Below are positions 1-64,000 of a DNA stretch of 64,000 bases, one piece after another; the first letter of the stretch is position 1, and every line of letters starts with the position of its first letter. Both the position numbers and the translations under genes were made by a program. The notes under the pieces were generated by a model. It worked only from the letters and a program-made list of their open reading frames with translations, ran no database searches and was not told the origin of the DNA. Source of the DNA: Candidatus Eiseniibacteriota bacterium. GTDB lineage: Bacteria > Eisenbacteria > RBG-16-71-46 > JABDJR01. The DNA lies in NCBI GenBank assembly GCA_963783375.1, contig CAWANH010000028.1, forward strand, positions 832,001 through 896,000, given 5' to 3'.

Positions 1-2
1 AC

Positions 3-176
3 GGGCTCACCGCGCTCATGGTCACCCACCGGTTGGAGGACGCGCGTCTCTTCGGCGCCGAAACCGTGGTGCTGGACGGAGGCCGCCTGGTCGAGCACGG
101 GCCCACCGCCGGAGTGCTGGACCGCCTGGAAGCCGAGTGGCGGGAGCCCTCTTCCCGGCCGCAGCCGGGCCCGTGA
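3..176 (+). CDS. ABC transporter ATP-binding protein, C-terminal part (truncated by window)
   Basis: Manual translation GLTALMVTHRLEDARLFGAETVVLDGGRLVEHG contains the ABC H-loop (MVTH) and LDGGR motif; TGA at 174-176. Confidence 0.8.
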   Translation, partial: GLTALMVTHRLEDARLFGAETVVLDGGRLVEHGPTAGVLDRLEAEWREPSSRPQPGP

Positions 177-739
177 CCGGCTCCCCCGCGAAACCGGACT
201 CCGGCCGGCAGGTCGCGCTCCTCCGCGGCATCAACGTCGGCAAGGCCAAGCGGTTGGCCATGGCGGATCTGCGGGCGCTGATGGAGAGCCTCGGGTTCGG
301 CGACGTGCGCACCCTCCTCAACAGCGGCAACGTCGTCTTCACCGCCTCCGGCAGCCCGCCGGCGAAGAACGCGCTCCGGATCGAGCAGGCCCTTGCCGCT
401 CGGCTGGGGGTCTCCGCCCGGGTCACCGTGATCTCGGGGGACGAACTCCGGGCCGCGACGGCGCGTAAACCCTTCGGGAAGGTCGCCGACAACCCCTCCC
501 GCCTTCTGGTGGCCGTGCTCGCCGACCCGAAGGACCGCGGGAAGCTCGGTCCGCTGACCAGAGAGGAGTGGACACCGGAAGCGCTGGCGCTCGGCCCCCG
601 CGTGGCCTACCTCTGGTGCCCGGACGGAGTGATGGCCAGCCGCGTCGCCAAGGCGCTCGACCGCGCGCTCGGGGATGGGGCAACCACCCGGAACTGGGCG
701 ACGATGCGGAAGCTCCGCGACCTCCTGGACGCCGGCTGA
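173..739 (+). CDS. DUF1697 family protein
   Basis: VALLRGINVG...LLNSGNVVF...TTRNWAT signature; GTG start overlaps upstream stop (GTGA). Confidence 0.88.
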   Translation: MTGSPAKPDSGRQVALLRGINVGKAKRLAMADLRALMESLGFGDVRTLLNSGNVVFTASGSPPAKNALRIEQALAARLGVSARVTVISGDELRAATARKPFGKVADNPSRLLVAVLADPKDRGKLGPLTREEWTPEALALGPRVAYLWCPDGVMASRVAKALDRALGDGATTRNWATMRKLRDLLDAG

Positions 740-751
740 CCCGGGCCGCGC

Positions 752-1207
752 CTACTCGAAGTAGTACCGCGCCCCGATCGAGCTGTTGATGGTGAAGTCG
801 GTGTCCGGCGCCAGGTCCAGGAGCGGCACCAGCTCCACGAAGAGCCCAACCCGGTTGCTCTCGAAGAGATACTCCAACCCCACCGGCACCCGCACGCCGA
901 TCTCGCTGTCGTGCTCCAGGAACTTGAGCCGGGCTCCCAGACCGTAGTAGAGCGGCAACCGTCCCCGCTCCACCGGGAAGAGATCGTAGTTGTGCCGGAG
1001 GTAGTCGCCGTGGATGTGGAAGGCCGGCTCGTCCACGAAGGACCACGCGGCGGCGAAGTCCAGGGCGGTGGTGCGGGTGAGCCAGGCCTTGGCCGAGATC
1101 CCGGTGGGCTCGCCGAGGATGATGCCGAGCCCGAATCCCCCCTGGGCCGAGGCGCGCGAGGCGGGAAGGGCGAGCAGGAGGAACGACGCGAGAAGTAGCT
1201 TTCGCAT
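752..1207 (-). CDS. Small outer-membrane beta-barrel protein (DUF3996-like)
   Basis: Signal peptide, GLGIILGEPTGISAK, alternating beta-strands, C-terminal GARYYF. Confidence 0.8.
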   Translation of the reverse strand: MRKLLLASFLLLALPASRASAQGGFGLGIILGEPTGISAKAWLTRTTALDFAAAWSFVDEPAFHIHGDYLRHNYDLFPVERGRLPLYYGLGARLKFLEHDSEIGVRVPVGLEYLFESNRVGLFVELVPLLDLAPDTDFTINSSIGARYYFE

Positions 1208-1467
1208 GGGGCGCCCCTTTCGGGGATCAGGGTTTACCGGCCGATGATGGTTTGGGCTGAAGGTTCTATCGCTCGTCGGAACGACTATAGCGATTTCCCG
1301 TCGGTCCGCCCAACCCGGCCGGAACCGTCTCCCCCGGCGGTCCCATTCCCGACGCCCCGGAACCCGATCCGACGCGCTCGCTTCCCATCCGCCCCCGGGT
1401 GCATTACTTTCTAACCTACCGGGGCCCGAGCCTGCGAACCCCCGGACCCATCGAACCGAGGACGGAC

Positions 1468-2256
1468 ATGAACCCCTCTCCCTTGATCGAGCTTTCGCTC
1501 TTCAAGATGCTGGTTTCGCTCACCCTGGTGGCGGGGGCCCTGGCGGTGAGCCTCCGGCAGCGCCTCGGGCTGGCGCGCACCATGCTGTGGGGAACGTTCC
1601 GCACCGTGGTGCAGCTCATCGCGGTGGGCTACGTGGTTCACGTGCTCTTCACCCTGAACCACCCGCTGCCGGTCCTGGCCGTGCTCGCGGTCATGCTGGG
1701 GGCGGCGGCGTGGACGGCCACCGGACGCCAGCCGCTTCGCCGAATCCCGCTCCTCCCCCTGGCCACCGGAAGCCTTGCCATCGGCGCCGGCCTCACCGTG
1801 GTCATGGTGGTGGTGGTGATCGTGGGCGCCCGACCCTGGTACGACCCGCGCTACCTCATTCCCCTGAGCGGCATGATCCTCGGGAACGCCATGAACGCCA
1901 TGGCCATCGGCCTCGAGCGGCTGGAGCGGGAGCTTCGCGACGGGCGGCGCCGGGTCGAAGCCGTCCTCGCTCTGGGCGGCTCCCCGTCCCAGGCCGCCGC
2001 CGCTCCCGAACGCCACGCCATGCGCGCCGCCCTCACCCCGATCATGAACTCGATGATGATCGTAGGGCTGGTGCAGCTCCCCGGGATCATGACCGGCCAG
2101 ATCCTGGCCGGAGCCGACCCTCTGACCGCGGTCCGCTACCAGGCCCTGGTCATGTTCATGCTCCTTTCCGGGAACTCGCTCTCGGCGGCGATCGCCGTCC
2201 GCCGGGCCCGTCGCCGCTACTTCACCCCCGCCTGGCAGCTCGCCCTCCCGAGGTGA
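1468..2256 (+). CDS. FetB/UPF0014 family ABC transporter permease
   Basis: RTVVQLIAVGYV, IPLSGMILGNAMN, LPGIMTGQILAGADPLTAVRYQ motifs; multiple TM helices. Confidence 0.9.
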   Translation: MNPSPLIELSLFKMLVSLTLVAGALAVSLRQRLGLARTMLWGTFRTVVQLIAVGYVVHVLFTLNHPLPVLAVLAVMLGAAAWTATGRQPLRRIPLLPLATGSLAIGAGLTVVMVVVVIVGARPWYDPRYLIPLSGMILGNAMNAMAIGLERLERELRDGRRRVEAVLALGGSPSQAAAAPERHAMRAALTPIMNSMMIVGLVQLPGIMTGQILAGADPLTAVRYQALVMFMLLSGNSLSAAIAVRRARRRYFTPAWQLALPR

Positions 2257-2261
2257 CGGCG

Positions 2262-3011
2262 ATGGCCAACCGCGAACTTCATCCCGCACCGGCCGCCTCG
2301 GTGAACCGCGTCGCCGTCCTGGGGGAGATCGAGGAGGACCCCACCGTTCTCGGCTCCGACGATCTCCAGGAACGGCTCTCCCGGGTGCTGGCCGAAATCC
2401 ACCGGGAGCACCACCGCGCGTTCCTGGTTCCTCCCACCGCCGCCTCCGGCTTCCCCGAGTTCGCCGCCGTCCTCACCGACCTCTCCGGGGCCTACCCGCT
2501 GGCCCGTCGCCTGGCCGAGGAGTTCCATCCCCTGGCCGTCCGGACGGGCGCGGCCCGGGGGGAGGTGGTGATCCCGTTTTCGCCTCACCCATCGTCCGCC
2601 GAGGCCTCGGCCGGCGATCCGCCGTGGCCCGGAGGCTTCTCCGCGGGCGAACCCCCCGGCCCCGACCAGCTGGAGGGCCCGGCCTTCGATGTGGCCGCTG
2701 AGCTTCTCTACCGGACCCGCAAGGAGGACCGGCTTCTCCTGGTGGACGGCTTCGGCGGGGCTACCGACCGCCTGGCCAACACCCTGATCCTGGTCCTCCA
2801 CCGCAATCTACAGGGCTGGACGGAGCGCCAGTGCGAGGTGGTCCGGCTCTACCGGGTTCACGGCCGCCAGCGCCGGGTGGCCGAGGAACTCGGGGTGACC
2901 CAGCAGTCGGTGTCGAGCTGTCTGACCGCCACCGGGTGGAAGGCGTTGGTGGAGGCCGAGCAGTGTCTCGGCGCGGTCCTGGCCGGAGAGGTCCCGGGAA
3001 CGTCCGGCTAG
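2262..3011 (+). CDS. SatD family protein with C-terminal HTH
   Basis: GPAFDVAAELL and WTERQCEVV...QRRVAEELGVTQQSVS; start taken at ATG just after the permease stop. Confidence 0.7.
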   Translation: MANRELHPAPAASVNRVAVLGEIEEDPTVLGSDDLQERLSRVLAEIHREHHRAFLVPPTAASGFPEFAAVLTDLSGAYPLARRLAEEFHPLAVRTGAARGEVVIPFSPHPSSAEASAGDPPWPGGFSAGEPPGPDQLEGPAFDVAAELLYRTRKEDRLLLVDGFGGATDRLANTLILVLHRNLQGWTERQCEVVRLYRVHGRQRRVAEELGVTQQSVSSCLTATGWKALVEAEQCLGAVLAGEVPGTSG

Positions 3012-3160
3012 TCCCGTCGAGGCGGGGCCGCGCCGCCCCTTGCCCCGGGCCCCCGTCCCGCTTGCTTCCCGGACCCCCGCTCCCGCACAATGAGTTGCAG
3101 TAGGCCGGCGTTCGGGAATACCTCCGAACGCTTTGGACGGGGCCGTAAAGGAGGACGACT

Positions 3161-3673
3161 GTGCGTTCCATCAGATTGTTGTCGATGGTTTTGACGTTTT
3201 TGTTCATCGGGACTCTCGTCTCGGCGCCGGCGGCCCGGGCCCAGGATCGGGAGGTGCGGTTTCACGGGCTCGGTCCCCGGGTGGGGCTCTCCATCACCCC
3301 CAACCAGTTCGTCTTCGGGGGGCACGCCGACTTCGGGGATCCGCTCCCCCACACCAATCTCCTTCTCCCGGTGATCGAGATCGGGGTGGGGGACAACCTG
3401 ACCACCACGTCGATCGGCTCCGACCTTCTCTTCCGGTTCTCCGACCGTTGGGGGGTGTGGACGCCGTACCTGGGAGGCGAGGCGGCCCTCATCATCACCA
3501 GCCTGTCCAACTCCAGGGGGGGGGACAACTCCAACGCCGATCTCGGGCTCTCCGGGATCTTCGGGGTGGAGAAGGTGATCGGCGACAGCAACCGGTTCGC
3601 CGCCGAACTCAAGTTCGAGATCGTGAACGCTCCCAACGTGAAGCTCATGGCCATCTGGGCATTCGGGCACTAA
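3161..3673 (+). CDS. Secreted outer-membrane beta-barrel protein
   Basis: AGGAGG-like SD, signal peptide ending ARA-Q, GLGPRVGLS, TPYLGG, amphipathic strands. Confidence 0.75.
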   Translation: MRSIRLLSMVLTFLFIGTLVSAPAARAQDREVRFHGLGPRVGLSITPNQFVFGGHADFGDPLPHTNLLLPVIEIGVGDNLTTTSIGSDLLFRFSDRWGVWTPYLGGEAALIITSLSNSRGGDNSNADLGLSGIFGVEKVIGDSNRFAAELKFEIVNAPNVKLMAIWAFGH

Positions 3674-3760
3674 CCGTCTATCCGCCACGCGGGTCACCGG
3701 TCGCCGGCGTCCCGCAGGAAAGGGCACCGGTATCCAGATCGTGCGCCACCGGCCCGCACC

Positions 3761-5266
3761 ATGAACGAGCCGACCGGGATCGACCTCGCCCTCATCGAGG
3801 GGCTCGACGAGGAGCTCCTGGCTCGGCTTCACCGGGCCGGGGTGCGCTCCCGTGACGAGTTGGGCCGGCGCCTGGCCACGCGCGACGCCCGCCGCGACCT
3901 GGCTCGCGATCTCGACGTCTCGGTCCGGCGCCTGGAAGCCATCCACTATCTGAACTTCCTCCTCCCCGAGGAGCGGGCGGAGCGGATCCTCGACCTGGAG
4001 CGCCGGGTGGAAGATCGCCACGATCACCTGGTGATCGAAGTCCGCCAGGTGTGGCGGGCCCTGATCGGCCTGGGGGTGGGGCTGGCGGCGATCCTGGTGC
4101 TCGCGGTGGTCTTCCTTCGCGGCGGGGCGCCGGAACGAACGCCCGGCGCGGAGCCCCTGGCCGGGGAAGTCGACGCGCTCCGGGCCCAAGTCGAGGCGCT
4201 CAAACCGATGGCCCTCGGGGACGCCGAGAACCGCTTCCTCTCCGGTTTGGCCGGGCTGGGTCCCGCCCCGGGGTGGAACGGTCCCCTCACCTGGACCCTG
4301 GCCGACAGCCGGGGGCTGGTTCTTCTTCTTGGAAAGGGCGACACCGCCCAGGCCGAGCACGCGGTCAGCCTCGCCCTGGCCCGGCTCACCGAGATCGAGA
4401 ACGCACCCCCGGAGAGCCTCGGGCCGGCGGAGCGGGCGCGACGGGCCGCCGCCCTGGTGGCGGATTTCCGACCGTTCCGCCGCATCGACACCATGTGGGA
4501 CGCGGCGGGAATCCTGGTCCGCGAGCGGCTCCGCTCCCGGGCCCTGGGGCTGGCTCCCCCGGACAGCATCTCGCCCCCGCCGGCCGCGGCCACGCCCTGG
4601 GCCTGGACCTCACCGGGGTTCCTCACCGCGGAAGAGCTGACCTCGAGGCTCGAATCGCTTCCCCTCCGGGAGAGCGCCCTCCCGGTCTGGTTTGAATTCC
4701 TGGGGGAGATGCGAAAGATCGCCGAGCGGGCCCGGAAGGACATGGGCGGGAAGCCCGAGGCCTCGGCGCGCGACTACTGGGTCCGCCGCGCGGAGCTGGA
4801 GCTGGCGGTGAGCGCCGCCGTGCTCGGCCGGAAGGACCTGTCCCCCTATCGGGACCTGAGCCCCCGCGACTTCCTGATCCAGCGGCGCACCTATCTCGCC
4901 AACGTGGTTCTCCACGCGCCGGCGGGGGCGCGCGCGCCCCTGGACTGGCTATGGGTGCAGTACGACGAGGCGGATCAGCTCCTGGACTGGCTGGACGCCA
5001 ACCGGTCGCGGATCGCCTCCGCCGAGGGGAAGCCCTGGGTCGAGGCCATGGAGGTGGTGGAGGCGGAGCGGGCCAGGGACGGGATGGTCGCCGGCGCGGG
5101 GCTGACCGCGTCGGTCCGCCGGGCGCTGGCCGCTTCGGGGGTGGGGGGAACCACCGATCCCTGGGCCGCCGGACGGACGCGCTGGGAGGCGGGGCTCTCC
5201 CCGCTCCTCATGGTGACCCGCGCTCGAGCGCTCGGGCCGAGCGGTGGAGCCCGGACCGCTCCATAG
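3761..5266 (+). CDS. Membrane-anchored hypothetical protein with N-terminal DUF4332-like (HhH) domain
   Basis: DLALIEGLDEELLARLHRAGVRSRDEL N-terminus, coiled coil, single TM (ALIGLGVGLAAILVLAVVFL), helical C-terminal part. Confidence 0.65.
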   Translation: MNEPTGIDLALIEGLDEELLARLHRAGVRSRDELGRRLATRDARRDLARDLDVSVRRLEAIHYLNFLLPEERAERILDLERRVEDRHDHLVIEVRQVWRALIGLGVGLAAILVLAVVFLRGGAPERTPGAEPLAGEVDALRAQVEALKPMALGDAENRFLSGLAGLGPAPGWNGPLTWTLADSRGLVLLLGKGDTAQAEHAVSLALARLTEIENAPPESLGPAERARRAAALVADFRPFRRIDTMWDAAGILVRERLRSRALGLAPPDSISPPPAAATPWAWTSPGFLTAEELTSRLESLPLRESALPVWFEFLGEMRKIAERARKDMGGKPEASARDYWVRRAELELAVSAAVLGRKDLSPYRDLSPRDFLIQRRTYLANVVLHAPAGARAPLDWLWVQYDEADQLLDWLDANRSRIASAEGKPWVEAMEVVEAERARDGMVAGAGLTASVRRALAASGVGGTTDPWAAGRTRWEAGLSPLLMVTRARALGPSGGARTAP

Positions 5267-8135
5267 CCGCGGCCAGCACCGCGGACACCGGTCCCGCCCG
5301 CCCCGCCCCTTCGAGCCAGGCGACGCGGGTTTCGGGATCGGGAAGCCCGGCGGCGGCGAGTTCCGCCGCCCGCGTCGTTTCCCGGGCCAGCTTCGCGGCG
5401 AGGGCGCGAAGGTCCGGGTCGTCCAGTCCCGGGAAGAGCGCGCCCCCGAGCGAGCGGAGCGCCCGATCGCCGAGCCGGGCCGCGGGAACCGACTCTCCGG
5501 CCCCGGCCAACCGTTCGGCTTCCGCCAGGGAGTCCTCGAAGCGAACCAGGTCGCACTCGATCCCCGACCAATCCACCGTCACCCGGTCGCCCCGGGCCAC
5601 CAGGCCGCCGGACATGGCCTCGTGTCCGCGAAGGAGCTGGTTGGCGAGCTGGACGAGGCTTTCGAACGTGGCCTCGGGGGCGTCTCCGGCCCCGGCCAGG
5701 ACCCGCTCCGCCTCCTCCCGGGTGAAGGGAAGTCCGAGCCGGTCCCGCGCCGCCGCCGTGGCCCAGAGCCGTAGCCACCACTCCGGCCAGAGCGCCATCG
5801 GCCAGACCGAGCCGGGCCGCTCCGCCCGGACGAGCCCGGTGAGCCGGAGGCCCACCAGGGCCGTCGGGCTCCCGGCGCGGCGCCGGCCCGCCGGTCGGAG
5901 GACCAGCGGCCGGTAGACCCGGGTGAACGCGGGAAGGGCGATGGCGGGGGTGGTGCGGAGCGCCTCGGCGAAGAAGCGGGTGCGCCCGGGAATGTCCAGG
6001 CGACGATGGATTTCCGCGGTCGTCTCGAGGCACGCGTCCAGCACGTCGGGTTTTCGCTCGGGGATCCATCCCCACACCCGAAGCTCCCAGAGATCGGCCA
6101 GATCGGCGAGCTGGCCCGCCGCCTCCAGCTCCCCGTCCACCTCGGTCAGGACGCGCTCCATGGCGTCGGCGCCCTCGATCCGGCGGGTCTCCGCGGCGCG
6201 GATGAGGGACTCGCGGCCGCGCACGTGGAGTTCCGAGCTGTCCAGCCCCCAACCCCAACCGGTGGGATGGGGGTGTTGGGGATCCAGGGTCTCGCTCACC
6301 GGAAGCGGCGGCACGTCCCGAAGCGCCTCCAGCCGCTCGGCCACTTCCTGGAGTCCGCGGTGCCCCCGGCTCTCCGCCGCGGCGAGTTCCGCCTCCGCAT
6401 CCTCCAGCCGGCGGAGATCGAGCAGGGCGCGAAGGTGGGTGTAGGCGGCCAGGGTCGCCGCATCGTCGAGGCCCATGGCGGAGAGCGTGATCTCCGCCTC
6501 CGCGGCCATCCGGCGCGCGGTGTCCGCCTGACCGAGGCGCCGCCGCCCCTCCGCCTCCGCCCCCAGGAGGAGCGCGGCGACGATCAGGTGCCCGGCGGCC
6601 AGGGCCTCGGCGCGGGCGCGGGACCGCCAGGGGAGGGCCTCCTCGGAGCGCGCGGTCTCCTCCAGCATCACCGTCACCACCCGCGCCAGGGAACGGCGAA
6701 GCCCGGGATGGATCTCCGGGGAGAGCGCGGCGAGCCCCCAACCGGCCCAGCGAAAGGCGGCGGCGGTCTTTCCTTCCCGGTGACGGAGCAACGCGGCGGC
6801 GTAGGCCAGCCGTCCCCGCACCCCGTCCCAGGCCGGGCCGGTCCGCCGGCGGAGAAGGACGGCGATCCGGGCCAGCTCCCGATGCGCGTTCGCCGGGGGC
6901 GTTTCGCCGGCGAGGTCGGCGCGGATGGCGGCCAGGCGGGTCAGGGAGACCGCCAGGGGGGAGCCCCCCGGGGAGGCACGGAGCGCGCGCTCCGAGGTCC
7001 CCTCGCGGTGCTTCAGCCGCGGAAGTTTCCGGACCGCCTCCTCCACCACCTCCCGCCACAGGGTTCCCGCCGCGGCCACCGGATGACGCACGGAACGGCG
7101 GAGCAGGAACTCCCGCCGGCGGAGATGGGCGAAGGCCTCGTCGAAGATCTCGTCGTCCGCGGCATCGAAGCGGCGGCGGAGTACCTCGACCTCCAGGGTG
7201 CCGTCGTTACGGGTGAGAAGATGGAGCAGGCGGGCCGAGGCCGGCGGCAGGCGATGGTAGCGCGAGTCCATGACCGCCCGGAGGTTGAACGGAAGGGGGA
7301 GGCGGTCCACGGGATCGATCAGGATCACCCGGCCTGCCTCGTCGTCCACCCGAAGGTGTCCCATCTCCTCCAGCCACCGCACCGCTTCCTGGATGAAGAA
7401 GGGGTGCCCGCCGGTGAGTCGCCGGAGCCAGCCGGCGAAGGGCAGGGGATCCTCGTCGGGATCCCAGAGGCGGACCAGGGTCTCGATTTCCTCCGCCTCC
7501 AGGGGACCCAGGGTGAGCGTGCGTACCCCCGGGGGGTCGACCGACTCGATCCCGCTCGGGCCGGCCGCGGCCAGCACCACCGCGCCGGGGTCCCGAAGCG
7601 CGCGGCAAAGGCTTTCCAGGGTCCGGCGGGTGCGGTTCCGGTTCTCCGGCCAGATGCCCGCGTCCACGATGACCAGGGACTGGCCGGTCACCGCCCGCAG
7701 CAGGGCGCCCATGGCCGCTCCCACCACTTCCGGTTCGTTCCCGGGGGGAAGCCGCTCCCGGGAGAGGGCGGGGATCGGCGCCCACCGGTGGAGCTTGGGT
7801 TCCCAGCGGGCGAGCACGTGGAGCGCCCAGGAAGGGTAGGGGGCGGCGGGATAGGTCTCGATCAGGTCCATGAGCTCGGTGCGGACCCAGAACTTGAGAT
7901 CGGCTTCGACGTCGCCGGGGGCGAGATGGACCCATTCCGCGTCCGGGCCCTGGTGGAGGGCCTCGGCCAGGAGCCTCCGCCGTCCCGACCCCGGCTTCCC
8001 CGCCACCCGCACCAGGCACAAGCCTCCGGCCAGCCCTTCCTCGATGAGGTGGGTGAGGAGACCGATCTCGCGGCGGCGTCCCGCGAAGGGGGCGCCGCGA
8101 TGGGTGGCGCTCTGGGTCCAGAGAATGCTTCGCAT
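5208..8135 (-). CDS. STAND/AAA_16-like ATPase-domain regulator with TPR-like middle and C-terminal BTAD-like domain
   Basis: FAGRRREI, GKPGSGRR (Walker A-like), TGGHPFFIQE (GxP), C-terminal CDLVRFE...ALRSLGGALFPG. Confidence 0.7.
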   Translation of the reverse strand: MRSILWTQSATHRGAPFAGRRREIGLLTHLIEEGLAGGLCLVRVAGKPGSGRRRLLAEALHQGPDAEWVHLAPGDVEADLKFWVRTELMDLIETYPAAPYPSWALHVLARWEPKLHRWAPIPALSRERLPPGNEPEVVGAAMGALLRAVTGQSLVIVDAGIWPENRNRTRRTLESLCRALRDPGAVVLAAAGPSGIESVDPPGVRTLTLGPLEAEEIETLVRLWDPDEDPLPFAGWLRRLTGGHPFFIQEAVRWLEEMGHLRVDDEAGRVILIDPVDRLPLPFNLRAVMDSRYHRLPPASARLLHLLTRNDGTLEVEVLRRRFDAADDEIFDEAFAHLRRREFLLRRSVRHPVAAAGTLWREVVEEAVRKLPRLKHREGTSERALRASPGGSPLAVSLTRLAAIRADLAGETPPANAHRELARIAVLLRRRTGPAWDGVRGRLAYAAALLRHREGKTAAAFRWAGWGLAALSPEIHPGLRRSLARVVTVMLEETARSEEALPWRSRARAEALAAGHLIVAALLLGAEAEGRRRLGQADTARRMAAEAEITLSAMGLDDAATLAAYTHLRALLDLRRLEDAEAELAAAESRGHRGLQEVAERLEALRDVPPLPVSETLDPQHPHPTGWGWGLDSSELHVRGRESLIRAAETRRIEGADAMERVLTEVDGELEAAGQLADLADLWELRVWGWIPERKPDVLDACLETTAEIHRRLDIPGRTRFFAEALRTTPAIALPAFTRVYRPLVLRPAGRRRAGSPTALVGLRLTGLVRAERPGSVWPMALWPEWWLRLWATAAARDRLGLPFTREEAERVLAGAGDAPEATFESLVQLANQLLRGHEAMSGGLVARGDRVTVDWSGIECDLVRFEDSLAEAERLAGAGESVPAARLGDRALRSLGGALFPGLDDPDLRALAAKLARETTRAAELAAAGLPDPETRVAWLEGAGRAGPVSAVLAAAMERSGLHRSARALERGSP

Positions 8136-8267
8136 GGCGACAGGTGAGTCTAGCAGGCGGCCAGCCCGACCCATTCACGAACCCGCTGCCGCCGCGGGCA
8201 TCTGACGGCCACCTGCTCCCCTTCGCGACACGGCTTCGTGAACGGGTCGGGACAAGACGCCGGGTGG

Positions 8268-9194
8268 CTACCGGGGCCGCGTGTGCGCCAGCCGCCTGAG
8301 GAGCGCCAGGTTCCTCCGGTCCATCTCGTCCTTCTTCGGGGTCTCGAGCACCTTGGGCGCATCCCGGAAGCGGGGGTCCTGGAGGATCATCCGGAAGGCC
8401 GCGCTCCCCACGTGCCCTTTTCCGATGTGTTCGTGCCGGTCCACGCGGGAACCCAGGTCCTGCTTGCTGTCGTTGAGATGAAACGCCCGGATCCGGCCGA
8501 TCCCCAGGAGCCGGTCGAACTCCTCGAACACCTCGCGGTACCCGGCCGGCGACCGGAAATCGTACCCCGCGGCCAGGAGATGGCAGGTGTCGACGCAGAC
8601 CCCCAACCGATCCGGATGCTCGACGCTCCCGATCACGCGGGCCAGGTGCTCGAACCGGCTCCCCAGCACCGTCCCCTGGCCGGCGGTGTTCTCCAGGAGC
8701 AGGGTGACCGGGGTCTCGGCGAGCGCGCGCGCGGCGCGGTCGAGCGCGCGGACGATTCGGGCCAGGCCCGCCTCCTCCCCCGCGCCCGTGTGCGCTCCGG
8801 GGTGGAAGACCAGGTAGGGGATGTCGAGCCTCGCACAGCGTTCCGCCTCCCCGATGAACGTCCGGCAGGACTTCTCCCACAGCGCGGGATCGGGAGAGGC
8901 GAGGTTGACGAGGTAGGAGCCGTGAACCATCGTCACCATGGGGTGGGCGGCCTGGGCTTCCTTCCAGAGCGCCACCGCCTCGTCGGCCAACGGTTTCATC
9001 GCCCACTGGTTGGAGTTCCGGGAGAAGATCTGGAGCGCGGTGGCCCGGTGAGCGGCGCCGGCCAGGACCGCGTTCTGGAGCCCGCCGGCGATGGACATGT
9101 GGGCGCCGAGGAGCAGGTCGTCGTGGGCGGCCGGCCGCGGCCGGGCCGCGGCCGGTTTCGAGGCTCCCCGGCGCGGGGCGGGCCCCCCGGTCAC
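8268..9194 (-). CDS. nfo: Endonuclease IV (deoxyribonuclease IV)
   Basis: LGAHMSIAGG, HGSYLVNLAS, LLLENTAGQG, DTCH, HLNDSK, DRHEHIG, LETP; GTG start overlapping upstream stop. Confidence 0.95.
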   Translation of the reverse strand: MTGGPAPRRGASKPAAARPRPAAHDDLLLGAHMSIAGGLQNAVLAGAAHRATALQIFSRNSNQWAMKPLADEAVALWKEAQAAHPMVTMVHGSYLVNLASPDPALWEKSCRTFIGEAERCARLDIPYLVFHPGAHTGAGEEAGLARIVRALDRAARALAETPVTLLLENTAGQGTVLGSRFEHLARVIGSVEHPDRLGVCVDTCHLLAAGYDFRSPAGYREVFEEFDRLLGIGRIRAFHLNDSKQDLGSRVDRHEHIGKGHVGSAAFRMILQDPRFRDAPKVLETPKKDEMDRRNLALLRRLAHTRPR

Positions 9195-9784
9195 GGACGG
9201 CCGGCGGAGAGGGTTTCCGACAGCACCCGCGCCTTCTGGGCGAGGTTGGCCGCTCCCTGGTAATCCTTCCGGGCCAGGGCGGCCTCGGCCTGACGGAGCA
9301 ACCCCCGCGCCGCCTCCACCTGCTCCGGGGTGGTCCGGTCGCGGCCCCGGCCGGCGGCCACCGAGGCGAGAAGGGACTCCGCCCGCGCCATGTCTCGACG
9401 GGCGCTGGCGATCAGATCGGCTTCCTGGGACGGGGTGAGGTCCACCTGCACCTGGGGAGGCGGAGGGAGGAGGATGGGCGCGGCAACGGTGTCGGCCGCG
9501 GTGACCGTGGCCACCGTGTCCTTCCGCGCCCGCGTGGCGTGCACCGGGATCACCACCGGCCCGGGCGGCACGTAGAACCCTTCCTTGAACACCACCGCGT
9601 AGACCGGCGGCGCCGGCGGGAGGGCGAAGGCCTCGCTGTCCGGAGGTTGGAAACTGAAGTCGTAGTAGCTCGATCGGAGCTGCATCGCCTGATCGTAGGT
9701 TATGACGCTGGCGCACCCGGAGATCGCCGCCCACAGGGCCGCGGTCCCCAGGGCCGCGTGAAGCGTCCGGTGTTTTCCGATCAT
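9191..9784 (-). CDS. Lipoprotein co-transcribed with two-component system
   Basis: Lipobox ISGC after hydrophobic stretch; Pro-rich linker; C-terminal helical hairpin; 4-nt overlaps with both neighbours. Confidence 0.7.
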   Translation of the reverse strand: MIGKHRTLHAALGTAALWAAISGCASVITYDQAMQLRSSYYDFSFQPPDSEAFALPPAPPVYAVVFKEGFYVPPGPVVIPVHATRARKDTVATVTAADTVAAPILLPPPPQVQVDLTPSQEADLIASARRDMARAESLLASVAAGRGRDRTTPEQVEAARGLLRQAEAALARKDYQGAANLAQKARVLSETLSAGRP

Positions 9785-11649
9785 CGGCCTCCCCCCCCGC
9801 TCGTTTTCGACGACTCCAGGAGCACCTCGGAGGCGGCCGCCTCGGCCGCCTCCTTCCCCCGAAGGCTCATCGTCACCGTGGTTCCCTCACCCGGCCCGCT
9901 GGCCAGATCCACCCGGCCGCCGTGCATCTCCACCGCCTGTCTCACGAAGGCCAGTCCCACTCCGGTCCCGTTCTCCTTGGTGGTCATGTAGAGATCGAAG
10001 GCGTGGCGGCGGACCTCCTCGGTCATCCCGGGGCCGGTGTCGCGCACCGAGAGATCGACCCGCCCGTCCTGCGCCCGGCACGCGATGACCACCCGGCGAT
10101 CCCGCGACGGGAGCGCCTGGAGGGCGTTCTTCACCACGTTGGTGAGGGCCTGGCGAAGGACCTCGGGATCGCCGGAGAGATCGGGCCCGCCGCCGTCGCA
10201 CTCGGCCACCAGCTCCAGGCCGGCCATGGTGGCCTCGGGGGCGAGAAGCTGGGACACCTCGCCCACCAACCGGTCCGCGGGAAACGACACCATGGTCAGC
10301 CGCCGGAGTCGCGCCACCTTGAGGAAGCCCGAGACCGCGCGATCCAGGCGGGCGATCTGGGCCCGCACGATCTCCACCGCCTCCCGCACCCGCTCGGGAT
10401 CGAGGTTCTCGGAATGCCGGAGGGGTTCCAGGTGGAGGGTGATGGCGTTCAGGGGATTGCGGATCTCGTGGGCCACTCCCGCCGCCATCTCACCCAGGCG
10501 CGAGAGCACGGTGGAATGGTCCATGACCGCCTGGAGATCGCGGAGCACCGACAGATCCTTGAGCTCGACCAGCACTCCGAAGGTTTCCGGTCCGTCGTGT
10601 ACGCGGTGGCCGAGGACCATCACCCCGCGATCGCCGCCGGAGTCGGGAAGCTCCGCGCGGAGCGAGATGTGCTCGCTGGTCCCGGCCAGAAGCTCCTGGA
10701 TCATTCGCCCGATGGGGTGTTCGGGAGGGAGGACCTCGGCGAGCGCGCGCCCTCCCGCGGTGGAGGGTTCAAGCCCGAGGAACCGGGCGGCGAGCCCGTT
10801 CACCAGGGTGATCTCCATGTCCGGTCCCACGATGAGGAGGCCGTCGCCGAGGAGCTCGACCGCCCGGCGCAGGTTCTCGTCCTCGCCGCGCGAGAGTTCG
10901 CGGGCGTGGAACTCGGCCCCCAGCTCGTTCAGGGCCTGGGCCATGAGCCCGAACTCCTGGATGTTCTGCTGGGGGATCCGGTAGCTGAAGTCGCCGGCGC
11001 GCAGGGCCTCGATCCCCCGCCGCACCGCGCCCAGGGGGCCGAGGACGATGCGGGTCAGGAAGAAGGCGGCCACCGTGGCCACCAGCACGTAGAGCAGCCC
11101 CAGGTAGAGCCCCCGGCGGACCACCGCGGTGAGCTCGCGACGGAGGAAGGTCGGGCTCAGGGCGATTCGCACCGTGCCGAAGCGGGTCTCGCCGATTCGG
11201 AGCGGGGTGACCTCTTCGTGGATCTCGCCGGCGCGGAAGAGCCGCCACACGTACTTCCATGTGGTCACCGGCCCCCCCAGCTCGGGGAGGGGGAGGTGGC
11301 TCTCCAGCACCGCGCCCACCTGGGTGGTGTCGGTGTGGATGACCGCCCGTCCCGTCGTGTCGGTGAAGGCGGCGTAGAGGACGGTGGGAGCGTACTGGGT
11401 GGCCGCCTCGAGGGAGACGCGAATCTGGGGGTCGTCGCGCACCGCGGCGAGCGGAGGGAGTTCGGGGTGCGAGGCCACCACCTGGCCGATCTGGAGCACC
11501 AGGGTCCTCGAGGCGAAGTGCGCCTCGCGCCGGGCATCACGGACCGCCGCCCGGGTCACCCCGGTCATTTCCAGGATCATGGAGACCAGAGCGATGGCCG
11601 CCATCACGCCGGCCAGGGCGAGGATCTGGCGCGCGCGAAGCCCCAGCAT
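9781..11649 (-). CDS. Sensor histidine kinase (TM-periplasmic-TM, HAMP, PAS, HisKA, HATPase)
   Basis: AGVAHEIRNPL H-box, NVVKNA, DTGPG, GTGVGL. Confidence 0.95.
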   Translation of the reverse strand: MLGLRARQILALAGVMAAIALVSMILEMTGVTRAAVRDARREAHFASRTLVLQIGQVVASHPELPPLAAVRDDPQIRVSLEAATQYAPTVLYAAFTDTTGRAVIHTDTTQVGAVLESHLPLPELGGPVTTWKYVWRLFRAGEIHEEVTPLRIGETRFGTVRIALSPTFLRRELTAVVRRGLYLGLLYVLVATVAAFFLTRIVLGPLGAVRRGIEALRAGDFSYRIPQQNIQEFGLMAQALNELGAEFHARELSRGEDENLRRAVELLGDGLLIVGPDMEITLVNGLAARFLGLEPSTAGGRALAEVLPPEHPIGRMIQELLAGTSEHISLRAELPDSGGDRGVMVLGHRVHDGPETFGVLVELKDLSVLRDLQAVMDHSTVLSRLGEMAAGVAHEIRNPLNAITLHLEPLRHSENLDPERVREAVEIVRAQIARLDRAVSGFLKVARLRRLTMVSFPADRLVGEVSQLLAPEATMAGLELVAECDGGGPDLSGDPEVLRQALTNVVKNALQALPSRDRRVVIACRAQDGRVDLSVRDTGPGMTEEVRRHAFDLYMTTKENGTGVGLAFVRQAVEMHGGRVDLASGPGEGTTVTMSLRGKEAAEAAASEVLLESSKTSGGGGR

Positions 11650-11816
11650 GGCCTAGTGTCCCGTCCCGGGAATCTCGTCACTCCTCCCGCCGGATCTCGG
11701 AGCCGCTGGCATCGTTGCTCCTCCTCCAAATACCCCCGGGTATTCGTCGTCGGAGCGCCTCCCCATCCGCTCCGATCTCTCGCCGGACCAGGACAACGAA
11801 CTCCCGGGACTGAACA

Positions 11817-13190
11817 CTAGCCCTTGCCCCGCGCGTACTTCTTGAGCTTCACGTGCAGGGTCTTGGCGCTGATGCCCAGGATGCCCGCGGCCCGCGTCTT
11901 GTTTCCCGCGGTCTGCTCCAGGGTGTGGAAGATCAGGGATCGCTCGGCATCCTCGAGGCTCACCCCGGCGGAGATGTGCAGGCCGTCCCCGTTGGACGCG
12001 GCCACCCGGGGCCGGGGCCGGAGGGTGTCGGGAAGGTGGTGGGCCTCGATCTCGTGTCCCCGCGCCACCACCACCGCTCGCTCGATGGCGTTCCGGAGCT
12101 CCCGCACGTTTCCCGGCCAGTCGTGCTCGTTCAGGAGAGCGAGGGCCTCGTCGGTGAAACCGTGGATCGGCTTGTCGTTGTCGGCGGCGAACTCCTTCAG
12201 GAACTGGTGGGCGAGGAGCGGCACGTCTCCCAACCGCTCCCGTAGCGGGGGTAGCTCGATGGTGAAGACGTTGAGCCGGTAGTAGAGGTCCTCACGGAAG
12301 CGCCCCTCCACCAGCAGCTCCTGGATGGCCGCGTTGGTGGCGCTCACGATGCGCACGTCCACGTCGATCTCCACCCGTCCGCCGAGCCGCCGCACCCGTC
12401 GCTCCTCCAGCACCCGGAGGAGCTTCTTCTGCAGGTTGGCCGGCATCTCCCCGATCTCGTCCAGGAAGATCGTGCCGCCGGAGGCCAGCTCGAAACACCC
12501 CTGCCGGGCCGCCGACGCTCCGGTGAACGCGCCCTTCTCGTGTCCGAAGAGTTCGCTCTCCAGCAAGGTCTCGGGGATGGCCGAGCAGTTGAGCGCGACG
12601 AATGGCCCGTTCTTGCGGGGGCTCATCTGGTGGAGGGTGCGGGCCACGACCTCCTTGCCGGTTCCGCTCTCTCCGGTGATCAGGACCGAGGCATTGGAGG
12701 GGCCGACCTGCTCCAGGAGCTGGTAGAGCCGGAGCATCGACGGGGATTTTCCGACCAGGGGTCCCATGCGGCCTTCGCGCTCCAGCTCGCGACGGAGGAG
12801 GCGTACCTCCCTGAGCATCGAGGAACGCTCGAGCCCGCGTTCCACCACGGTGCGAAGCCGGTCGAGATCGAGGGGCTTGGTCAGGTACTCGTAGGCCCCG
12901 CCCCGGGTGGCCTCCACCGCGCTCTCGATGGAGGCGTGGCCGGTGATCACCACCACGGTGGCGTCGTTGCCCCCCTCCTTCAGGTCGTTGATGAGCTCGA
13001 TGCCTCCCCGTCCCGGCATGCGGAGATCGGTGAGGATGAGATCGGGCTGATCGCGGAGGGCGGCCTCGATGGCCGTTTCCGCGTTGGGGGCGGCATCCAC
13101 CTGATAGCTCCAGGATTCCAGGAGCCGGGCGAGGCCGATGCGCGCGGATTCCTCATCGTCCACGATGAGAATGCGATGCTTGCGAGCCAT
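11817..13190 (-). CDS. Sigma-54-dependent response regulator (NtrC/AtoC family)
   Basis: Receiver (ILIVDD, DLRMP), GESGTGKE, GAFTGA, WPGNVREL, Fis-type HTH. Confidence 0.96.
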   Translation of the reverse strand: MARKHRILIVDDEESARIGLARLLESWSYQVDAAPNAETAIEAALRDQPDLILTDLRMPGRGGIELINDLKEGGNDATVVVITGHASIESAVEATRGGAYEYLTKPLDLDRLRTVVERGLERSSMLREVRLLRRELEREGRMGPLVGKSPSMLRLYQLLEQVGPSNASVLITGESGTGKEVVARTLHQMSPRKNGPFVALNCSAIPETLLESELFGHEKGAFTGASAARQGCFELASGGTIFLDEIGEMPANLQKKLLRVLEERRVRRLGGRVEIDVDVRIVSATNAAIQELLVEGRFREDLYYRLNVFTIELPPLRERLGDVPLLAHQFLKEFAADNDKPIHGFTDEALALLNEHDWPGNVRELRNAIERAVVVARGHEIEAHHLPDTLRPRPRVAASNGDGLHISAGVSLEDAERSLIFHTLEQTAGNKTRAAGILGISAKTLHVKLKKYARGKG

Positions 13191-13371
13191 CTTGGCCGAC
13201 AGTCTACCCGGTGAGCGGGGACCCGACCAGGAAAAAAGGTAACAGTGGGAAGATTTGACACGGGTGATTCCGGCTCCGAACTGCGGATGCGCCGCCCGCC
13301 GGAAGAGTTGCCTGTGTCATAACTACAACACCGCCTGGATGTTAGCAGGAAGTTGCTGGCGCTCGCCATGT

Positions 13372-13387
13372 CGGCACAAATATTGCA
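13372..13387 (+). promoter_or_regulatory. Sigma-54 (-24/-12) promoter upstream of FHA gene
   Basis: CGGCACAAATATTGCA = GG-N10-GC, close to the TGGCAC-N5-TTGCA consensus. Confidence 0.75.
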
Positions 13388-13532
13388 AAATAAACTTGTA
13401 AGCGAGGCAAGCAACATTACGCCGCGCGCGCTGCGGCTTCGGCCGCCCCGTCCAGGCGCGCGCGGCGCTTCTTGCTTCACGGAAGAAATCCAAGACACCG
13501 CTGGGTGTTTGGCTTACCCAAGGAGGGATGGG

Positions 13533-14081
13533 ATGCCGACCGACACCCTACCCGTCATCTCGTATCCAGAGGTTACGTCCTCCGGTCCCGCACGTCCGGT
13601 TCCGGCTCCGATCTCCCCTGCCCCGGTCTTCAACGAGGAGGGCTGGCGCCGGGAGAACGCCCCCAGTCCCCCGTCCTACTGGCTGAAGCTCCGCGAAGGA
13701 AATTTCTGGGACCGGGGTCGGGTGTTCGAGCTTCCCGTCGGTCTGAACGAAGGCACCCTCGGGCGCTCCCTCTCCTGCCACTGGCGACTCAATGACGCCA
13801 CCGTCTCCCGGATCCACGCCGCCCTGGTGCGAAGGCCCCGCCGCGGGGTCTATCTCGTCGATCTGGCCAGCCGTAGGGGCACCTTCGTCAACGGCGAGCG
13901 GATTGCCGAGGAGACGCTCCTCATGGCCGGCGACCGCATTCGCCTCGGCGAGCACGTGGAGCTGGAGTTTCTGGAGGGCGCTCCCCCCCAGGAGACGGTT
14001 CGAGAGCGGTGGCTCCGCCGGGGATGGTGGGTGGCCTCCGGGCTGGCGGTGGTGGTGGCGGTCGGGTACTTCGTCTTCTGA
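13533..14081 (+). CDS. FHA-domain protein with C-terminal membrane anchor
   Basis: LGRS...VSRIHA...DLASRRGTFVNG...GDRIRLG; SD AGGAGG at 13521; C-terminal hydrophobic helix. Confidence 0.9.
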   Translation: MPTDTLPVISYPEVTSSGPARPVPAPISPAPVFNEEGWRRENAPSPPSYWLKLREGNFWDRGRVFELPVGLNEGTLGRSLSCHWRLNDATVSRIHAALVRRPRRGVYLVDLASRRGTFVNGERIAEETLLMAGDRIRLGEHVELEFLEGAPPQETVRERWLRRGWWVASGLAVVVAVGYFVF

Positions 14082-14266
14082 TCCCCGTCTTCTGAATCCC
14101 TCGCCCATATTTGAGACACAAACTGTCAAATATTTCGGCTCTCCGGGCTTCGCGTCTCATTGTGGTCGGCCAAACAAATGTTTGGCATCCGGACCGGGTC
14201 CGGAGAAATTTCAGGGGTCAAGGGGGCACGGGCTCTTCAAGCATTTGCAAAGTCTCACGAAAGATA

Positions 14267-14294
14267 TTGATAATTAACTAGATTGGAGTATAGT
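14267..14294 (+). promoter_or_regulatory. Sigma-70-like promoter at head of secreted-protein cluster
   Basis: TTGATA-N16-TATAGT in an AT-rich intergenic tract. Confidence 0.55.
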
Positions 14295-14485
14295 CCCAAG
14301 ACGTTGGGTGCTGGCCTTGTGTGCGGGATCCCCCCCTCCTCGCCGAGCCCATGCCGACTCCCCCCGGTCGGCGGCAGACAACAACGCAACATAGCCTCTC
14401 CCCCGGGCCCAGAACTCGAGACGGCTCTCCGGAAGCCCTGCCCTTCCTTCGTCGCACCGTCTCTGCAACATGATGGAGGCTTCCC

Positions 14486-15181
14486 ATGCGCATCGCGACG
14501 ATGGCGATCCTGATTCTGCTCGCGTTCGTGGCTCCGGCGGCGGTATCCGCCGCCACCCCCGCTCCCGGCACCTACACCACGATCACCGGGGATTTTCTGA
14601 ACGGCCGGGGTTCGGAATCCTGGCGAAACGCCCCCGACAACAAGTCGTGGGACCACGTCTTCAACAGCGAATCCTGGGACGGGAGCGCGCTCGGAACCGA
14701 GTGGTACACCCGTTGCGGGGTCGGCAACACCTCGGTGACCTCGGTCAGTCTGGACGCCAACGGCACCGGCAGCATCACCTACCAGACCGTCTACACGGGG
14801 GGGATCTTCTGGCTCTCCAAGAACGGGCCCTGGGGTGACGGGGTCAACGACCAAAGCGGCATTCTGAACCAGACCATGGAGAACACCACGGTTCAGATGG
14901 TGGATAGTGTCGCGGTGGCCGCGGTGTCCAACATCCACACCTCCGGCATCTTCGATTCCGGCTGTACCCTGACCTTCGCGATCGGAAATGGCAGCGGTCG
15001 CGGCGATACGGACCTGCTGGCCAAGCCGGCCGACTATCCCGACTTCCTGGACCTCGCCTGCGCGTCCGGGAACCGCGACCGGGGCAGCTGGGGGGATCTC
15101 CTCACCATCACCATGGAGATCGACTGCCCGACCCCGGTCGAACCCACGACCTGGGGAGCGGTCAAGGTCAGATACCAGTAG
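14486..15181 (+). CDS. Secreted Cys-containing beta-rich protein with TWGxxK C-terminal tail
   Basis: GGAGG SD, signal peptide, ends PTPVEPTTWGAVKVRYQ. Confidence 0.85.
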   Translation: MRIATMAILILLAFVAPAAVSAATPAPGTYTTITGDFLNGRGSESWRNAPDNKSWDHVFNSESWDGSALGTEWYTRCGVGNTSVTSVSLDANGTGSITYQTVYTGGIFWLSKNGPWGDGVNDQSGILNQTMENTTVQMVDSVAVAAVSNIHTSGIFDSGCTLTFAIGNGSGRGDTDLLAKPADYPDFLDLACASGNRDRGSWGDLLTITMEIDCPTPVEPTTWGAVKVRYQ

Positions 15182-15491
15182 GAAGGACCTTCGCCCCCGC
15201 GGTGATTCCAGCCCTCTCACCGCGGGACGGCGCAGTGAGTTGCGCGGAGAGAGGCAGACCTCCCCGCGTCCGGCCCGGCCGGGCGCGGGGCCTCCCCGCC
15301 GGCAAGGCCCTTCCGCTCTTCCCCGCCTTGCTCCGGCCTCCGCGCTCCAATGGAGGGCACATAGGACGGACCCGTCCGGACGTGCAGGAGCGACCCGGCA
15401 AACCGCCGGGCGTCGCCGGCACGTCCGCGGGTAGCCGACGGCCGAGCCCGGCCAGTGCCACGTCGGGCCTCGGCTTCGGAGGAGGATCGAG

Positions 15492-18400
15492 ATGAAGCGG
15501 CTCTCTTGGATTCCGGTGTTCGTACTGCTCGCGGCCATGTGTTTCGGCGCCGGTCTCGCACGACCCGCCGAGGCCACGGTATACCACCTGGTTGGAGGCG
15601 CACCCTACGCGGCCGCCTCGTTTGCCGAGCACGACAACTCCCAGGCTTACCTGGGATCCGGCGCCTGGTCGGAGACCTATCCCGCGGTGGGCGACGTATT
15701 CCAGATGTACATCAGCCCGGCCCAGTTCGGGACATCTTTCACGGTAGGTGATATCCAGAGCATCACCTACCACACCATCAACGGCGCGACCAATCCAAGC
15801 GACGTGGACTTCTATCTGAAGATCTACACCGAGCCGTACGTCGGCGGGGACGCGAGCTGGTACGGGAACCGGCTGAACGCCGAGCCGCTCTACTCCAACA
15901 GCTACGTGGGGCCCTCGGCTTGGGTCTGGAACACCTGGACCACGGACTCCGGGACGAACCAACTCACTTTCTTCGACTCCAATCACTGCGGCAACCTCGG
16001 CTTTTATGGGGGGGCCACCCTTCAGGACCTGACCGGTGGCTCGATCACCTGGTCCAGCTACGCGGGAGCGGGCGCGACGGCCGAGACCACTCCGATCGAC
16101 TACGCCAGCCAAGTGGTCAAGTATCTGAACTTCTCCACCGGCTCCGGCTGGGCGTCCTTCCACGGTTACATCGACGCCATCACCGTGGCCCTGACCAACG
16201 GGGACAGCTACGTCATCGACCTCGAGAGCACCACCGACCCGACGTACGTGGACGACGACTGGGCCGGAACCGCGCCGGGGGTCGAGGTCGCCTCCGGCAA
16301 GTTTTTCGGGTACAACGCCTTCGATAATATCCAGGACGGCATCGACTACGTTTCGGGGAGCACGGTGTACGTGGCTGCAGGCCACTATCCGATCAGCACC
16401 CCGATCGTCTGCAACATTCCGGTGGAGTTGAGTGGTCCGCAGGCCGGGGTCGACCCGCGGCCCTCGGCCGCCTCCAGCCGGACTCCCGGCGACACGCTGA
16501 GCGAGGCGGTGGTGGACGGGGGATACTCGACCGCGACGCTCCTCACCGTGGCCGCCGATGACGTGGTGATGGACGGTCTGGAGTTCACAAATGGGACGGG
16601 CGACCTCGTGGCCTCATCGGCCTCCGCCCCTATCAAGTATCGTACCCAGGTGCGGAACTGCATCATCCACGACTCCAGCGGCGACGAAGGGATGCAGCTC
16701 CGGAACGTCACCGACGGAACCGTCGAGCGGAACCTCGTCTACAACACCGCCGGCGATGGCATCAACATGTGCTGCGGGACCACCGGCTCGACGATCCAGG
16801 ACAACGAGGTTAGGGACATCGACAGCGACAACGGCGCCATCTACATGTACGAGACCACGAACATGCTCGTACAGCGGAACCTCGTCTACAACACCTCTCA
16901 GAACGACGGCATCAAGATGGGGGCTAAGGGAGGCGCCGACGCCGACTCCTCGGGCGGGCAGATCCTGGACAACGTGATTCACGACACCGATCAGGACGGA
17001 ATATCGATCTACACCAGCGACGTTGAGGTTTGCGGAAACGAGATCTACGGGAGCACCAGCGAAAACGGCGCCTTCTACGTCGCCTTCAACGTTGATAATG
17101 TCCAGGTCACCAAGAACCGCATTCACGACAACGGCTCCACTATGGATGCGAGGACCACCTACGGGATTCGGGTGGGCCGGGGTAGTTACCACCCGACCAA
17201 CGTGCTGATCCACGACAACGACGTCAAGGGCAACGAAGAGGGCCTTTTCAACAACAACGCCACCGGGCCGGCCCTGAACGCCGAGAGCAACTGGTGGGGA
17301 GACGCGAGCGGCCCGAGCGGCGACGGCTCCGGAACCGGCGACTCCATCACCGGCGGAAACGTCGATTTCACGCCCTGGCGCCTCATGGCCACCGGCGTGA
17401 CCGCCTGCTCCGGGAGCCCGGTGGACAACCCGGTGACGCCGGATCCGGCGGATTCGTGCCTGACCGCGGCGACGCCGTGCAACACGGTGAGCTTCGACAT
17501 CACCCGGTCCGAATGCGATTGGGATGCGTGCGTTCAGCGTGACCTTCCAGCTGAGCAGCGAGCTGGAGCTGTGCACGGGGAACCTGGGAGACATCGCGGA
17601 GGGGACGTACCTGAGCGGCGTCGGCGGCACGAACTTCCAGGTGCTGGACAACACCGGGGGATCCTACACGGTGGACGGTGCCATCCTGGGACTCCCCTGC
17701 GGGGCGACCGCCTCGACGGGGGCGCTGTTCACGGTGAACGTGACGAAGAGCGATTCGGCGTCGGCGGAGGATACGGGAACCATCACCGTGACCTCGGTGA
17801 CGTTCCGGGACTGCTAGAACGCTCCGATTCCCGGGATCGCCGGTGGAACGGGGACGCTGGACATCGACACGTCGGCGCCGGCGGCGATCGGCGACCTGGC
17901 GGCGACGCAGGAGAAGAGCGGGAACGGGTCGGACGGGACGACGAACATCGATCTGTCCTGGAGCGCGGTGACGGAGCCGGACGCGGACATGATCGAGATC
18001 TACCGCGCCGGCTTCGGTTACTATCCGGAGTACGACGACGCGGGCGGGTCGGTGCCGGCGACGCCGAGCTATCCGCCGTCGGGGGCGTGGACCCTGGCGG
18101 GGACGGTGGCGGCGACCGCGACGAGCTACTCGGACGAGCCGACGACGCGGGACTTCTGGTACTACATGGCGTTCGTGAAGGACCTGTGCGGGAACGTGTC
18201 GGCGGTGTCGAACCAGACGGGTGGGACGCTGAACTACCACCTGGGAGACGTGGCGCCGGCGGGGACGGGGAACAACGACTGGTCGAGCTGGCGGACATCT
18301 CGCTGATCTGGGCTTCGCACTACGGGATCAGCCTGAGCCCGGCCTCGGCGACGCGTTCAACTACCTGGACGTGGGCCCGACGACGGACTACAGCGTGGAC

Positions 18401-19165
18401 GCGCGTCCGACGACGGACAATCAGATCCAGTTCGAGGATCTGATCATGTTCGCGATCAACTACGGCCAGGTGTCGAAGCCGGGGATGCGTCCGGCGGGAG
18501 CGGAGAAGAACGCGGTGTCGCTGGAGATGCCGTCGGAGCTGGGCGGGACGTTCGAGGTGGGGATCGAAGCCTCGTCGGACGGAACGATCCAGGGGATGAC
18601 GCTACCGCTCCGTTGGAACGGGGAGGTGGTGGAGCCGATCGGGTTCACGGAAGGCGAGCTCGCGGGGCGTCAGGGCGGCCAGGTGCTGGTGCTGTCGCCG
18701 AAGCCGGGGACGGTGGACGCGGCGGTGTTCGGCTCGACGCTGAGAGGAAGCGGAGAGCTGGCGCGGGTGCGGTTCCACCGGATCGCCGCGGGAGACCCGG
18801 GGATCGGGTTCGGCGCGGTGGAGGCCCGGGACGGCCAGAACAAGAAGGTGGAGCTGGGGACGGAGACGGCGAAGCCGGGAGTGGCGTTGACCACGCGGCT
18901 CTTGCCGAGCGCTCCGAACCCGTTCCAGGCGTCGACCGGGATCCGGTTCGCCATGAAGGAGGCGGGCCCGGTGCAGGTGGACGTGTACGGTCTGGACGGC
19001 CGGCTGGTGCGGACGCTGTTGAACGGGACGCAGCCGGCGGGCGAGCGGACGGTGACCTGGGACGGCCGGGACAGCGCCGGCCGGGAGGTGGCGTCGGGAT
19101 CGTACGTGATCCGGTTCGTGACGCCGCAGAAGAGTGAATCGCAGCGGATCGTGCGGTTGAGGTAG
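15492..19165 (+). pseudogene. Large secreted modular protein (beta-sandwich, parallel beta-helix, cohesin-like, FN3-like, dockerin-like, cohesin-like, FlgD-like CTD), interrupted in this assembly
   Basis: ORF pieces 15492-, 17524-, 17968-, 18371- are collinear with intact paralog 20060..23575; frameshift near 17510, TAG at 17815 opposite TCG, indels near 18275-18350; probably sequencing errors. Confidence 0.85.
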
Positions 19166-19210
19166 GTAGGAGGGCCCCGGGGCGGACTCGAGAGGAGACC
19201 CGTCCCGGGG
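17427..19210 (+). repeat. About 1.8 kb direct repeat, copy A (constant C-terminal module plus 3' hairpin)
   Basis: Long runs identical to 21839..23620, from AACCCGGTGACGCCGGATCCG to GAGACCCGT(C/T)CCGGGG. Confidence 0.92.
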
Positions 19211-19321
19211 ACCCATCCCGGTTGGGGACCGCGCCGCGGCGCGCGGTCCCCACCTTTCCCTTGGTGCAGGTGGTCGATCCCAGTAGGACACACCCCCATC
19301 CAACGCTGAAGGAGAAGACCC

Positions 19322-19912
19322 ATGGCGAAGACAGTCGATCGGAATCTCTTGACTCGCCTCCTTCCATCCGTCCTCATGTTGTTGGTGATCTCGGTGTTCG
19401 TGGCGGCACGGCCCGCCTCCGCCGTCGATCTCACCTTCTCGTGCGACAGTCCAGGCTGTCTGTTCGTCAATACGGACACCCTCTCCGTATCGGTCGACAT
19501 CGATGCCGGCACCACCGATCTCCGGGGAGCGTCCCTATCCATCCTGTTCGACTCCGGCGCAGTCATGCCGGTGGCGGTGGAAGCGGGATCCTTGTGGGAC
19601 GACTCGAGCTGTTCGCCTTTCCTGTCCTGGCTGAATCCCGGTTCGCCCGATTCGGTGTACGCGGATCTCGGTGGTCTGGGTTGTTCCGTGGACGGGCCCG
19701 GCTCCATCCTCGTCATCAAGTTCACCTGCGTCAGCCCGTCTCCGGGTGTGCTGAGCTGTGGGACCAACTACCTTCGGAACTCGGCGAACACCGCCCTCCC
19801 CTATACCTGCACCCCGACGACGGTGCAGTGCGAGATTCCCACGGCGGCTGAAGCCACCACCTGGAGCCTGATCAAGGCCATGTACTCTTCGGAGGGCCAT
19901 TCGAGACAGTAG
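19322..19912 (+). CDS. Secreted single cohesin-like domain protein with TWSxxK tail
   Basis: LSVSVDID...LRGASLSILFD...VEAGSL...GPGSILVIKF cohesin pattern; ends IPTAAEATTWSLIKAMY. Confidence 0.8.
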   Translation: MAKTVDRNLLTRLLPSVLMLLVISVFVAARPASAVDLTFSCDSPGCLFVNTDTLSVSVDIDAGTTDLRGASLSILFDSGAVMPVAVEAGSLWDDSSCSPFLSWLNPGSPDSVYADLGGLGCSVDGPGSILVIKFTCVSPSPGVLSCGTNYLRNSANTALPYTCTPTTVQCEIPTAAEATTWSLIKAMYSSEGHSRQ

Positions 19913-20059
19913 AGAGAACGCTTCGAGCCGGGGCGGGTCCCTGCAGAAAGGTCGGCCCACGGCTCGCGTGAAGCTGGGTGCAGCGACGAGGGTTCCCCCA
20001 CCCTCCGGCAGGAGCCGACCCGGACGTTCAACAACCCCGGTCGGGGTGGAGGCAAGGCA

Positions 20060-23000
20060 ATGAAACACATCATCTCGGTCCTGGCGTTGGCCATCGTCCT
20101 TTCGGCGGTGCCGTCAGCCGTCCGGGCCCAGTTCGTGAACGAGGACGTCTCCGACGCGGCCATGGCGGCGGAGTTCTCGCACAACTACGACGGCACGAGC
20201 ACTCTTGATGCCGTCACCGATATTGCCGGGCCCGGGGTGCGTTTCCAGGCCTCTCCAACGGTGGGGAGCGGGTCGTGGAAGATCGGCATCTCGGACGATT
20301 ATCCCGTCTCGGGGACCTACGGGTTTCCCCAGAACGGGTCCGTTTCCGGCTGGGGCGACTGGTCGGGCTACACCGCCTACCAGCTTCACTTCCTGAACAA
20401 CGGGCCCGGGTGGGTGTACGCCAAGGTGTACTTCAACACCACTTCCTCGGGATATTACAACTCATCCGGCGGGATCTGGATCGCTCCCGGCGACGACGGC
20501 GTGGACACCATCTATCTGGTGGGAATTCCCTATCTGGACCAGATCTCGAACTTCGGCTTCGAGCTCTTCACCAACTACGGCACCGGGGCCTACGAGGCCA
20601 CCAGCTTCGACGTCACCGTGACCGCCGAGCCCATTCCCGCCACGAACGAAGTCTGGGTGGACGGCGCCTGGGCGGGGAGCAACCCGGGGCAGCCGGTGGG
20701 GGCCGGGCCCTACACCTACGGCTACAACGCTTTCGACACCATCCAGGATGGGATCGACAACGTCTCCGGAAGTATCGTGAACGTGGCCCCGGGAACCTAC
20801 GCCGGCGGCATCACCATCACGCATTCCGTCCAGATCCTGGGCTCCGGCGACGGGTCGAACCCCGGGGCCGACACCATCGTGAGCCTCCTGGCCGGGCAGA
20901 CCGGGTTCAACCTCCTGGCCGGAGGGAACTCGGCGGTGGACCGTCTGGAGATACGGGACCTGCGGGTCACCGGCGGAATTCGCGCGATCTACACCGACTC
21001 CGCCGTCGATTACCTGACCTTCGACAACCTCACCCTCACCGGCGCGTCCACCTACGGGATCGAGATCCACAACAGCGCGGTGGTGAATGACGTGGCGATG
21101 ACCGATTGCGACCTGGTCGGAAATGCCACCGCGATGCGGGTGCGCGGCCAGCTAGACGGGCTCGTCATGACCGATGGCCACCTGGACGGGAACACCAACG
21201 GTCTCTACTCGGTGGCGGGCGCTCCCTACATCTTCCGGAACGTCTCGGTGAGCGGCACCACCTTCGACAACAACTCCAACAAGGGTATGTATCTGGAAAT
21301 GCTGAGCGACGCCACGTTCGACGGGATCAGCGTGGCCTCGAGCGGGACCTCGGGGTCCTTCGCCGCGGGCATCGACATCAACCTGAAGGGATCGGCCTAC
21401 CAGAACATCGCCATCACCAACAGCTCGGTGACCGGGTGTGGGACCGGCGACCCGGTGAACGGGGTGGGCATCACGATCAAGGCCCGGGACGACGGATCCT
21501 ATGCGGGCACCCCCGCCACCCTCACCAACGTGGACCTGAGCGGATGCACGATCACCGGCAACCAGAACGGCCTCCGGTTCGGTGAGCCCGGCAAGAACAA
21601 CGCCGGCCCGACGGCCGTAGACGTGCACCAGTGCGACATCACCGGGAATCTGGGCACCGGTCTGGACAACCAGACCCTGGCCACGGATTCCGCGACCTGC
21701 AACTGGTGGGGAACGGTGCTGGGCCCGAACGATCCCCCGGCGAACATCTCCTCCGGGGACGCGGTGGCCGGGACCGTCACTTACTCCCCGTGGCTGGACG
21801 GGTCGATTTCGGGGACGCCGGCGTGCAACCAGACCGGGAACCCGGTGACGCCGGATCCGGAATCGACGTGCCTGACCGCGGCGACCCCCTGCAACACGGT
21901 GAGCTTCGACATCACCCGGACCGACGCGGCCGGGATGCGTGCGTTCAGCGTGACTTTCCAGCTGAGCAGCGAGCTGGAGCTGTGCACGGGAAGCCCGGGA
22001 GACATCGCGGAGGGGACGTACCTGAGCGGGGTCGGCGGAACGAACTTCCAGGTGCTGGACAACACCGGGGGGTCCTACACGGTGGACTGCGCGATCCTGG
22101 GACTTCCCTGCGGGGCGACGGCGGCGACCGGGACGCTGTTCACGGTGAACGTGAAGGCGAGCGGAACGGCGTCGTCGGAGGATACGGGAACCATCACCGT
22201 GACCTCGGTGACGTTCCGGGACTGCTCGAACGCTCCGATTCCCGGAACGGCGGGCGGTGTGGGAACGCTGGACATCGACACGTCGGCGCCGGCGGCGATC
22301 GGCGACCTGGCGGCGGTGCAGGTGAAGACGGGGAACGGCAGCGACGGGACGACGAACATCGATCTGTCCTGGAGCGCGGTGACGGAGCCGGACGCGGACG
22401 TGATCGAAATCTACCGCGCCGGCTATGGCGACTATCCGGAGTACGACGACGGCACGGGTACGGTGCCGGCCACGCCGAGCTATCCGCCGTCGGGGGCGTG
22501 GACGTACGTGGCGACGGTGGCGGCGACCGCCACGAGCTACTCGGATGAGCCGGCGACACGTGACTTCTGGTACTACACGGCGTTCGTGAAGGACCTGTGC
22601 GGGAACGTGTCGGGGGTGTCGAACCAGACGGGTGGGACGCTGAACTACCACCTGGGGGATGTGACGAACGGGTCGGTCAACGGCCAGGGCGACAACCTGG
22701 TCTCGTTGGCCGACATCTCTCACCTGGGCGCCAACTACGGGGCGACCTTGGTGTTCAACGACCCGTTCAACTACCTGGACGTGGGCCCGACGACGGACTA
22801 CAGCGTGGACGCGCGCCCGACCACGGACAATCAGCTCCAGTTCGAGGATCTGATTCTGTTCGCGATCAACTACGGGGCGGTGTCGAAGCCGGGGATGCGT
22901 CCGGCGGGATCGGAGAAGAACGCGGTGTCGCTGGAGATGCCGTCGGAGCTGGGTGGGACGTTCGAGGTGGGGATCGAAGCCTCGTCGGACGGAACGATCC

Positions 23001-23575
23001 AGGGGATGACGCTACCGCTCCGTTGGAACGGGGAGGTGGTGGAGCCGATCGGTTTCACGGAAGGCGAGTTCGCGGGACGTCAGGGGGGCCAGGTGCTGGT
23101 GCTGTCGCCGAAGCCGGGGACGGTGGACGCGGCGGTGTTCGGGTCGACGCTGAGGGGAAGCGGTGAGCTGGCGCGGGTGCGGTTCCACCGGATCGCGGCG
23201 GGGGACCCGGGGATCGGGTTCGGCGCGGTGGAGGCCCGGGACGGCCAGAACAAGAAGGTGGAGCTGGGAACGGCGACGGCGAAGCCGGGAGTGGCGTTGA
23301 CCACGCGGCTCCTGCCGAGCGCTCCGAACCCGTTCCAGGCGTCGACGGGGATCCGGTTCTCGTTGAAGGAGGCGGGCCACGTCCGGGTGGACATCTTCAG
23401 CACCGACGGCCGCTTGGTGCGGACGCTGATGGACGGCGGATTGCCGGCCGGAGAGCGGACGCTGACCTGGGACGGTCGCGACGGCGCCGGCCGGGAAGTG
23501 GCGTCGGGATCGTACGTGATCCGGTTCGTGACGCCGCAGAAGAGTGAATCGCAGCGGATCGTGCGGTTGAGGTAG
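20060..23575 (+). CDS. Large secreted modular protein (CBM-like, beta-helix, cohesin-like, FN3-like, dockerin-like, cohesin-like, FlgD-like CTD)
   Basis: Intact 1171 aa ORF; signal peptide; FDTIQDGID...VAPGTY beta-helix cap; NWWG; DLSW...IYR...YY FN3; PNPF...WDGRD...SGSY CTD. Confidence 0.92.
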   Translation: MKHIISVLALAIVLSAVPSAVRAQFVNEDVSDAAMAAEFSHNYDGTSTLDAVTDIAGPGVRFQASPTVGSGSWKIGISDDYPVSGTYGFPQNGSVSGWGDWSGYTAYQLHFLNNGPGWVYAKVYFNTTSSGYYNSSGGIWIAPGDDGVDTIYLVGIPYLDQISNFGFELFTNYGTGAYEATSFDVTVTAEPIPATNEVWVDGAWAGSNPGQPVGAGPYTYGYNAFDTIQDGIDNVSGSIVNVAPGTYAGGITITHSVQILGSGDGSNPGADTIVSLLAGQTGFNLLAGGNSAVDRLEIRDLRVTGGIRAIYTDSAVDYLTFDNLTLTGASTYGIEIHNSAVVNDVAMTDCDLVGNATAMRVRGQLDGLVMTDGHLDGNTNGLYSVAGAPYIFRNVSVSGTTFDNNSNKGMYLEMLSDATFDGISVASSGTSGSFAAGIDINLKGSAYQNIAITNSSVTGCGTGDPVNGVGITIKARDDGSYAGTPATLTNVDLSGCTITGNQNGLRFGEPGKNNAGPTAVDVHQCDITGNLGTGLDNQTLATDSATCNWWGTVLGPNDPPANISSGDAVAGTVTYSPWLDGSISGTPACNQTGNPVTPDPESTCLTAATPCNTVSFDITRTDAAGMRAFSVTFQLSSELELCTGSPGDIAEGTYLSGVGGTNFQVLDNTGGSYTVDCAILGLPCGATAATGTLFTVNVKASGTASSEDTGTITVTSVTFRDCSNAPIPGTAGGVGTLDIDTSAPAAIGDLAAVQVKTGNGSDGTTNIDLSWSAVTEPDADVIEIYRAGYGDYPEYDDGTGTVPATPSYPPSGAWTYVATVAATATSYSDEPATRDFWYYTAFVKDLCGNVSGVSNQTGGTLNYHLGDVTNGSVNGQGDNLVSLADISHLGANYGATLVFNDPFNYLDVGPTTDYSVDARPTTDNQLQFEDLILFAINYGAVSKPGMRPAGSEKNAVSLEMPSELGGTFEVGIEASSDGTIQGMTLPLRWNGEVVEPIGFTEGEFAGRQGGQVLVLSPKPGTVDAAVFGSTLRGSGELARVRFHRIAAGDPGIGFGAVEARDGQNKKVELGTATAKPGVALTTRLLPSAPNPFQASTGIRFSLKEAGHVRVDIFSTDGRLVRTLMDGGLPAGERTLTWDGRDGAGREVASGSYVIRFVTPQKSESQRIVRLR

Positions 23576-23620
23576 ATAGGAGGGCCCCGGGGCGGATCCG
23601 ATGTGAGACCCGTTCCGGGG
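21839..23620 (+). repeat. About 1.8 kb direct repeat, copy B
   Basis: Matches 17427..19210. Confidence 0.92.
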
Positions 23621-23772
23621 CCGGCCGCCGCCGCGGCGGCAAGGATTCCATCCGGAGGGGACCGTCTCGCCAAATCATGGGTGGCGGTGGAAGTCCTTCC
23701 GGGACGAAGTACTGACCATCCGGAGCGACAGGGGTTGCCCCGGTTTGATGGCCAGGGAGAGGAAGCACCAAG

Positions 23773-24417
23773 ATGAAGACCATACTCATAATCATGGCGG
23801 TCGGTCTGCTCGCGCTCGAGGCGCCGTCGGTCGCGCTGGCCGCCGATGCCAGCTCGGGGATCTCCGATGCGTGCCAGCTCCAGTGGGTCCGGGATCACCG
23901 GGATGGCCCCGGCACCCTCGCCGCGGGGTATCCCGTCCTCGCCTCCCCCGCGGGAGTGCGGTGGGTCGCCGACTCCCCGGGGTCCGGCTCCTGGGAGATC
24001 CAGATCGGGGACGCCTACGATACCCCGACCACCGGGGCGGGGATGTTGAGCTGCTACGGTTTCCCCACGTCGGCGACGCTCCTGGACTGGAGCGGCTATA
24101 CCAGCTTCAGCATGAAGTTCACGAACAACGATCCGGTCAACGGCTTCTCCGTCCAGCTCATCATCAACACCGGGGCGACGGCGAGCGGCGAAGTCAACAA
24201 CCTCTACTCGACCCCGCTGGAAGCGGTGGCTCCCGGGGGGGCGCACTCCCTCACCCTGTCCCTGGCCGGCGTGGCCAACCTGAACCACGTCTCCAACGTC
24301 TCCTTCAAGCTGGTCGCCGACACGGATCAGATCGACGTCAGGGTGGAGCCCGAGTTGCCCCCGGTTCCGACCGAGCCGACGACCTGGGGGGTGCTGAAGA
24401 GCCGGTACACGAACTGA
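23773..24417 (+). CDS. Secreted single CBM-like beta-sandwich protein with TWGxxK tail
   Basis: Signal peptide; domain clearly homologous to N-terminus of 26076..28439 (CQxQWxRDxRDGPG, IQIGDAYDTP, CYGFP, NLNHVSNVS); ends PVPTEPTTWGVLKSRY. Confidence 0.88.
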   Translation: MKTILIIMAVGLLALEAPSVALAADASSGISDACQLQWVRDHRDGPGTLAAGYPVLASPAGVRWVADSPGSGSWEIQIGDAYDTPTTGAGMLSCYGFPTSATLLDWSGYTSFSMKFTNNDPVNGFSVQLIINTGATASGEVNNLYSTPLEAVAPGGAHSLTLSLAGVANLNHVSNVSFKLVADTDQIDVRVEPELPPVPTEPTTWGVLKSRYTN

Positions 24418-24474
24418 TGAAGGCGTCGACGGGCCGTCCGATGGTCCGCTCGAGCCGGAAAGAGGATGGGTGAT

Positions 24475-24504
24475 GGGGACCGGTCCGGCGCCGGACCGGT
24501 CCCC
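24475..24504. repeat. Perfect 30-bp palindrome between cluster genes
   Basis: GGGGACCGGTCCGGCGCCGGACCGGTCCCC; related 12-bp stem TGGGGACCGCGC/GCGCGGTCCCCA at 19223..19252. Confidence 0.85.
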
Positions 24505-24513
24505 CACCGACCC

Positions 24514-25986
24514 ATGACGGAACTGCGGTGCGCCGGCCGGAAGCGGATACCGGTCCGGCCGGCGCCGGTCTTCCTCATTGTGGCCCTGTTGACCGTCCTC
24601 GGGGCCCCCGGCTGGGCCGGGGCCTCGGGCACCGCCGTGGATGTGATCCCGGCGCCGGGCCCGGTGGCCCGTTCGGTGGCGGTGGGGACCTGGCACCTCC
24701 TCACCACGGGGGACTGGGCCTTCCAACCGTCCGAACCCATCACCCACCTGGAGGTGGCGATCTATGACAGCGCCACGACCCTGGAGCGCGGGTCGGGCCC
24801 CTTCCCGTTCTCGACGAGGCGGAATTCCGGACCCGGTGTGGACGGACCGGAGGATGCTTCAGGCGACCTGGGCTGCGAATCCACCCCGGGCGTGCTCTGC
24901 GACAGTAACCAGAAGCTGTTCGGAAAGCCGCACTACGAGTCGTTGCGCCTCTATGGCGGCAGTCTCTCCGCCGGTTCCGGATATTCCCTGGGCTTCAGCG
25001 GGCCGGTTCCCTCCCAGGTCTGGATCCATCCGATGCGACCCGACTACTTCACGATGTCCACCACCGTGCTCCAGAGCGGCGAGGCCAAGCTTCAGACCGC
25101 GGCCTACGGGCCGGCCACGGTCACGCGGGTGCTGAGCGGCTCGGAGACCCGCTTCGTCTACAGCGGTCTCACCGACCAGTCCGCCACCGGGGTCAAGGAC
25201 GACTACCCGGTTCAGAGCTACGGGCAGCGGCCCGGTTCCCACGGTAACGGCGACTTCGGCTGGTTCTCCGGCTACTCGCTCCGGTTCACCAACGAAGGGC
25301 CGGACCCGATCCACGTGAACCTGTTCATGAACACCGGCTTCACCGGGGTGAGCGGAAACCCGACCTCCACCCTGGCCAACGACACCTTCTGGAAGGGGAG
25401 CGAGATCTACCTGACCCCCGGGAATTCGGGTCTGGCCTGGCTGGATTTCGACGACGTCACCGGTTGGACCCTGTCCGACAACCCCGTTCCCCACACCGGA
25501 GGCGGGGAGTCGTGGCCGGAGGGAACCTCGGGGATCGCGATCAACGTGTTCGACCGCCTCCAGGTGAGCGCGATCGGCTGGGAGGTCCGGCTGGCCCGCG
25601 CCGGCACCGGGTCGGCGACCCTCCTGGTCGCCCCGGAGGCCTCCGACCGCTACGCCGTGCCTCCGGTACAGGTCGGGATCGGCGCGGACCTCGGGAGCCG
25701 CGCCCCAGGGTTCTACCCTCCCCGGCCCAACCCCTTTCACACGACGACCCGGATCCCCTTCGCCCTCCCCGGCCCGGCGCCGGCGCGGGCCGTGATCCGG
25801 GTGTTCGACCCGGCGGGACGACTGGTCCGCGTCCTGCTCGACGAAGTGATTTCCCCCGGTCCCGGCTCCGTCTCCTGGGACGGCCGGGGCGACGATGCGA
25901 TGCCGCTTGCCGCGGGGGTCTACTACCTGCGGATGGATGTCACCGGACGTCCCGCGGCGCGCCGCGCGGTGATTCTGCTCGATTGA
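24514..25986 (+). CDS. Secreted protein with CBM-like domain and FlgD-like CTD
   Basis: Signal-like segment, DDYPV...FSGYSLRFTN...NLFMNTG shared with paralogs; PNPF...WDGR...AGVY; start uncertain. Confidence 0.8.
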   Translation: MTELRCAGRKRIPVRPAPVFLIVALLTVLGAPGWAGASGTAVDVIPAPGPVARSVAVGTWHLLTTGDWAFQPSEPITHLEVAIYDSATTLERGSGPFPFSTRRNSGPGVDGPEDASGDLGCESTPGVLCDSNQKLFGKPHYESLRLYGGSLSAGSGYSLGFSGPVPSQVWIHPMRPDYFTMSTTVLQSGEAKLQTAAYGPATVTRVLSGSETRFVYSGLTDQSATGVKDDYPVQSYGQRPGSHGNGDFGWFSGYSLRFTNEGPDPIHVNLFMNTGFTGVSGNPTSTLANDTFWKGSEIYLTPGNSGLAWLDFDDVTGWTLSDNPVPHTGGGESWPEGTSGIAINVFDRLQVSAIGWEVRLARAGTGSATLLVAPEASDRYAVPPVQVGIGADLGSRAPGFYPPRPNPFHTTTRIPFALPGPAPARAVIRVFDPAGRLVRVLLDEVISPGPGSVSWDGRGDDAMPLAAGVYYLRMDVTGRPAARRAVILLD

Positions 25987-26075
25987 CCCAGGGTCCGATC
26001 GCGGGCGCCCGGCTACCCCATGGCCGGGGCGCTTAGGTCGAACTCGTTGCTTCTCACCCGAGAAGGAGTTTGGAA

Positions 26076-28439
26076 ATGAAGAACAAGACCCTTTTCTTCG
26101 TCGGCGTACTTCTGGCCGCGGTATTCGTCGGGTCGGCCCTCGCCGACGACGCGGCCCTGGGAATCGGCGACGGCTGTCAGATGCAGTGGATCCGGGACTT
26201 CCGCGACGGGCCCGGGCTTATTGACGCCGGTTATCCCGTGGACGTTCCCGGTCCCGGCGTGCAGTGGCAGGTGTCCCCTCCCGGCGGAGTCATGTCCGGC
26301 GATTTCTGGGACATCCAGATCGGCGACGCCTACGACACGCCGTCCACCGGGTCCGGGCTCCTGACCTGCTACGGGTTCCCGGTGACCTCGGGGTTCGCGA
26401 ACTGGACCGGGTTCGACACCTACTCCATGACCTTCCACAACAACAGCGCCACCGACTGGTTCATGGCCGACGTGGTCATCAACACCGGATGGACCAATCT
26501 CCCCTACAGCGAGCCGGACAACGCCTACGCGGCTGGATGGACCTGGGTGCCGCCGGGCGAGTCGCGCACCGTGGTCCTGGACCTGGTCGCCGCCTCGGCG
26601 GTGAACCTCAACCACGTCTCCAACGTCTCGATCAAGCTGGGCACCAATTACGGCACCGGGCCCTACGAGGGGACCCACATCGACGTGACCGTGAACCCCC
26701 CCGACAACGTGACCCCCGATCCCAGCGGGCTCTGCATCTCCACCGTGACCCCCTGCGTCACGGTGCCGGTCGATCTCGTCCGTTCGGACGTCAACGACGC
26801 CCGCGGCGCCAGCGTGACCTTCCAGCTCAGCCCGGAGCTGGAGCTCTGTGACTCGACCCCCGCCAACAGCATCCACCAGGGCACCTGGTTGAACGGGTAC
26901 TTTACCCAGTTCCAGGTCGTCGACAACGGGGGCGGCTCCTACACCGTGGACCAGGCCATCTTCGGGATGCCCTGCGGGGTCACGACCGGAGGCCAGCTCT
27001 TCACGGTGGACGTGAAGGCCAGCGGGACGGCGGCGGCCGACGACGAGGGAACCATCACCGTGACCCAGGTCCTGGTCCGGGATTGCGGGAACGCCCCCCT
27101 GCCCGGCGTGCCGGGGAACCCCGCGACGGTGACCATCGACCGGACCGCGCCCACCCCCATCGCCAGCCTGGCCGCGAGCCAGGTCAAGACCGGCAACGAC
27201 ACCGACGGGACGACCAAGATCATGGTGGGCTGGCCGCCGGTGGAAGCCGGGGCCACGGTGGCGGTGTACCGCAAGGGCTTCGGGTTCTACCCCGAGTACG
27301 ACGACAACGGCGGGACGGCGCCCACCGCCCCGGCCACCCCGGCCGCCGCTCCGGGGGCGGGCTGGACGCTGACCCCGGTCACCACGTCGCCTTCGGCCGA
27401 TGAGCCCGCGGTTCGCGATTTCTGGTACTACGTGGCCTTCGTCACCGATGCCTGCGGAAACGTCTCGGGGCCGTCCAACCTCACCGGCGGGACGCTGGAC
27501 TATCACCTGGGCGACGTCAGCAACGGCGCGTCCCCGGGGACCGGGAACAACTCGGTGGGCCTGGAGGACATCTCCATCCTCGGGGCCAACTACGGGATCT
27601 CCCTGGCTTCGAACGATCCCGTCAACTACCTGGACGTGGGACCCACTTCCGACAACAGCGTCGACGGGCTCCCCGACACCGACAACCAGGTGCAGTTCGA
27701 GGACCTGATCCTGTTCGCGATCAACTTCGGCGCGGTCGGAAAGCCGGGGCTCCACGCCGCCGACGCGGGGGTGACCCGCTTGACCCTCTCCGTCTCCGAC
27801 GTTCCCTCCCCGGGATCGTTCTTCGACGCCGTCATCGGGGCCAAGGCGGGTGGAGAAGTTCAGGGGATCTCGGTGCCCTTGCGCTGGAATCCCGAGGTCG
27901 TGGAGCCGGTCTCCTTCGAGGCCGGCGACCTGGCCGATCTCCAGAGCGGCCGCACGCTGGTGCTGTCGCCGAAAGCCGGGACGGTCGACGCCGCGGTGTT
28001 CGGGGGAACCTTCCGCGGCGAGGGCGCTCTGGCCTCGGTTCGCTTCCGGGTGAAGGCCCCCGGCGACCCGGGCATCGCCTTCGGGGACGTCCTGGCCCGG
28101 GATCCCGCCAACCGGCCGGTGGAAGTTGCGCTGGGACGGGGGGGCATGGACGTCGTGCCGGCGGGGACCCGCCTCCTCCCCGCCTCTCCCAACCCGTTCC
28201 TCGGCGCGGTGGGGATCCGCTTCGCCCTGGCCGAGGACGCTCCGGTGCGGGTGGACGTTTACGCCTTGGACGGCCGCCTGGTCCGCCGGTTGGTGGATGC
28301 GCGACTCCCCGCCGGGGAGCGGACCGTGAACTGGGACGGCCGGGACGGATCGGGCCGGGCGACCGCGTCCGGGTCCTATCTGATCCGGTTCAGCACTCCC
28401 GGGACCGTTCAGACCCAGAAGGTGATTCGCATGAGATAA
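26076..28439 (+). CDS. Secreted scaffold-like protein (CBM-like, cohesin-like, FN3-like, dockerin-like, cohesin-like, FlgD-like CTD)
   Basis: AAGGAG SD; diverged third copy of the constant module; no beta-helix. Confidence 0.92.
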   Translation: MKNKTLFFVGVLLAAVFVGSALADDAALGIGDGCQMQWIRDFRDGPGLIDAGYPVDVPGPGVQWQVSPPGGVMSGDFWDIQIGDAYDTPSTGSGLLTCYGFPVTSGFANWTGFDTYSMTFHNNSATDWFMADVVINTGWTNLPYSEPDNAYAAGWTWVPPGESRTVVLDLVAASAVNLNHVSNVSIKLGTNYGTGPYEGTHIDVTVNPPDNVTPDPSGLCISTVTPCVTVPVDLVRSDVNDARGASVTFQLSPELELCDSTPANSIHQGTWLNGYFTQFQVVDNGGGSYTVDQAIFGMPCGVTTGGQLFTVDVKASGTAAADDEGTITVTQVLVRDCGNAPLPGVPGNPATVTIDRTAPTPIASLAASQVKTGNDTDGTTKIMVGWPPVEAGATVAVYRKGFGFYPEYDDNGGTAPTAPATPAAAPGAGWTLTPVTTSPSADEPAVRDFWYYVAFVTDACGNVSGPSNLTGGTLDYHLGDVSNGASPGTGNNSVGLEDISILGANYGISLASNDPVNYLDVGPTSDNSVDGLPDTDNQVQFEDLILFAINFGAVGKPGLHAADAGVTRLTLSVSDVPSPGSFFDAVIGAKAGGEVQGISVPLRWNPEVVEPVSFEAGDLADLQSGRTLVLSPKAGTVDAAVFGGTFRGEGALASVRFRVKAPGDPGIAFGDVLARDPANRPVEVALGRGGMDVVPAGTRLLPASPNPFLGAVGIRFALAEDAPVRVDVYALDGRLVRRLVDARLPAGERTVNWDGRDGSGRATASGSYLIRFSTPGTVQTQKVIRMR

Positions 28440-28569
28440 TCTTCATCTGGGATTCGAGGGGGCGGGATCCGGCGGCGGATCCCGCTCTCCCGGGACCCGT
28501 TCCCCTCGGAAGGCCGGCGGAGGCCTCGGACGGCCGGTCCCGCGACCGGCTCCGGAAAGGATCTGCACC

Positions 28570-30252
28570 ACGCGCACCGCAAACCGACGATTCATCACCA
28601 CCGCTCTCGGCGTTCTCCCGGCCGCCGTGCTGGCGATCGGGAACGCGGGGGGAGAGCCGGGCAGGATCACCGCCGGCAGCTCGAGCGCGCTCTCCCTTCC
28701 CGGCATGGTCTCGGTCAAGGACGGCGATTTTCTCGCGGACGGTCAATCGATCCACTTCGCCGGCACGAACTGCTACTACCTCATGGTTTTCGCCGCCGAC
28801 CCGGCGCTTCGCCCCCAGGTGGACGAGGTTCTCGAGGAGTCGGCGGCCATGGGCCTCACGGTGATCCGCACCTGGGCTTTCAACGACGGAACCGGCTGGA
28901 ACGCTCTTCAGACCGCGCCGGGGGTCTACGACGAGACCGTGTTCCAGGGGCTGGATTACGTGCTCGACCGGTGCGACCGGCTCGGGCTTCGGGTCGTGCT
29001 TCCCCTGGTCAACAACTGGGTCGACTACGGGGGCATGGACCAGTACGTGGCATGGAGTTCCACCGCGGCCTACCACGACGCCTTCTATACGGACTCCGAC
29101 TGCCGAACCTGGTACCTGAACCACGCCGCGGCGGTCATCAACCGGGTGAACACCGTGAACGGCCGCCTCTATCGCGACGATCCCACCGTCTTCGCCTGGG
29201 AGCTGGCCAACGAGCCGCGCTGCCCCTCGGACCGGAGCGGGACCACGCTGGCCACGTGGATCGCGGACATGAGCGCCTCGATCCGGGCTCTGGACCCCAA
29301 CCACCTCATCACCAGCGGCGTCGAGGGGTTCTACGACGATCCCTCCGGCCCCTGGTACCTGAACGGCTGGGAAGGGGTCGATTTTGTGAGGGACCACCAG
29401 GCTCCGGACATCGATTACGCGGTGGCCCACAGCTGGCCGGACAACTGGGGCTTGGGGTTCTCCGCGGTCATGGCCCTCGTCTCCCGGCAGATCGGGGACG
29501 CGGCCGGCGTGCTGGGAAAACCCTTCGTGTTGGAGGAATTCGGCAAGGCTCGTGACGCCGCGTCTCCGGCGGCCGTGAACCACTTCGACCCGAACACCTG
29601 GTTCTCCCCGGAAGTGGAGCCCTACACGGTGCGTGGCGCGGCCCCGGTCCGGGTGGATCCGGCCCGGCGGGCCCGGCTCTACACCTCCGGCGATCGTCCC
29701 GGGTCCGGGGCTCGCCTCCCGGAGGCTCCGGTTAGGGTATCCTCGTCCACGTCGACCCGGGACGCCTTCTTCTCCGCGTGGTTCGACAGTCTGCTCGCCA
29801 ACCGCTCCGGGGGGTCCACCTACTGGATCGCCTACGACGACGCCTATCCCGACTACGACGGATACGGGGTCTACTATCCGGCCGACTCCTCCACGGTGAG
29901 CCTGATCGAGGCCCACGCCCAGGCCATGGCGGCGCTCACCGAGAGCACCGGAATCCTGGACCCCGACCGGCCGGGGCCCCGCCGTCTCGCGGGCTATCCG
30001 AACCCCTTCCGGCGGTCGGTCAATCTGGCTTTCGATCTCGCGGAAGGGGAGGGAGAGGTTCGTATAGACGTGATCGACGTGGCGGGACGTCGACTGCGCA
30101 CCCTGATCGACGGCCCGGTCGGCCCGGGACCGCTGGTGATCGCCTGGGACGGAAGTACGGATTCCGGGGGGAGGGCCGCGGCCGGAGTCTATCTGGTTCG
30201 TCTCCGGACCTCCCGGGAATCCACGGCCACTCGTGTCGTGCTGACCCGCTGA
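28570..30252 (+). CDS. GH5 glycoside hydrolase (endo-beta-1,4-mannanase-like) with FlgD-like CTD
   Basis: GTNCYYL, IRTWAF, NNWVDYGGMDQY, WELANEPRC (acid/base), LEEFG (nucleophile), PNPF CTD; in-frame signal peptide begins at an ACG at 28570 (first canonical start is GTG 28627). Confidence 0.9.
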   Translation, partial: TRTANRRFITTALGVLPAAVLAIGNAGGEPGRITAGSSSALSLPGMVSVKDGDFLADGQSIHFAGTNCYYLMVFAADPALRPQVDEVLEESAAMGLTVIRTWAFNDGTGWNALQTAPGVYDETVFQGLDYVLDRCDRLGLRVVLPLVNNWVDYGGMDQYVAWSSTAAYHDAFYTDSDCRTWYLNHAAAVINRVNTVNGRLYRDDPTVFAWELANEPRCPSDRSGTTLATWIADMSASIRALDPNHLITSGVEGFYDDPSGPWYLNGWEGVDFVRDHQAPDIDYAVAHSWPDNWGLGFSAVMALVSRQIGDAAGVLGKPFVLEEFGKARDAASPAAVNHFDPNTWFSPEVEPYTVRGAAPVRVDPARRARLYTSGDRPGSGARLPEAPVRVSSSTSTRDAFFSAWFDSLLANRSGGSTYWIAYDDAYPDYDGYGVYYPADSSTVSLIEAHAQAMAALTESTGILDPDRPGPRRLAGYPNPFRRSVNLAFDLAEGEGEVRIDVIDVAGRRLRTLIDGPVGPGPLVIAWDGSTDSGGRAAAGVYLVRLRTSRESTATRVVLTR

Positions 30253-30297
30253 CCACGGGGAGAAAACCGAGCTTTGAACTCGAAAATGAGGCCAACC

Positions 30298-31122
30298 ATG
30301 AAAAGACACAACATCAAGCCTCCTGGTCTTCGGAACATCCTTGCGCTGGGTCTTCTCCTGATCGGCGCCCCCGCCTTCGGTCAGGGCATTCACGTGGATC
30401 TGCTTCCCGCTGCACCGACGGTCAGCCAGGGGGATACCTTCGATCTCGAGATGACGGTGGCCGCTCCCAGCGACAGCTTCAACGCGTTCGATGCCACCCT
30501 CACCTTCGACGACAGCCTCCTGACCTTCATCCCCCTGAGCACATCCGTGCGCGAGGGGCCGCTCATGACGTCCGCGTGCTCGAACCGCTTTCGTATCTTC
30601 AGCCAGCAGGGAGGCGACATCAGCCTCACCCTCGGTCTCTTGTGCGCCGGCGTGAAGGTGGCCGGTCCGGGGGTGATCTTCCGGTTCCGCTTCCAGGCGG
30701 CGGTGCCCGGTCCGGTGCAAACCGCGGTCAGAATCACCTCGCTGCGGTTCGCCGACGCCGGTATCTACGTGAACCCGGTGACCTCCAGCGATGCGACGGT
30801 GACCATCGGAAGCACGACCGGATTGCCGGACGGGGGATATCCCGTTCGCCCGGAGCTCCGTGCGGCCCCCAACCCCTTCCGGACTGCTACGGAGATCGTC
30901 TTCACTCCCCGGGTCGACGGTCCGGTGCGGATCGAGATCTTCGCGGTGGACGGGCGGAGGGTCCGCACCCTTCTCGATGGGCCGGCGCTCGCGGGTACCG
31001 AGGTGCGGGCCGCATGGGACGGTCGTTCAGATGGGGGGGCTGCCGCTCCGGCCGGGGTCTACTTCGCCTCGGTCGCGAGTCCGGAGGGGCGCTCGGCCGC
31101 CCGGGTAGTGCTCCTGCGTTGA
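30298..31122 (+). CDS. Secreted cohesin-like domain protein with FlgD-like CTD
   Basis: GDTFDLEMTV...FNAFDATLTFD...EGPLM...GPGVIFRFRF; APNPF...WDGRS...AGVY. Confidence 0.85.
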   Translation: MKRHNIKPPGLRNILALGLLLIGAPAFGQGIHVDLLPAAPTVSQGDTFDLEMTVAAPSDSFNAFDATLTFDDSLLTFIPLSTSVREGPLMTSACSNRFRIFSQQGGDISLTLGLLCAGVKVAGPGVIFRFRFQAAVPGPVQTAVRITSLRFADAGIYVNPVTSSDATVTIGSTTGLPDGGYPVRPELRAAPNPFRTATEIVFTPRVDGPVRIEIFAVDGRRVRTLLDGPALAGTEVRAAWDGRSDGGAAAPAGVYFASVASPEGRSAARVVLLR

Positions 31123-31203
31123 GACCGCGGGGAATCAGGCGCCAGGACCCGTATACCCATTAACTTGTTGTTTTCCAAGGGATAACACGGGCAAAGATTT
31201 TTC

Positions 31204-31231
31204 TTGCCCCCTCAAACTACAAGTGTAAAAT
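31204..31231 (+). promoter_or_regulatory. Promoter with BlaI/MecI/CopY-type operator
   Basis: TTGCCC-N16-TAAAAT overlapped by TACA-AG-TGTA (31218-31227). Confidence 0.75.
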
Positions 31232-31285
31232 TAGAAGTGTTTGAACCTTTATCCCCTCGGTTTCGTCCTTAACAGCGGAAGACCC

Positions 31286-31690
31286 ATGAAGCAGACACCT
31301 CACCTGAGCGATCTTCAGCTCGTCATCATGCGCTCGCTCTGGGAGCGTGCCGAGGCCACGGTGGCCCAGGTCCACGCGGACCTCCACGCCGAGCGGGGCC
31401 TGGCCCCCACCACGGTGGCCACCCTTCTCTCGCGCATGGAGAAGCGGGGCCTGGTGGATCATCGCACCGAAGGACGGCAGTTCGTCTATCGGGCGCTGGT
31501 GAACGAGCAGGAGGTGCGGCGGTCGATGGTTTCCGAGCTCACCGATCTCCTTTTCGAGGGGGACCCGGCCGAGCTGGTGAACCACCTTCTCGCCGCCCGG
31601 GACTTCGGTGAGGATGATCTGGCTAGGGTGAAGGCGCTTCTCTCCGAGAAGGAACGAAGATCCGAGGGGGACGGTGATGACTCCGACTGA
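31286..31690 (+). CDS. BlaI/MecI/CopY family repressor
   Basis: LSDLQLVIMRSLW...LAPTTVATLLSRMEKRG...FVY. Confidence 0.93.
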   Translation: MKQTPHLSDLQLVIMRSLWERAEATVAQVHADLHAERGLAPTTVATLLSRMEKRGLVDHRTEGRQFVYRALVNEQEVRRSMVSELTDLLFEGDPAELVNHLLAARDFGEDDLARVKALLSEKERRSEGDGDDSD

Positions 31691-33482
31691 CGCGCCCGGG
31701 GGACTCCTGGCCGCCTGGCTTCTCACCTACGCGATCCACAGCACCATCCTCCTGGGAACGGCGTGGCTCGTCGTCCGCTTTGCCCGGACCACCCTGGCGC
31801 TCCGGGACGTCCTCTGGAAGACCGCCCTCCTGGGGGCCCTGGTCACCGCGAGCTGGCAGCTCGCGATCCCCGGGGCCGGACCGTGGGGGAGCCGCTGGTC
31901 TCTGTCCCAGCGCGATGTCGCCGCCGCGGCGGCCCCCTCCTATCGTCTGGTTCCCGGCGGCTTCGTGGTGAACACCGACGGGGCCGCCAGCGTGCCCGCG
32001 GCCGTCTCCGCGGGGGCGGCCCGCGCCGCCGCTACGGAGGGTCCGGCCGCCGGTGCCGGGGCGCTCGCCACGGTCCACGCCGGGTGGCGGGCGGTTTCAC
32101 CGTTTCTCCCCCTGGTCTTGGTATGGCTCTGGATCCTGGGCGCAGGCCTCTCCCTCTTCCGGCTCGGTCTCGCCAAGGTCCGCCTCCATCACCTGCTCCG
32201 CGGCCGCCGGCCGCTGACCGGCGGGCCCCTTCCCGAGCGCCTGGATCGACTTCGCCGAAGCGCCGGCATCCGCCGTCCGGTTCGCCTCACCGTTTCCGAG
32301 CGCATCCCGGGGCCGGTGGCGCTCGGGCGATCCGAGATCTGCCTCCCCGGGCGGGCGCTGACCGACCTCGATCCGGTCCATCAGGAAAGCGTGCTCGCCC
32401 ACGAGCTGGGGCACCTGGCCCGGCGCGATCCGGCATGGCTGGTGGCCACGGCCACTATGGAAGCGATCTTCTTCTTCCAGCCCTTGAACCGGCTGGCCCG
32501 CCGTTCCCTCCGCGAGACGGCGGAGTTCCTCTGCGACGACTGGGCGGTGACCCACACCGGTCGGAGTCTCACCCTCGCCCGGTGCCTGGCCGAGGTGGCG
32601 GGCTGGATCCACGCCCCGGCGCGCCCGGCCCTGGCTTCAGCCATGGCCGAGGGGGGCTCGCCCCTGGTGCGGCGGATCGAACGACTCCTGGAGGACGACC
32701 CAGGCCGGGCGGATCGCCTTCGGGGCTGGACCTGGGCCGGGGTGGGAGCCATGGTGGCCCTGACCGCGGCGATCGCCCCCGGGGTGACCGCGGGCCGCCG
32801 GGCCCCGGTGATCGCCTCTCCCGAGGCCTCGTTCTATCCGGCCGCCGCCACCGCGTTTCAGCCCGCGGTGAGCGTGTCGGTGGAGCCGAGCGCCCCCCGC
32901 GTCATCTTTTTCCCCGGCCCGCCCCCCGCGGGAAGCGCGGCCCCGCCCGCCGGATCCGTGCCCCGGGCGGTGTTCCTGCCGCATGCTCGGGGGCGGATCC
33001 ACATCGAGGCTCCGACGCCCGACGGACGGGTGTTCGCTTTCAGCCCGGACGAACCGGAACCCCCCCTGCCCGTCGCGCCACCCGACCCGGTCTCGGCACA
33101 AACGTGGGTCGTACAACTCGGCGACCACGTGCAGATCGACCTCGATCCCCTGCTCGCCGCGCTGGCGGATTCACCGGAAGCCCGAGCCCGGATGGACGCC
33201 CTTCAGGACGAGCTTCGCGGAAAGCTCGGATCCAACATGGAGGACCTCGACCGTTTCTGTCGCGAGCATCTTGGCCCGCAGCTCGAGCAACTGAACCGCG
33301 AGCTGGATCCGGCCACGCGGGCGAAGCTGCTCGACCTCAAGGCCCGACTGATCCGGGAGCAGATCCGGCTCGACTCGGAGCGGCGCCAAGTGCTCCGCAA
33401 GAACGCGCGCATGGCCGAACAGGCGGCGCGCGAGGCGCGGGAATCGATGATCCGGTCGCGACCCAACCGGTCCACGATCTAG
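31677..33482 (+). CDS. M56 family (BlaR1-like) membrane metallopeptidase
   Basis: TM helices, LAHELGHLARRD, FFQPL, EFLCD, LVRRIERLL; Pro-rich and coiled-coil C-terminus. Confidence 0.92.
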   Translation: MTPTDAPGGLLAAWLLTYAIHSTILLGTAWLVVRFARTTLALRDVLWKTALLGALVTASWQLAIPGAGPWGSRWSLSQRDVAAAAAPSYRLVPGGFVVNTDGAASVPAAVSAGAARAAATEGPAAGAGALATVHAGWRAVSPFLPLVLVWLWILGAGLSLFRLGLAKVRLHHLLRGRRPLTGGPLPERLDRLRRSAGIRRPVRLTVSERIPGPVALGRSEICLPGRALTDLDPVHQESVLAHELGHLARRDPAWLVATATMEAIFFFQPLNRLARRSLRETAEFLCDDWAVTHTGRSLTLARCLAEVAGWIHAPARPALASAMAEGGSPLVRRIERLLEDDPGRADRLRGWTWAGVGAMVALTAAIAPGVTAGRRAPVIASPEASFYPAAATAFQPAVSVSVEPSAPRVIFFPGPPPAGSAAPPAGSVPRAVFLPHARGRIHIEAPTPDGRVFAFSPDEPEPPLPVAPPDPVSAQTWVVQLGDHVQIDLDPLLAALADSPEARARMDALQDELRGKLGSNMEDLDRFCREHLGPQLEQLNRELDPATRAKLLDLKARLIREQIRLDSERRQVLRKNARMAEQAAREARESMIRSRPNRSTI

Positions 33483-33493
33483 CCCGCCGCCGG

Positions 33494-34042
33494 TCAGCCC
33501 GGAAATCCCTCCAGGAGCGGCCCAAGCCGCCGGGCCCTCGGGGCCAGCCGGTAGGACGTCCGGGGCGGGTAGCCGTTCACCACCACCCGCTCCACCAACC
33601 CGTCCTTCTCCAGGGTCTTCAGCGTCAGGGCCAGCGCCCGCGGGGTGACCTCGGGGAAGCGCGCGCGAAGTTCGGAGAACCGGCACGGTCCGCCCCGGAT
33701 GACGAACGCCACCGGGAGCGACCACTTGCGAAGCGCGGCGTTCTCCGCCCGGAGCGCGCGGAGGACCCCCATGAGCCGGACGCACCAGGGGGCCACGCGC
33801 CGGCCGGCGGCGGTCAGCACGTACTCGGGGCGCATGGGGTGGCCGTAGCCGGGGTTTCGCATCACCCACCCGGTCTCGATCAGCCAGGCCAGGGTGCGCC
33901 GGAGCGAATCGCGGCTCATCCCCAACCGGTTGGCCAGGGTCACGAACCGGCTCCCCCCGCCGCGGTGGATCTCCGCCAGCACCGGGGCCGCCCAGCGATA
34001 GTGGACCAGGGCGAGGAGCCGCCCCGGCGGTCGTCCCGTCAT
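33494..34042 (-). CDS. Tandem HxlR-type winged-helix regulator
   Basis: Two repeats: RWAAPVL...RPEYVLT and KWSLPV...RFSEL...PPRTSYRL. Confidence 0.8.
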   Translation of the reverse strand: MTGRPPGRLLALVHYRWAAPVLAEIHRGGGSRFVTLANRLGMSRDSLRRTLAWLIETGWVMRNPGYGHPMRPEYVLTAAGRRVAPWCVRLMGVLRALRAENAALRKWSLPVAFVIRGGPCRFSELRARFPEVTPRALALTLKTLEKDGLVERVVVNGYPPRTSYRLAPRARRLGPLLEGFPG

Positions 34043-34124
34043 GTTGCCTTTCGTGATCGTCGCGCCCGGGACCCGGACCGGCGCGTGAAGGTCCCGGACG
34101 CCCCGTCCATTGCCCCGGACGCTC

Positions 34125-34153
34125 TTGACACCCGTGAGTAGACTAAGTATACT
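34125..34153 (+). promoter_or_regulatory. Sigma-70 promoter of VOC gene
   Basis: TTGACA-N17-TATACT, with the -10 inside palindrome AAGTATACTT. Confidence 0.8.
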
Positions 34154-34233
34154 TTCAGAACCCAAGACGGTCAACCTCGGTCTCCACCCCAACCCGGGTC
34201 CGTGATTCGATCGGATCCGCCAAGGAGGTTCGC

Positions 34234-34617
34234 ATGGCCTCGACGCTCGACTACAACCGCACCCTGACCTGCGCCATCGCCGTGGGTAGCCTGAAGCAGG
34301 CTCTGGATTGGTACCAGAGCGTGCTGGGTTTCGAGATCGACTACCGGCTGGACGAGATGGGGTGGGCGGAGCTCAGCACTCCGGTCCCCGGTGTGACCGT
34401 GGGTCTGAGCGAGGTGGAGAATCCCCAGGTGAAGGGCGGCGCCACCCTGGTCTTCGGGGTCCGCGACATCGAGGCGGCCAAGCAGCAGCTGGAAACCCGA
34501 AAGGTGCGGTTCGACGGGGACATCATGACCATCGAGGGCATGGTGAAGCTGGCTACCTTCTACGACCCTGACGGGAACAAGTTCATGCTCTCCCAGTCGC
34601 TCGTGAACCCGGCCTAG
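34234..34617 (+). CDS. VOC/glyoxalase family protein
   Basis: ALDWYQSVLGF...FYDPDGN; AAGGAGG SD. Confidence 0.92.
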   Translation: MASTLDYNRTLTCAIAVGSLKQALDWYQSVLGFEIDYRLDEMGWAELSTPVPGVTVGLSEVENPQVKGGATLVFGVRDIEAAKQQLETRKVRFDGDIMTIEGMVKLATFYDPDGNKFMLSQSLVNPA

Positions 34618-34648
34618 ACCGGCGATCCGGGACCCCGGTCAAGGCGGT

Positions 34649-35323
34649 CTAACCCGATGATTCCTCTTCCGCGTTGACCAGATCCTTCTCCAGGCGCGAC
34701 CAGGTCGCCGAGTCGAGGAGCTCATGGGCCAGGTTCCTGAGCGTGGTGAAGGTCTCCGAGGGCGCATTCGCCTTCATGGTCCGGAGCAACTCCAGCCGCT
34801 CGACATGACTGATCACCGGCACGATCTGGGTGAACTCGCGGATCTGCTCCGCGGCGGACCGGGAGGCCAGGAACCGCTGGATCCCGGAGCGGATCTCCTC
34901 TTCCGAGTACCTGGACCAGACGAGCGGCATGGCCACCGTCTCCTCGAGATCGACGTGATCGAGGTAACTGGCGATGAACCGGTTGAAGGCACGGTAGAGA
35001 TCGGCCCACTCCTCCCCGGAGCCGCCGGACTCGAACCGGTCCAGCGCGTTGTCGAGGTGCTCCATCAACAACTCGAGTTGATGGTGCTGGGTGGCCAGTC
35101 GGACGGAAACCGCGGGGTCGGCGGCGTCGATCCATGGATGGATGAACGCGTCCTCCTGGCGGCTGTGGACCCGGATATCCCCCAGAATCTCCCGGGTTTC
35201 CAGGACCAGCTCGCGGATTTCCGCCTCGTCCCCCGCCCCGAGCCTCCCCGCCCGCCGGGACACTTCGAAGAGACGGGCGCGCTGGCTCTTGTGAATGTTG
35301 GCGTAGAAGTCGATCCGGGCCAT
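34649..35323 (-). CDS. Hemerythrin-like domain protein
   Basis: IHK, HSRQED, QHHQL, HVDLEE metal-ligand pattern. Confidence 0.8.
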   Translation of the reverse strand: MARIDFYANIHKSQRARLFEVSRRAGRLGAGDEAEIRELVLETREILGDIRVHSRQEDAFIHPWIDAADPAVSVRLATQHHQLELLMEHLDNALDRFESGGSGEEWADLYRAFNRFIASYLDHVDLEETVAMPLVWSRYSEEEIRSGIQRFLASRSAAEQIREFTQIVPVISHVERLELLRTMKANAPSETFTTLRNLAHELLDSATWSRLEKDLVNAEEESSG

Positions 35324-35484
35324 CGGGGTACGGTTCCTTTCAAGTAGTCTCCGGGAGGGGAGATGGATTCTGACCAAGTTCCCATGGGGAGTCCAGATGA
35401 AACGGCGACGCCCGGCTCGGAACGAACCGGGCGCCACTCCACGGCGCGGCGTCCCCCCGCCGGCCGGGGGGGAGACCTCCGCGA

Positions 35485-36465
35485 TCAGGTGTTCCCGCGG
35501 CCCTCGTCCAGGCTCTGGACCCAGGCGTCGTCCCAGTTGATCTCGACCACCGAATAGGGATAGGGATCCCCCTCGATCTTCTCGATGCTGATGGCCCCCT
35601 TGGCCTGGAGGTCCTCGACCATGCGTTTTCTGCCCCGGTTGTCGAGATAGGGGAAGCGGTCGTTCAGCATGCGCAGGAACGGGGTCAGCCACACCTTCCT
35701 CTCGCCGTACTGATAGAAGGCATTCAGGAGTTCTTCCATGCAGAGCTTGAGGTCTTCGTCGTTGATGGGGAGATCCGTAGCCGGCTCCGAGCCCTCGTCG
35801 CCTTCCTCCTCGTCCGCTTCGACCGTGGGACGGGAAAAGGAGCGCCGCTCGCTGCCGCCGCCGTTGGTGGCCGGGGCCTCGTAGGGAAGCAGGTAGTCGG
35901 CGTTGATGTAGTTCTCCTCCCCGACGATCTGGCGAAGATCCCCGCTGGTCGACTTTCCGAACCCCACCACGATCACCCGCTTCAGGTGCTCGTGGAGGCG
36001 GCGGACCACGGGGAGGAAGTCCCGATCCCCCCCCACGATCACGAACATGTCGAGTTCGGGGCGGGTGAGCAGCATCTCGACCGCGTCGATGGAGAGCAGG
36101 ATTTCGGATGAGCCCCGGTGCTTGGTGCCCAGCATGAAGCGCGGTTCGAAAGCCAGGAGCTGGAGCTGGGTCATCACGTCGCTGCCCAGGCGATCGAAGT
36201 CGGCGTAGGACCGGCCGATGGCCATGACCCCGCTATACTTTTCCCGGAGGCGACCCCGCAGATTCGAGAGCAGCTCGATCCCTTCGTCCAGGGCCTGATC
36301 ATCCACCGCGGTTTCGTCGATGGGCTCCGCGTCCAGGGCGGCGTCGTTCGACAGGGTGTAGTAGATATTCTCGAAATCGACCAAGACGGCACAGTGACGC
36401 AACCGTTTGCTTTGCGGAATCCGGGGCCTGCGCGATGCCCGCTTATCCTGGTACTCTTTCAGCAT
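35485..36465 (-). CDS. NYN (LabA/DUF88 PIN-like) domain protein
   Basis: VLVDFENI, SIDA, GGDRDFLPVV, VIVVG; ATG abuts the boxR stop. Confidence 0.88.
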   Translation of the reverse strand: MLKEYQDKRASRRPRIPQSKRLRHCAVLVDFENIYYTLSNDAALDAEPIDETAVDDQALDEGIELLSNLRGRLREKYSGVMAIGRSYADFDRLGSDVMTQLQLLAFEPRFMLGTKHRGSSEILLSIDAVEMLLTRPELDMFVIVGGDRDFLPVVRRLHEHLKRVIVVGFGKSTSGDLRQIVGEENYINADYLLPYEAPATNGGGSERRSFSRPTVEADEEEGDEGSEPATDLPINDEDLKLCMEELLNAFYQYGERKVWLTPFLRMLNDRFPYLDNRGRKRMVEDLQAKGAISIEKIEGDPYPYSVVEINWDDAWVQSLDEGRGNT

Positions 36466-37293
36466 TTAATTCTCCTGACCGGTGTGTTTTGACGTGGTGT
36501 TGGTTCGTTCGTTCAGGGTGTTGTCGGTCTCTTCGGTCAAGGCCGTCGCGATGGTCTCGACCACCTCGGCGACCGACTTGTCCGAGGTCTCGGCGGTAAA
36601 GTCAGCGCCCGCATAAAGCGGGATCCGGTGGGTCCACAGCCGTTCGAGTTCGGCCATGGCGTCGGGGCGGTCGGCCATGGGGCGCCGGTCTCCCTGGGCC
36701 ATGACCCGACTCCAGTGATCCCGGGGCATGGCCTTGAGCCACACCGTGCAGGCCCGCCGGCGGAGGAAGGCAAAGGTGTCCGGGTCGGTGACCAGCCCTC
36801 CCCCGGTCGCGATCACCAGGCGCTCGGATCGGGAGAGGAGCCGGGCCAGCACCTCCCGCTCCAGCCGCCGGAAATAGGTCCCTCCCTGGAGTTCGAAGAT
36901 CTGCCCCAGGGGCATTCCCGCCTCCTCTTCCACAAGCTCGTCCAGCTCGACGAACGCCACCCCCAGGCGCTGGGCCAAGAGCTTTCCCACCGTGCTCTTC
37001 CCCGCTCCCCGCATCCCGATCAACGCCACCGGCCGGTCCGCCTGGCTCTCCGCCCGCTCGACCAGGTCGGCGACGCTCACCCCCAGGGCCCCGGCCACCC
37101 GGCGGAGTTTCAGGTAGGAGATGTTCCCCCGGCCGGCCTCGAGCTGGGCCAGGAATCGGAGGCTCAGGCCGGCCCGCTCGGCCAGATCGGCCCGGGAGGT
37201 CCCCAGCCCGGCGCGAAGAGAGCGCACCGCGTGGCCCAGGCGTTCCAGGGCCCGGGCGGCCTGGGAGTCGGAGAGGGTGGATGAATCCATCAT
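36466..37293 (-). CDS. boxR: BoxR/BzdR-type regulator (XRE HTH plus shikimate-kinase-like domain)
   Basis: LSLRFLAQLEAGRGNIS HTH plus ALIGMRGAGKSTVG...RVMAQGDRRPM; divergent from boxC. Confidence 0.88.
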   Translation of the reverse strand: MMDSSTLSDSQAARALERLGHAVRSLRAGLGTSRADLAERAGLSLRFLAQLEAGRGNISYLKLRRVAGALGVSVADLVERAESQADRPVALIGMRGAGKSTVGKLLAQRLGVAFVELDELVEEEAGMPLGQIFELQGGTYFRRLEREVLARLLSRSERLVIATGGGLVTDPDTFAFLRRRACTVWLKAMPRDHWSRVMAQGDRRPMADRPDAMAELERLWTHRIPLYAGADFTAETSDKSVAEVVETIATALTEETDNTLNERTNTTSKHTGQEN

Positions 37294-37296
37294 TTC

Positions 37297-37312
37297 ATGC
37301 ATTATAGTGCAT
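37297..37312. promoter_or_regulatory. BoxR/BzdR-type operator (TGCA-N6-TGCA)
   Basis: ATGCATTATAGTGCAT near-palindrome; weaker copy ATGCAAAATACTGCT at 37342-37356. Confidence 0.7.
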
Positions 37313-37495
37313 AACAAGGGTTGACCGAAACCGGTACTTCGATGCAAAATACTGCTGTTGCTCTGTCAGAACTCAGGCGGAAGCCTACCGGGTGGGTGGC
37401 CCGCTTGTCCAGTGGCCGCCGGACCCGGTCCCTACCGCGAAACCATAATCCCGATCGGAATCGTCGTCTTCTCCGCATCGCTCATGAGGTGATCC

Positions 37496-39157
37496 ATGCC
37501 CCAGCCCACCGTCTCCGCCCGCTCTCCCGAGGCCCCGGTTCAATTCCAGACCGCCCCCGATCGCTACCACCACTGGAAGCTCGAGTTCGAGGGTGAGATC
37601 GCCGTCCTCCGCCTGGACGCGAGGGAGGATCGGCCCCTTCGGGACGGCTATGCCCTGAAGCTCAACTCCTACGATCTCGGGGTGGATATCGAGCTGGCCG
37701 ACGCGGTGGACCGAATTCGTTTCGAGCACCCCGAGGTGCGGACGGTGGTGATCACCAGCGCCAAGGATCGCGTGTTTTCCTCCGGCGCCAACATCCACAT
37801 GCTCGGCCTCTCACCCCACGGGTTCAAGATCAACTTCTGCAAGTTCACCAACGAAACACGGCTGGGGATGGAGGACGCCTCCGGGCACGGCGGCCTCCGG
37901 TTCCTGGCCGCGCTGAACGGCCTGGCCGCCGGGGGCGGATACGAGCTGGCCCTGGCCTGCGACGAGATCGTCCTGGTGGACGACGGATCGAGCGCGGTGA
38001 GCCTTCCCGAGGTGCCCCTCCTGGGAGTGCTTCCCGGCACCGGCGGTCTCACCCGGGTGGTGGACAAGCGACGGGTACGCCGGGATCGGGCCGACGTGTT
38101 CTGCACCCTCCAGGAGGGAATCAAGGGCCAGCGCGCGGTGGACTGGGGACTGGTGGACGCGCTGGCGCCTCGGAGCCGGTTCGACGAGGTGGTGGGGGAG
38201 CGCGCCCGAGCCCTCGCCGCCGCCGCGCCCCCCCGCAGCGGCCCCGGCGTCACCTGGAAACCCGTTTCTGCGGAAATCGATGAAACCCGTCGCCGGTATC
38301 AATACGTGACGGTCGACATGGACGGAGAGGGAAGAACGGCCACGGTCACCGTGAAGGGGCCCGGGGCGGGAGAGCCGGTCTCGGCCGAGGCCTACCGGGA
38401 GCGGGGCGCCGACGCCTGGGCGCTCCGGGCCTTCCGCGAACTGGACGACGCGATTCTCGATCTCCGGTTCAACCGGCCCGAGCTGGGGCTCCTGCTGCTG
38501 AAAACCGAGGGAGAACCCGAAATGGTGCTGGAGGTGGACCGGGCCCTGGACGGCCTTCGGGACGACTGGTTCGTGCGTGAGATCCTCCTGTACCAGGCCC
38601 GGGTGCTCCGCCGGCTGGACCTCACCGCGCGAAGCCTGTTCGCCCTGATCGAGCCCGGCTCCTGCTTCGCCGGTTCGCTCTTCGAGCTGGTCCTGGCCGC
38701 GGACCGGAGCTACATGCTCGACCTGGAGGATCACCCGGTGGTCGCCCTGGGGCCGCTGAACGCGGGGGACTACCCCATGACCCACGGTCTGAGCCGGCTC
38801 CGGGCGCACTTCTACGGGGAGGAGGAAAGCGTCGCCCGCGCCCTCGCCGCGGGATCGCTGACCCCGTCCGAGGCAGACCGGGCCGGGCTCATCACCACGG
38901 TGCTGGACGACATCGACTACGAGGACGAGGTGCGGGTGGCGATCGAGGAGCGGGCGTCGCTCTCCCCGGACGCGCTCACCGGGATGGAGGCCTCGTTGCG
39001 GTTCCCCGGCACGGAAACCGCCGATTGCAAGATCTTCGGGCGGCTCTCCGCCTGGCAGAACTGGATCTTCATCCGGCCCAACGCGGTCGGCGAGCACGGC
39101 GCGCTCAAGGTGTACGGCCGCCCCGACCGGGCCGATTTCGACTGGAACCGGACATGA
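37496..39157 (+). CDS. boxC: 2,3-epoxybenzoyl-CoA dihydrolase
   Basis: LKLNSYDLGVDIELADA, NFCKFTNETR, KIFGRLSAWQNWIF, FDWNR. Confidence 0.95.
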   Translation: MPQPTVSARSPEAPVQFQTAPDRYHHWKLEFEGEIAVLRLDAREDRPLRDGYALKLNSYDLGVDIELADAVDRIRFEHPEVRTVVITSAKDRVFSSGANIHMLGLSPHGFKINFCKFTNETRLGMEDASGHGGLRFLAALNGLAAGGGYELALACDEIVLVDDGSSAVSLPEVPLLGVLPGTGGLTRVVDKRRVRRDRADVFCTLQEGIKGQRAVDWGLVDALAPRSRFDEVVGERARALAAAAPPRSGPGVTWKPVSAEIDETRRRYQYVTVDMDGEGRTATVTVKGPGAGEPVSAEAYRERGADAWALRAFRELDDAILDLRFNRPELGLLLLKTEGEPEMVLEVDRALDGLRDDWFVREILLYQARVLRRLDLTARSLFALIEPGSCFAGSLFELVLAADRSYMLDLEDHPVVALGPLNAGDYPMTHGLSRLRAHFYGEEESVARALAAGSLTPSEADRAGLITTVLDDIDYEDEVRVAIEERASLSPDALTGMEASLRFPGTETADCKIFGRLSAWQNWIFIRPNAVGEHGALKVYGRPDRADFDWNRT

Positions 39158-39209
39158 GAGACGCGGGAGGGAACCGGGCCGGGCATCCGATCCGCCAACG
39201 GAGGACAGC

Positions 39210-40616
39210 GTGAACCTGTACGACAGCATTCCGAATAACGTGAACCTGGCCGACGACCCGCGGCTCAAGCGGGCGCTCGAGAAGTGGCTCCCCGACTTCC
39301 GCTCGTGGTGGATGGACATGGGTCCGGCGGGATTCCAGGAGGACGACGTCTACCTCCGCACCGCGATCAGCGTGGACCCCAAGGGGTGGGCCCACTTCGA
39401 CTACGTGAAGATGCCCGAGTATCGCTGGGGGATCTTCCTGGCCGAGCCCGGGACCGACCGCCGGATCGGGTTCGGGGACCAGCTCGGCCAGCCGGTGTGG
39501 CAGGAGGTGCCGGGAGAGTATCGGGGCATGCTCCGCCGGCTCATCGTGACCCAGGGTGACACCGAGCCGGCCAGCGTGGAGCAGCAACGACTCCTTGGGC
39601 GGACCTGCCCGAGTCTCTACGACCTGCGGAACCTCTTCCAGGTGAACGTGGAGGAGGGGCGCCATCTCTGGGCCATGGTGTACCTCCTTCACGGATTCTT
39701 CGGTCGCGACGGGCGCGAGGAAGCGGAGGCGCTGTTGGCCCGCCGCTCCGGCGATCCCGACAAGCCGCGGATCCTCGGCGCCTTCAACGAGCCGATCCAG
39801 GACTGGATGTCCTTCTACATGTTCACCATGTTCACCGACCGGGACGGGAAGTACCAGCTCCTGGCCCTGGCCGAAAGCGGTTTCGACCCGCTTTCGCGCA
39901 CCACCCGCTTCATGCTCACCGAGGAGGCCCACCACATGTTCGTGGGCGAGACCGGCGTGGGTCGCGTGGTGGAGCGCACCGCCCAGCTCATGAAGGAGTC
40001 GCCGGACGGCGACGTCCGCAAGGCCGGCGGCGTGGACCTGCCCACCGTCCAGAAGTACCTGAACCTCTGGTTCTCCCTGTCCCTGGACCTGTTCGGCGGC
40101 GAGAAGTCATCGAACGCGGCCGACTATTTCGCGGCGGGCCTCAAGGGGCGATACCGGGAGGAGCAATACGAAGACCACCTGGCGATGGAGGGCGTCTACG
40201 ACATGGAGCTTTCCGAAGGCGGAAAGGTGGTGAGGGAGTCGGTGCCCACCCGGAACGCCATGAACGAAATCCTGCGCGACGCCTACGTGGACGATTGCCA
40301 GCGCGGGGTGGACCGGTGGAACAAGATTCTGGCCAAGCACGGGATCGAGTTCGAGCTGAAGCTTCCCCACCGCCGCTTCCACCGGCAGATCGGCACGTTC
40401 CAGGGACTCCACTTCACCCCCCAGGGGGATCCGCTCACCGAGGCGGAGTGGAGCCGCCGCCGGGGGGAATGGCTTCCCGGCGACGGCGACAAGGAATACG
40501 TGCGCTCGCTCATGCACCCGGTGACCGAGCCGGGGAAGATCGCCGGCTGGATCGCTCCCCCGCCGCGCGGGGTCAACGGTCAGCCTTTCGAGTTCGAGTA
40601 CGTGAGGAAGGCCTGA
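39210..40616 (+). CDS. boxB: Benzoyl-CoA 2,3-epoxidase di-iron subunit
   Basis: IPNNVNL, TQGDTEPASVEQQR, VEEGRH, TEEAHH, FEYV. Confidence 0.96.
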   Translation: MNLYDSIPNNVNLADDPRLKRALEKWLPDFRSWWMDMGPAGFQEDDVYLRTAISVDPKGWAHFDYVKMPEYRWGIFLAEPGTDRRIGFGDQLGQPVWQEVPGEYRGMLRRLIVTQGDTEPASVEQQRLLGRTCPSLYDLRNLFQVNVEEGRHLWAMVYLLHGFFGRDGREEAEALLARRSGDPDKPRILGAFNEPIQDWMSFYMFTMFTDRDGKYQLLALAESGFDPLSRTTRFMLTEEAHHMFVGETGVGRVVERTAQLMKESPDGDVRKAGGVDLPTVQKYLNLWFSLSLDLFGGEKSSNAADYFAAGLKGRYREEQYEDHLAMEGVYDMELSEGGKVVRESVPTRNAMNEILRDAYVDDCQRGVDRWNKILAKHGIEFELKLPHRRFHRQIGTFQGLHFTPQGDPLTEAEWSRRRGEWLPGDGDKEYVRSLMHPVTEPGKIAGWIAPPPRGVNGQPFEFEYVRKA

Positions 40617-40862
40617 CCCGCCCCGACGGTCATCCGCTCCGCGTCGCGATGCGGCATCATGAACGGTTCGGGCTGACCGGGCCGCTCCCTTCTGACAACC
40701 CCGGTGTGCCTCGAATCGGCGGGTGATACTCCCGCCGATTCGCTATAATCCGCCCGAATCATCCGTGGGGAGCGACCGGCGCCGCAATCAACCTCACACC
40801 CGCTCCCCGAATCTTCCACTCGCCTCGCCGTCGATCCCCCCGGCGGTTTGCGGAGGATTGTC

Positions 40863-41531
40863 ATGCAGATCACCGATCATCGACTGTGCCGGGACGACGG
40901 AAAGCCCTTCCCCTTCGTGGAGAGTCCGAACAAGGGGGGGCGGGTCGACTCCCGGTACCTGGTCATGCACTACACGTCGGGAGCGAGCGCCGAATCCTCG
41001 GTTCAATGGTTCAGGAATCCGGCCGCCCGCGCGTCCGCCCACCTCGTGATCGGCCGGGATGGGAGCATTACCCAGATGGTCCCCTTCGACCGGGTGGCCT
41101 GGCACGCCGGCCGGAGCCGATGGGAAGGACTGACCGGCCTCAACGCCTACGCCATCGGGATCGAATTGGACAATGCGGGCCGGCTGACCCGGAACGGCGA
41201 CCGGTGGACGGCCTGGTTCGGTACCGAATACGCGGACGAAGACGTGCTGGTGGCGGTGCACAAGAACGAGAGCGCGGCCTCCGGTTGGCACCGGTACACT
41301 TCGATCCAGCTCGACGCCGCGGTGGAAGCGGCCAACCTGATCGTAGTGACCTACGGACTGCTCGACGTTGTCGGTCACGACGACATCGCTCCCCGGCGAA
41401 AGTCCGATCCGGGCCCGGCGTTTCCATGGCGAGCTTCGTTCTCGGGTTCTCGGCCGTGAGGAGAAGGCGAGCGGTCTATCGCACGACGGCCGGCTCAACA
41501 TCCGGAGCGGCCCGGGACCGACAACCCCGGT
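40863..41531 (+). CDS. N-acetylmuramoyl-L-alanine amidase (Amidase_2), probably with C-terminal SH3b; 3' end frameshifted/garbled
   Basis: VMHYT, ASAH, AWHAG, IGIE, GHDDI, KSDPGP; LNIRSGPG continues in another frame. Confidence 0.85.
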
Positions 41532-42560
41532 AAGGGAGGCGGGCGGGGGAGACGAGGGGAGCGGGCCGGGAGGAGGGGGGAAGAGGACAGGGGGGGAGGG
41601 CACGAGGGCGAGGGAAGCGCGCGGGCGGAGGCCGGGCGGCGCGCAGAGACGGCGGGCGCGGGAAAGAACGCGCGGAGGCGCGAAGGCGCGGCGAGCGGGA
41701 GAGCCGCGGCGAGACCGCGCCCCGGCGCAGGCGACGGGGGGGCGCCGGAGCGCGGCAGGGGCGGCGGCGGCGGCGCGAAGACCGGCGCCCCCGGCCGGCC
41801 GAGGACCGCCGGGAGGGAGGGCGGCGGGCGGCGGAGACGAGCCGCGGCACGGGGGAGACGGCCGGCAGGGGGGAGACGGCCGCCCGCGCAGGCCGGGGAG
41901 GAAGACGCGGCCGGGGCGCGACGCCGGGAGGGCGGCCGGAGCGGCGCCGGCGGAACCGGCGACGCGCGAACCGCGGCGGCGAGCCCGCGGCCCGCGGCAG
42001 CGAGTGCCCGGCGGTCGGCCGGGCGAGGCGGGGCGCGCCCGGGCCAGGGCCGAGGGGACGCGTCCGGCGCGGGGTGGAGGTCAGCGGCGCCGGCGGGGGC
42101 GCGGCGAGACGGGCGGCGACCCGCGGGACGCGAGGGCGGCCCGCGGACGACGGGCGGGACGAAGACGGCCGCGGGGGCGGGCCGCCGCACCCGGGCGAGG
42201 CCGGGCGGCCCGGCCGAGGCGGAAGGACCGCGCCGGCGCGGGGACCGGCGCCGGGCCGGCGGGCGACGGCGACGCGGCCCGAAGACCGACGGGGCGCGCC
42301 GCGGAGCGCCGCGCGCGGCCGCGCGGGCGGGGCGCCGGGGGCGGCGGGGGGGCGCGCGCGGGCCGCCGCGGCGGCGCGGGGCGCCCGCGGCGCGGGCGGC
42401 GGGCGGGCCGGGCCGCCGGGCGCGGCGCGGGGCGGGGCGCGGGGGCGCGGGGGCCCGGGCGGCGCGGCGGCGGGGGCCGCCGCCAGGGGCGGCGGGGGTG
42501 CGCCGGGCCCCAGCGAGGGTAGGCGCGCGCGCCGCGGGCGGTCGCGGCGGGGGGGGGGGG
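41532..42560. other. Low-complexity G-rich, almost T-free tract (probable consensus artefact)
   Basis: I count 8 T in about 1030 nt, none from 41532 to 42004; both flanking genes degrade toward it. Confidence 0.8.
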
Positions 42561-42563
42561 GCG

Positions 42564-44019
42564 TCAGGGGGCCCAAGGGGATCCGGCGCGGGTGAAGGTC
42601 AGGGGCGGTTGGGCCAAACCCCGGGCCAGGGCGGCCGCTTCGGCCTCGGAGAACCGATAGGTGAACGCCACCGCTCGTCCCCAGGGTGATCATCTGCCGG
42701 GTCGAATCCGGGTCGGCGACGTTGAACGCGGCCAGGAACTCGTCCCGGTCCTCCGCCGTGTCCCAGGTCGTCACCCAGAGGCCTCGAAGGTTCCCGGCCG
42801 GAGGGAGGCCGCCATCCTCCCTCCGGAGCCGGCCGGGCGCATCCTCGGGCATCCGCGGCTTCCGCCGGTCCCAACCGCCGTCCGTGGACCCGCCGGCGAC
42901 CGGCCCCAGGAGATAGAACCGGTCCCCGCCCCAACCCTCCGCGGCGGGGTTCGTCCACGCGGCGGCGCTGGCCGCGGTCAGCGCGTTCACGTACTCCCCG
43001 GCCGGCGTGGTGAGGATGGCCACCAGGATCTCCCCCAGGGTGTCCCCACCCAGGATCTCGAGTCCCGCGGTCCGAACCGCCGCGGTCGCCGCACCCTCAT
43101 CCACCGTCACCGGGTCGTCGCGCCCGGCCGTGTTCCAGTACTTGTCGGGGTGGAGGATCTGTTCGGAGGAGCGGGGAAGATCGCGCGCGGCGATGAGGAA
43201 CCGCGCCCCGATCCTCGCGCCGGCCTCCGGCGACGCCAGCCCCAGAAGACCGCCGGGAGAGAGAAAGAGCATTCCGCAGGTGTACTGGGCGAGGAACGTC
43301 TGGAAGTAGGGCGGCGCCTCCAGGAAGGGCCGGCTCCGCTCGGCCTCGGATTCCATGATCTGGGTGAGGTCGGACATCCGCAGCTTTCCGGAAAGCTGGA
43401 GCTTCGTGGTGTAGATCGACATGATCGCGGTGGCCGAGCCTTCCACCGCGCCCCCCAGGGCGAAGTCGGCGTCCTGGCTTCGGGGGTGGTTTGCGATCAA
43501 CGAGTCCAGGCTCACGTACTGGTCGTCGAGGGCGTGGGTGAGTTCGTGGGCCACCATGATCTCCTCGACCTGTGGTCCGAACTGGACCCCACCTCTCCGC
43601 ACCATGTAGAAGGCCTCGGTTTCGGGATCGTAGAAGCCGCCGACCTGGTTCATGAGCACGGCTTCCAGGGTGGATTCGAAGTCGACCGAATCGGGAAGGA
43701 GTCCGGTCATGTGGAGGATGGCCTCGGTCCGGTTCGAGCGCTCCGGGGGATACTCCTTGGCGATCTCCTTCCGGAGGTAGATCCGGAGCTGATCCTCGCT
43801 GTAGAAGTCCTTCTTCACCGGATGCTTGAACGGGCGGCCGTCGATCGTGGCCACCTCGGTTTCGACCGAGTCGGCCATGGCGATGAGGGCGGCGGCGTCC
43901 ATGGGGGACGCTGGAGTCTCGGTTTCGAAGGCGGCTGCGCGCGCCGGCGCCCTCCCGAAGGAGGATCCGGCCAAGAGGAGTCCGGTCACGATGTGTGCCA
44001 TGCGTGGGTTCATATCCAT
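42564..44019 (-). CDS. Secreted HExxH zinc-metallopeptidase-like protein (frameshifted near 3' end)
   Basis: Signal peptide, VGGFYDP, VAHELTHALDDQ, VEGSA, PRSSEQILHPDKY, AAEGWGGD. Confidence 0.75.
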
Positions 44020-44032
44020 CCGCGCGTTACCC

Positions 44033-45469
44033 TCAACCCGCCCGGGCGGCCCGGCGCCCCGCCTCCAGCGCGGGCACCAGGCGATCCAGATCCTCCCGCG
44101 TGGTGAGGAAATTGGTGATCGTGGCCCGGAGCGCGGGGCCGATCCCCGTGAGCCGCGCCACCGAGATCCAGGCCTCGCCCGAGGCCAGGACGCTTCGGAG
44201 AACCGCATCCAGGTACTCGAAGGTCCCGCCTTCGGGAAGGGTCCCGTCCACGAAGCATACGGTGGGAAGCGGCGTGTCGTTAACCACCTTCCAGCCCGCC
44301 TCGGCGAGCTTCTCCCCCAGCAGATCCCCCATCCGGGTCTGGTGGCGGATCGCCTCCGCATAGCCGTCCCAGCCCGCCACCGCCAGCGAGAGGAACACCT
44401 TGAGTCCGGTGAACCGGCGCGACCATTGCATGGTGGCCGTATAGGGATCGACCACGGGAAGGCCGGCCGCCTCGCGCGGCATGTAGTGGGCGGCCACCCG
44501 GAAGGTCCGGTCCAGGATTCCGGGGCGGCGGGTCAGGTAGAGGCCGGCCCCCATCGGCACCGAAAGCCACTTGTGGGCGTCGAAGGTGATGGAATCCGCG
44601 CGCTCGATCCCGGCCAGGGCCGGCCGGAGTTCGGGGACCAACATGGCCGCGCCCCCCCAGGCCGCATCGGCATGGAACCAGAGGATCTCGCGCTCGGCCA
44701 CATCCGCGATCTCCTCCAGGGGATCGACGACCCCGGCATTGGTCGTGCCCGCGGTTCCCACCACCAGGAACGGCAGGTCGCCCGACGCCCGATCGTGATC
44801 CACCTGCCGGCGCAGGGCGTCCGCCCGCATCCGGAGCGAGCCGTCCACCGGAAGCTCCCTCACCGCCTCGGTGCCCAGACCGCAGAGTCGCGCCGCCTTG
44901 AGGAACGAGTGATGGCTCTCCGCGGAAACGTAGATCACGGGCTCGCCGGCCAGGGCGCGCGCCCCGCGATCGCGGAATTCGGGGAACGCGTGGACCAGGG
45001 CGGTGAGGACGGCGGTGTGGTTGGCCTCCGCCCCGCCCGAGGTGAAGGCGCCCTCGGCTTCCGCCGGATCGTAGCCGAAACGGACGGCGAACGCCCGCAC
45101 CAGGTGCGCCTCGATCTCGATGGCCAGCGGGCTGTGGCTCCACGCCGCGAGCTGGGGGTTGAAGGCGGCGACCAGGGCGTCGGCGGCGATGCCCATGGTG
45201 GTCGAGGCGGGGTTGAAGAGCCCGAAGTAACGGGGGTTCGGAGCGTGGGTCTGGTGGCGGGTCAGCTCGTCGGCGGCGAAGGCCACCGCCTCCACCGGAT
45301 CCAGGGGCACCGAGAAATCGAACGGGGCCAGGAGCGAGCGAATCTGCGCCGGATCCAGATCGGGCGCCACCCGCACCTCGTCCACCGTCGTCAGGTAACC
45401 CTCGATCCGGGCGATGAGTTCCTTCCAGAGCGAAGCCCGTTCCTCGGCGGTCAGCCTGAGCGAGGCCAT
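44033..45469 (-). CDS. Group II PLP-dependent amino-acid decarboxylase
   Basis: FTSGGAEAN, GTAGTT, HADAAWGG, DAHKW. Confidence 0.93.
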   Translation of the reverse strand: MASLRLTAEERASLWKELIARIEGYLTTVDEVRVAPDLDPAQIRSLLAPFDFSVPLDPVEAVAFAADELTRHQTHAPNPRYFGLFNPASTTMGIAADALVAAFNPQLAAWSHSPLAIEIEAHLVRAFAVRFGYDPAEAEGAFTSGGAEANHTAVLTALVHAFPEFRDRGARALAGEPVIYVSAESHHSFLKAARLCGLGTEAVRELPVDGSLRMRADALRRQVDHDRASGDLPFLVVGTAGTTNAGVVDPLEEIADVAEREILWFHADAAWGGAAMLVPELRPALAGIERADSITFDAHKWLSVPMGAGLYLTRRPGILDRTFRVAAHYMPREAAGLPVVDPYTATMQWSRRFTGLKVFLSLAVAGWDGYAEAIRHQTRMGDLLGEKLAEAGWKVVNDTPLPTVCFVDGTLPEGGTFEYLDAVLRSVLASGEAWISVARLTGIGPALRATITNFLTTREDLDRLVPALEAGRRAARAG

Positions 45470-45553
45470 GGCGCCCCCTCCTTCCCCTCGTCGCGGACAC
45501 TCCCGGAAGGGGACGCTAGCACCCCGAGGGGGGCCGCGGGTAGCGCGAGGTTG

Positions 45554-45970
45554 CTAGTCGTCCTCTCCGCCGTAGAGGGCCTTGATCCGGCCCCAGGTGG
45601 TGGCCTTGACCGGAACGTCGTTGTTCACGGTCACCGTCCCGGTCATGCCCAGCCCGAAGTGGAACTGGCAGTAGTAGGGAATCATCCCGGTGATGGTGAA
45701 GGTGTATTCGAAGGTCGCGTTGCCGTTGTCGAGGGGGGCGTCGAACAGGGCGCCGGCGTCCGGGGAGTTCGGGTTCACGCCGTTGGTGACGGTATGAATG
45801 CCGTCGTTCCAGTGCCAGCGGACCGTGTCCCCCTTGTCGATGGTGATCTCGGATGGGTTGAAGACGAACCCCTGCTGCTGTACGTCGTGCACCGCGGCCG
45901 AAGCGGGGAGCGCGACGAGCAGGACCAGGAGGGCGAACGTGGCGTGGAGAACCAAGACGGGGCGGCGCAT
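45554..45970 (-). CDS. Secreted cupredoxin (type-1 copper) with TWGxxK tail
   Basis: FNPSEITIDKGDTVRW, H...YYCQFH..GM copper ligands; ends VPVKATTWGRIKALY. Confidence 0.9.
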   Translation of the reverse strand: MRRPVLVLHATFALLVLLVALPASAAVHDVQQQGFVFNPSEITIDKGDTVRWHWNDGIHTVTNGVNPNSPDAGALFDAPLDNGNATFEYTFTITGMIPYYCQFHFGLGMTGTVTVNNDVPVKATTWGRIKALYGGEDD

Positions 45971-46202
45971 GGGGACCTCCCTTCGATCTGGGTTGGGGGG
46001 ATGCCGATTCCCGATCCTATCATATTCCCGGCCCCCCCCGCCGTTCCCGCTTGTAGCCGTTCGCCGGGGCTGCTTACAATCAGGAAAGACCGAGTTCGGG
46101 CGGAATCCCCGGTAGCGGGGCGTTCCCGAGCGGTCGAGACGCCCCCGGGTGTCCGGCCCAGATTCGGCCTCCTGCGCCAATCAGAAAGGGAGGACCGTGA
46201 TC

Positions 46203-46676
46203 ATGGCCATCATCGCGAGCAGCCTCAGGCAGTACCTGGACGAGCGCAAGGTCAAGTACGAGACCCTTCATCACCGGCGCGACTACACGGCCCAGGAAAC
46301 CGCGGCGGACACCGGCACCCCCGGCCGGGAGTTCGCCAAGGTCGTCATGATGAAGACCGACAAGCGGTATCTCATGGCCGTCCTGCCCGCCCATCACCGG
46401 GTGAACATGGCGAAGCTCAAAGCCGTGCTCGGCTCCGACGACCTTCGTCTGGGCACCGAGGACGAGATCGCCAGCATCTGTCCGGACTGCTCGGTGGGAG
46501 CCGAGCATCCGTTCGGGAACCTCTACGAGATTCCGGTCTACGTCAGCAAGGATCTCGCCGACGACGAGTGGATCACCTTCAACGCGGGCACCCACGAGGA
46601 CGTCGTGCGCATGCGCTACGACGACTACCAGCGACTCGTGCAACCCCGGGTGGTGGACTTCTCGATCCGGCCGTGA
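46203..46676 (+). CDS. YbaK/aminoacyl-tRNA editing family protein
   Basis: YTAQETA, FAKVV, CSVGAEHPFG, FNAGTH. Confidence 0.9.
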   Translation: MAIIASSLRQYLDERKVKYETLHHRRDYTAQETAADTGTPGREFAKVVMMKTDKRYLMAVLPAHHRVNMAKLKAVLGSDDLRLGTEDEIASICPDCSVGAEHPFGNLYEIPVYVSKDLADDEWITFNAGTHEDVVRMRYDDYQRLVQPRVVDFSIRP

Positions 46677-46716
46677 AACGCCGCCGGATTGCGTGCATGC
46701 CTTCTGCTACGGAGCG

Positions 46717-47822
46717 CTAGGCGGTCGGCCTCCCGTCACGGGGGGTCCGGCCGCGGGGCGGCGGGGCCCGGTCGGGGGAGGCGGACGGACCGGCGGACAA
46801 CCGCCGCCGGCCGGCGAGCCGCGCCACGCCGGTCACCCCGAGCCCGATCATGAGAAGCGCGACCGGCCAGGCGTCGAGTCCCGACCAGAAGGAGCTCGTT
46901 CGCCGGTACTCGTCGTCGGTCGCGGCGCGGGTCAGGAACACGGAGCCGTCCATGGGGTCATCGGGGCCGAAGATCCGGTCCAGCCGGGTCACGAACCGGC
47001 CGGGGGCGATCAGCGCCCCCAATTCGGGGTAGCGCGCGGCCACCGCCGAGGCCTCGGAGCGGTTCACCGCGTTGGCGTAGACCGTGGTGAACCCGGGAAT
47101 CGTCGCGCGGTGACCGTCGACCACGAAGAACGCCATGGGGAGCCACTCCGCCCGATGGATGGAGAGGATCGGCAGCGGAACCTCGAGGGTGTCGGCGGCG
47201 TAGGTGAACCGCACCGGATCCACGTTCACGTCCACCTGGTCGCCGAGTTCGGCCCGCGCGGTATCGAGTTTCATGGCGGTGAAGATCCACCCGCGCGCGA
47301 CGTAGGGCGCGAACTTCAGCTCGTCCTCCGGTGACAGGCTGAACCCGTTCGAGTTCAGCCAGGCGCTCAGGCCGACGGATCGCCGGCGGAGAGGATGGTG
47401 GCGTCGAAGGCCCCCACCGCGAGACGGCCGATGATGTCGACCGTCGTCTCCCCCGCCCGCGGGTTGGGCATAGACCGATGTATGCCGCAGCCCAGGTCTC
47501 CCGGCGCCCGGTCGGACGGGGCCGGCGCGGTGAGCGCGAACATCCGGTCCAGATCCGCCGTATGCGGGTTCCAGATCGGGGATGGACGGGGTCGGCACGA
47601 TCAGCCCCCACTCCGAAGCGTTCCCCGCCACCCGGATGTTGGGAATCAGCTGGATCTTCCCGCCGCCCGGTCCATCACCACGACGTTGAGCTGGCCCATC
47701 GACTGCAGCTCACAGTCCACGCAATACACGGGGATGCACATGGCCTGCGCCAGGTCCGCGGACGGCAACCGGGCGGCCGCGACCAGGAGGATCAGGAGGA
47801 CGAGGTGACGGTTCATGGTCAT
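46717..47822 (-). CDS. DUF2330-like secreted protein with C-terminal TM anchor (frameshifted)
   Basis: Signal peptide, WGLIVPTP, VGAFDATIL, LSAWLNSNGF, PYVARGWIFTAMKL spread over several frames. Confidence 0.7.
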
Positions 47823-48427
47823 CTGACCGTGACGCTCAGCCCGAGTTGTACGAGCCAGCCGTCGTAGTTGATGTCCCCGGAGCCGCCGGAATAGTGAAGG
47901 TCCCCCACGAGCGAAAGCCGCTGGCGCGCCCAGATCGAGAGCGTGGGCGAGAGCGTGATCTCGGGCGGAGTCGATCAACCCCCCGATGGTGGGAGCACGC
48001 CGGGCGACGCCGGAGCGGTCGGTGAACCCGGTCAGAACGGTTTGGCCCCCGAGGCCCAGGTAGAGGGCCACGGGGACCCCGACCCGCTCGGGTACCAGGT
48101 CGGCCTGGACGGCCAGAATGATGGGGAGCACCCAGAACTTCGACTCCGGCCGCTGGAAGGTGGGGTCGGCCTGGACCTGGTCCGCGGTGGCCCAGAGATA
48201 GTCCGCCTCAGGAGGAAACGGCTCCGCTCCGGGACGGGGGACGCTGTAGCCCAGCTCAAGATCCGGCGGTGCTGAATGGGTTTGATGGGCGGAGTCGAGT
48301 TCGACTGGAATCCGCCCCCCAGTTCGATGGAGTGGGCCTCGGTCGGGGGGGCGATGAGGGTCAGGGAGGCGGCGAGGATCGAAACCAGGCCCCCGACCGT
48401 CACGCCGGAGAACAGGGAGCGCGTCAC
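47819..48427 (-). CDS. Secreted beta-barrel-like hypothetical protein (frameshifted)
   Basis: GAAAGGAG SD, signal peptide, strands such as LYLGLGG and WLVQLGLSVTVR across frames; ATGA overlap with next gene. Confidence 0.6.
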
Positions 48428-48534
48428 GCCGGTACTCCTTTCGAGGGGAGGAGAAGGCCGGGAAAGAAGCTCGGGTTCGGTGGTTCAGACCCCGAAGGCG
48501 ACCGCTCGGTTCCCGCGGGCGCTGGACAAAAAAT

Positions 48535-48672
48535 TGGCGGCACGGGACGAGGTCAGTGATCCGGCCCACGAACGCGGGAGTTTTTCCCCCAATGAGTCCC
48601 GCCGACCGGAGTCGGCGAAGGCCCAAAGACTCGCCGCGTCGTTGCCAAGCTCAAGGCTCGACCGTGCCGCCA
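48535..48672 (-). ncRNA. Candidate structured RNA or 5' leader (138-nt rod)
   Basis: 11-bp closing stem, nested helices, apical CGCCGAC-UCCG-GUCGGCG, followed by ATTTTTT on the minus strand. Confidence 0.5.
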
Positions 48673-48981
48673 TCGTCGTCTCTCTCGATGCGCACCGTCT
48701 CTCTGTCGCGCTACTAACAATTCCTATACGATTTTTTCCAGGTCTGCATCCACCGACTTCACTTTTTCAAAACATTTTTGGGTGAAACCCCGCTGGATCC
48801 CCAAAACCACCTCAGTCGTAATAGCTTATAGCAAACCATGAAGAGCCCCTGTTCCCTTCCCCGTTCTCCTCGATCGCCACGTCTGTAACCGACTATTTCA
48901 GTTTGTTTTCACTGAAACCAGGATTCCGGGGAGGTCCCGGCCGCGTGGCTCCCACTATGCCTCTCTTTTCCACGCAGGTCA

Positions 48982-48997
48982 AGCGATTTGTGTGCCA
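48982..48997 (-). promoter_or_regulatory. Possible sigma-54 promoter
   Basis: TGGCACACAAATCGCT (GG-N10-GC) on the minus strand; -12 element imperfect. Confidence 0.4.
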
Positions 48998-49213
48998 GCA
49001 CCCTCTTTGTTAGACGGCTCGAACGGCGCCTTTCCCGACTCCGGTCCGAGATAACCGGAACTCGTCCGGATTTCCCGACCGCTGAGCCCGTAGCTCTCAC
49101 TCGCACAACGAGTTTTGGGTTGCAGTTTGGCGGCGCGGAGCTACACTGGCTTCCGCGCTTGGATTGTCCCCCCGTCCGCCGGTCGCCGAAGTGAATGGCG
49201 CGCGAACCCAAAT

Positions 49214-50588
49214 ATGAACGACCCACCCGTCCTCCTGATCGCCCTCGCCGCCCTGGTCATCGGGGCTCTTCTCGCCTTCCCCATGACCTCCCTGCGGGCG
49301 CGCTCGCGCCCGAACGGTTCCGGCTGTCCACCGCCGAGAAGCGCTCGCCGGCGCCGAGGCCTCGGCGAGAGCGAGCACCGGCGCCGGGAGGAACTCGAAA
49401 CCGAGTTCCGCAGCACGGCCGAGGCCCGCGCCGAGTTGGACCGCCGCCTGGCCACCGCCCTCTCCCAACTGGAGAACGCAAAAACCCAGGTCATCGAACA
49501 GCAAAGATTCATCGAAAGCTCGCGCCGGGACCTCCAGAACGCCTTCAAGGCCCTGGCCGGGGCGGCCCTGGAGGGGAACACGAAGCAGTTCCTGGAGCTG
49601 GCCCAGCAGCGGTTCGAGAAGACCGAGGCCGCGGCACGGGCAGAGCTGGAGAAGCGGAAGCAGGCCATCGAGGAGCTGCTGGCGCCGCTCCGAGAGACCC
49701 TGGGGAAGCTGGGGACCCGGACCGGGGAGCTGGAGGTGAAGCGGGAGGGGGCGTACAAGAAGCTGCTGGAGCGGCTGCAGGGACTCTCGGAGCTGACGTC
49801 ATCGCTGCAGGAGAAGACCACGTCCCTGGCCACCGCGCTCCGCGGGTCCCAGGTGCGGGGGCGCTGGGGCGAGATCGCGCTCAGGAACGTGGCCGAGCTG
49901 GCCGGCATGACCGAGCACTGCGACTTCGAGGAACAGGAGACGCTGGAGGAGGGGCGGCCGGCCGGACATGACGGTGCGGCTCCCGGGGGGCGCTTCATCG
50001 CCGTGGACGCCAAGGCGCCCCTGGCCGCCTACCTGGAGGCGGTGGAAGCGGGGGCGGACGAGGCCGCGCGGGAGGCGGCGCTGGACCGCCACGTGAAGGC
50101 GCTCCGCTCGCACATCCGCCCGCTGGCCGCCCGGGAGTACCCGGGCGCCCTGGCCGGGGCGGTGGACTTGACGGTGCTGTTCCTTCCCGGGGACCCCTTC
50201 CTGGCCGCGGCCTTCGGCCGGGCTCCGGACCTCCAGGTGGAGGCGCTCCGGTCCAAGGTCCTGGTGGCCACCCCGACCACCCTGGTGGCGCTCCTGCGAA
50301 CGGTGGCCATCTACTGGCAGCAGCGGCCCTGGCCGAGAACGCCGAGACCATCGCCGCCGCCGCGCGCGACCTCTACGACCGGGCGGCGATCTTCGGGGAG
50401 CACCTGGGCAGGGTGGGAAGGGGCTGTCCACGGCGGTGGGCGCCTACAATGACGCGGTGGGCTCCTTCGAGCACCGGCTGATGCCGATGGCGGGGAAGCT
50501 GGAGGCGATGAAGGCCACCGACGGGGCCAAGCGCCGGATCGAGGGGGCGGCGGGGATGGTGGAGGAGGGACCGGTGAGGGAGCGGTGA
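49214..50588 (+). CDS. rmuC: DNA recombination protein RmuC (frameshifted)
   Basis: N-terminal TM, coiled coil, RGRWGE, VDAKAP, LFLPGD, ATPTTLVALL; C-terminus continues in other frames. Confidence 0.9.
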
Positions 50589-50836
50589 GAAAGCGGCGGG
50601 GACATCTGTCACGAGATCGAGGCGCTGAGGTATGACCCGCCCTTCAATCGAGGCCGACAGCCCGAGACCGCGCTGATCCTAGACTTTCAAACAAGAGAGG
50701 AGGCCGGGTCGCGAGGCCTGCCGGCGAGGGCCCTCGGCGCCGAAGTCATCGGCCTCGAACACCCGGTGAATCCGATACTGGACTTCCCCCTGGTACGCGG
50801 GCGCCCGAAGAAATCCCTGCGCCGGCCCCTTTTTCC

Positions 50837-50865
50837 TTGACGAATACCAGTCATACGGTTAGTAT
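50837..50865 (+). promoter_or_regulatory. Sigma-70 promoter upstream of HNH gene
   Basis: TTGACG-N17-TAGTAT. Confidence 0.6.
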
Positions 50866-50907
50866 GTCCGACGTGGACCGGCTCCCCCCGGCGCGAAGGA
50901 TGGGATC

Positions 50908-53292
50908 ATGGAACTGGCTGGTGTGGTTGACATTGCATCTCCGGAGAGCCTCCCGGAACCCCGGTTCGGGGATCGGCTGGACGGCCTGTTCGGACCGGAG
51001 GCGGCTTACCCGGCCCGGGTTCTCCGGAGGGAGCGGGAAGAGCAGCGCCGCCGGGCTCGCGAACGAGTCCGGGAACCAGGCTCCAGCGGGAAGGGACCGG
51101 GCGCGCACCCGTGTCAAGTGCCGGCAGCTCGCCTGGCGCCTGCTCCACGCCGTCCGCGAGGCCCAGGCGGTCAGCCGCCGGCTGGAGGTTGCCCAGGGCG
51201 CGGCGCTCGGTGGGCTGCGCTCGGGCGACCGGTACCGGGATCTCGGCCATGTCCGGTTCGCCGATTCTGCCGGGAAGCGCTTCAGCTTCATCCCCGACCG
51301 CCCGTCGCCGGGTTGCAGTGCAGGACATCCTGGACCGGGTTCCCGCGGCGAGGCCCGCGTATCTCGAAGGGCGCGTAGATGCCAGCAAACTCCTGGCCCT
51401 CCGGCCGGTTCTCAACCCCGAGAACGCCCCGGTCTGGCTTGCCCTCGGCACGAAGCTCACCGTGCGCCGACTCGCGGCACGGACGGCGGAGACCGGCTCC
51501 GCTCCCGCCACGGCCCCCGACGATCTTGATGAGCCCAACCGAGGGAGGATTGCTTTTCCCGCGCCCCAGGCCGTCGGGTTCGCCTTCGAACATGCTCTCG
51601 AAACCGCCCAGCGGGTGCTCGGCTGGGATGCTCCACGCGACGAGTGCCTGGAGGCGATGCTGATGGAGTCGGATTCGTCGCTTCCCTGGCTCGCGGCGCC
51701 CCCGGAGGAGTCCGAGGCGGATCCGGCCGCCGCCGCCGCCCCGCACGATCGGAAACGGAAGGGCTCGGAGCGGGAGGTGACGGTCGGCGGCCTGGGCCCA
51801 GGCCGGGCGGCTCCCCTGGGCGGATCGCGTGGCCGGTCACGCCTCCCGGGCGCGACGTTCCCGTGCGCCGGGGGAGCCTCCCCCCGGCGGCCCGGGCGGA
51901 GCGCGACCCTGGTCGCCCTCCTATCACCGATGGGATTACAAGCGGGCCAAGAACACGTTGAGGGCCCTGGAGCGCAGGCTTCGACGCATCCATCGGCTGA
52001 CCCGGGAGACCGGCCCGTGCGCGGGGAGCGCCGTGCCCGCAGCGGACCCGGAGGGTGGACGGTTCCCGGTGCCGGCGCGGGCGCTTCTCGATCGGTACCG
52101 GGCTCTCGAAGGCGAGGTTCGGCCGCTCTTCGCGCTCCAGGCCCGCGCGCTGGTGCATCTCGATACCCTGGATGCCCCGGCCCTCGTCGGTCTCCCGCAC
52201 CTGGGGGAACTGGGCGCGCGTCTCCTCGGGCTCTCGGAGCGCGCCACCTGGGATCGGTTTCACGCTGGCTTCGCCTTCCAGTACGGCCGACTCCTCGCCG
52301 ATCGGTACGTCCGCGGCGAGGTCGGGCTGGGCCACGTGCTGCCCCTGGCGGGACGAGGGGACCTGGACACCGGGCCATGATCGAACGGGCCCGCTCGGTC
52401 ACCTATCGCCAGTTCCGGCGGGAGACTGCGCTTCCTTGGGCGGCTGAGCCTCGTCGGGTTCCGATGGACGTCCTTCTCCCGGGGTGATCACCGACCCCGC
52501 GGTCGAAGGCCGGCTCCAAAGGCGGCTCGCCCGGGCCGGTTGGTCGACCACAGACATTGAGCGCCGCCTGGACGAGCGGGGGCTCGGTCTCGCCCTCGGG
52601 GTCTTCCCTGGACCCGGCCGAGAACCCCCTCCGGATGGCGCGGCTGGAAGCACTCCTGGACCTCGCGATCCTGGCCACCTGCCGGGAGCCTGACGAGGCC
52701 GAGGAGCTGCTTCGCGGCCGGAAAACGTTGTCCGCCCCCGGCCGCCACCACCGCGTGGTGGTCTGGGCCCGTCCCGGGATTCGTGCCCGCTGGGAGCGGG
52801 CGTGCCGGGCGGTTCGACGGCGGGACGGACGGCTGCCCGACTGGGCGGCGGCCGTGGTGGTGTCCTGGGAGGCGCTGGATCAGTGGACGCACCTGGATCC
52901 CGGCCGCCTCCCCACCGAACGACGGACCCTGGAGCGTGACGGCTGGAGGTGCCGGGTTCCGGGCTGCGGGGCGCGCCGAAACCTCGAGGTCCACCACATC
53001 GTATTCCGCTCCCGTGGCGGTTCGAACGCGTCCTGGAACCTCGTCACGCTCTGCCACGCCCATCATCATCACGCGCTTCACCGAGGCACCCTCCGCGTGA
53101 CCGGCCGGGCGCCCTGCGCGCTTGACCTGGGAGATCGGCTGTTCCCCGGATGCCGCGCCGCTCTGGACCTACCGTGGCGAACGGCTCGTGCGCCGTCCGG
53201 TCAGGGGCGGATCGCGCATGCCGCCCGGGCGAACTCATCCCCGCGCTCCGTCTCCCCCCCGCCGGGCTCGCCCACCGGGCCGCGCGATGTAG
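50908..53292 (+). pseudogene. Large HNH endonuclease-domain protein (DUF222-like architecture), multiply frameshifted
   Basis: ERDGWRCRVPGC...LEVHHIVFRSRGGSN...NLVTLCHAHH; upstream coding-like segments in several frames; boundaries approximate. Confidence 0.7.
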
Positions 53293-53307
53293 GCTTCTGT
53301 CACTCCG

Positions 53308-54217
53308 GTGACCCGAAATCCGAGTCCGAGGCTCGGCCCGCAATCCCGGACCGAATCCCGAGTCCGAAACCTGATCCGAATCCGAATCCCGCGAGACCCG
53401 AACCCAACCGAGAGGAGTCCCCATACCGGTGCGCGCTTCGATCCCCCACTTTCCGGTCCTGCCGCTTTCGTCTCCGTGCTTCTGGCCGCCCTGCTGTTGG
53501 GCGCCATGCCCCGTGCCGCCCAGGCCCAGATCCTGAACACCCTCCGGGGGTTCAAGGAGAACGAGCCGGGGTGGAGCGGGATCATGGACGCTTCCTTCAG
53601 CGCCACCGGCGGAAACACCGAGGTTCTCTCCCTCGCCGGGAGCGGCCAGGTTCAGTACCGGGTCGCCCGGGAACGGTTCCGACTTCATCGCCAGCGGCGC
53701 CCGGAAGACATCCCGCGGCGCGGCCATCGAGGAGCAGAGCGCGGCTCACCTGCGCCACAACCACCGGGTGAGTTCCTGGTTGAGCTCGGTGGCCTTCGTC
53801 CAGCACCAACGAAACCCGTTCCAGCGGCTCGAGACCCGGTTTCTCTTCGGGCTCGGCGCCCGGTTCGACGTGATCCGGGAAACGTCCTGGCGGCTGTCTC
53901 TCGGCGCCACCCCCATGCTCGAGCTCGAGAAGATCAAGAATCAGTCCGGGACCGACGCCGACTCCCGCATCTCCACCTTCGCGGTGATCGACGGCCGGCT
54001 GAACGACCTGGTGACCCTTCAGCTGACCGGCTTCGTCCAGCCCCGCATCTCCGACTTCGGCGATCTGCGAGCCATGACCACCGGCGGGGTCCGGGTGAAG
54101 CTCGGAGGGGCGCTCTCGCTCACCGTGGCCTCGGACGTGGAGATCGACACCCGGCCGCCGGCCCGGGTGAAGAAGACCGACTGGGAAGTGACCACCGGAC
54201 TGGGGATTTCGCTCTAG
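53308..54217 (+). CDS. DUF481-like outer-membrane beta-barrel (frameshifted, start uncertain)
   Basis: Signal peptide then QILNTL...FSATGGNT...; continues HLRHN...FVQPRISDFGD...TTGLGISL in another frame. Confidence 0.7.
53312..53412. repeat. Degenerate hexamer tandem repeats (TCCGAR/CCCGAR)
   Basis: ...ATCCGAGTCCGAG...CCCGAGTCCGAAACCTGATCCGAATCCGAATCCCG... Confidence 0.55.
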
Positions 54218-54314
54218 CCCGCCCTGGCGGTCAGGTGCCCGTCGCCGCAGCGGCTTCATGAATAGGTGGGGCCGGCCCCGGTGTCGCCCGCCCCCCGGCG
54301 GACTCCGCCCCCCC

Positions 54315-54348
54315 AAAAAAAGCGGCGGACGCCGATGTGGCGTCCGCC
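54315..54348 (-). terminator. Intrinsic terminator of DUF4382 gene
   Basis: GGCGGACGCC/GGCGTCCGCC stem followed by GC-T7 on the minus strand. Confidence 0.8.
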
Positions 54349-54409
54349 TCGGGGAAAACGGGGGATGTCCGTTTGACCCCGTCAACTCCAGTGTCGTCTC
54401 GATCGGGGG

Positions 54410-55282
54410 CTAACCCTTGTGGCCGTTGCCCCCTCCATTGCCCCCGCCGTTCCCGTGCTGGGCCCCGTTGTTCCCGCCGTCGTCATGCCCGAATTGGGAG
54501 TCATGGTCGTGGTCGTGGGAACCCCACGCCCCGTGGAGCACCGGCTTGATCTTGAAGTTCCCGCTTCCGGGAGGCGCCTCCACCACCGACTTGTCCAGAT
54601 CGAACACGATCACGATGTCGGTCACCTGACCGTCGGACACGGTGAAGGGGAAGATGACCTTGAGCATGTCGTTGTTTCCGGGAACGTCCGCCCTGATCGA
54701 GTCTCCGGCCTGGGTGACCACCCACCCGTCGGCCACATGGAGGGCCAGGTGGCTGTAATCGCCCTGGGGAAGCTCGAGGGTCCCCAGGAACTCGGAGAGC
54801 GTGGTGTCGAGGCCGGCCAGGTTGACCGTGACCGGGTCGGTGAGGACCTCGACGGCGCCGCAGTCGGCGTGGGTGCTGTCGTCCCCGCCCCCGGTCGAGT
54901 CATGGTCGTCGTGGAGAAAGCTCAACCCGTTCCACCGTTTGGCGGCGGACGTGGAGTCCTCCTCCTCACCGGTGGTGTCGTCGTCCGCGCTGTCCTCGCA
55001 AGCCGGGTAGACCCGGATGGAATCGAAGGTGATCCAGACCGCCGAGATGGGGGTGCGGTCGGAACCGAGTGGGTGGACGCCCATCGTGGCCGCGGCGTTC
55101 ACCGAGCCCACCGTGTTCAGGGAAACCGCGAGAAGTCCCATCCCCGAACCGGCGGGGGGAGGGGAGAACACGTTCCCCGGAGCGGCGGGGTTCGAACTCG
55201 AGCCGCAGCCGACCAGGCCGGCCCCGACCGCGAGAGTTAATGCGCTGGCAATCAATAGCTTACCAAGAAATCCCGATTTCAC
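54410..55282 (-). CDS. DUF4382-like lipoprotein
   Basis: AAGGAGG SD, GTG start, lipobox LVGC, AVWITFDSI, LPQGDY, FDLDKSV...IKPVL; acidic/His-rich inserts and Gly-Asn tail. Confidence 0.8.
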   Translation of the reverse strand: MKSGFLGKLLIASALTLAVGAGLVGCGSSSNPAAPGNVFSPPPAGSGMGLLAVSLNTVGSVNAAATMGVHPLGSDRTPISAVWITFDSIRVYPACEDSADDDTTGEEEDSTSAAKRWNGLSFLHDDHDSTGGGDDSTHADCGAVEVLTDPVTVNLAGLDTTLSEFLGTLELPQGDYSHLALHVADGWVVTQAGDSIRADVPGNNDMLKVIFPFTVSDGQVTDIVIVFDLDKSVVEAPPGSGNFKIKPVLHGAWGSHDHDHDSQFGHDDGGNNGAQHGNGGGNGGGNGHKG

Positions 55283-55378
55283 GAATGCACCCTCCTTGTA
55301 TCCAGGGGCGTGCAAAGCCAACCGATCCGCATCGCGTTCGTCAGCTTCGATATGGGGACGGCCCGGACGGTCTCAGGC

Positions 55379-55407
55379 TTGGACGGTATCGTCACCCAGA
55401 GGTTACA
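55379..55407 (-). promoter_or_regulatory. ECF sigma promoter candidate (DUF4382 gene)
   Basis: TGTAACC-N14-CCGTCCAA. Confidence 0.8.
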
Positions 55408-55581
55408 CCACAACCTGCCCCGGCGTTCCAAGTCCTTGAAAATGGTACAATTCACCCATCGGTGGAACCCTCCCCGAACCTCCGCGGTTCCAGTTCAGGG
55501 AACCGCGACCGGCGGGACCGCCCGTCCGGCCGACCTATGTCCCCGGGGATTTCCGCTTTAGCCCCGCCCGCGCGTCGCACC

Positions 55582-55610
55582 TGTAACCACGGGATCATCG
55601 AGCCGTCAAA
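55582..55610 (+). promoter_or_regulatory. ECF sigma promoter candidate (autoregulatory)
   Basis: TGTAACC-N14-CCGTCAAA. Confidence 0.8.
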
Positions 55611-55695
55611 GAAGACGAAGACAGACGGCTCTGGACCAGATCGTCCCCCCGGTCTAAGCGAGCGAGCATCGTTCGAACCGCGATCCGGGGGGGAC

Positions 55696-56340
55696 GTGAG
55701 CGAGCAAGGCCGTCCATTGACGGAGCATGATCAGGGGCGACGGAAGCCGAGAGGCATCGCCCCGCTTGAGATCGATGAAGAGCGAGATCTGCTGGAGCGG
55801 ACCCGGCGGGGCGACACGGCTGCCTACACCCGCCTGGTTCGCCTGCATCAGGATCTCATCTTCGGCCTGGTCTCCCGGATGGTGCGGGACGCGCATCTCG
55901 CGGAGGAAGTGACCCAGGACGCCTTTCTCAAGGCCTACCGGGCGCTCGACACCTTCCGCGGGGATGCCCGGTTCGCCACGTGGCTCTACCGGATTGCGGT
56001 GAACCTGTGCCGGGACCATAGCGGGAACCCGACTTCGAGGCTCCGCCGGATGGAGACCAGCCTGGAGGGGGCCGGGGCGATGGGAGTGGACCCTCCCGCC
56101 CCGCACCCCCGGCCCGACGAGGCTCTGGAGGCCGGGCAGGTGGCCGATGGGTTCCAGGCCGAGCTGGACGCTCTCGACCCGATCTATCGCGAGGCTTTCC
56201 TGCTCCGGCATCAGGAAGGCCTGGGTTACGAGGAAATCGCCGGGATCCTCGAGATCTCGGTGAGCAACGCCAAGGTGCGGGTGCATAGGGCCCGGGAGTC
56301 CATTCTGGGCGCGCTCCGGCGCCGAGGTTTCGAGGTCTAG
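55696..56340 (+). CDS. ECF RNA polymerase sigma factor
   Basis: AEEVTQDAFLKAY...FATWLYRIAVN (region 2); LGYEEIA...AKVRVHRAR (region 4). Confidence 0.94.
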   Translation: MSEQGRPLTEHDQGRRKPRGIAPLEIDEERDLLERTRRGDTAAYTRLVRLHQDLIFGLVSRMVRDAHLAEEVTQDAFLKAYRALDTFRGDARFATWLYRIAVNLCRDHSGNPTSRLRRMETSLEGAGAMGVDPPAPHPRPDEALEAGQVADGFQAELDALDPIYREAFLLRHQEGLGYEEIAGILEISVSNAKVRVHRARESILGALRRRGFEV

Positions 56341-56372
56341 GCCCCCTCGGGGGGCGGGACATCGCAGACATC

Positions 56373-57122
56373 ATGAACGACGAATTCGAAAGCGACCGGG
56401 TGAATCCCCGGTTTCATGAGTACCTGGATGGGGAGCCGCCTCCGTCGAACCCTGCTGCCTTCGAGGGGGACCTGCGGACCGGGAAGCTCCTGCGGAACCA
56501 GTTGAACACCATGTGCCGCATCGAGGCCTGGTTCCGGTCTACCCGCTCGCGGGCCCCATCCTCTCTGGCCCGGGCCGTGGAACGCGCCTTGGAGGTCGAG
56601 CGCGCCGTCCCGGCCCGGGCCAGATCCTCTTCCCGGCTCCGGTTGCTTCCATCGCTTCCGGGCCAGGGGTGGCTCCGGTGGGCCTGGGTGCCCGCCGCCG
56701 TTGCCGCCCTGATCGTGGTGCTGGTTGCCATCCCCCAGGATCGCGCAAAGAACCGCTCCGGCGACACCCGGTCGCCGGAGCGCGCGATCTTCTCCCAGCC
56801 CACCTCCGGCGGCGATCTGGCCGCCGGCCTGGACGGGAACGAAAAGCCTCCGAACGCCTCCTCCGGTGCGGTATCCTATAGGTTCGTCATACGGGCTCAG
56901 GATGCCTCTCAAGTCTGCCTTGCCGGGGACTTCAACCAATGGAGGGTGTGTGAGGCGCCGATGCGGCGCGTCGGGGAGGACCTCTGGTCTCTGTCCGTGA
57001 ATCTCCAGCCGGGTCGCTACGAGTACATGTTCGTGGTGGACGGCCGATGGGTGACCGATCCCAACGCCATCGCCCACGCCGACGATGGTTTCGGGAATCG
57101 GAACGCCGTGCTGCTCCTCTAG
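56373..57122 (+). CDS. Putative anti-sigma factor with TM helix and C-terminal CBM48-like (AMPK/isoamylase early-set) domain
   Basis: EYLDGE N-terminus, TM, VCLAGDFNQW...LQPGRYEYMFVVDGRWVTDP...DDGFGNRNAVL. Confidence 0.88.
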   Translation: MNDEFESDRVNPRFHEYLDGEPPPSNPAAFEGDLRTGKLLRNQLNTMCRIEAWFRSTRSRAPSSLARAVERALEVERAVPARARSSSRLRLLPSLPGQGWLRWAWVPAAVAALIVVLVAIPQDRAKNRSGDTRSPERAIFSQPTSGGDLAAGLDGNEKPPNASSGAVSYRFVIRAQDASQVCLAGDFNQWRVCEAPMRRVGEDLWSLSVNLQPGRYEYMFVVDGRWVTDPNAIAHADDGFGNRNAVLLL

Positions 57123-58471
57123 TCCCCGCCGGGCTCGTTTTCCTCGCCCTGGCCGTTTCGGGACTCCTGTCCGCCGGTCCCGCCGCCGCCGCTCCCGAAA
57201 CCCGCCTGAGCCTCGACCTTGCCGCCGGCCACGACGACCAGGTCCTGGCCAGCCAGGACCTCGGCGTGATCTCGCCGGTATCCGAGGGCTACTTCACCGG
57301 GACGAGCCGGCTGTTCCTTCGATGGGCCTCCGCCCGAAGCTCCCGGCGCCTGGATCTGACCGCCCGGGCCTCGGGAACGAGCTACGGCTCCAAGGTGAGC
57401 GGCAACGACTCGGATCTTCGTCTGGCCGCCCGTTATCGGCAGGGCCTGGGTTCGAGACTGGCGCTGGACACCGCCGTCGCCGGTTGGCGATATCGCCGTG
57501 AAGAGTCGGCCGTCTTCGATCTCGATCTCCTTCGAGGAGAGACCCGGTTGGGATGGACCCCCGGGCCGGGCTGGCTCGTCAGCCTAGGCGCCCGCTACAA
57601 CCACAGCGCGTATCCGCACCGATATCTTCCCGCCGACTCAACCCGGCATGAGGTGCAGCGGCCCTTCGACGTCGTTTTCGGGGTGGTGCGCGGCGTCGGC
57701 CGGACCGGGTACCTGAGCGCGGAGGCGAGCTACCGGTCCGCCTCCTCCAATGCCCCCCGCTCCCGCTACCTGGGGCCGATCTTCGTCCTCCGGTCGGGGA
57801 CGCAGATCTTCCTGCGGATCTCCCTTTCCGGCTACGTCGTTTACGGGAACCGGGACTACCGGGATTCGGGGGTGCTCCTCGCGGTCGGCGGTACGGCCGG
57901 GGACTCCGTGGGCACCCGTCGGGACGAGGCCTGGCAATTCGGCCTGGCCATGGAACGGCCGGTGGCGAATCGGGTGCGGCTTTTCCTGGATGGGAACTAC
58001 CTGATCCAGGACTCCAACGCCTCGTTCGCCGACTTCAACCAGGCCCAGGTCTCGATCGGGATCTCGGTGGATCTGGTGACGATCGGGAGAGCCAGGGACA
58101 GGGAGCTGCCGGAATCGGTCAGCTCACCCACCGCTCCGCTCATCTCCGGAGACCGGGCCCGTTTCCGGGTCCTCGCTCCCGGAGCGCAATCGGTCTCGGT
58201 GGTGGGGGGGTTCAACGGGTGGGATCCCGAGCGGAACCCGCTTTCGGGCCCGGACCGGGACGGGCTATGGGAGACGTCCCTGACCCTCCACCCGGGGATC
58301 TGGCGGTACGCCTTCGTGATTGACGGCGTCTGGACGGTCCCGCCGGATGCCCCTCGCTACGAGGCCGATGGCTTCGGAGGCCAAAACGGGGTGATCGACG
58401 TCACCGGGGGCGGGTCCGACGCGCCTGTAACCGGGGACGACTCCACCCGTCCAAGGCAGCAAAGACGGTGA
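57047..58471 (+). CDS. Outer-membrane beta-barrel fused to C-terminal CBM48-like domain
   Basis: Signal-like segment, about 300 aa of amphipathic strands, then VSVVGGFNGW...YAFVIDG...DGFGGQNGV; start uncertain. Confidence 0.8.
   Translation: MGDRSQRHRPRRRWFRESERRAAPLVPAGLVFLALAVSGLLSAGPAAAAPETRLSLDLAAGHDDQVLASQDLGVISPVSEGYFTGTSRLFLRWASARSSRRLDLTARASGTSYGSKVSGNDSDLRLAARYRQGLGSRLALDTAVAGWRYRREESAVFDLDLLRGETRLGWTPGPGWLVSLGARYNHSAYPHRYLPADSTRHEVQRPFDVVFGVVRGVGRTGYLSAEASYRSASSNAPRSRYLGPIFVLRSGTQIFLRISLSGYVVYGNRDYRDSGVLLAVGGTAGDSVGTRRDEAWQFGLAMERPVANRVRLFLDGNYLIQDSNASFADFNQAQVSIGISVDLVTIGRARDRELPESVSSPTAPLISGDRARFRVLAPGAQSVSVVGGFNGWDPERNPLSGPDRDGLWETSLTLHPGIWRYAFVIDGVWTVPPDAPRYEADGFGGQNGVIDVTGGGSDAPVTGDDSTRPRQQRR
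58426..58454 (+). promoter_or_regulatory. ECF sigma promoter candidate (internal, for 58573 gene)
   Basis: TGTAACC-N14-CCGTCCAA. Confidence 0.75.
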
Positions 58472-58572
58472 CATGAAAGGAGTTGGCCGAACCCGGCGCA
58501 GTGCGCTAACCTTTAGCTGCCGTTGGTGTTGGCGCCGCCGGGCTATGTGCTGGCTCTGAAGGGAATACCGCC

Positions 58573-59595
58573 ATGAACCTGAAGAGGTCCTCTTTCTCCA
58601 TGAATGGCCGAAGGCTGGTCGGCTTGGCCGCGACCGCTTTGCTGGTTCTCGGATCGGCTCCGGCCCTGGCCGGGGACGGCGCCCCGGGCGGCGCGCCGTC
58701 CGGGGCGGCCCATGATCTGGCGCTCAGCCGAGCCCTGGCTCTCCATGCCGCCTCCCCCGAGGCCCCGACCTTGAACGCCGCGGTCAAGGATGCGCTCGAC
58801 GCCGGGGTTGGGCCCGACCTTCTGGCCGAGGTCCTGACCCGCTCCGCCGAAGAGGCGCTTCCCGACTCCGACCTGCTCCTCATCGTGGATCATGCCACCC
58901 GGCTTGCCCGTCGGGATCTCCCGGCGGGGCCGGTGGTCAGCCGCTACCTTCAGGGATTGTCCAAGGGGGTGCCATTTCCCCGCATCCAGGCGGTGACCGA
59001 TGAACTGGACACCCGCCTGGCCACGGCGGCCCGACGGGTCGACGCCTCCCTACCCACCCCCACCGACGCGGCGCTGCGCCGGGCCCGCCTTGCCGCCATC
59101 GACTACGGAGCCTACGCCTTGAGCGTCGGCGTCTCGGAGGCTGCCTTCGACCACTCCCTGGGACTGGTGGCCGATGAACCGCGCCCCCTGGAGGCGCTGC
59201 AATCCCCGCTTCTCACCATGGGCGTTCTGGTCTCCTCCGGGGTGGCTTCGGCCAAGTCGATGGAAGTGGTGGACATGGCCTGGAAGCGCGGCTTCCGCGG
59301 TGAGAACCTGGAGCGGCTGGGGAAGGCAGTGGGTCGCCTCAGCCGGGAGGAGGGCTCTTCCTCCAATTTCATGGGTCGGATACTGGCCATGATCGACGAT
59401 TCCTCCCAGGAGCGGGTATTCCAGGGGCTCGATGAATTGATCGGCCGTACCGAAGGGGGGCGCGGCAACACCACCATCGGCCCCGGCGAGGACCCCGGAA
59501 ACCGCCGGGTCCCGGGAGACCGGCCCATCAATCCCGGCCCCGGGAAGCACGAGGGCCAGCAGGACCAGCCCAGAGACGGGAGCGGAACCAACTGA
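58573..59595 (+). CDS. Secreted alpha-helical hypothetical protein
   Basis: Signal peptide (APALA), helical body (QGLSKGVP), Gly/Pro-rich tail. Confidence 0.8.
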   Translation: MNLKRSSFSMNGRRLVGLAATALLVLGSAPALAGDGAPGGAPSGAAHDLALSRALALHAASPEAPTLNAAVKDALDAGVGPDLLAEVLTRSAEEALPDSDLLLIVDHATRLARRDLPAGPVVSRYLQGLSKGVPFPRIQAVTDELDTRLATAARRVDASLPTPTDAALRRARLAAIDYGAYALSVGVSEAAFDHSLGLVADEPRPLEALQSPLLTMGVLVSSGVASAKSMEVVDMAWKRGFRGENLERLGKAVGRLSREEGSSSNFMGRILAMIDDSSQERVFQGLDELIGRTEGGRGNTTIGPGEDPGNRRVPGDRPINPGPGKHEGQQDQPRDGSGTN

Positions 59596-59787
59596 TTTGG
59601 GCCGGGATCGCCCGGCTGCCTCGCACGCCATCCCCCCCGGGCGGCCCGTTGATGGGGCCGCCCGATCCTTTTCCGGACCAGCTGAACCCGCTCCGGCACC
59701 GGCCGTCCCCTTGCGGTATGATGCAGATCAGCCGCCTTTCCGGTAGTCCCCGGGGATGAGGGCACCGGGGGCAGGGAGGTAGGGTCG

Positions 59788-60171
59788 TTGCCCACCATTC
59801 TCCTGGTCGAGGATGATCCAGCTGTTCGGAAGATGCTCGAAGTCCTGGTGCGGAGCGCGGGCTACGACGTTCTGATCGCGGCCCGCGGGGACGAGGCGCT
59901 GCGGATCCTGGACCGGGTTTCGCCGGAGATTCCCCCCCCGGTCGATGCCCTGGTCACCGACGTCATCATGCCCGGGGATCTCGACGGCGCCGAACTCGCC
60001 CGCCGCTTCAGGGAACGTTTCCCCGGTCTCGGGGTGGTTTGCACCTCGGGTTTCGTGCGCGATGCTCTCAGCGACACCTCCGAGCTTCCCGAGGGAGCGA
60101 TCTTCCTCCAGAAGCCCTTTTCGGCGGAAGATCTCCTGGATGCCCTGATCCGGGTGATTCCCCATGGCTGA
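59788..60171 (+). CDS. Single-domain response regulator receiver
   Basis: ILLVEDD, TDVIMPG, TSG, LQKPF. Confidence 0.9.
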   Translation: MPTILLVEDDPAVRKMLEVLVRSAGYDVLIAARGDEALRILDRVSPEIPPPVDALVTDVIMPGDLDGAELARRFRERFPGLGVVCTSGFVRDALSDTSELPEGAIFLQKPFSAEDLLDALIRVIPHG

Positions 60172-60378
60172 CGGGGTCGAGCGCGCCCGACTCTCCGGCA
60201 GCCGGAAAGGGGGGTCCAAGAACCCGAGGCGGTTCTGGTACACTGAGTGGCCGTTTCCCCCGCTGGCGGTCTTTCCGCATCCCGCAACGGTCGACCGGGG
60301 GTATCGCTACGAGACGCGAGCGCGCCGGCCGGGCCGCGTCGCCGCGCCCATTCGTGACCCAGGAGGAAATCAGAGCCG

Positions 60379-61599
60379 ATGGCCCTAGACGTGATGCTCG
60401 CCCGCGCCCAGTTCCCGGCGCTCTCGAGTGAATGGATCTTCATGGATAACGCCGGCGGGACCCAGGTTCCGCTCCAGGTGGCCGACGCCATGCGCGACTA
60501 CCTGCTTCACACCAACGTGCAGTTGGGGGCGAGCTACGAGGTTTCGAAGAAATCGGGGGAGGCGGTGTGGAATGCTCGCCGGCTGATGGCGGACATGATC
60601 GGAGCCGTGCCCGACGAGATCATCTTCGGGGCCAACACCAGCCAGCTCCTCCGCATGCTGGCCATGGTCCTCTCCACCCGCTGGGAGCCCGAGGACGAGG
60701 TCATCATCTCCCAGGCCGAGCACGAGGCCAACGCCGGCTGCTGGGAGTACCTCGAGCAGTTCGGCATCGTGGTCAAGACCTGGGAGATCGACAAGGAAAG
60801 CTACACCTTCGAGATCGACCGGCTCACCGACCTCCTGTCCGAGCGCACCCGGCTGATCGCCGTTCACCACTCCAGCAACATCCTCGGCAACGTGATGCCG
60901 ATTCGGGACGTGGTGAAGCTGGCCAAGGGCTCGGGAGCGATGGTCGTGGTGGACGGGGTGGGCTACGTCCCGCACCGGGCGGTGGACGTGAGAGACCTGG
61001 ATGTGGACTTCTACGTCTTCTCCAACTACAAGGTTTTCGGCCCCCACATGGGGGTCCTCTATGGCAAGGCCGAGCGGCTGAAGCAGATGCCCCGCTGGAA
61101 CCACTTCTTCATCGGCGAGGACGAGGTTCCGGGGAAGTTCGAGCTGGGGTCGGGCCAGTACGAGGGCGCGGCCAGCCTCCTGGGTCTCGAGAAGTACTTC
61201 CGGGCCCTGGGAAAGGCGTTCACCGCCCCCATCAAGAGCGTGTTCGGCGACGTCTACGAGGACATCCAGGCTCACGAGGGCCGGCTGACCCGCGATCTCC
61301 TGACCTTCCTCAACAAGCACCCCCGGGTCCACGTGGTGGGCGAGTCCGATCCCCGGCGCCTCGAGGATCGCCTCCCCATCGTCTCCTTCGTGGTCGATGA
61401 AGCCGACCCCGAGGAACTGGTACTCGAGGTGGACAAGGCCAAGGTCGGGATCCGCTGGGGTCACTTCTACGCGGTCCGCCTCCTCGACGCTCTGGACCTT
61501 CTCCAGTACAAGGGAGTGGTGCGGGTGAGTCTCGCCCACTACAACACCGAGAACGAGTTGGCGCGGCTCAAGGACGTGCTGGGGCCGCTGATCTCGTAG
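60379..61599 (+). CDS. Cysteine desulfurase-like class V aminotransferase
   Basis: DNAGGTQV, EHEAN, FSNYKVFGPH, RVSLAHYNT. Confidence 0.9.
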   Translation: MALDVMLARAQFPALSSEWIFMDNAGGTQVPLQVADAMRDYLLHTNVQLGASYEVSKKSGEAVWNARRLMADMIGAVPDEIIFGANTSQLLRMLAMVLSTRWEPEDEVIISQAEHEANAGCWEYLEQFGIVVKTWEIDKESYTFEIDRLTDLLSERTRLIAVHHSSNILGNVMPIRDVVKLAKGSGAMVVVDGVGYVPHRAVDVRDLDVDFYVFSNYKVFGPHMGVLYGKAERLKQMPRWNHFFIGEDEVPGKFELGSGQYEGAASLLGLEKYFRALGKAFTAPIKSVFGDVYEDIQAHEGRLTRDLLTFLNKHPRVHVVGESDPRRLEDRLPIVSFVVDEADPEELVLEVDKAKVGIRWGHFYAVRLLDALDLLQYKGVVRVSLAHYNTENELARLKDVLGPLIS

Positions 61600-61605
61600 T
61601 CGGGT

Positions 61606-62115
61606 TCAGCGCGTATCGGGTTTCGCGCTTCCCGTCTCCTCGAGGAAATCCGTCAGCGACCGGGTCTTCGCCCGCCGCGCCTCGCGGATGAACGCCGCGT
61701 AGCTTCCGGGAAAGTCCCCCGGGCGAAGCCGGAACCGCGGCTGCCCCAGGGCGTGGGGCCGGGGGGCGAGTTCGGGGGGGAGATGGGCCAGAACCTCCTC
61801 GCGCGCCTCCGCCCGGCTCGGGAGCCCCACTTCCAGGGTGAGCGAGTCCTCCTCGCCGGGGAGCGGCCGGTAGAGCGATGCGTAGTTCTTCGAGGTCCGC
61901 CACCGCCGGAGATGGACCGGGAGACTGAACACGGCCACCCGGTCGGTCACCCCTTCCCAGTCCTGGGTGTGGCACCGGCCGTCCAGCCCCCACAGGAAGC
62001 GGCAGACTTCCCGTCCCAGCCCGGCAAGTTCCCGGGACGACGTCGCGAAAAAGCCTTCCAGCACGACTTCATTGAATTTGCTGAGGGCAAAAACCTGTTC
62101 GCTTTCCATGGACAT
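61606..62115 (-). CDS. Hypothetical protein
   Basis: Protein-like composition from MSMESEQVF; divergent from XRE gene. Confidence 0.55.
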   Translation of the reverse strand: MSMESEQVFALSKFNEVVLEGFFATSSRELAGLGREVCRFLWGLDGRCHTQDWEGVTDRVAVFSLPVHLRRWRTSKNYASLYRPLPGEEDSLTLEVGLPSRAEAREEVLAHLPPELAPRPHALGQPRFRLRPGDFPGSYAAFIREARRAKTRSLTDFLEETGSAKPDTR

Positions 62116-62309
62116 GGCCGGTTCTCCCGGGTAGAGTTCGGGGCGCGTCCCCAGACGCGAAAACCATCCGGATTTGTCGCTCTTGGCCGCCGAACCCCTC
62201 CGGCGCCGAGGCCTCGGTCCCGCTGCAAGGCGCGGCGGAACCCGCCGGACGCACGCTACCAGAATTGTTCCCATAGGACAACGCAGGCCGCTGTAGCCGA
62301 GGAATTTCC

Positions 62310-63389
62310 ATGTCCGAATCCCCCCCTTCTCCTCCCTTCGAGGTTCGCTCCGGGGAGCTGGAGTGGCGGCTCTGGCTCGACGATCAGGGCGCTCTCGAAG
62401 CGCCGGACTGGGTGACCGTGCTTTCCCGCGAGGCGACGACGCGCATCGCGGACGCCGATCCCGGGAGCGCGATCCGGCTCCTGGAGCTCGCGGTGAGCCC
62501 GGCGAGCCCGGTATTCGACGGTCTCACCGGGCCGCGGGCCCGGGAGCTGGCCGGCCGCCTGGAGCGGGCCTGGAAGACCGCGGGATCGGAAGACGAGGCT
62601 GCGTTCGGTCCATGGGAGGATCGGGCGGGGGCGATTCTCGCGGTGCTCCATCGCTGGGTGCGGTACCGGCGGCATCGCCGCCGGGAACAGGCCGAGGCCT
62701 CGGCGGCTTCCCCCGCCGAAGAACGGAGCCGGGACGACCTCGACGGGTTCTATCGGGACTGGGTTCTCATTCCCCTCCGCGAGAACTTCCTCCGGGTCCT
62801 GGAGGATCGGGGCATCACCCGCCGGCAGTTCTGCGCGTCCCTGGGCATGAGCGAGGCGTACCTCTCCCAGATCCTGAACGGGCGGCGGAACCCCTCGCTC
62901 CGCAAGCTCTCCGAGATCTCCCGCGCCCTGGAGGTGGACCTGGGGCGGCTGTTCGCGGTGCGCGCCCACCGCGGCTCGGACTCCCCCTGGAAGAGAGGGA
63001 GTCATCCCGAGCCGGGGGACACCGGGAACTGGTTTCCCGGCAAGGTGTCGCGGCCCTACGCGGCCCTGGAGGCGCATTACCGCCTGATCTTCTATCCCGG
63101 GCCCGATCTTCCGGGGGAGAAGGTCCTGGCCCGGAGTTTTCTGATCGTGGATCCGGTCCCCGGCGAGCTCGCGTTCGAAGGACGCTACGCCCTTCAGGAC
63201 GAGAACGAAGTGGTCATGGTGGCCTCCTACGCGGGGACGAGTGGTGGTGGGAAGCGGCAACGCTTCATGGCATCGGACGGACGAACCCTGGAGGTGCCGG
63301 TATCCTCGCCCCGCGCGGGCGAGGAGAAGGTTCCGAGGGGGGAGTCGCATTTCCTGGGCCGGGTGACCGGGACCCTGGTGGAGTTTTGA
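62310..63389 (+). CDS. Protein with central XRE-type HTH and unknown flanking domains
   Basis: GITRRQFCASLGMSEAYLSQILNGRRNPSLRKLSEISRALEV. Confidence 0.8.
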   Translation: MSESPPSPPFEVRSGELEWRLWLDDQGALEAPDWVTVLSREATTRIADADPGSAIRLLELAVSPASPVFDGLTGPRARELAGRLERAWKTAGSEDEAAFGPWEDRAGAILAVLHRWVRYRRHRRREQAEASAASPAEERSRDDLDGFYRDWVLIPLRENFLRVLEDRGITRRQFCASLGMSEAYLSQILNGRRNPSLRKLSEISRALEVDLGRLFAVRAHRGSDSPWKRGSHPEPGDTGNWFPGKVSRPYAALEAHYRLIFYPGPDLPGEKVLARSFLIVDPVPGELAFEGRYALQDENEVVMVASYAGTSGGGKRQRFMASDGRTLEVPVSSPRAGEEKVPRGESHFLGRVTGTLVEF

Positions 63390-63391
63390 AC

Positions 63392-64000
63392 ATGAAACGA
63401 CTCACGTGGATCGGGCTCTTCGTGCTCTCGATCATGACCGTGGCGGTGGGGGCGGCCCTGGCCTCCGACGGCGCGGTTCCCGAGAGAAAGGACATCGAGG
63501 CCAAGTACAAGTGGGCGCTGGAGGACATCTATCCCACCGACCAGGCCTGGGAAGCCGACTTCCAGAAGTTCCAGGCGGCGATTCAGGAGATCGCCCAGTA
63601 CAAGGGAAAGCTGGGGGAGAGCGGGGAGACCCTGCTCGCCGCGCTCAAGACGCGGGACGGGCTCGGTGAACTCCATGGAAAGCTCTTCGTCTACGCCTCC
63701 ATGCGTTACGACCAGGACACCCGGGTCGACCTCTACGCCGGGATGCGGGACCGGATCTCGAGCCTCGGGGTGCAGTTCGCCCAGGCCGCGGCCTACATGG
63801 AGCCGGAGATCCTGGCCGTTCCCCGCGACGACCTGTGGGCGATGGTGGATAAGACCCCCGGGCTCGACCTCTACCGGCACTACCTGGACGACCTGATCCG
63901 GGGCCAGGCCCATACCCTGAGCGCGGAGGAGGAGGAGCTCCTCGCGCTCTCCAGCGACGTATCCGGCACCTTCGGCAAGACCTTCGGGGCTTTCCACAAC
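63392..64000 (+). CDS. pepF: Oligoendopeptidase F (M3B) with signal peptide, truncated by window
   Basis: Manual translation MKRLTWIGLF...PERKDIEAKYKWALEDIYPTDQAWEADF...LFVYASMRYDQDT...HTLSAEEEELLA. Confidence 0.88.
   Translation, partial: MKRLTWIGLFVLSIMTVAVGAALASDGAVPERKDIEAKYKWALEDIYPTDQAWEADFQKFQAAIQEIAQYKGKLGESGETLLAALKTRDGLGELHGKLFVYASMRYDQDTRVDLYAGMRDRISSLGVQFAQAAAYMEPEILAVPRDDLWAMVDKTPGLDLYRHYLDDLIRGQAHTLSAEEEELLALSSDVSGTFGKTFGAFHN

Follow-up and report, generated by a model that had tools for sequence, protein, structure and literature searches.

Four secreted proteins encoded in the window analysed here, a stretch of 64,000 nucleotides from a Candidatus Eiseniibacteriota genome, share a C-terminal tail of about 15 residues that recurs in Eisenbacteria, Krumholzibacteria, Fermentibacteria and Poribacteria. 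We tentatively read this tail as a portable non-covalent docking tag that probably arose as a copy of the terminal helix of one conserved outer-membrane lipoprotein (LpA) and is predicted to be read by the NTF2-like domain of another (LpB), and we place the chances of this reading a little short of even. The core of the tail is near-invariant (T-W-[GS]-x-[ILV]-K) and its flanks are lineage-specific. Positions i, i+3 and i+7 hold Trp, a hydrophobic residue and Tyr/Phe, the Lys is invariant and most chains stop 8–12 residues after the Trp; the Poribacteria form stops 1–5 residues past the Lys.

All four tails of the window lie where an earlier, sequence-only reading had placed them. A secreted 231-residue protein of unknown fold (14486..15181, plus strand) carries a TWG tail (motif at about 15125–15175) and has two tailed paralogues in the genome. 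A secreted, weakly cohesin-like protein of 196 residues (19322..19912, plus strand; PF00963 at 21.2 bits, under the cut-off) has a TWS-type tail (about 19835–19885) followed by eight extra residues, and a secreted CBM-like protein of 214 residues (23773..24417, plus strand; PF21253 weak) has a TWG tail (about 24358–24408). On the minus strand, a secreted cupredoxin of 138 residues (45554..45970) bears its TWG tail (about 45572–45622) beyond a complete PF00127 domain, and contig C3 encodes a paralogue that lacks the tail. The same window encodes proteins with a FlgD-type C-terminal domain (CTD), all on the plus strand: a secreted 1171-residue protein with a CBM-like N-domain, a beta-helix and a FlgD-type/T9SS type A CTD (20060..23575; TIGR04183 at 28 bits, over the cut-off); its beta-helix paralogue (15492..19165), which spans three frames, the two frame changes being an error or the mark of a pseudogene; a secreted protein at 24466..25986; a secreted protein with a CBM-like domain and a FlgD-type/T9SS type A CTD (26076..28439; TIGR04183 at 26.6 bits); a GH5-like glycosidase with a CTD of this same type (28627..30252); and a weakly cohesin-like domain with a FlgD-type CTD (30298..31122). 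The CBM-like domain of the tailed protein at 23773 also stands at the start of two CTD proteins, 26076 and 20060, and the proposed swap of endings is borne out by 49% identity over 163 residues between 23773 and 26076. The second proposed swap, between the cohesin-like proteins at 19322 and 30298, is less secure: its only basis is a pair of sub-threshold PF00963 matches, and the BLAST alignment covers just 22 residues. The four tailed proteins of the window, like 61 further ones, match no T9SS CTD family.

Across the 3,694 genes called in the genome there are 64 instances of the strict motif, and 63 of these have the strictly C-terminal position that had been anticipated; the single exception lies directly behind a signal peptide. 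A position matrix yields 75 matches scoring above 18 across the genome, far more than chance would give. The anticipated co-occurrence with signal peptides is found in 61 of these 75 ORFs, as called by a hydrophobicity heuristic, the remaining 14 being mostly fragments or mis-started ORFs. Among the best 150 matches in a search of 1.84 billion proteins, 147 have the motif within 25 residues of the C-terminus. The carriers are signal-peptide proteins of unrelated folds, in which a Pro/Thr-rich linker precedes the tail. Choice-of-anchor domains (X, X, E, V and W) exceed the cut-off on five of 61 tail proteins, and two further proteins show choice-of-anchor F and PEP-CTERM PepA matches below it; on choice-of-anchor domains the tail fills the anchor slot, in place of other surface anchors. 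Synonymous identity among tails is at expectation (0.587 versus 0.599) and no shared DNA is seen downstream of them, so selection acts on the protein and not on the DNA. Pfam and NCBIfam scans gave no model for the tail, in keeping with the earlier proposal that exported proteins carry a portable signal for sorting or docking, one that lacks a transmembrane segment and belongs to no catalogued family. An ESM Atlas search with the tail gave no usable match, and a literature search limited mostly to open papers turned up no account of the motif.

The window had suggested that tail proteins are all small (231 residues or less), which does not hold across the genome: they range from 137 to 870 residues (median 231, n = 60), compared with a median of 678 residues for CTD proteins. 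The suggested exclusivity of the two endings holds in the source genome, where none of the 75 tail ORFs overlaps the 127 FlgD/CTD matches, but fails in Poribacteria, where WD40 proteins carry the tag in front of a CTD (40 of 118 by the strict pattern). The tail and the FlgD-type CTD thus do not strictly exclude each other. Some chains contain four or five tails in tandem, some have both N- and C-terminal copies and elsewhere there is one copy per domain; lipoproteins are also among the carriers. The tandem and N-terminal copies and the lipoprotein carriers speak for attachment more than for export. The tandem, N-terminal and per-domain copies, together with the tag before the CTD, are easier to reconcile with binding than with an export signal used once.

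The candidate source of the tag is a conserved operon encoding a plug-less barrel and the two NTF2-like lipoproteins LpA and LpB, with the barrel gene just upstream of LpA. LpA, for which Pfam and NCBIfam hold no model, ends in a helix with a tail-like W-[GS]-x-hydrophobic-basic core, and does so in tail-less Bacteroidota too. The related helix stands at a fixed short linker (median 8 residues) in 53 of 67 LpA rows. Of 60 LpB-type rows only 13 carry it; these are paralogues scattered over the family, in which the linker is long (median 25). The LpA end matches the tail profile with a probability of 78.6 (E 1.7e-5) over 13 columns, a short match for which convergence could be an alternative. 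In the Bacteroidota searched, no tail was found other than the LpA helix; of 121 genomes of this phylum, 46 encode LpA and LpB with no other tails, and the helix is therefore older than the tag expansion. The likely origin of the tag in this helix is the new element here. LpB-type lipoproteins are found in Eisenbacteria, Krumholzibacteria, Fermentibacteria and 60 of 61 Poribacteria, the last count coming from a profile that included four Poribacteria rows; the link of the Poribacteria proteins to the LpB family was found first without such rows (E 1e-7 to 4e-11). A first impression that the NTF2 lipoprotein was missing from Poribacteria was overturned by the wider profile, and LpB is the only part of the operon to occur in every tail lineage tested. 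Its fold is NTF2-like (SnoaL/DUF4440; Foldseek probability 1.0, TM 0.78 to 3rob), and 14 of the 53 rows scanned show a weak PF14534 match. In an AlphaFold model of a tailed LpB paralogue, the tail stands behind a disordered linker and forms a paired strand (202–204) and a helix (207–213) with pLDDT 93–94, a predicted contact with the LpB-type domain that is in cis and drawn from 36 sequences. The short helix proposed earlier is thus predicted; its marked amphipathic character is not upheld, the helical hydrophobic moment over nine residues being 0.30, compared with 0.33 for shuffled controls.

If the docking reading is correct, a tagged protein would first be exported by Sec and would then display a short strand and a two-turn helix, which would take the site normally held by the LpA helix. 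Enzymes and binding domains would thereby be tethered to lipid-anchored LpB, several copies would raise avidity, and in large proteins with both modules transport would fall to the CTD and retention to the tag. Against this, the LpA helix could have its own domain or the barrel, and not LpB, as its binding partner, 60–110 tagged proteins would depend on one or two LpB genes, and the distribution of SprA, a component of a type IX-like translocon, also fits an export role.

The profiling against T9SS-like components that had been suggested indeed finds SprA in 32 of 33 tail-bearing genomes, whereas among 15 control genomes, with 0–1 weak tail matches, 13 lack any SprA match; in a negative-control phylum (1.5–6.9 Mb genomes) the tail appears in two of 301, both weak. 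Tail genomes also encode PorV and a C25 (PorU-type) peptidase, and a search for the motor by its GldM/PorM component was negative in all 16 genomes (positive control 1/1). The tail might therefore be a minimal outer-membrane export signal for a motor-less translocon of SprA and a PorV-family shuttle, used mostly by single-domain cargo, the CTD serving large cargo. The size split, the domain swaps and the similar small-residue–Val junction ahead of tails (37 of 59) and CTDs (44 of 99; background 5%) agree with this, as does the precedent in Flavobacterium of different signal classes read by specialised shuttles (PMC12618676). We nevertheless consider it improbable, given the tag and CTD in one chain and the tandem and N-terminal copies. 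Moreover, one family (f9) has nearly lost the tag, with no tails in four genomes counted, yet retains SprA, 9–10 PorV-like genes and 32–67 CTDs; no clade of PorV proteins was seen to be restricted to genomes rich in tails (quick tree with weak deep support; 30 of 51 matches with loci); and even short T9SS CTDs are beta-sheets of 43–55 residues, much longer than the tail (PMC11969387).

The barrel itself offers a different route, as it might pass small folded domains that bear the tail as substrate signal, with LpA gating or plugging it by the same helix. It is single-copy, all-beta and about 600 residues long, with roughly 30 or more predicted strands and no plug domain; Pfam and NCBIfam contain no family for it, and the ESM Atlas only unnamed clusters. 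A structure search returned only generic barrels (best Z 17.7, rmsd 9.8), which does not imply a novel fold; against all solved barrels the rmsd is 8–10 Å, and the best Foldseek TM-score is 0.46, to MtrB. Outside Poribacteria, 21 of 23 tail genomes encode the barrel, LpA adjoins it in nearly all loci read, and the cargo is small or beads-on-a-string. The substrate role is nonetheless quite unlikely, since the barrel was not found in 11 of 11 named Poribacteria, the lineage richest in tails (at E up to 1 only chance-level pieces appear), and is found in 40 of 46 tail-less Bacteroidota genomes and three of four f9 genomes. LpB and LpA likewise occur in these genomes with few or no tails, so the presence of the operon does not account for where the tag expanded. 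Less likely again is a short membrane-binding helix, akin to a membrane-targeting sequence and needing no protein reader: the i, i+3, i+7 pattern and invariant Lys would suit it and tandem copies would raise affinity, but the hydrophobic moment does not exceed that of shuffles, the near-invariant core with lineage-specific flanks suggests a shaped pocket, and the Poribacteria form ends within 1–5 residues of the Lys. Finally, it is scarcely credible that the tail is a DNA repeat, a constituent of each domain's structure or a product of chance. No DNA-level repeat was seen, the tail lies outside complete domains, and of the 126 distinct matches to the pattern in GTDB 77 end an ORF, compared with 3.3% of random positions; for the expanded copies this explanation is ruled out by terminal position, tail-less paralogues and the lack of a DNA repeat. 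Only in LpA, the one ancestral family, is the helix a constant, integral part of its protein, a circumstance that the sequence-only reading had named as one that would refute its proposal, and this likely explains the source of the tag.

Like the tail, the T9SS type A CTD (TIGR04183, PF18962; here FlgD_ig PF13860-like) is a module at the C-terminus of Sec-exported proteins with diverse folds; the two swap on common domains, have a similar linker junction and share genomes. The CTD is, however, a beta-domain of 43–108 residues, whereas the tail is helical, may stand ahead of a CTD, occur in tandem copies or lie at the N-terminus, and was lost independently of the CTD in f9. Tripartite signals, as delimited in bioRxiv 10.1101/2023.06.07.544157, are C-terminal, have many copies per genome and at least three near-invariant residues, all of which the tail shares. 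PEP-CTERM/exosortase, MYXO-CTERM, GlyGly-CTERM and LPXTG proteins also resemble tail proteins in their signal peptide and unrelated passengers, including choice-of-anchor/PepA-like domains. Unlike these signals, the tail has no transmembrane segment, no terminal Arg cluster and no sign of cleavage. Exosortase (PF09721), the one type of intramembrane sortase searched for, occurs in only one of five genomes tested (one of three tail-bearing; in neither the Poribacteria nor the Fermentibacteria genome), and was rejected as the tail reader on this ground. In dockerin–cohesin systems, a repeatable terminal module, the dockerin, tethers varied enzymes to few anchored receptors; it has a duplicated calcium-binding EF-hand repeat (PF00404). 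The tail would be analogous as a terminal, repeatable, putative tether to few anchored receptors, but it has no such repeat and a quarter of the length, its proposed receptor is an NTF2-like lipoprotein, and no dockerin match was found among 65 tail proteins scanned. As in LptD/LptE- or MtrB-type assemblies, a large outer-membrane barrel is encoded with lipoproteins; the operon differs in its greater number of predicted strands, its two NTF2-like lipoproteins and the lack of a sequence family match.

The tag marks tens to more than 100 envelope proteins per genome over several uncultured phyla, including dominant sponge symbionts, and a 15-residue HMM would label many hypothetical proteins as envelope-located. 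A concrete, purifiable candidate peptide–receptor pair can now be named, and the unstudied barrel–lipoprotein operon also occurs in deep-branching Bacteroidota, whose cultured relatives permit genetics. A broader scenario, which we regard as doubtful, is that an unrecognised ancient outer-membrane machine, made of this barrel and the two lipoproteins, became a general display route in at least four candidate phyla by capturing small exported domains with the copied LpA helix, which would then be shown on the cell exterior with no need of sortase, transmembrane anchor or folded secretion domain. If the docking reading is true, a sorting signal can arise through the copying of a structural helix, and a very short surface-display tag would be on offer.

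The four exported proteins at 14486–15181, 19322–19912, 23773–24417 and 45554–45970 (minus strand) all carry their C-terminal tails where the sequence-only reading had placed them, and a six-frame scan of the surrounding genome (4.73 Mb, 97% complete) shows the motif accumulating immediately ahead of stop codons. A position matrix with the consensus P-[VT]-E-x-[TS]-[TS]-W-[GS]-x-[ILV]-K-x-x-Y gives 75 matches scoring above 18, 61 of them with a signal peptide according to a heuristic call. Among the 3694 genes called for this analysis, the strict motif has 64 occurrences: 63 lie no more than 25 residues from the C-terminus, and one follows a signal peptide directly. Small contigs copy parts of large ones (C11/C28:1896944, C14/C1:90797, C9/C28:1786466 and C24/C28:745698), so that raw counts of the tail are slightly inflated: of 68 strict matches, 65 are distinct. 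Across 67 distinct tails the identity of synonymous codons (0.587) does not exceed the expected value (0.599), and the DNA downstream is unrelated between genes, so that selection acts on the protein. The earlier proposal that the tail is a signal is borne out.

Several neighbouring observations deserve mention. A 223-residue secreted protein (C28:1279421–1280092; minus strand of the excerpted locus L025, 4422–5093) has the tag directly behind its signal peptide; its C-terminal region is hydrophobic and Cys-rich, giving us the impression of a bacteriocin, and family-model scans returned no match for this protein. A Cys-rich paralogous family comprises at least nine tailed proteins (C29:1341600–1349400, C28:1096800–1100500 and C29:372000–374200), some with four or five inserted Big_5 Ig repeats (854 and 870 residues). 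Within the window, 15492–19165 is a paralogue of the gene at 20060, 88–92% identical in its C-terminal half and split over three frames, while 37496–40616 holds what we take, from the translation, to be boxC- and boxB-like genes of aerobic benzoyl-CoA degradation.

A profile built from 32 tails retrieved 393 proteins at E ≤ 0.001 among 1.84 billion; in the best 150 of these, the motif lies within 25 residues of the end in 147 and deeper inside in two, and the one remaining protein is a repeat artefact. Scanning GTDB DNA with a pattern that did not demand a stop codon gave at least 126 distinct in-frame matches, with the ORF end at 77 of the 126 listed, compared with 3.3% of random positions. 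The carriers named among the matches listed are Poribacteria, Eisenbacteria, Fermentibacteria, Krumholzibacteria and one Latescibacterota record, and the flanks around the T-W-G-x-I-K core differ lineage by lineage. In the phylum of the window, tails occur in 94/94 genomes outside one family, f9, in which 12 of 26 genomes have one to five tails and 14 have none.

The source genome encodes SprA, 13 PorV-family matches, C25 peptidases and 127 FlgD-type CTD matches. SprA is present in 32 of 33 tail genomes, as would be expected of a type IX export signal; among 15 control genomes it is clear in the Bacteroidota genome only, with at most one weak tail match in each. GldM was found in none of the 16 genomes searched (the control was positive). 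None of the 127 CTD matches falls inside a tail ORF, tail proteins are shorter (median length 231, n = 60, versus 678, n = 114) and shared passenger domains alternate between the two endings. Of the two swaps noted earlier in the window, the CBM-like one is confirmed and the cohesin one is visible only as weak Pfam matches. Choice-of-anchor domains, named for switching between surface anchors, exceed the cut-off on 5 of 61 tail proteins. However, the earlier reading of the tail as an either/or substitute for the CTD holds up less well. Poribacteria WD40 proteins carry a tail, then a CTD, in one chain (40 of 118 homologues of one family by the strict pattern), some lipoproteins bear four to five copies in tandem, are tagged at both ends or have a copy on every domain, and f9 retains SprA, PorV and 32–67 CTDs with no tails (four genomes counted). 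These patterns argue against a simple alternative signal and show the tail to be independent of the CTD, and we consider type IX export an unlikely role. In a quick tree with weak deep support no PorV clade tracks the tail; exosortase, present in one of three tail-bearing genomes tested, does not track it either and was rejected as its reader.

The PorU–PorV operon (C29:136830–151739, locus L188; also L231) runs on into an M6 protease and a predicted barrel of about 1100 residues, weakly SprA-like and conserved in Fermentibacteria and f9. At least 11 PorV-family genes are present in the source genome, mostly next to the gene of a single large CTD protein or of a TonB-dependent receptor, which suggests dedicated shuttle–cargo pairs in a motor-less system.

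Starting from the multi-copy tailed lipoproteins, we arrived at a conserved operon, ksgA–barrel–LpA–LpB–deacetylase-like–secD (C28:943300–952150, locus L286). LpA and LpB, both NTF2-like lipoproteins, are homologues of each other. LpA ends in T-W-G-x-L-[RK]-x-x-[YR], a median of eight residues past the last strand, with the Thr and Gly at least 90% conserved (26 rows); this end is a nearly canonical tail in Fermentibacteria and degenerate in the source genome. It matches the tail profile with a probability of 78.6, over a short stretch of 13 columns. Of 121 Bacteroidota-phylum genomes, 46 also have the LpA–LpB pair; their LpA terminates in [ST]-W-S-x-L-K-x-x-F and their LpB is tail-less (30 loci read). 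None of 54 genomes from this phylum gave a tail match, in a run without a positive control using a model that gave 3–110 matches elsewhere. In a quick tree, the tailed LpB-type paralogues are spread over several clades and have long, variable linkers, the pattern expected of later gains. We infer from these sequences that the LpA helix probably predates the tag, which would have been copied from it.

The barrel (about 600 residues, with no family model) is predicted to be all-β and plug-less, with roughly 30 strands or more, and its structure matches are generic only. Among tail genomes outside Poribacteria, 21 of 23 have it, as do three of four f9 genomes and 40 of 46 Bacteroidota genomes without tails, but none of the 11 named Poribacteria searched; a role for the tail as a signal for the barrel seems to us quite improbable. 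Barrel, LpA and LpB are all also found in tail-less deep-branching Bacteroidota. An LpB-like lipoprotein occurs in 60 of 61 Poribacteria (using a profile that itself included four Poribacteria rows), and the LpA profile finds LpB-like proteins only, mostly tail-less, in three Poribacteria-type genomes. LpB is thus the sole component seen in all tail lineages tested. We tentatively prefer, as a possible rather than an established role, that the tail is a non-covalent docking tag by which exported proteins would attach to lipid-anchored LpB. In a tailed LpB paralogue, AlphaFold predicts the tail as a paired strand and helix (pLDDT 93–94, the preceding linker under 50–60), which implies that it would touch the LpB-type domain in cis. 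The weak point of LpB docking is that LpB is also present where the tag did not expand. That the tail is instead a lipid-binding helix is very doubtful; its hydrophobic moment is not above that of shuffles. Poribacteria also encode another NTF2-like protein, which is membrane-anchored at its N-terminus and has a long acidic linker (loci L334:1498–2346, L335:1048–1908 and L331:1120–1977), flanked in L335 by two tailed LamG-like genes.

By the criteria of bioRxiv 10.1101/2023.06.07.544157, the tail resembles T9SS CTDs and tripartite sorting signals in position and copy number but does not show the features that define either. T9SS CTDs span 67–108 residues (PMC11285876), short ones of 43–55 residues are still β-sheets (PMC11969387), shuttles specific to particular signals exist (PMC12618676) and CTD-dependent LPS anchoring has been addressed (PMC12860637). 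PMC3909097 noted CTDs in Poribacteria but did not find the secretion machine; our analysis does detect SprA- and PorV-like genes there. Our literature search for the motif returned no description. The operon itself, with its unclassified barrel and its pair of NTF2-like lipoproteins lying between ksgA and secD, is worth study in its own right. The tail is a real, uncatalogued envelope tag across phyla, to which this analysis adds a traceable origin and, in LpB, a testable candidate receptor.

Follow-up and report, generated by a model that had tools for sequence, protein, structure and literature searches.

In Acetivibrio (Clostridium) thermocellum the anti-sigma factor of the SigI/RsgI systems carries an extracytoplasmic carbohydrate-binding module, and these Gram-positive systems have a SigI-type sigma factor, use other CBM families and control genes for polysaccharide-degrading enzymes. 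TonB-dependent signalling transducers are plugged, 22-stranded barrels with an N-terminal signalling domain, and the anti-sigma partners RseB and MucB have a β-rich, LolA-like fold. RseB is a co-encoded periplasmic protein that sits on the periplasmic part of its anti-sigma factor and has to be released before cleavage, as described in PMC8103513. An anti-sigma factor with a CBM48 is itself already in print as ECF278s1, the entry for which describes, at +1, a single-pass anti-sigma factor with an AMPK glycogen-recognition domain in the periplasm (Casas-Pastor et al. 2021, PMC7826278, Supplementary Text S2). The promoter given there is GTGAC (−35)/GTATA (−10), the range comprises Desulfovibrio, Syntrophobacter and Chloracidobacterium, and the idea of glycogen sensing is put forward in that entry only as a guess of one paragraph (PMC7826278).

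The window analysed here is a stretch of 64,000 nucleotides from a Candidatus Eiseniibacteriota genome, and it contains a real and conserved five-gene envelope module consisting of an ECF sigma factor, an anti-sigma-like protein, a barrel, a helical protein and a DUF4382 lipoprotein. We assign a probability of roughly 0.5 to the reading that this module works as a cap-release envelope switch, with the helical protein capping the CBM48 of the anti-sigma factor. The features are as follows.

54410..55282, minus strand: DUF4382 lipoprotein, 290 aa from GTG; Pfam PF14321, E 5e-16
55379..55407, minus strand: ECF-type promoter motif TGTAAC-N16-CGTCCAA, directed towards the lipoprotein gene
55582..55610, plus strand: ECF-type promoter motif TGTAAC-N16-CGTCAAA, before the sigma gene
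55696..56340, plus strand: ECF sigma factor, 214 aa from GTG, with sigma2 and sigma4
56373..57122, plus strand: putative anti-sigma factor, 249 aa; AMPK1_CBM 4.8e-12; membrane helix from hydropathy
57047..58471, plus strand: barrel–CBM48 fusion, 474 aa, start uncertain; barrel about 57197-58084, CBM48 58130-58402
58426..58454, plus strand: ECF-type promoter motif TGTAAC-N16-CGTCCAA, within the 3' tail of the barrel gene and facing the helical gene
58573..59595, plus strand: secreted helical protein, 340 aa, with a signal peptide

The gene content proposed in the first-pass annotation is borne out, as Pfam domains and structure models match the claimed architecture. The sigma factor matches Sigma70_r2 (1.9e-18) and Sigma70_r4_2 (9.4e-16) in Pfam, with TIGR02937 above its cut-off, and the lack of a Pfam match for sigma3 places it among the ECF (group 4) factors. 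The anti-sigma-like protein consists of a cytoplasmic N-domain, a membrane helix (103-121), a linker and a C-terminal CBM48 (162-249); as for the cytoplasmic helical domain by which class I anti-sigma factors bind the sigma factor, it has neither an HxxxCxxC nor a Pfam anti-sigma match, and an N-terminal stretch of the (Y/H)LDGE type recurs among its relatives. From its ATG at 57047 the barrel gene would share 76 nt with the anti-sigma gene, and a start codon at this position is not common to all relatives. The lipoprotein has a lipobox, LVGC, at residue 26 and a tail rich in Gly, Asn and His, and its start is more likely to be the GTG at 55282, which has AAGGAGG upstream, than the TTG at 55321; its gene is a variable output gene, found in 8 of the 40 loci chosen through the helical gene. 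Terminator-like hairpins at 54324-54348 (minus) and 59638-59664 (plus) match the gene ends, but hairpins of this kind numbered four against 3.3 in shuffles. One RNA run contained 6% of the sequence words. Contigs of a relative, one of which begins at 55629, 19 nt past the −10 element, span parts of four genes; contigs can show neither a start nor transcription.

The three motif sites noted earlier at 55407 (minus), 55582 (plus) and 58426 (plus) were recovered, and the literal TGTAACC-N14-CCGTC(C/A)AA fits all of them. The pattern TGTAAC-N16-CGTCNAA occurs three times in the window, whereas 100 shuffles averaged 0.02 occurrences and none of them gave three, and a promoter scan of the sequence found no sigma-70 promoter. 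The motif precedes the sigma gene in 17 of 18 relatives and the helical gene in 18 of 19, in the latter case at three differing positions relative to the barrel stop codon, and the divergent copy facing the lipoprotein gene is also kept. The constancy of these positions among relatives, although the spacers have diverged, supports the claim of an autoregulated ECF module with envelope outputs, in which the motif at 55582 is likely to be autoregulatory. The genome-wide scan proposed to define a regulon confirmed these local sites and gave next to nothing beyond them: the strict motif has four copies in the 4.73 Mb genome, the fourth lying in a duplicate of the module region on contig C26, and a large distal regulon was not supported, since of 55 matches in ten related genomes 28 lie at the module and 27 elsewhere, compared with 26 for a reversed-pattern control. 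Cross-comparison of the 27 distal sites in these ten genomes found no downstream homologue in common. The exception is an orthologous secreted S8 protease, which is preceded by the motif in three of four same-genus genomes, that of the window included; the site is missing in one other-genus orthologue, the only one with upstream DNA in view. The statement that the outputs are not amylases holds, with a motif site upstream of none of the genome's 10 α-amylase matches.

The first-pass annotation had treated the helical protein as an output, a view that its constancy does not support as stated. Its gene is present in 65 of 69 loci with a sigma factor and a CBM anti-sigma factor, the four misses ending at a contig edge, so that it accompanies the anti-sigma factor in 65/65 uncut loci; conversely, when loci were picked by the helical gene, 36 of 40 had sigma and CBM genes, the other four being cut by contig ends. 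The model (pLDDT 95) is a solenoid of 13 helices with no strands. P117 and K131 (codon 58963-58965) are invariant by alignment columns, and of 67 sequences 58 have K at residue 131 and the other 9 have R. No Pfam family scores above its cut-off for this protein, no PDB entry matches it in sequence, and the fold search gave no match at E<=0.001; the best fold match, a designed repeat protein (Z 8.3, rmsd 4.5, 146 aligned), lies in the range common to helical proteins. Matches in the Atlas are all below 0.9 and are all hypothetical proteins, and a longer fused form was not seen among 7991 candidates, which is weak evidence. A resemblance to DUF5667 was dropped, as this family was not among the 25/36 families listed for 51 members of the helical family.

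The complex of the helical protein with the CBM48 of the anti-sigma factor was modelled with a score of 0.89, compared with 0.00 for the best of three controls; of 157 solved complexes 116 came up to the mark used, as did 2 of 215 mismatched pairs, a calibration that is rough for alignments made here, and the score expresses model confidence only. At least 98% of contacts are common to the runs, and the partner pLDDT is at least 89. The best modelled contacts join W190 to residues 126-131, and W226 and F240 to K131, and the K131 loop is predicted to sit in the W190/W226/F240 cradle of the CBM48's sugar pocket, the counterpart of which stacks against sugar in AMPK. Conservation in the helical protein is higher for interface residues than for the remainder (0.45 versus 0.33), with a p-value that overstates this because the sequences are related. 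Coevolution in the paired alignment, a test of low power, showed no enrichment at the modelled interface and placed no interface pair among the top 20 and six among the top 100, where 3.9 were expected.

Both the anti-sigma-like protein and the barrel end in a Pfam AMPK1_CBM/CBM_48 domain. Aligned to AMPK β and a pullulanase, the residues of the anti-sigma domain are W190, M219, W226, F240, G241 and N244 and those of the barrel domain W392, A422, W429, F443 and N447, so that the aromatic cradle, equivalent to W100, W133, L146, G147 and N150 of AMPK, is kept, with F at the L146 position. In AMPK β1 the substitution K126Q abolishes glycogen binding, as reported in PMC6274970. The glycogen-binding lysine is replaced in the window by M219 and A422, and K is found at this position in none of 36 anti-sigma and none of 19 barrel domains from loci chosen through the helical gene without selection on the CBM, whereas it is found in 7/7 domains of the genome's secreted amylase and LacI-linked sugar-uptake locus. 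The occurrence of Met at this position in 73 of 74 anti-sigma domains was discarded as evidence because YEYMFVVD had served as one of the search patterns, and the invariant E/Y/M columns of the alignment filtered on this motif (A4) result from selection. Met also occurs here in seven CBM48s outside sigma modules, five of which lie immediately ahead of a branching-enzyme-like gene, and in one of the 12 domains from tandem-CBM proteins; as a sequence feature it does not prove a loss of glucan binding. The barrel domain differs at an interface position, having mostly R where the anti-sigma CBM has E217, and may for this reason be unable to bind the cap.

The barrel was modelled (pLDDT 80) as 14 long strands followed by the CBM, consistent with the proposed outer-membrane barrel fused to a second CBM48; the strand number and the C-terminal position of the CBM48 likewise agree with the proposal that the locus has no TonB-dependent transducer. 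The best folds are CymA, with Z 21.4 and rmsd 3.8 over 274 aligned residues, and OmpG, with Z 19.2 and rmsd 3.6 over 240, at 8-9% identity, and the likeness may reflect strand number only. Among relatives of the barrel, a match at E<=0.1 to BBP2_2 occurs in 10/22 and to SlipAM in 3/22. Slam-like export of the lipoprotein was set aside on the latter count and kept as a minor possibility; the presence of DUF4382 in only 8 of 19 loci with the gene order of the window also counts against it. Over 65 loci the second CBM48 is in a barrel-sized protein in 17, in a lipoprotein-like one in 19, unclear in one and absent from 28, the last nearly all being closely related Gemmatimonadota and thus not independent. 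Judged by this gene content, the barrel is an accessory, and its being replaceable by a lipid anchor or missing argues against both an obligatory import of glucan and an obligatory CBM–CBM contact.

In the proposed mechanism, the single-pass anti-sigma factor would hold the sigma factor (likely), and the secreted helical protein is predicted to cap its periplasmic CBM48 and, by analogy with RseA/RseB, to protect it. Loss of the cap would expose the anti-sigma factor to proteolysis, and site-1/site-2 cleavage would free the sigma factor on the same analogy; M50 and HtrA-type proteases are encoded in the genome. The trigger, to judge from the model, is likely to be the release of the helical plug and not simple starch binding. 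Freed sigma factor would then transcribe its own operon, the lipoprotein gene and, from a separate promoter, extra cap, by which the switch would be reset. The least certain steps are that the outer-membrane-tethered CBM48, having the same cradle, might provide a second dock for the cap, and that the share of cap at the outer versus the inner membrane might report outer-membrane assembly or spacing. The fuller picture, of a starch-binding module turned into a protein socket, a lysine loop of a periplasmic solenoid that mimics sugar and inner- and outer-membrane sockets that compete for the plug, is tentative, and we would sooner bet against it than for it. If true, it would be an undescribed means of measuring envelope integrity, with the socket system used in Ca. 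Eisenbacteria, Gemmatimonadota, Nitrospirota, Acidobacteriota, Myxococcota and Thermodesulfobacteriota.

The α-glucan sensing suggested by the first-pass annotation is weakened by the missing lysine, while a glucan may still compete for the intact cradle. An amended form, in which maltodextrin or a similar glucan, possibly let in by the barrel, displaces the helical cap from the anti-sigma CBM48 and so releases the sigma factor, is rather doubtful in our estimation. The modelled cap sits exactly on the sugar site, which makes competition geometrically natural, a cyclodextrin porin (CymA) is the top fold match of the barrel, Met is shared with domains beside branching-enzyme-like genes, and ECF278s1 was itself proposed as a glycogen sensor (PMC7826278); on the other hand, the lysine is missing in 55/55 domains, the sugar-uptake locus, with a LacI regulator of its own, lacks a motif site as do the α-amylase genes, OmpG scores close to CymA, the barrel is dispensable, and certain CBM48s bind none of the glycans tested in the work reported in PMC8040265.

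That the helical protein is instead an activator, the binding of which promotes anti-sigma cleavage and which is sequestered at rest by the outer-membrane CBM48, would fit a complex model that yields a contact and not its sign, the retention of the cradle in the second CBM48 and the positive feedback that a sigma-type promoter before the helical gene would provide; this is unlikely, given at least 22 loci that have at least 2 kb of downstream room and no second CBM48 for sequestering, and given that the periplasmic anti-sigma partners described, RseB (PMC8103513) and the FoxA signalling domain (PMC11637429), are protective in these accounts. Least probable of all is a CBM–CBM contact across the membranes that keeps the anti-sigma factor stable in the style of cell-surface signalling, with the helical protein only an output: both domains are predicted to be periplasmic, and in FoxA/FoxR an outer-membrane protein domain binds and protects the anti-sigma factor, according to PMC11637429, but it is the second CBM48 that is missing in 28/65 loci and the helical gene in 0/65, and in the model the helical protein occupies the sugar face of the anti-sigma CBM.

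The locus makes the ECF278s1 idea testable, as it offers a promoter that many genomes conserve, a third component that is constant and belongs to no known family, and predictions at the residue level, K131 against W190/W226/F240. If the cap model is true, sugar sensing does not follow from a CBM48 annotation in such signalling proteins, and the periplasmic partners of anti-sigma factors gain a new family. With hardly any distal regulon, the compact sigma/promoter pair is also a candidate for an orthogonal switch.

Focusing on the known systems, the module shares with ECF278s1 the single-pass anti-sigma factor at +1 with a periplasmic AMPK1_CBM, whereas its promoter is TGTAAC/CGTC and not GTGAC/GTATA, its closest named relatives are Ca. 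Eisenbacteria and not the taxa of the published range, and the helical partner, the barrel and the second CBM are not named in the ECF278s1 entry (PMC7826278). Related Thermodesulfobacteriota loci, in which the helical gene is present too, have GT(G/A)AC...GTAT promoters, 4/5 of which agree with the published motif. In quick sigma trees, where these loci served as stand-ins for ECF278 and not as listed members, Eisenbacteria and Thermodesulfobacteriota fall into separate groups with an unresolved backbone, and one clade was not rejected (AU test p 0.62). ECF21 and ECF120, compared by architecture and promoter only, also combine a single-pass anti-sigma factor with an outer-membrane protein at +2 and have similar promoters (GCAACC/CGTCT and TGTAACAAA/TCGTCAT), whereas no CBM48 or helical partner is described in their entries (PMC7826278). 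Unlike in SigI/RsgI, the outputs of the module are not glycoside hydrolases. The FecI/FecR/FecA and FoxI/FoxR/FoxA (ECF243) systems similarly combine a sigma factor and an inner-membrane anti-sigma factor with an outer-membrane barrel that has a periplasmic domain, whereas the barrel of the window has 14 strands, a C-terminal CBM48 in place of the N-terminal signalling domain of Fec and Fox and no TonB-dependent transducer in the locus, and other loci have a lipid anchor in its place or lack it. By analogy, the module likely works like E. coli sigmaE–RseA–RseB, with which it shares an ECF sigma factor, a single-pass anti-sigma factor and a co-encoded periplasmic partner, the binding of the partner being predicted here. 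The partner itself differs from the β-rich RseB/MucB fold in being an all-helical solenoid without a Pfam family that docks, in the model, on a folded CBM48, and the module adds to the sigmaE–RseA–RseB arrangement an outer-membrane-tethered copy of the docking domain.

The module at 54410–59595 encodes a divergent DUF4382 lipoprotein on the minus strand, an ECF sigma factor with Sigma70_r2 and r4_2 domains, an anti-sigma-like protein with a single hydrophobic helix (residues 103–121), a barrel protein and a secreted all-helical protein (58573–59595), the proposed cap and called so below; the C-terminal domains of the anti-sigma-like and barrel proteins both match AMPK1_CBM/CBM_48 in Pfam. The nearest named relatives are Ca. 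Eisenbacteria. The predicted barrel has 14 strands followed by the CBM48, and the helical protein is modelled with 13 helices at a pLDDT of 95. A barrel with an even number of strands leaves its C-terminus in the periplasm, which is where the strand count of the model would place the barrel CBM48. Low-complexity tails rich in Gly, Asn, His and Gln end both the lipoprotein (54410–54500) and the helical protein (59450–59595), and similar tails are seen in relatives, on two further secreted proteins whose genes follow this motif (L136 and L138). The neighbouring genes appear to be unrelated and include a weak HNH match (52557–53771), a stand-alone response regulator (59788–60171), a cysteine desulfurase-like protein with TIGR01976 over the cut-off (60379–61599) and an HTH_3 protein (62310–63389). 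A DUF481 outer-membrane gene (53308–54217) is split over two frames near 53767, and an RmuC match (49115–50452) stops at 221 of the model's 291 positions; both are likely to be assembly frameshifts.

All five genes and three promoter motifs described in the first-pass annotation were recovered from the window sequence in their places, and the pattern TGTAAC-N15-CCGTCNAA has three matches in the window versus 0.02 in shuffles:

55407, minus strand, promoter motif
55582, plus strand, promoter motif
58426, plus strand, promoter motif

The strict motif has four matches in the whole genome, the fourth lying on contig C26, a duplicate of window 42.5–55.5 kb. This contig (19.8 kb) matches 42559–55543 at 84–98% identity with many gaps, ends just past the lipoprotein promoter and probably reflects strain variation or a long-read contig with many errors. 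A profile search with the helical protein against 206 genomes of the phylum gave 44 matches in 42 genomes, and 40 of these loci were fetched; the four set aside were this genome's own two, a near-identical copy and one further locus. By gene order, 19 follow the window (sigma, anti-sigma, barrel, helical), 20 have the order sigma, anti-sigma, helical and, where in view, second CBM48, and one is too short to class. GTAAC-N15-17-CGTC has 50 matches in the 166 kb of the 19 window-order loci and none in the 134 kb of the 20 other-order loci. It is found upstream of sigma in 17 of the 18 window-order loci with sigma in view and directly after the barrel CBM48 in 18 of 19. In eight cases the TAA of this post-barrel motif is the barrel stop codon, in three the site lies within the ORF tail and in seven it falls past the stop; because its position relative to the stop differs, the site is a DNA signal and not a by-product of coding. 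Positions that were not selected for are also kept (all 45 sites have C after CGT, and 43 of the 45 have the final A), although these genomes, being kin, do not count as independent. As a conserved signal the promoter is genuine; its position suggests that it is read by the module's own sigma, and none of 13 genome-wide matrix matches has another ECF gene downstream.

The genome scan that the first-pass annotation had proposed shows a small regulon, with 12 matrix sites of at least 16 bits versus none in 2 Mb of simulated background, four of them belonging to the module or to its duplicate, the other eight lying elsewhere. A single distal target has support, the gene of a secreted S8 protease with an Ig and FlgD-like tail (C28:1304534–1307395). 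Here the motif at C28:1304439 lies 95 nt before the gene; counting this genome, three of four from the genus have it 94–99 nt upstream, and in one its spacer is entirely different. Distal motif matches in ten relatives numbered 27, no excess over the reversed control (26). Across relatives the third local promoter precedes different secreted proteins (DUF4382, DUF5666, a carboxypeptidase-regulatory-like protein and a FlgD-tailed protein), and the local outputs are therefore envelope proteins, as had been anticipated. That they are not amylases also holds: in this genome no matrix site precedes any of the ten alpha-amylase matches or falls within the sugar locus at C28:140–158 kb.

In the alignment to AMPK beta, residues W100, K126, W133, L146 and N150 correspond to W190, M219, W226, F240 and N244 of the anti-sigma CBM48 and to W392, A422, W429, F443 and N447 of the barrel CBM48, where the L146 and N150 equivalents lie beyond the aligned stretch and are presumed from the motif. 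According to PMC6274970, glycogen binding by AMPK beta1 is abolished by W100G and by K126Q. Among loci picked without reference to the CBM, the W100 position is kept in all 36 anti-sigma and 19 barrel domains, and the K126 position is occupied by Met (17), Ser (8), Ala (7), Gly (3) or a gap (1) in the former and by Ala (17), Met (1) or Ile (1) in the latter. Lysine is present there in seven of the 12 CBM48 domains of this genome, four from a secreted amylase and three from the sugar locus. The former (C1:47144–50755) carries its four CBM48 domains in tandem before an alpha-amylase domain; the latter (C28:140000–158000) is likely to be an alpha-glucan uptake locus, with a LacI regulator, a weak FadL-like channel match, a sugar ABC transporter, a pullulanase X25 domain and three lysine-bearing CBM48 proteins, two of them lipoprotein-like in appearance. 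Met also occupies the position in seven CBM48s outside sigma modules, five of them before branching-enzyme-like genes, which weighs against over-reading the loss of K126. These five (L045, L051, L055, L069 and L077) lie directly before those genes in loci without a sigma, and three of them come from records that bear the name Methylomirabilota/NC10.

The helical protein is the constant partner of the system. Sigma and a CBM48 anti-sigma are present in 69 of 80 loci, spanning Eisenbacteria, Gemmatimonadota, Nitrospira, Vicinamibacterales, Myxococcota and Thermodesulfobacteriota, and 65 of the 69 have the helical gene, the four others all ending at contig edges. Among these 65 loci the carrier of the second CBM48 is barrel-sized in 17 (although that of L057 reads as lipoprotein-like), has a lipoprotein-like signal in 19 and is unclear in one; the domain is absent from 28, of which 22, nearly all related Gemmatimonadota, have at least 2 kb of room. 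Since its carrier varies or is absent, the pore is not essential, and what recurs is a second CBM48 tethered in the envelope. This genome has a second such module (C29:1482319–1485479), ordered sigma, anti-sigma, helical and barrel-CBM48, with more degenerate pockets, no TGTAAC motif, and sigma and barrel ORFs frameshifted in the assembly.

The modelled complex of the anti-sigma CBM48 with the helical protein of this locus scored 0.89, versus 0.00 for the best of three controls, against a mark that 116 of 157 solved complexes and two of 215 mismatched pairs attained, counts that apply only approximately given our own alignments. The runs agreed in at least 98% of contacts, with a partner pLDDT of at least 89. 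The score is unlikely to reflect memory of a like complex, because PDB sequence and fold searches turned up no solved structure related to the helical protein. The modelled interface is the sugar face, where W190 touches residues 123–131 and W226 and F240 touch K131. P117 and K131 are the sole invariant columns in 51 helical-protein sequences, and position 131 is Lys or Arg in all 67 sequences; with its own lysine lost, the CBM would have space for this incoming one. A coevolution check between the CBM and the helical protein gave no support. In the barrel CBM48 the cradle W, D and F are kept in 20–23 of 23 sequences, and Arg mostly stands where the anti-sigma has E217.

We propose, with a probability of about one half, that the module is a cap-release switch working like RseA/RseB. 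While the cap is bound, the anti-sigma would remain intact and sigma off; loss of the cap would lead to anti-sigma proteolysis and switch sigma on, and extra cap made from its own promoter would reset the system. The signal would arise in the envelope, where the outer-membrane copy of the socket may compete for the cap. The genome has M50 and HtrA-type proteases, which permits the proteolytic route and falls short of showing it.

The main competing explanation, that a glucan pushes the cap off the CBM48, is less likely. Among fold matches of the barrel, CymA, a cyclodextrin porin, ranks first (Z 21.4, rmsd 3.8, 274 aligned), though OmpG is close behind (Z 19.2), with identity likewise 8–9%. 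That the cap instead activates the system is improbable, and direct contact between the two CBM48 domains, raised in the first-pass annotation, has a slimmer chance still.

As described in PMC7826278, ECF278s1 has an anti-sigma that crosses the membrane once and bears an AMPK glycogen-recognition site in the periplasm, a GTGAC/GTATA promoter and possibly a role in sensing glycogen; the present locus shares this anti-sigma feature, whereas its promoter differs. Given the promoter, and a sigma tree that, with ECF278s1-like loci standing in for members, neither rejects nor establishes one clade (AU p 0.62), the locus is not filed in ECF278 on comparison with the group's description. Four Thermodesulfobacteriota-like loci (L027, L032, L038 and L041) have ECF278s1-like GT(G/A)AC...GTAT promoters; in each the helical gene occurs together with one for a CBM48 lipoprotein, and two have a separate barrel as well. 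A mostly open-access literature on CBM48/glycogen-site anti-sigmas, ECF278, DUF4382 and Eisenbacteria yielded no description of the module. The likeness to RseA/RseB (PMC8103513) would lie in a periplasmic partner on the anti-sigma and its release before proteolysis. The module is real, a variant of the ECF/anti-sigma/periplasmic-partner scheme whose own core is partly published; it adds a well-defined promoter and, as a testable prediction from the model, a CBM48 sugar pocket that a periplasmic protein of a family as yet unnamed plugs with a lysine loop.
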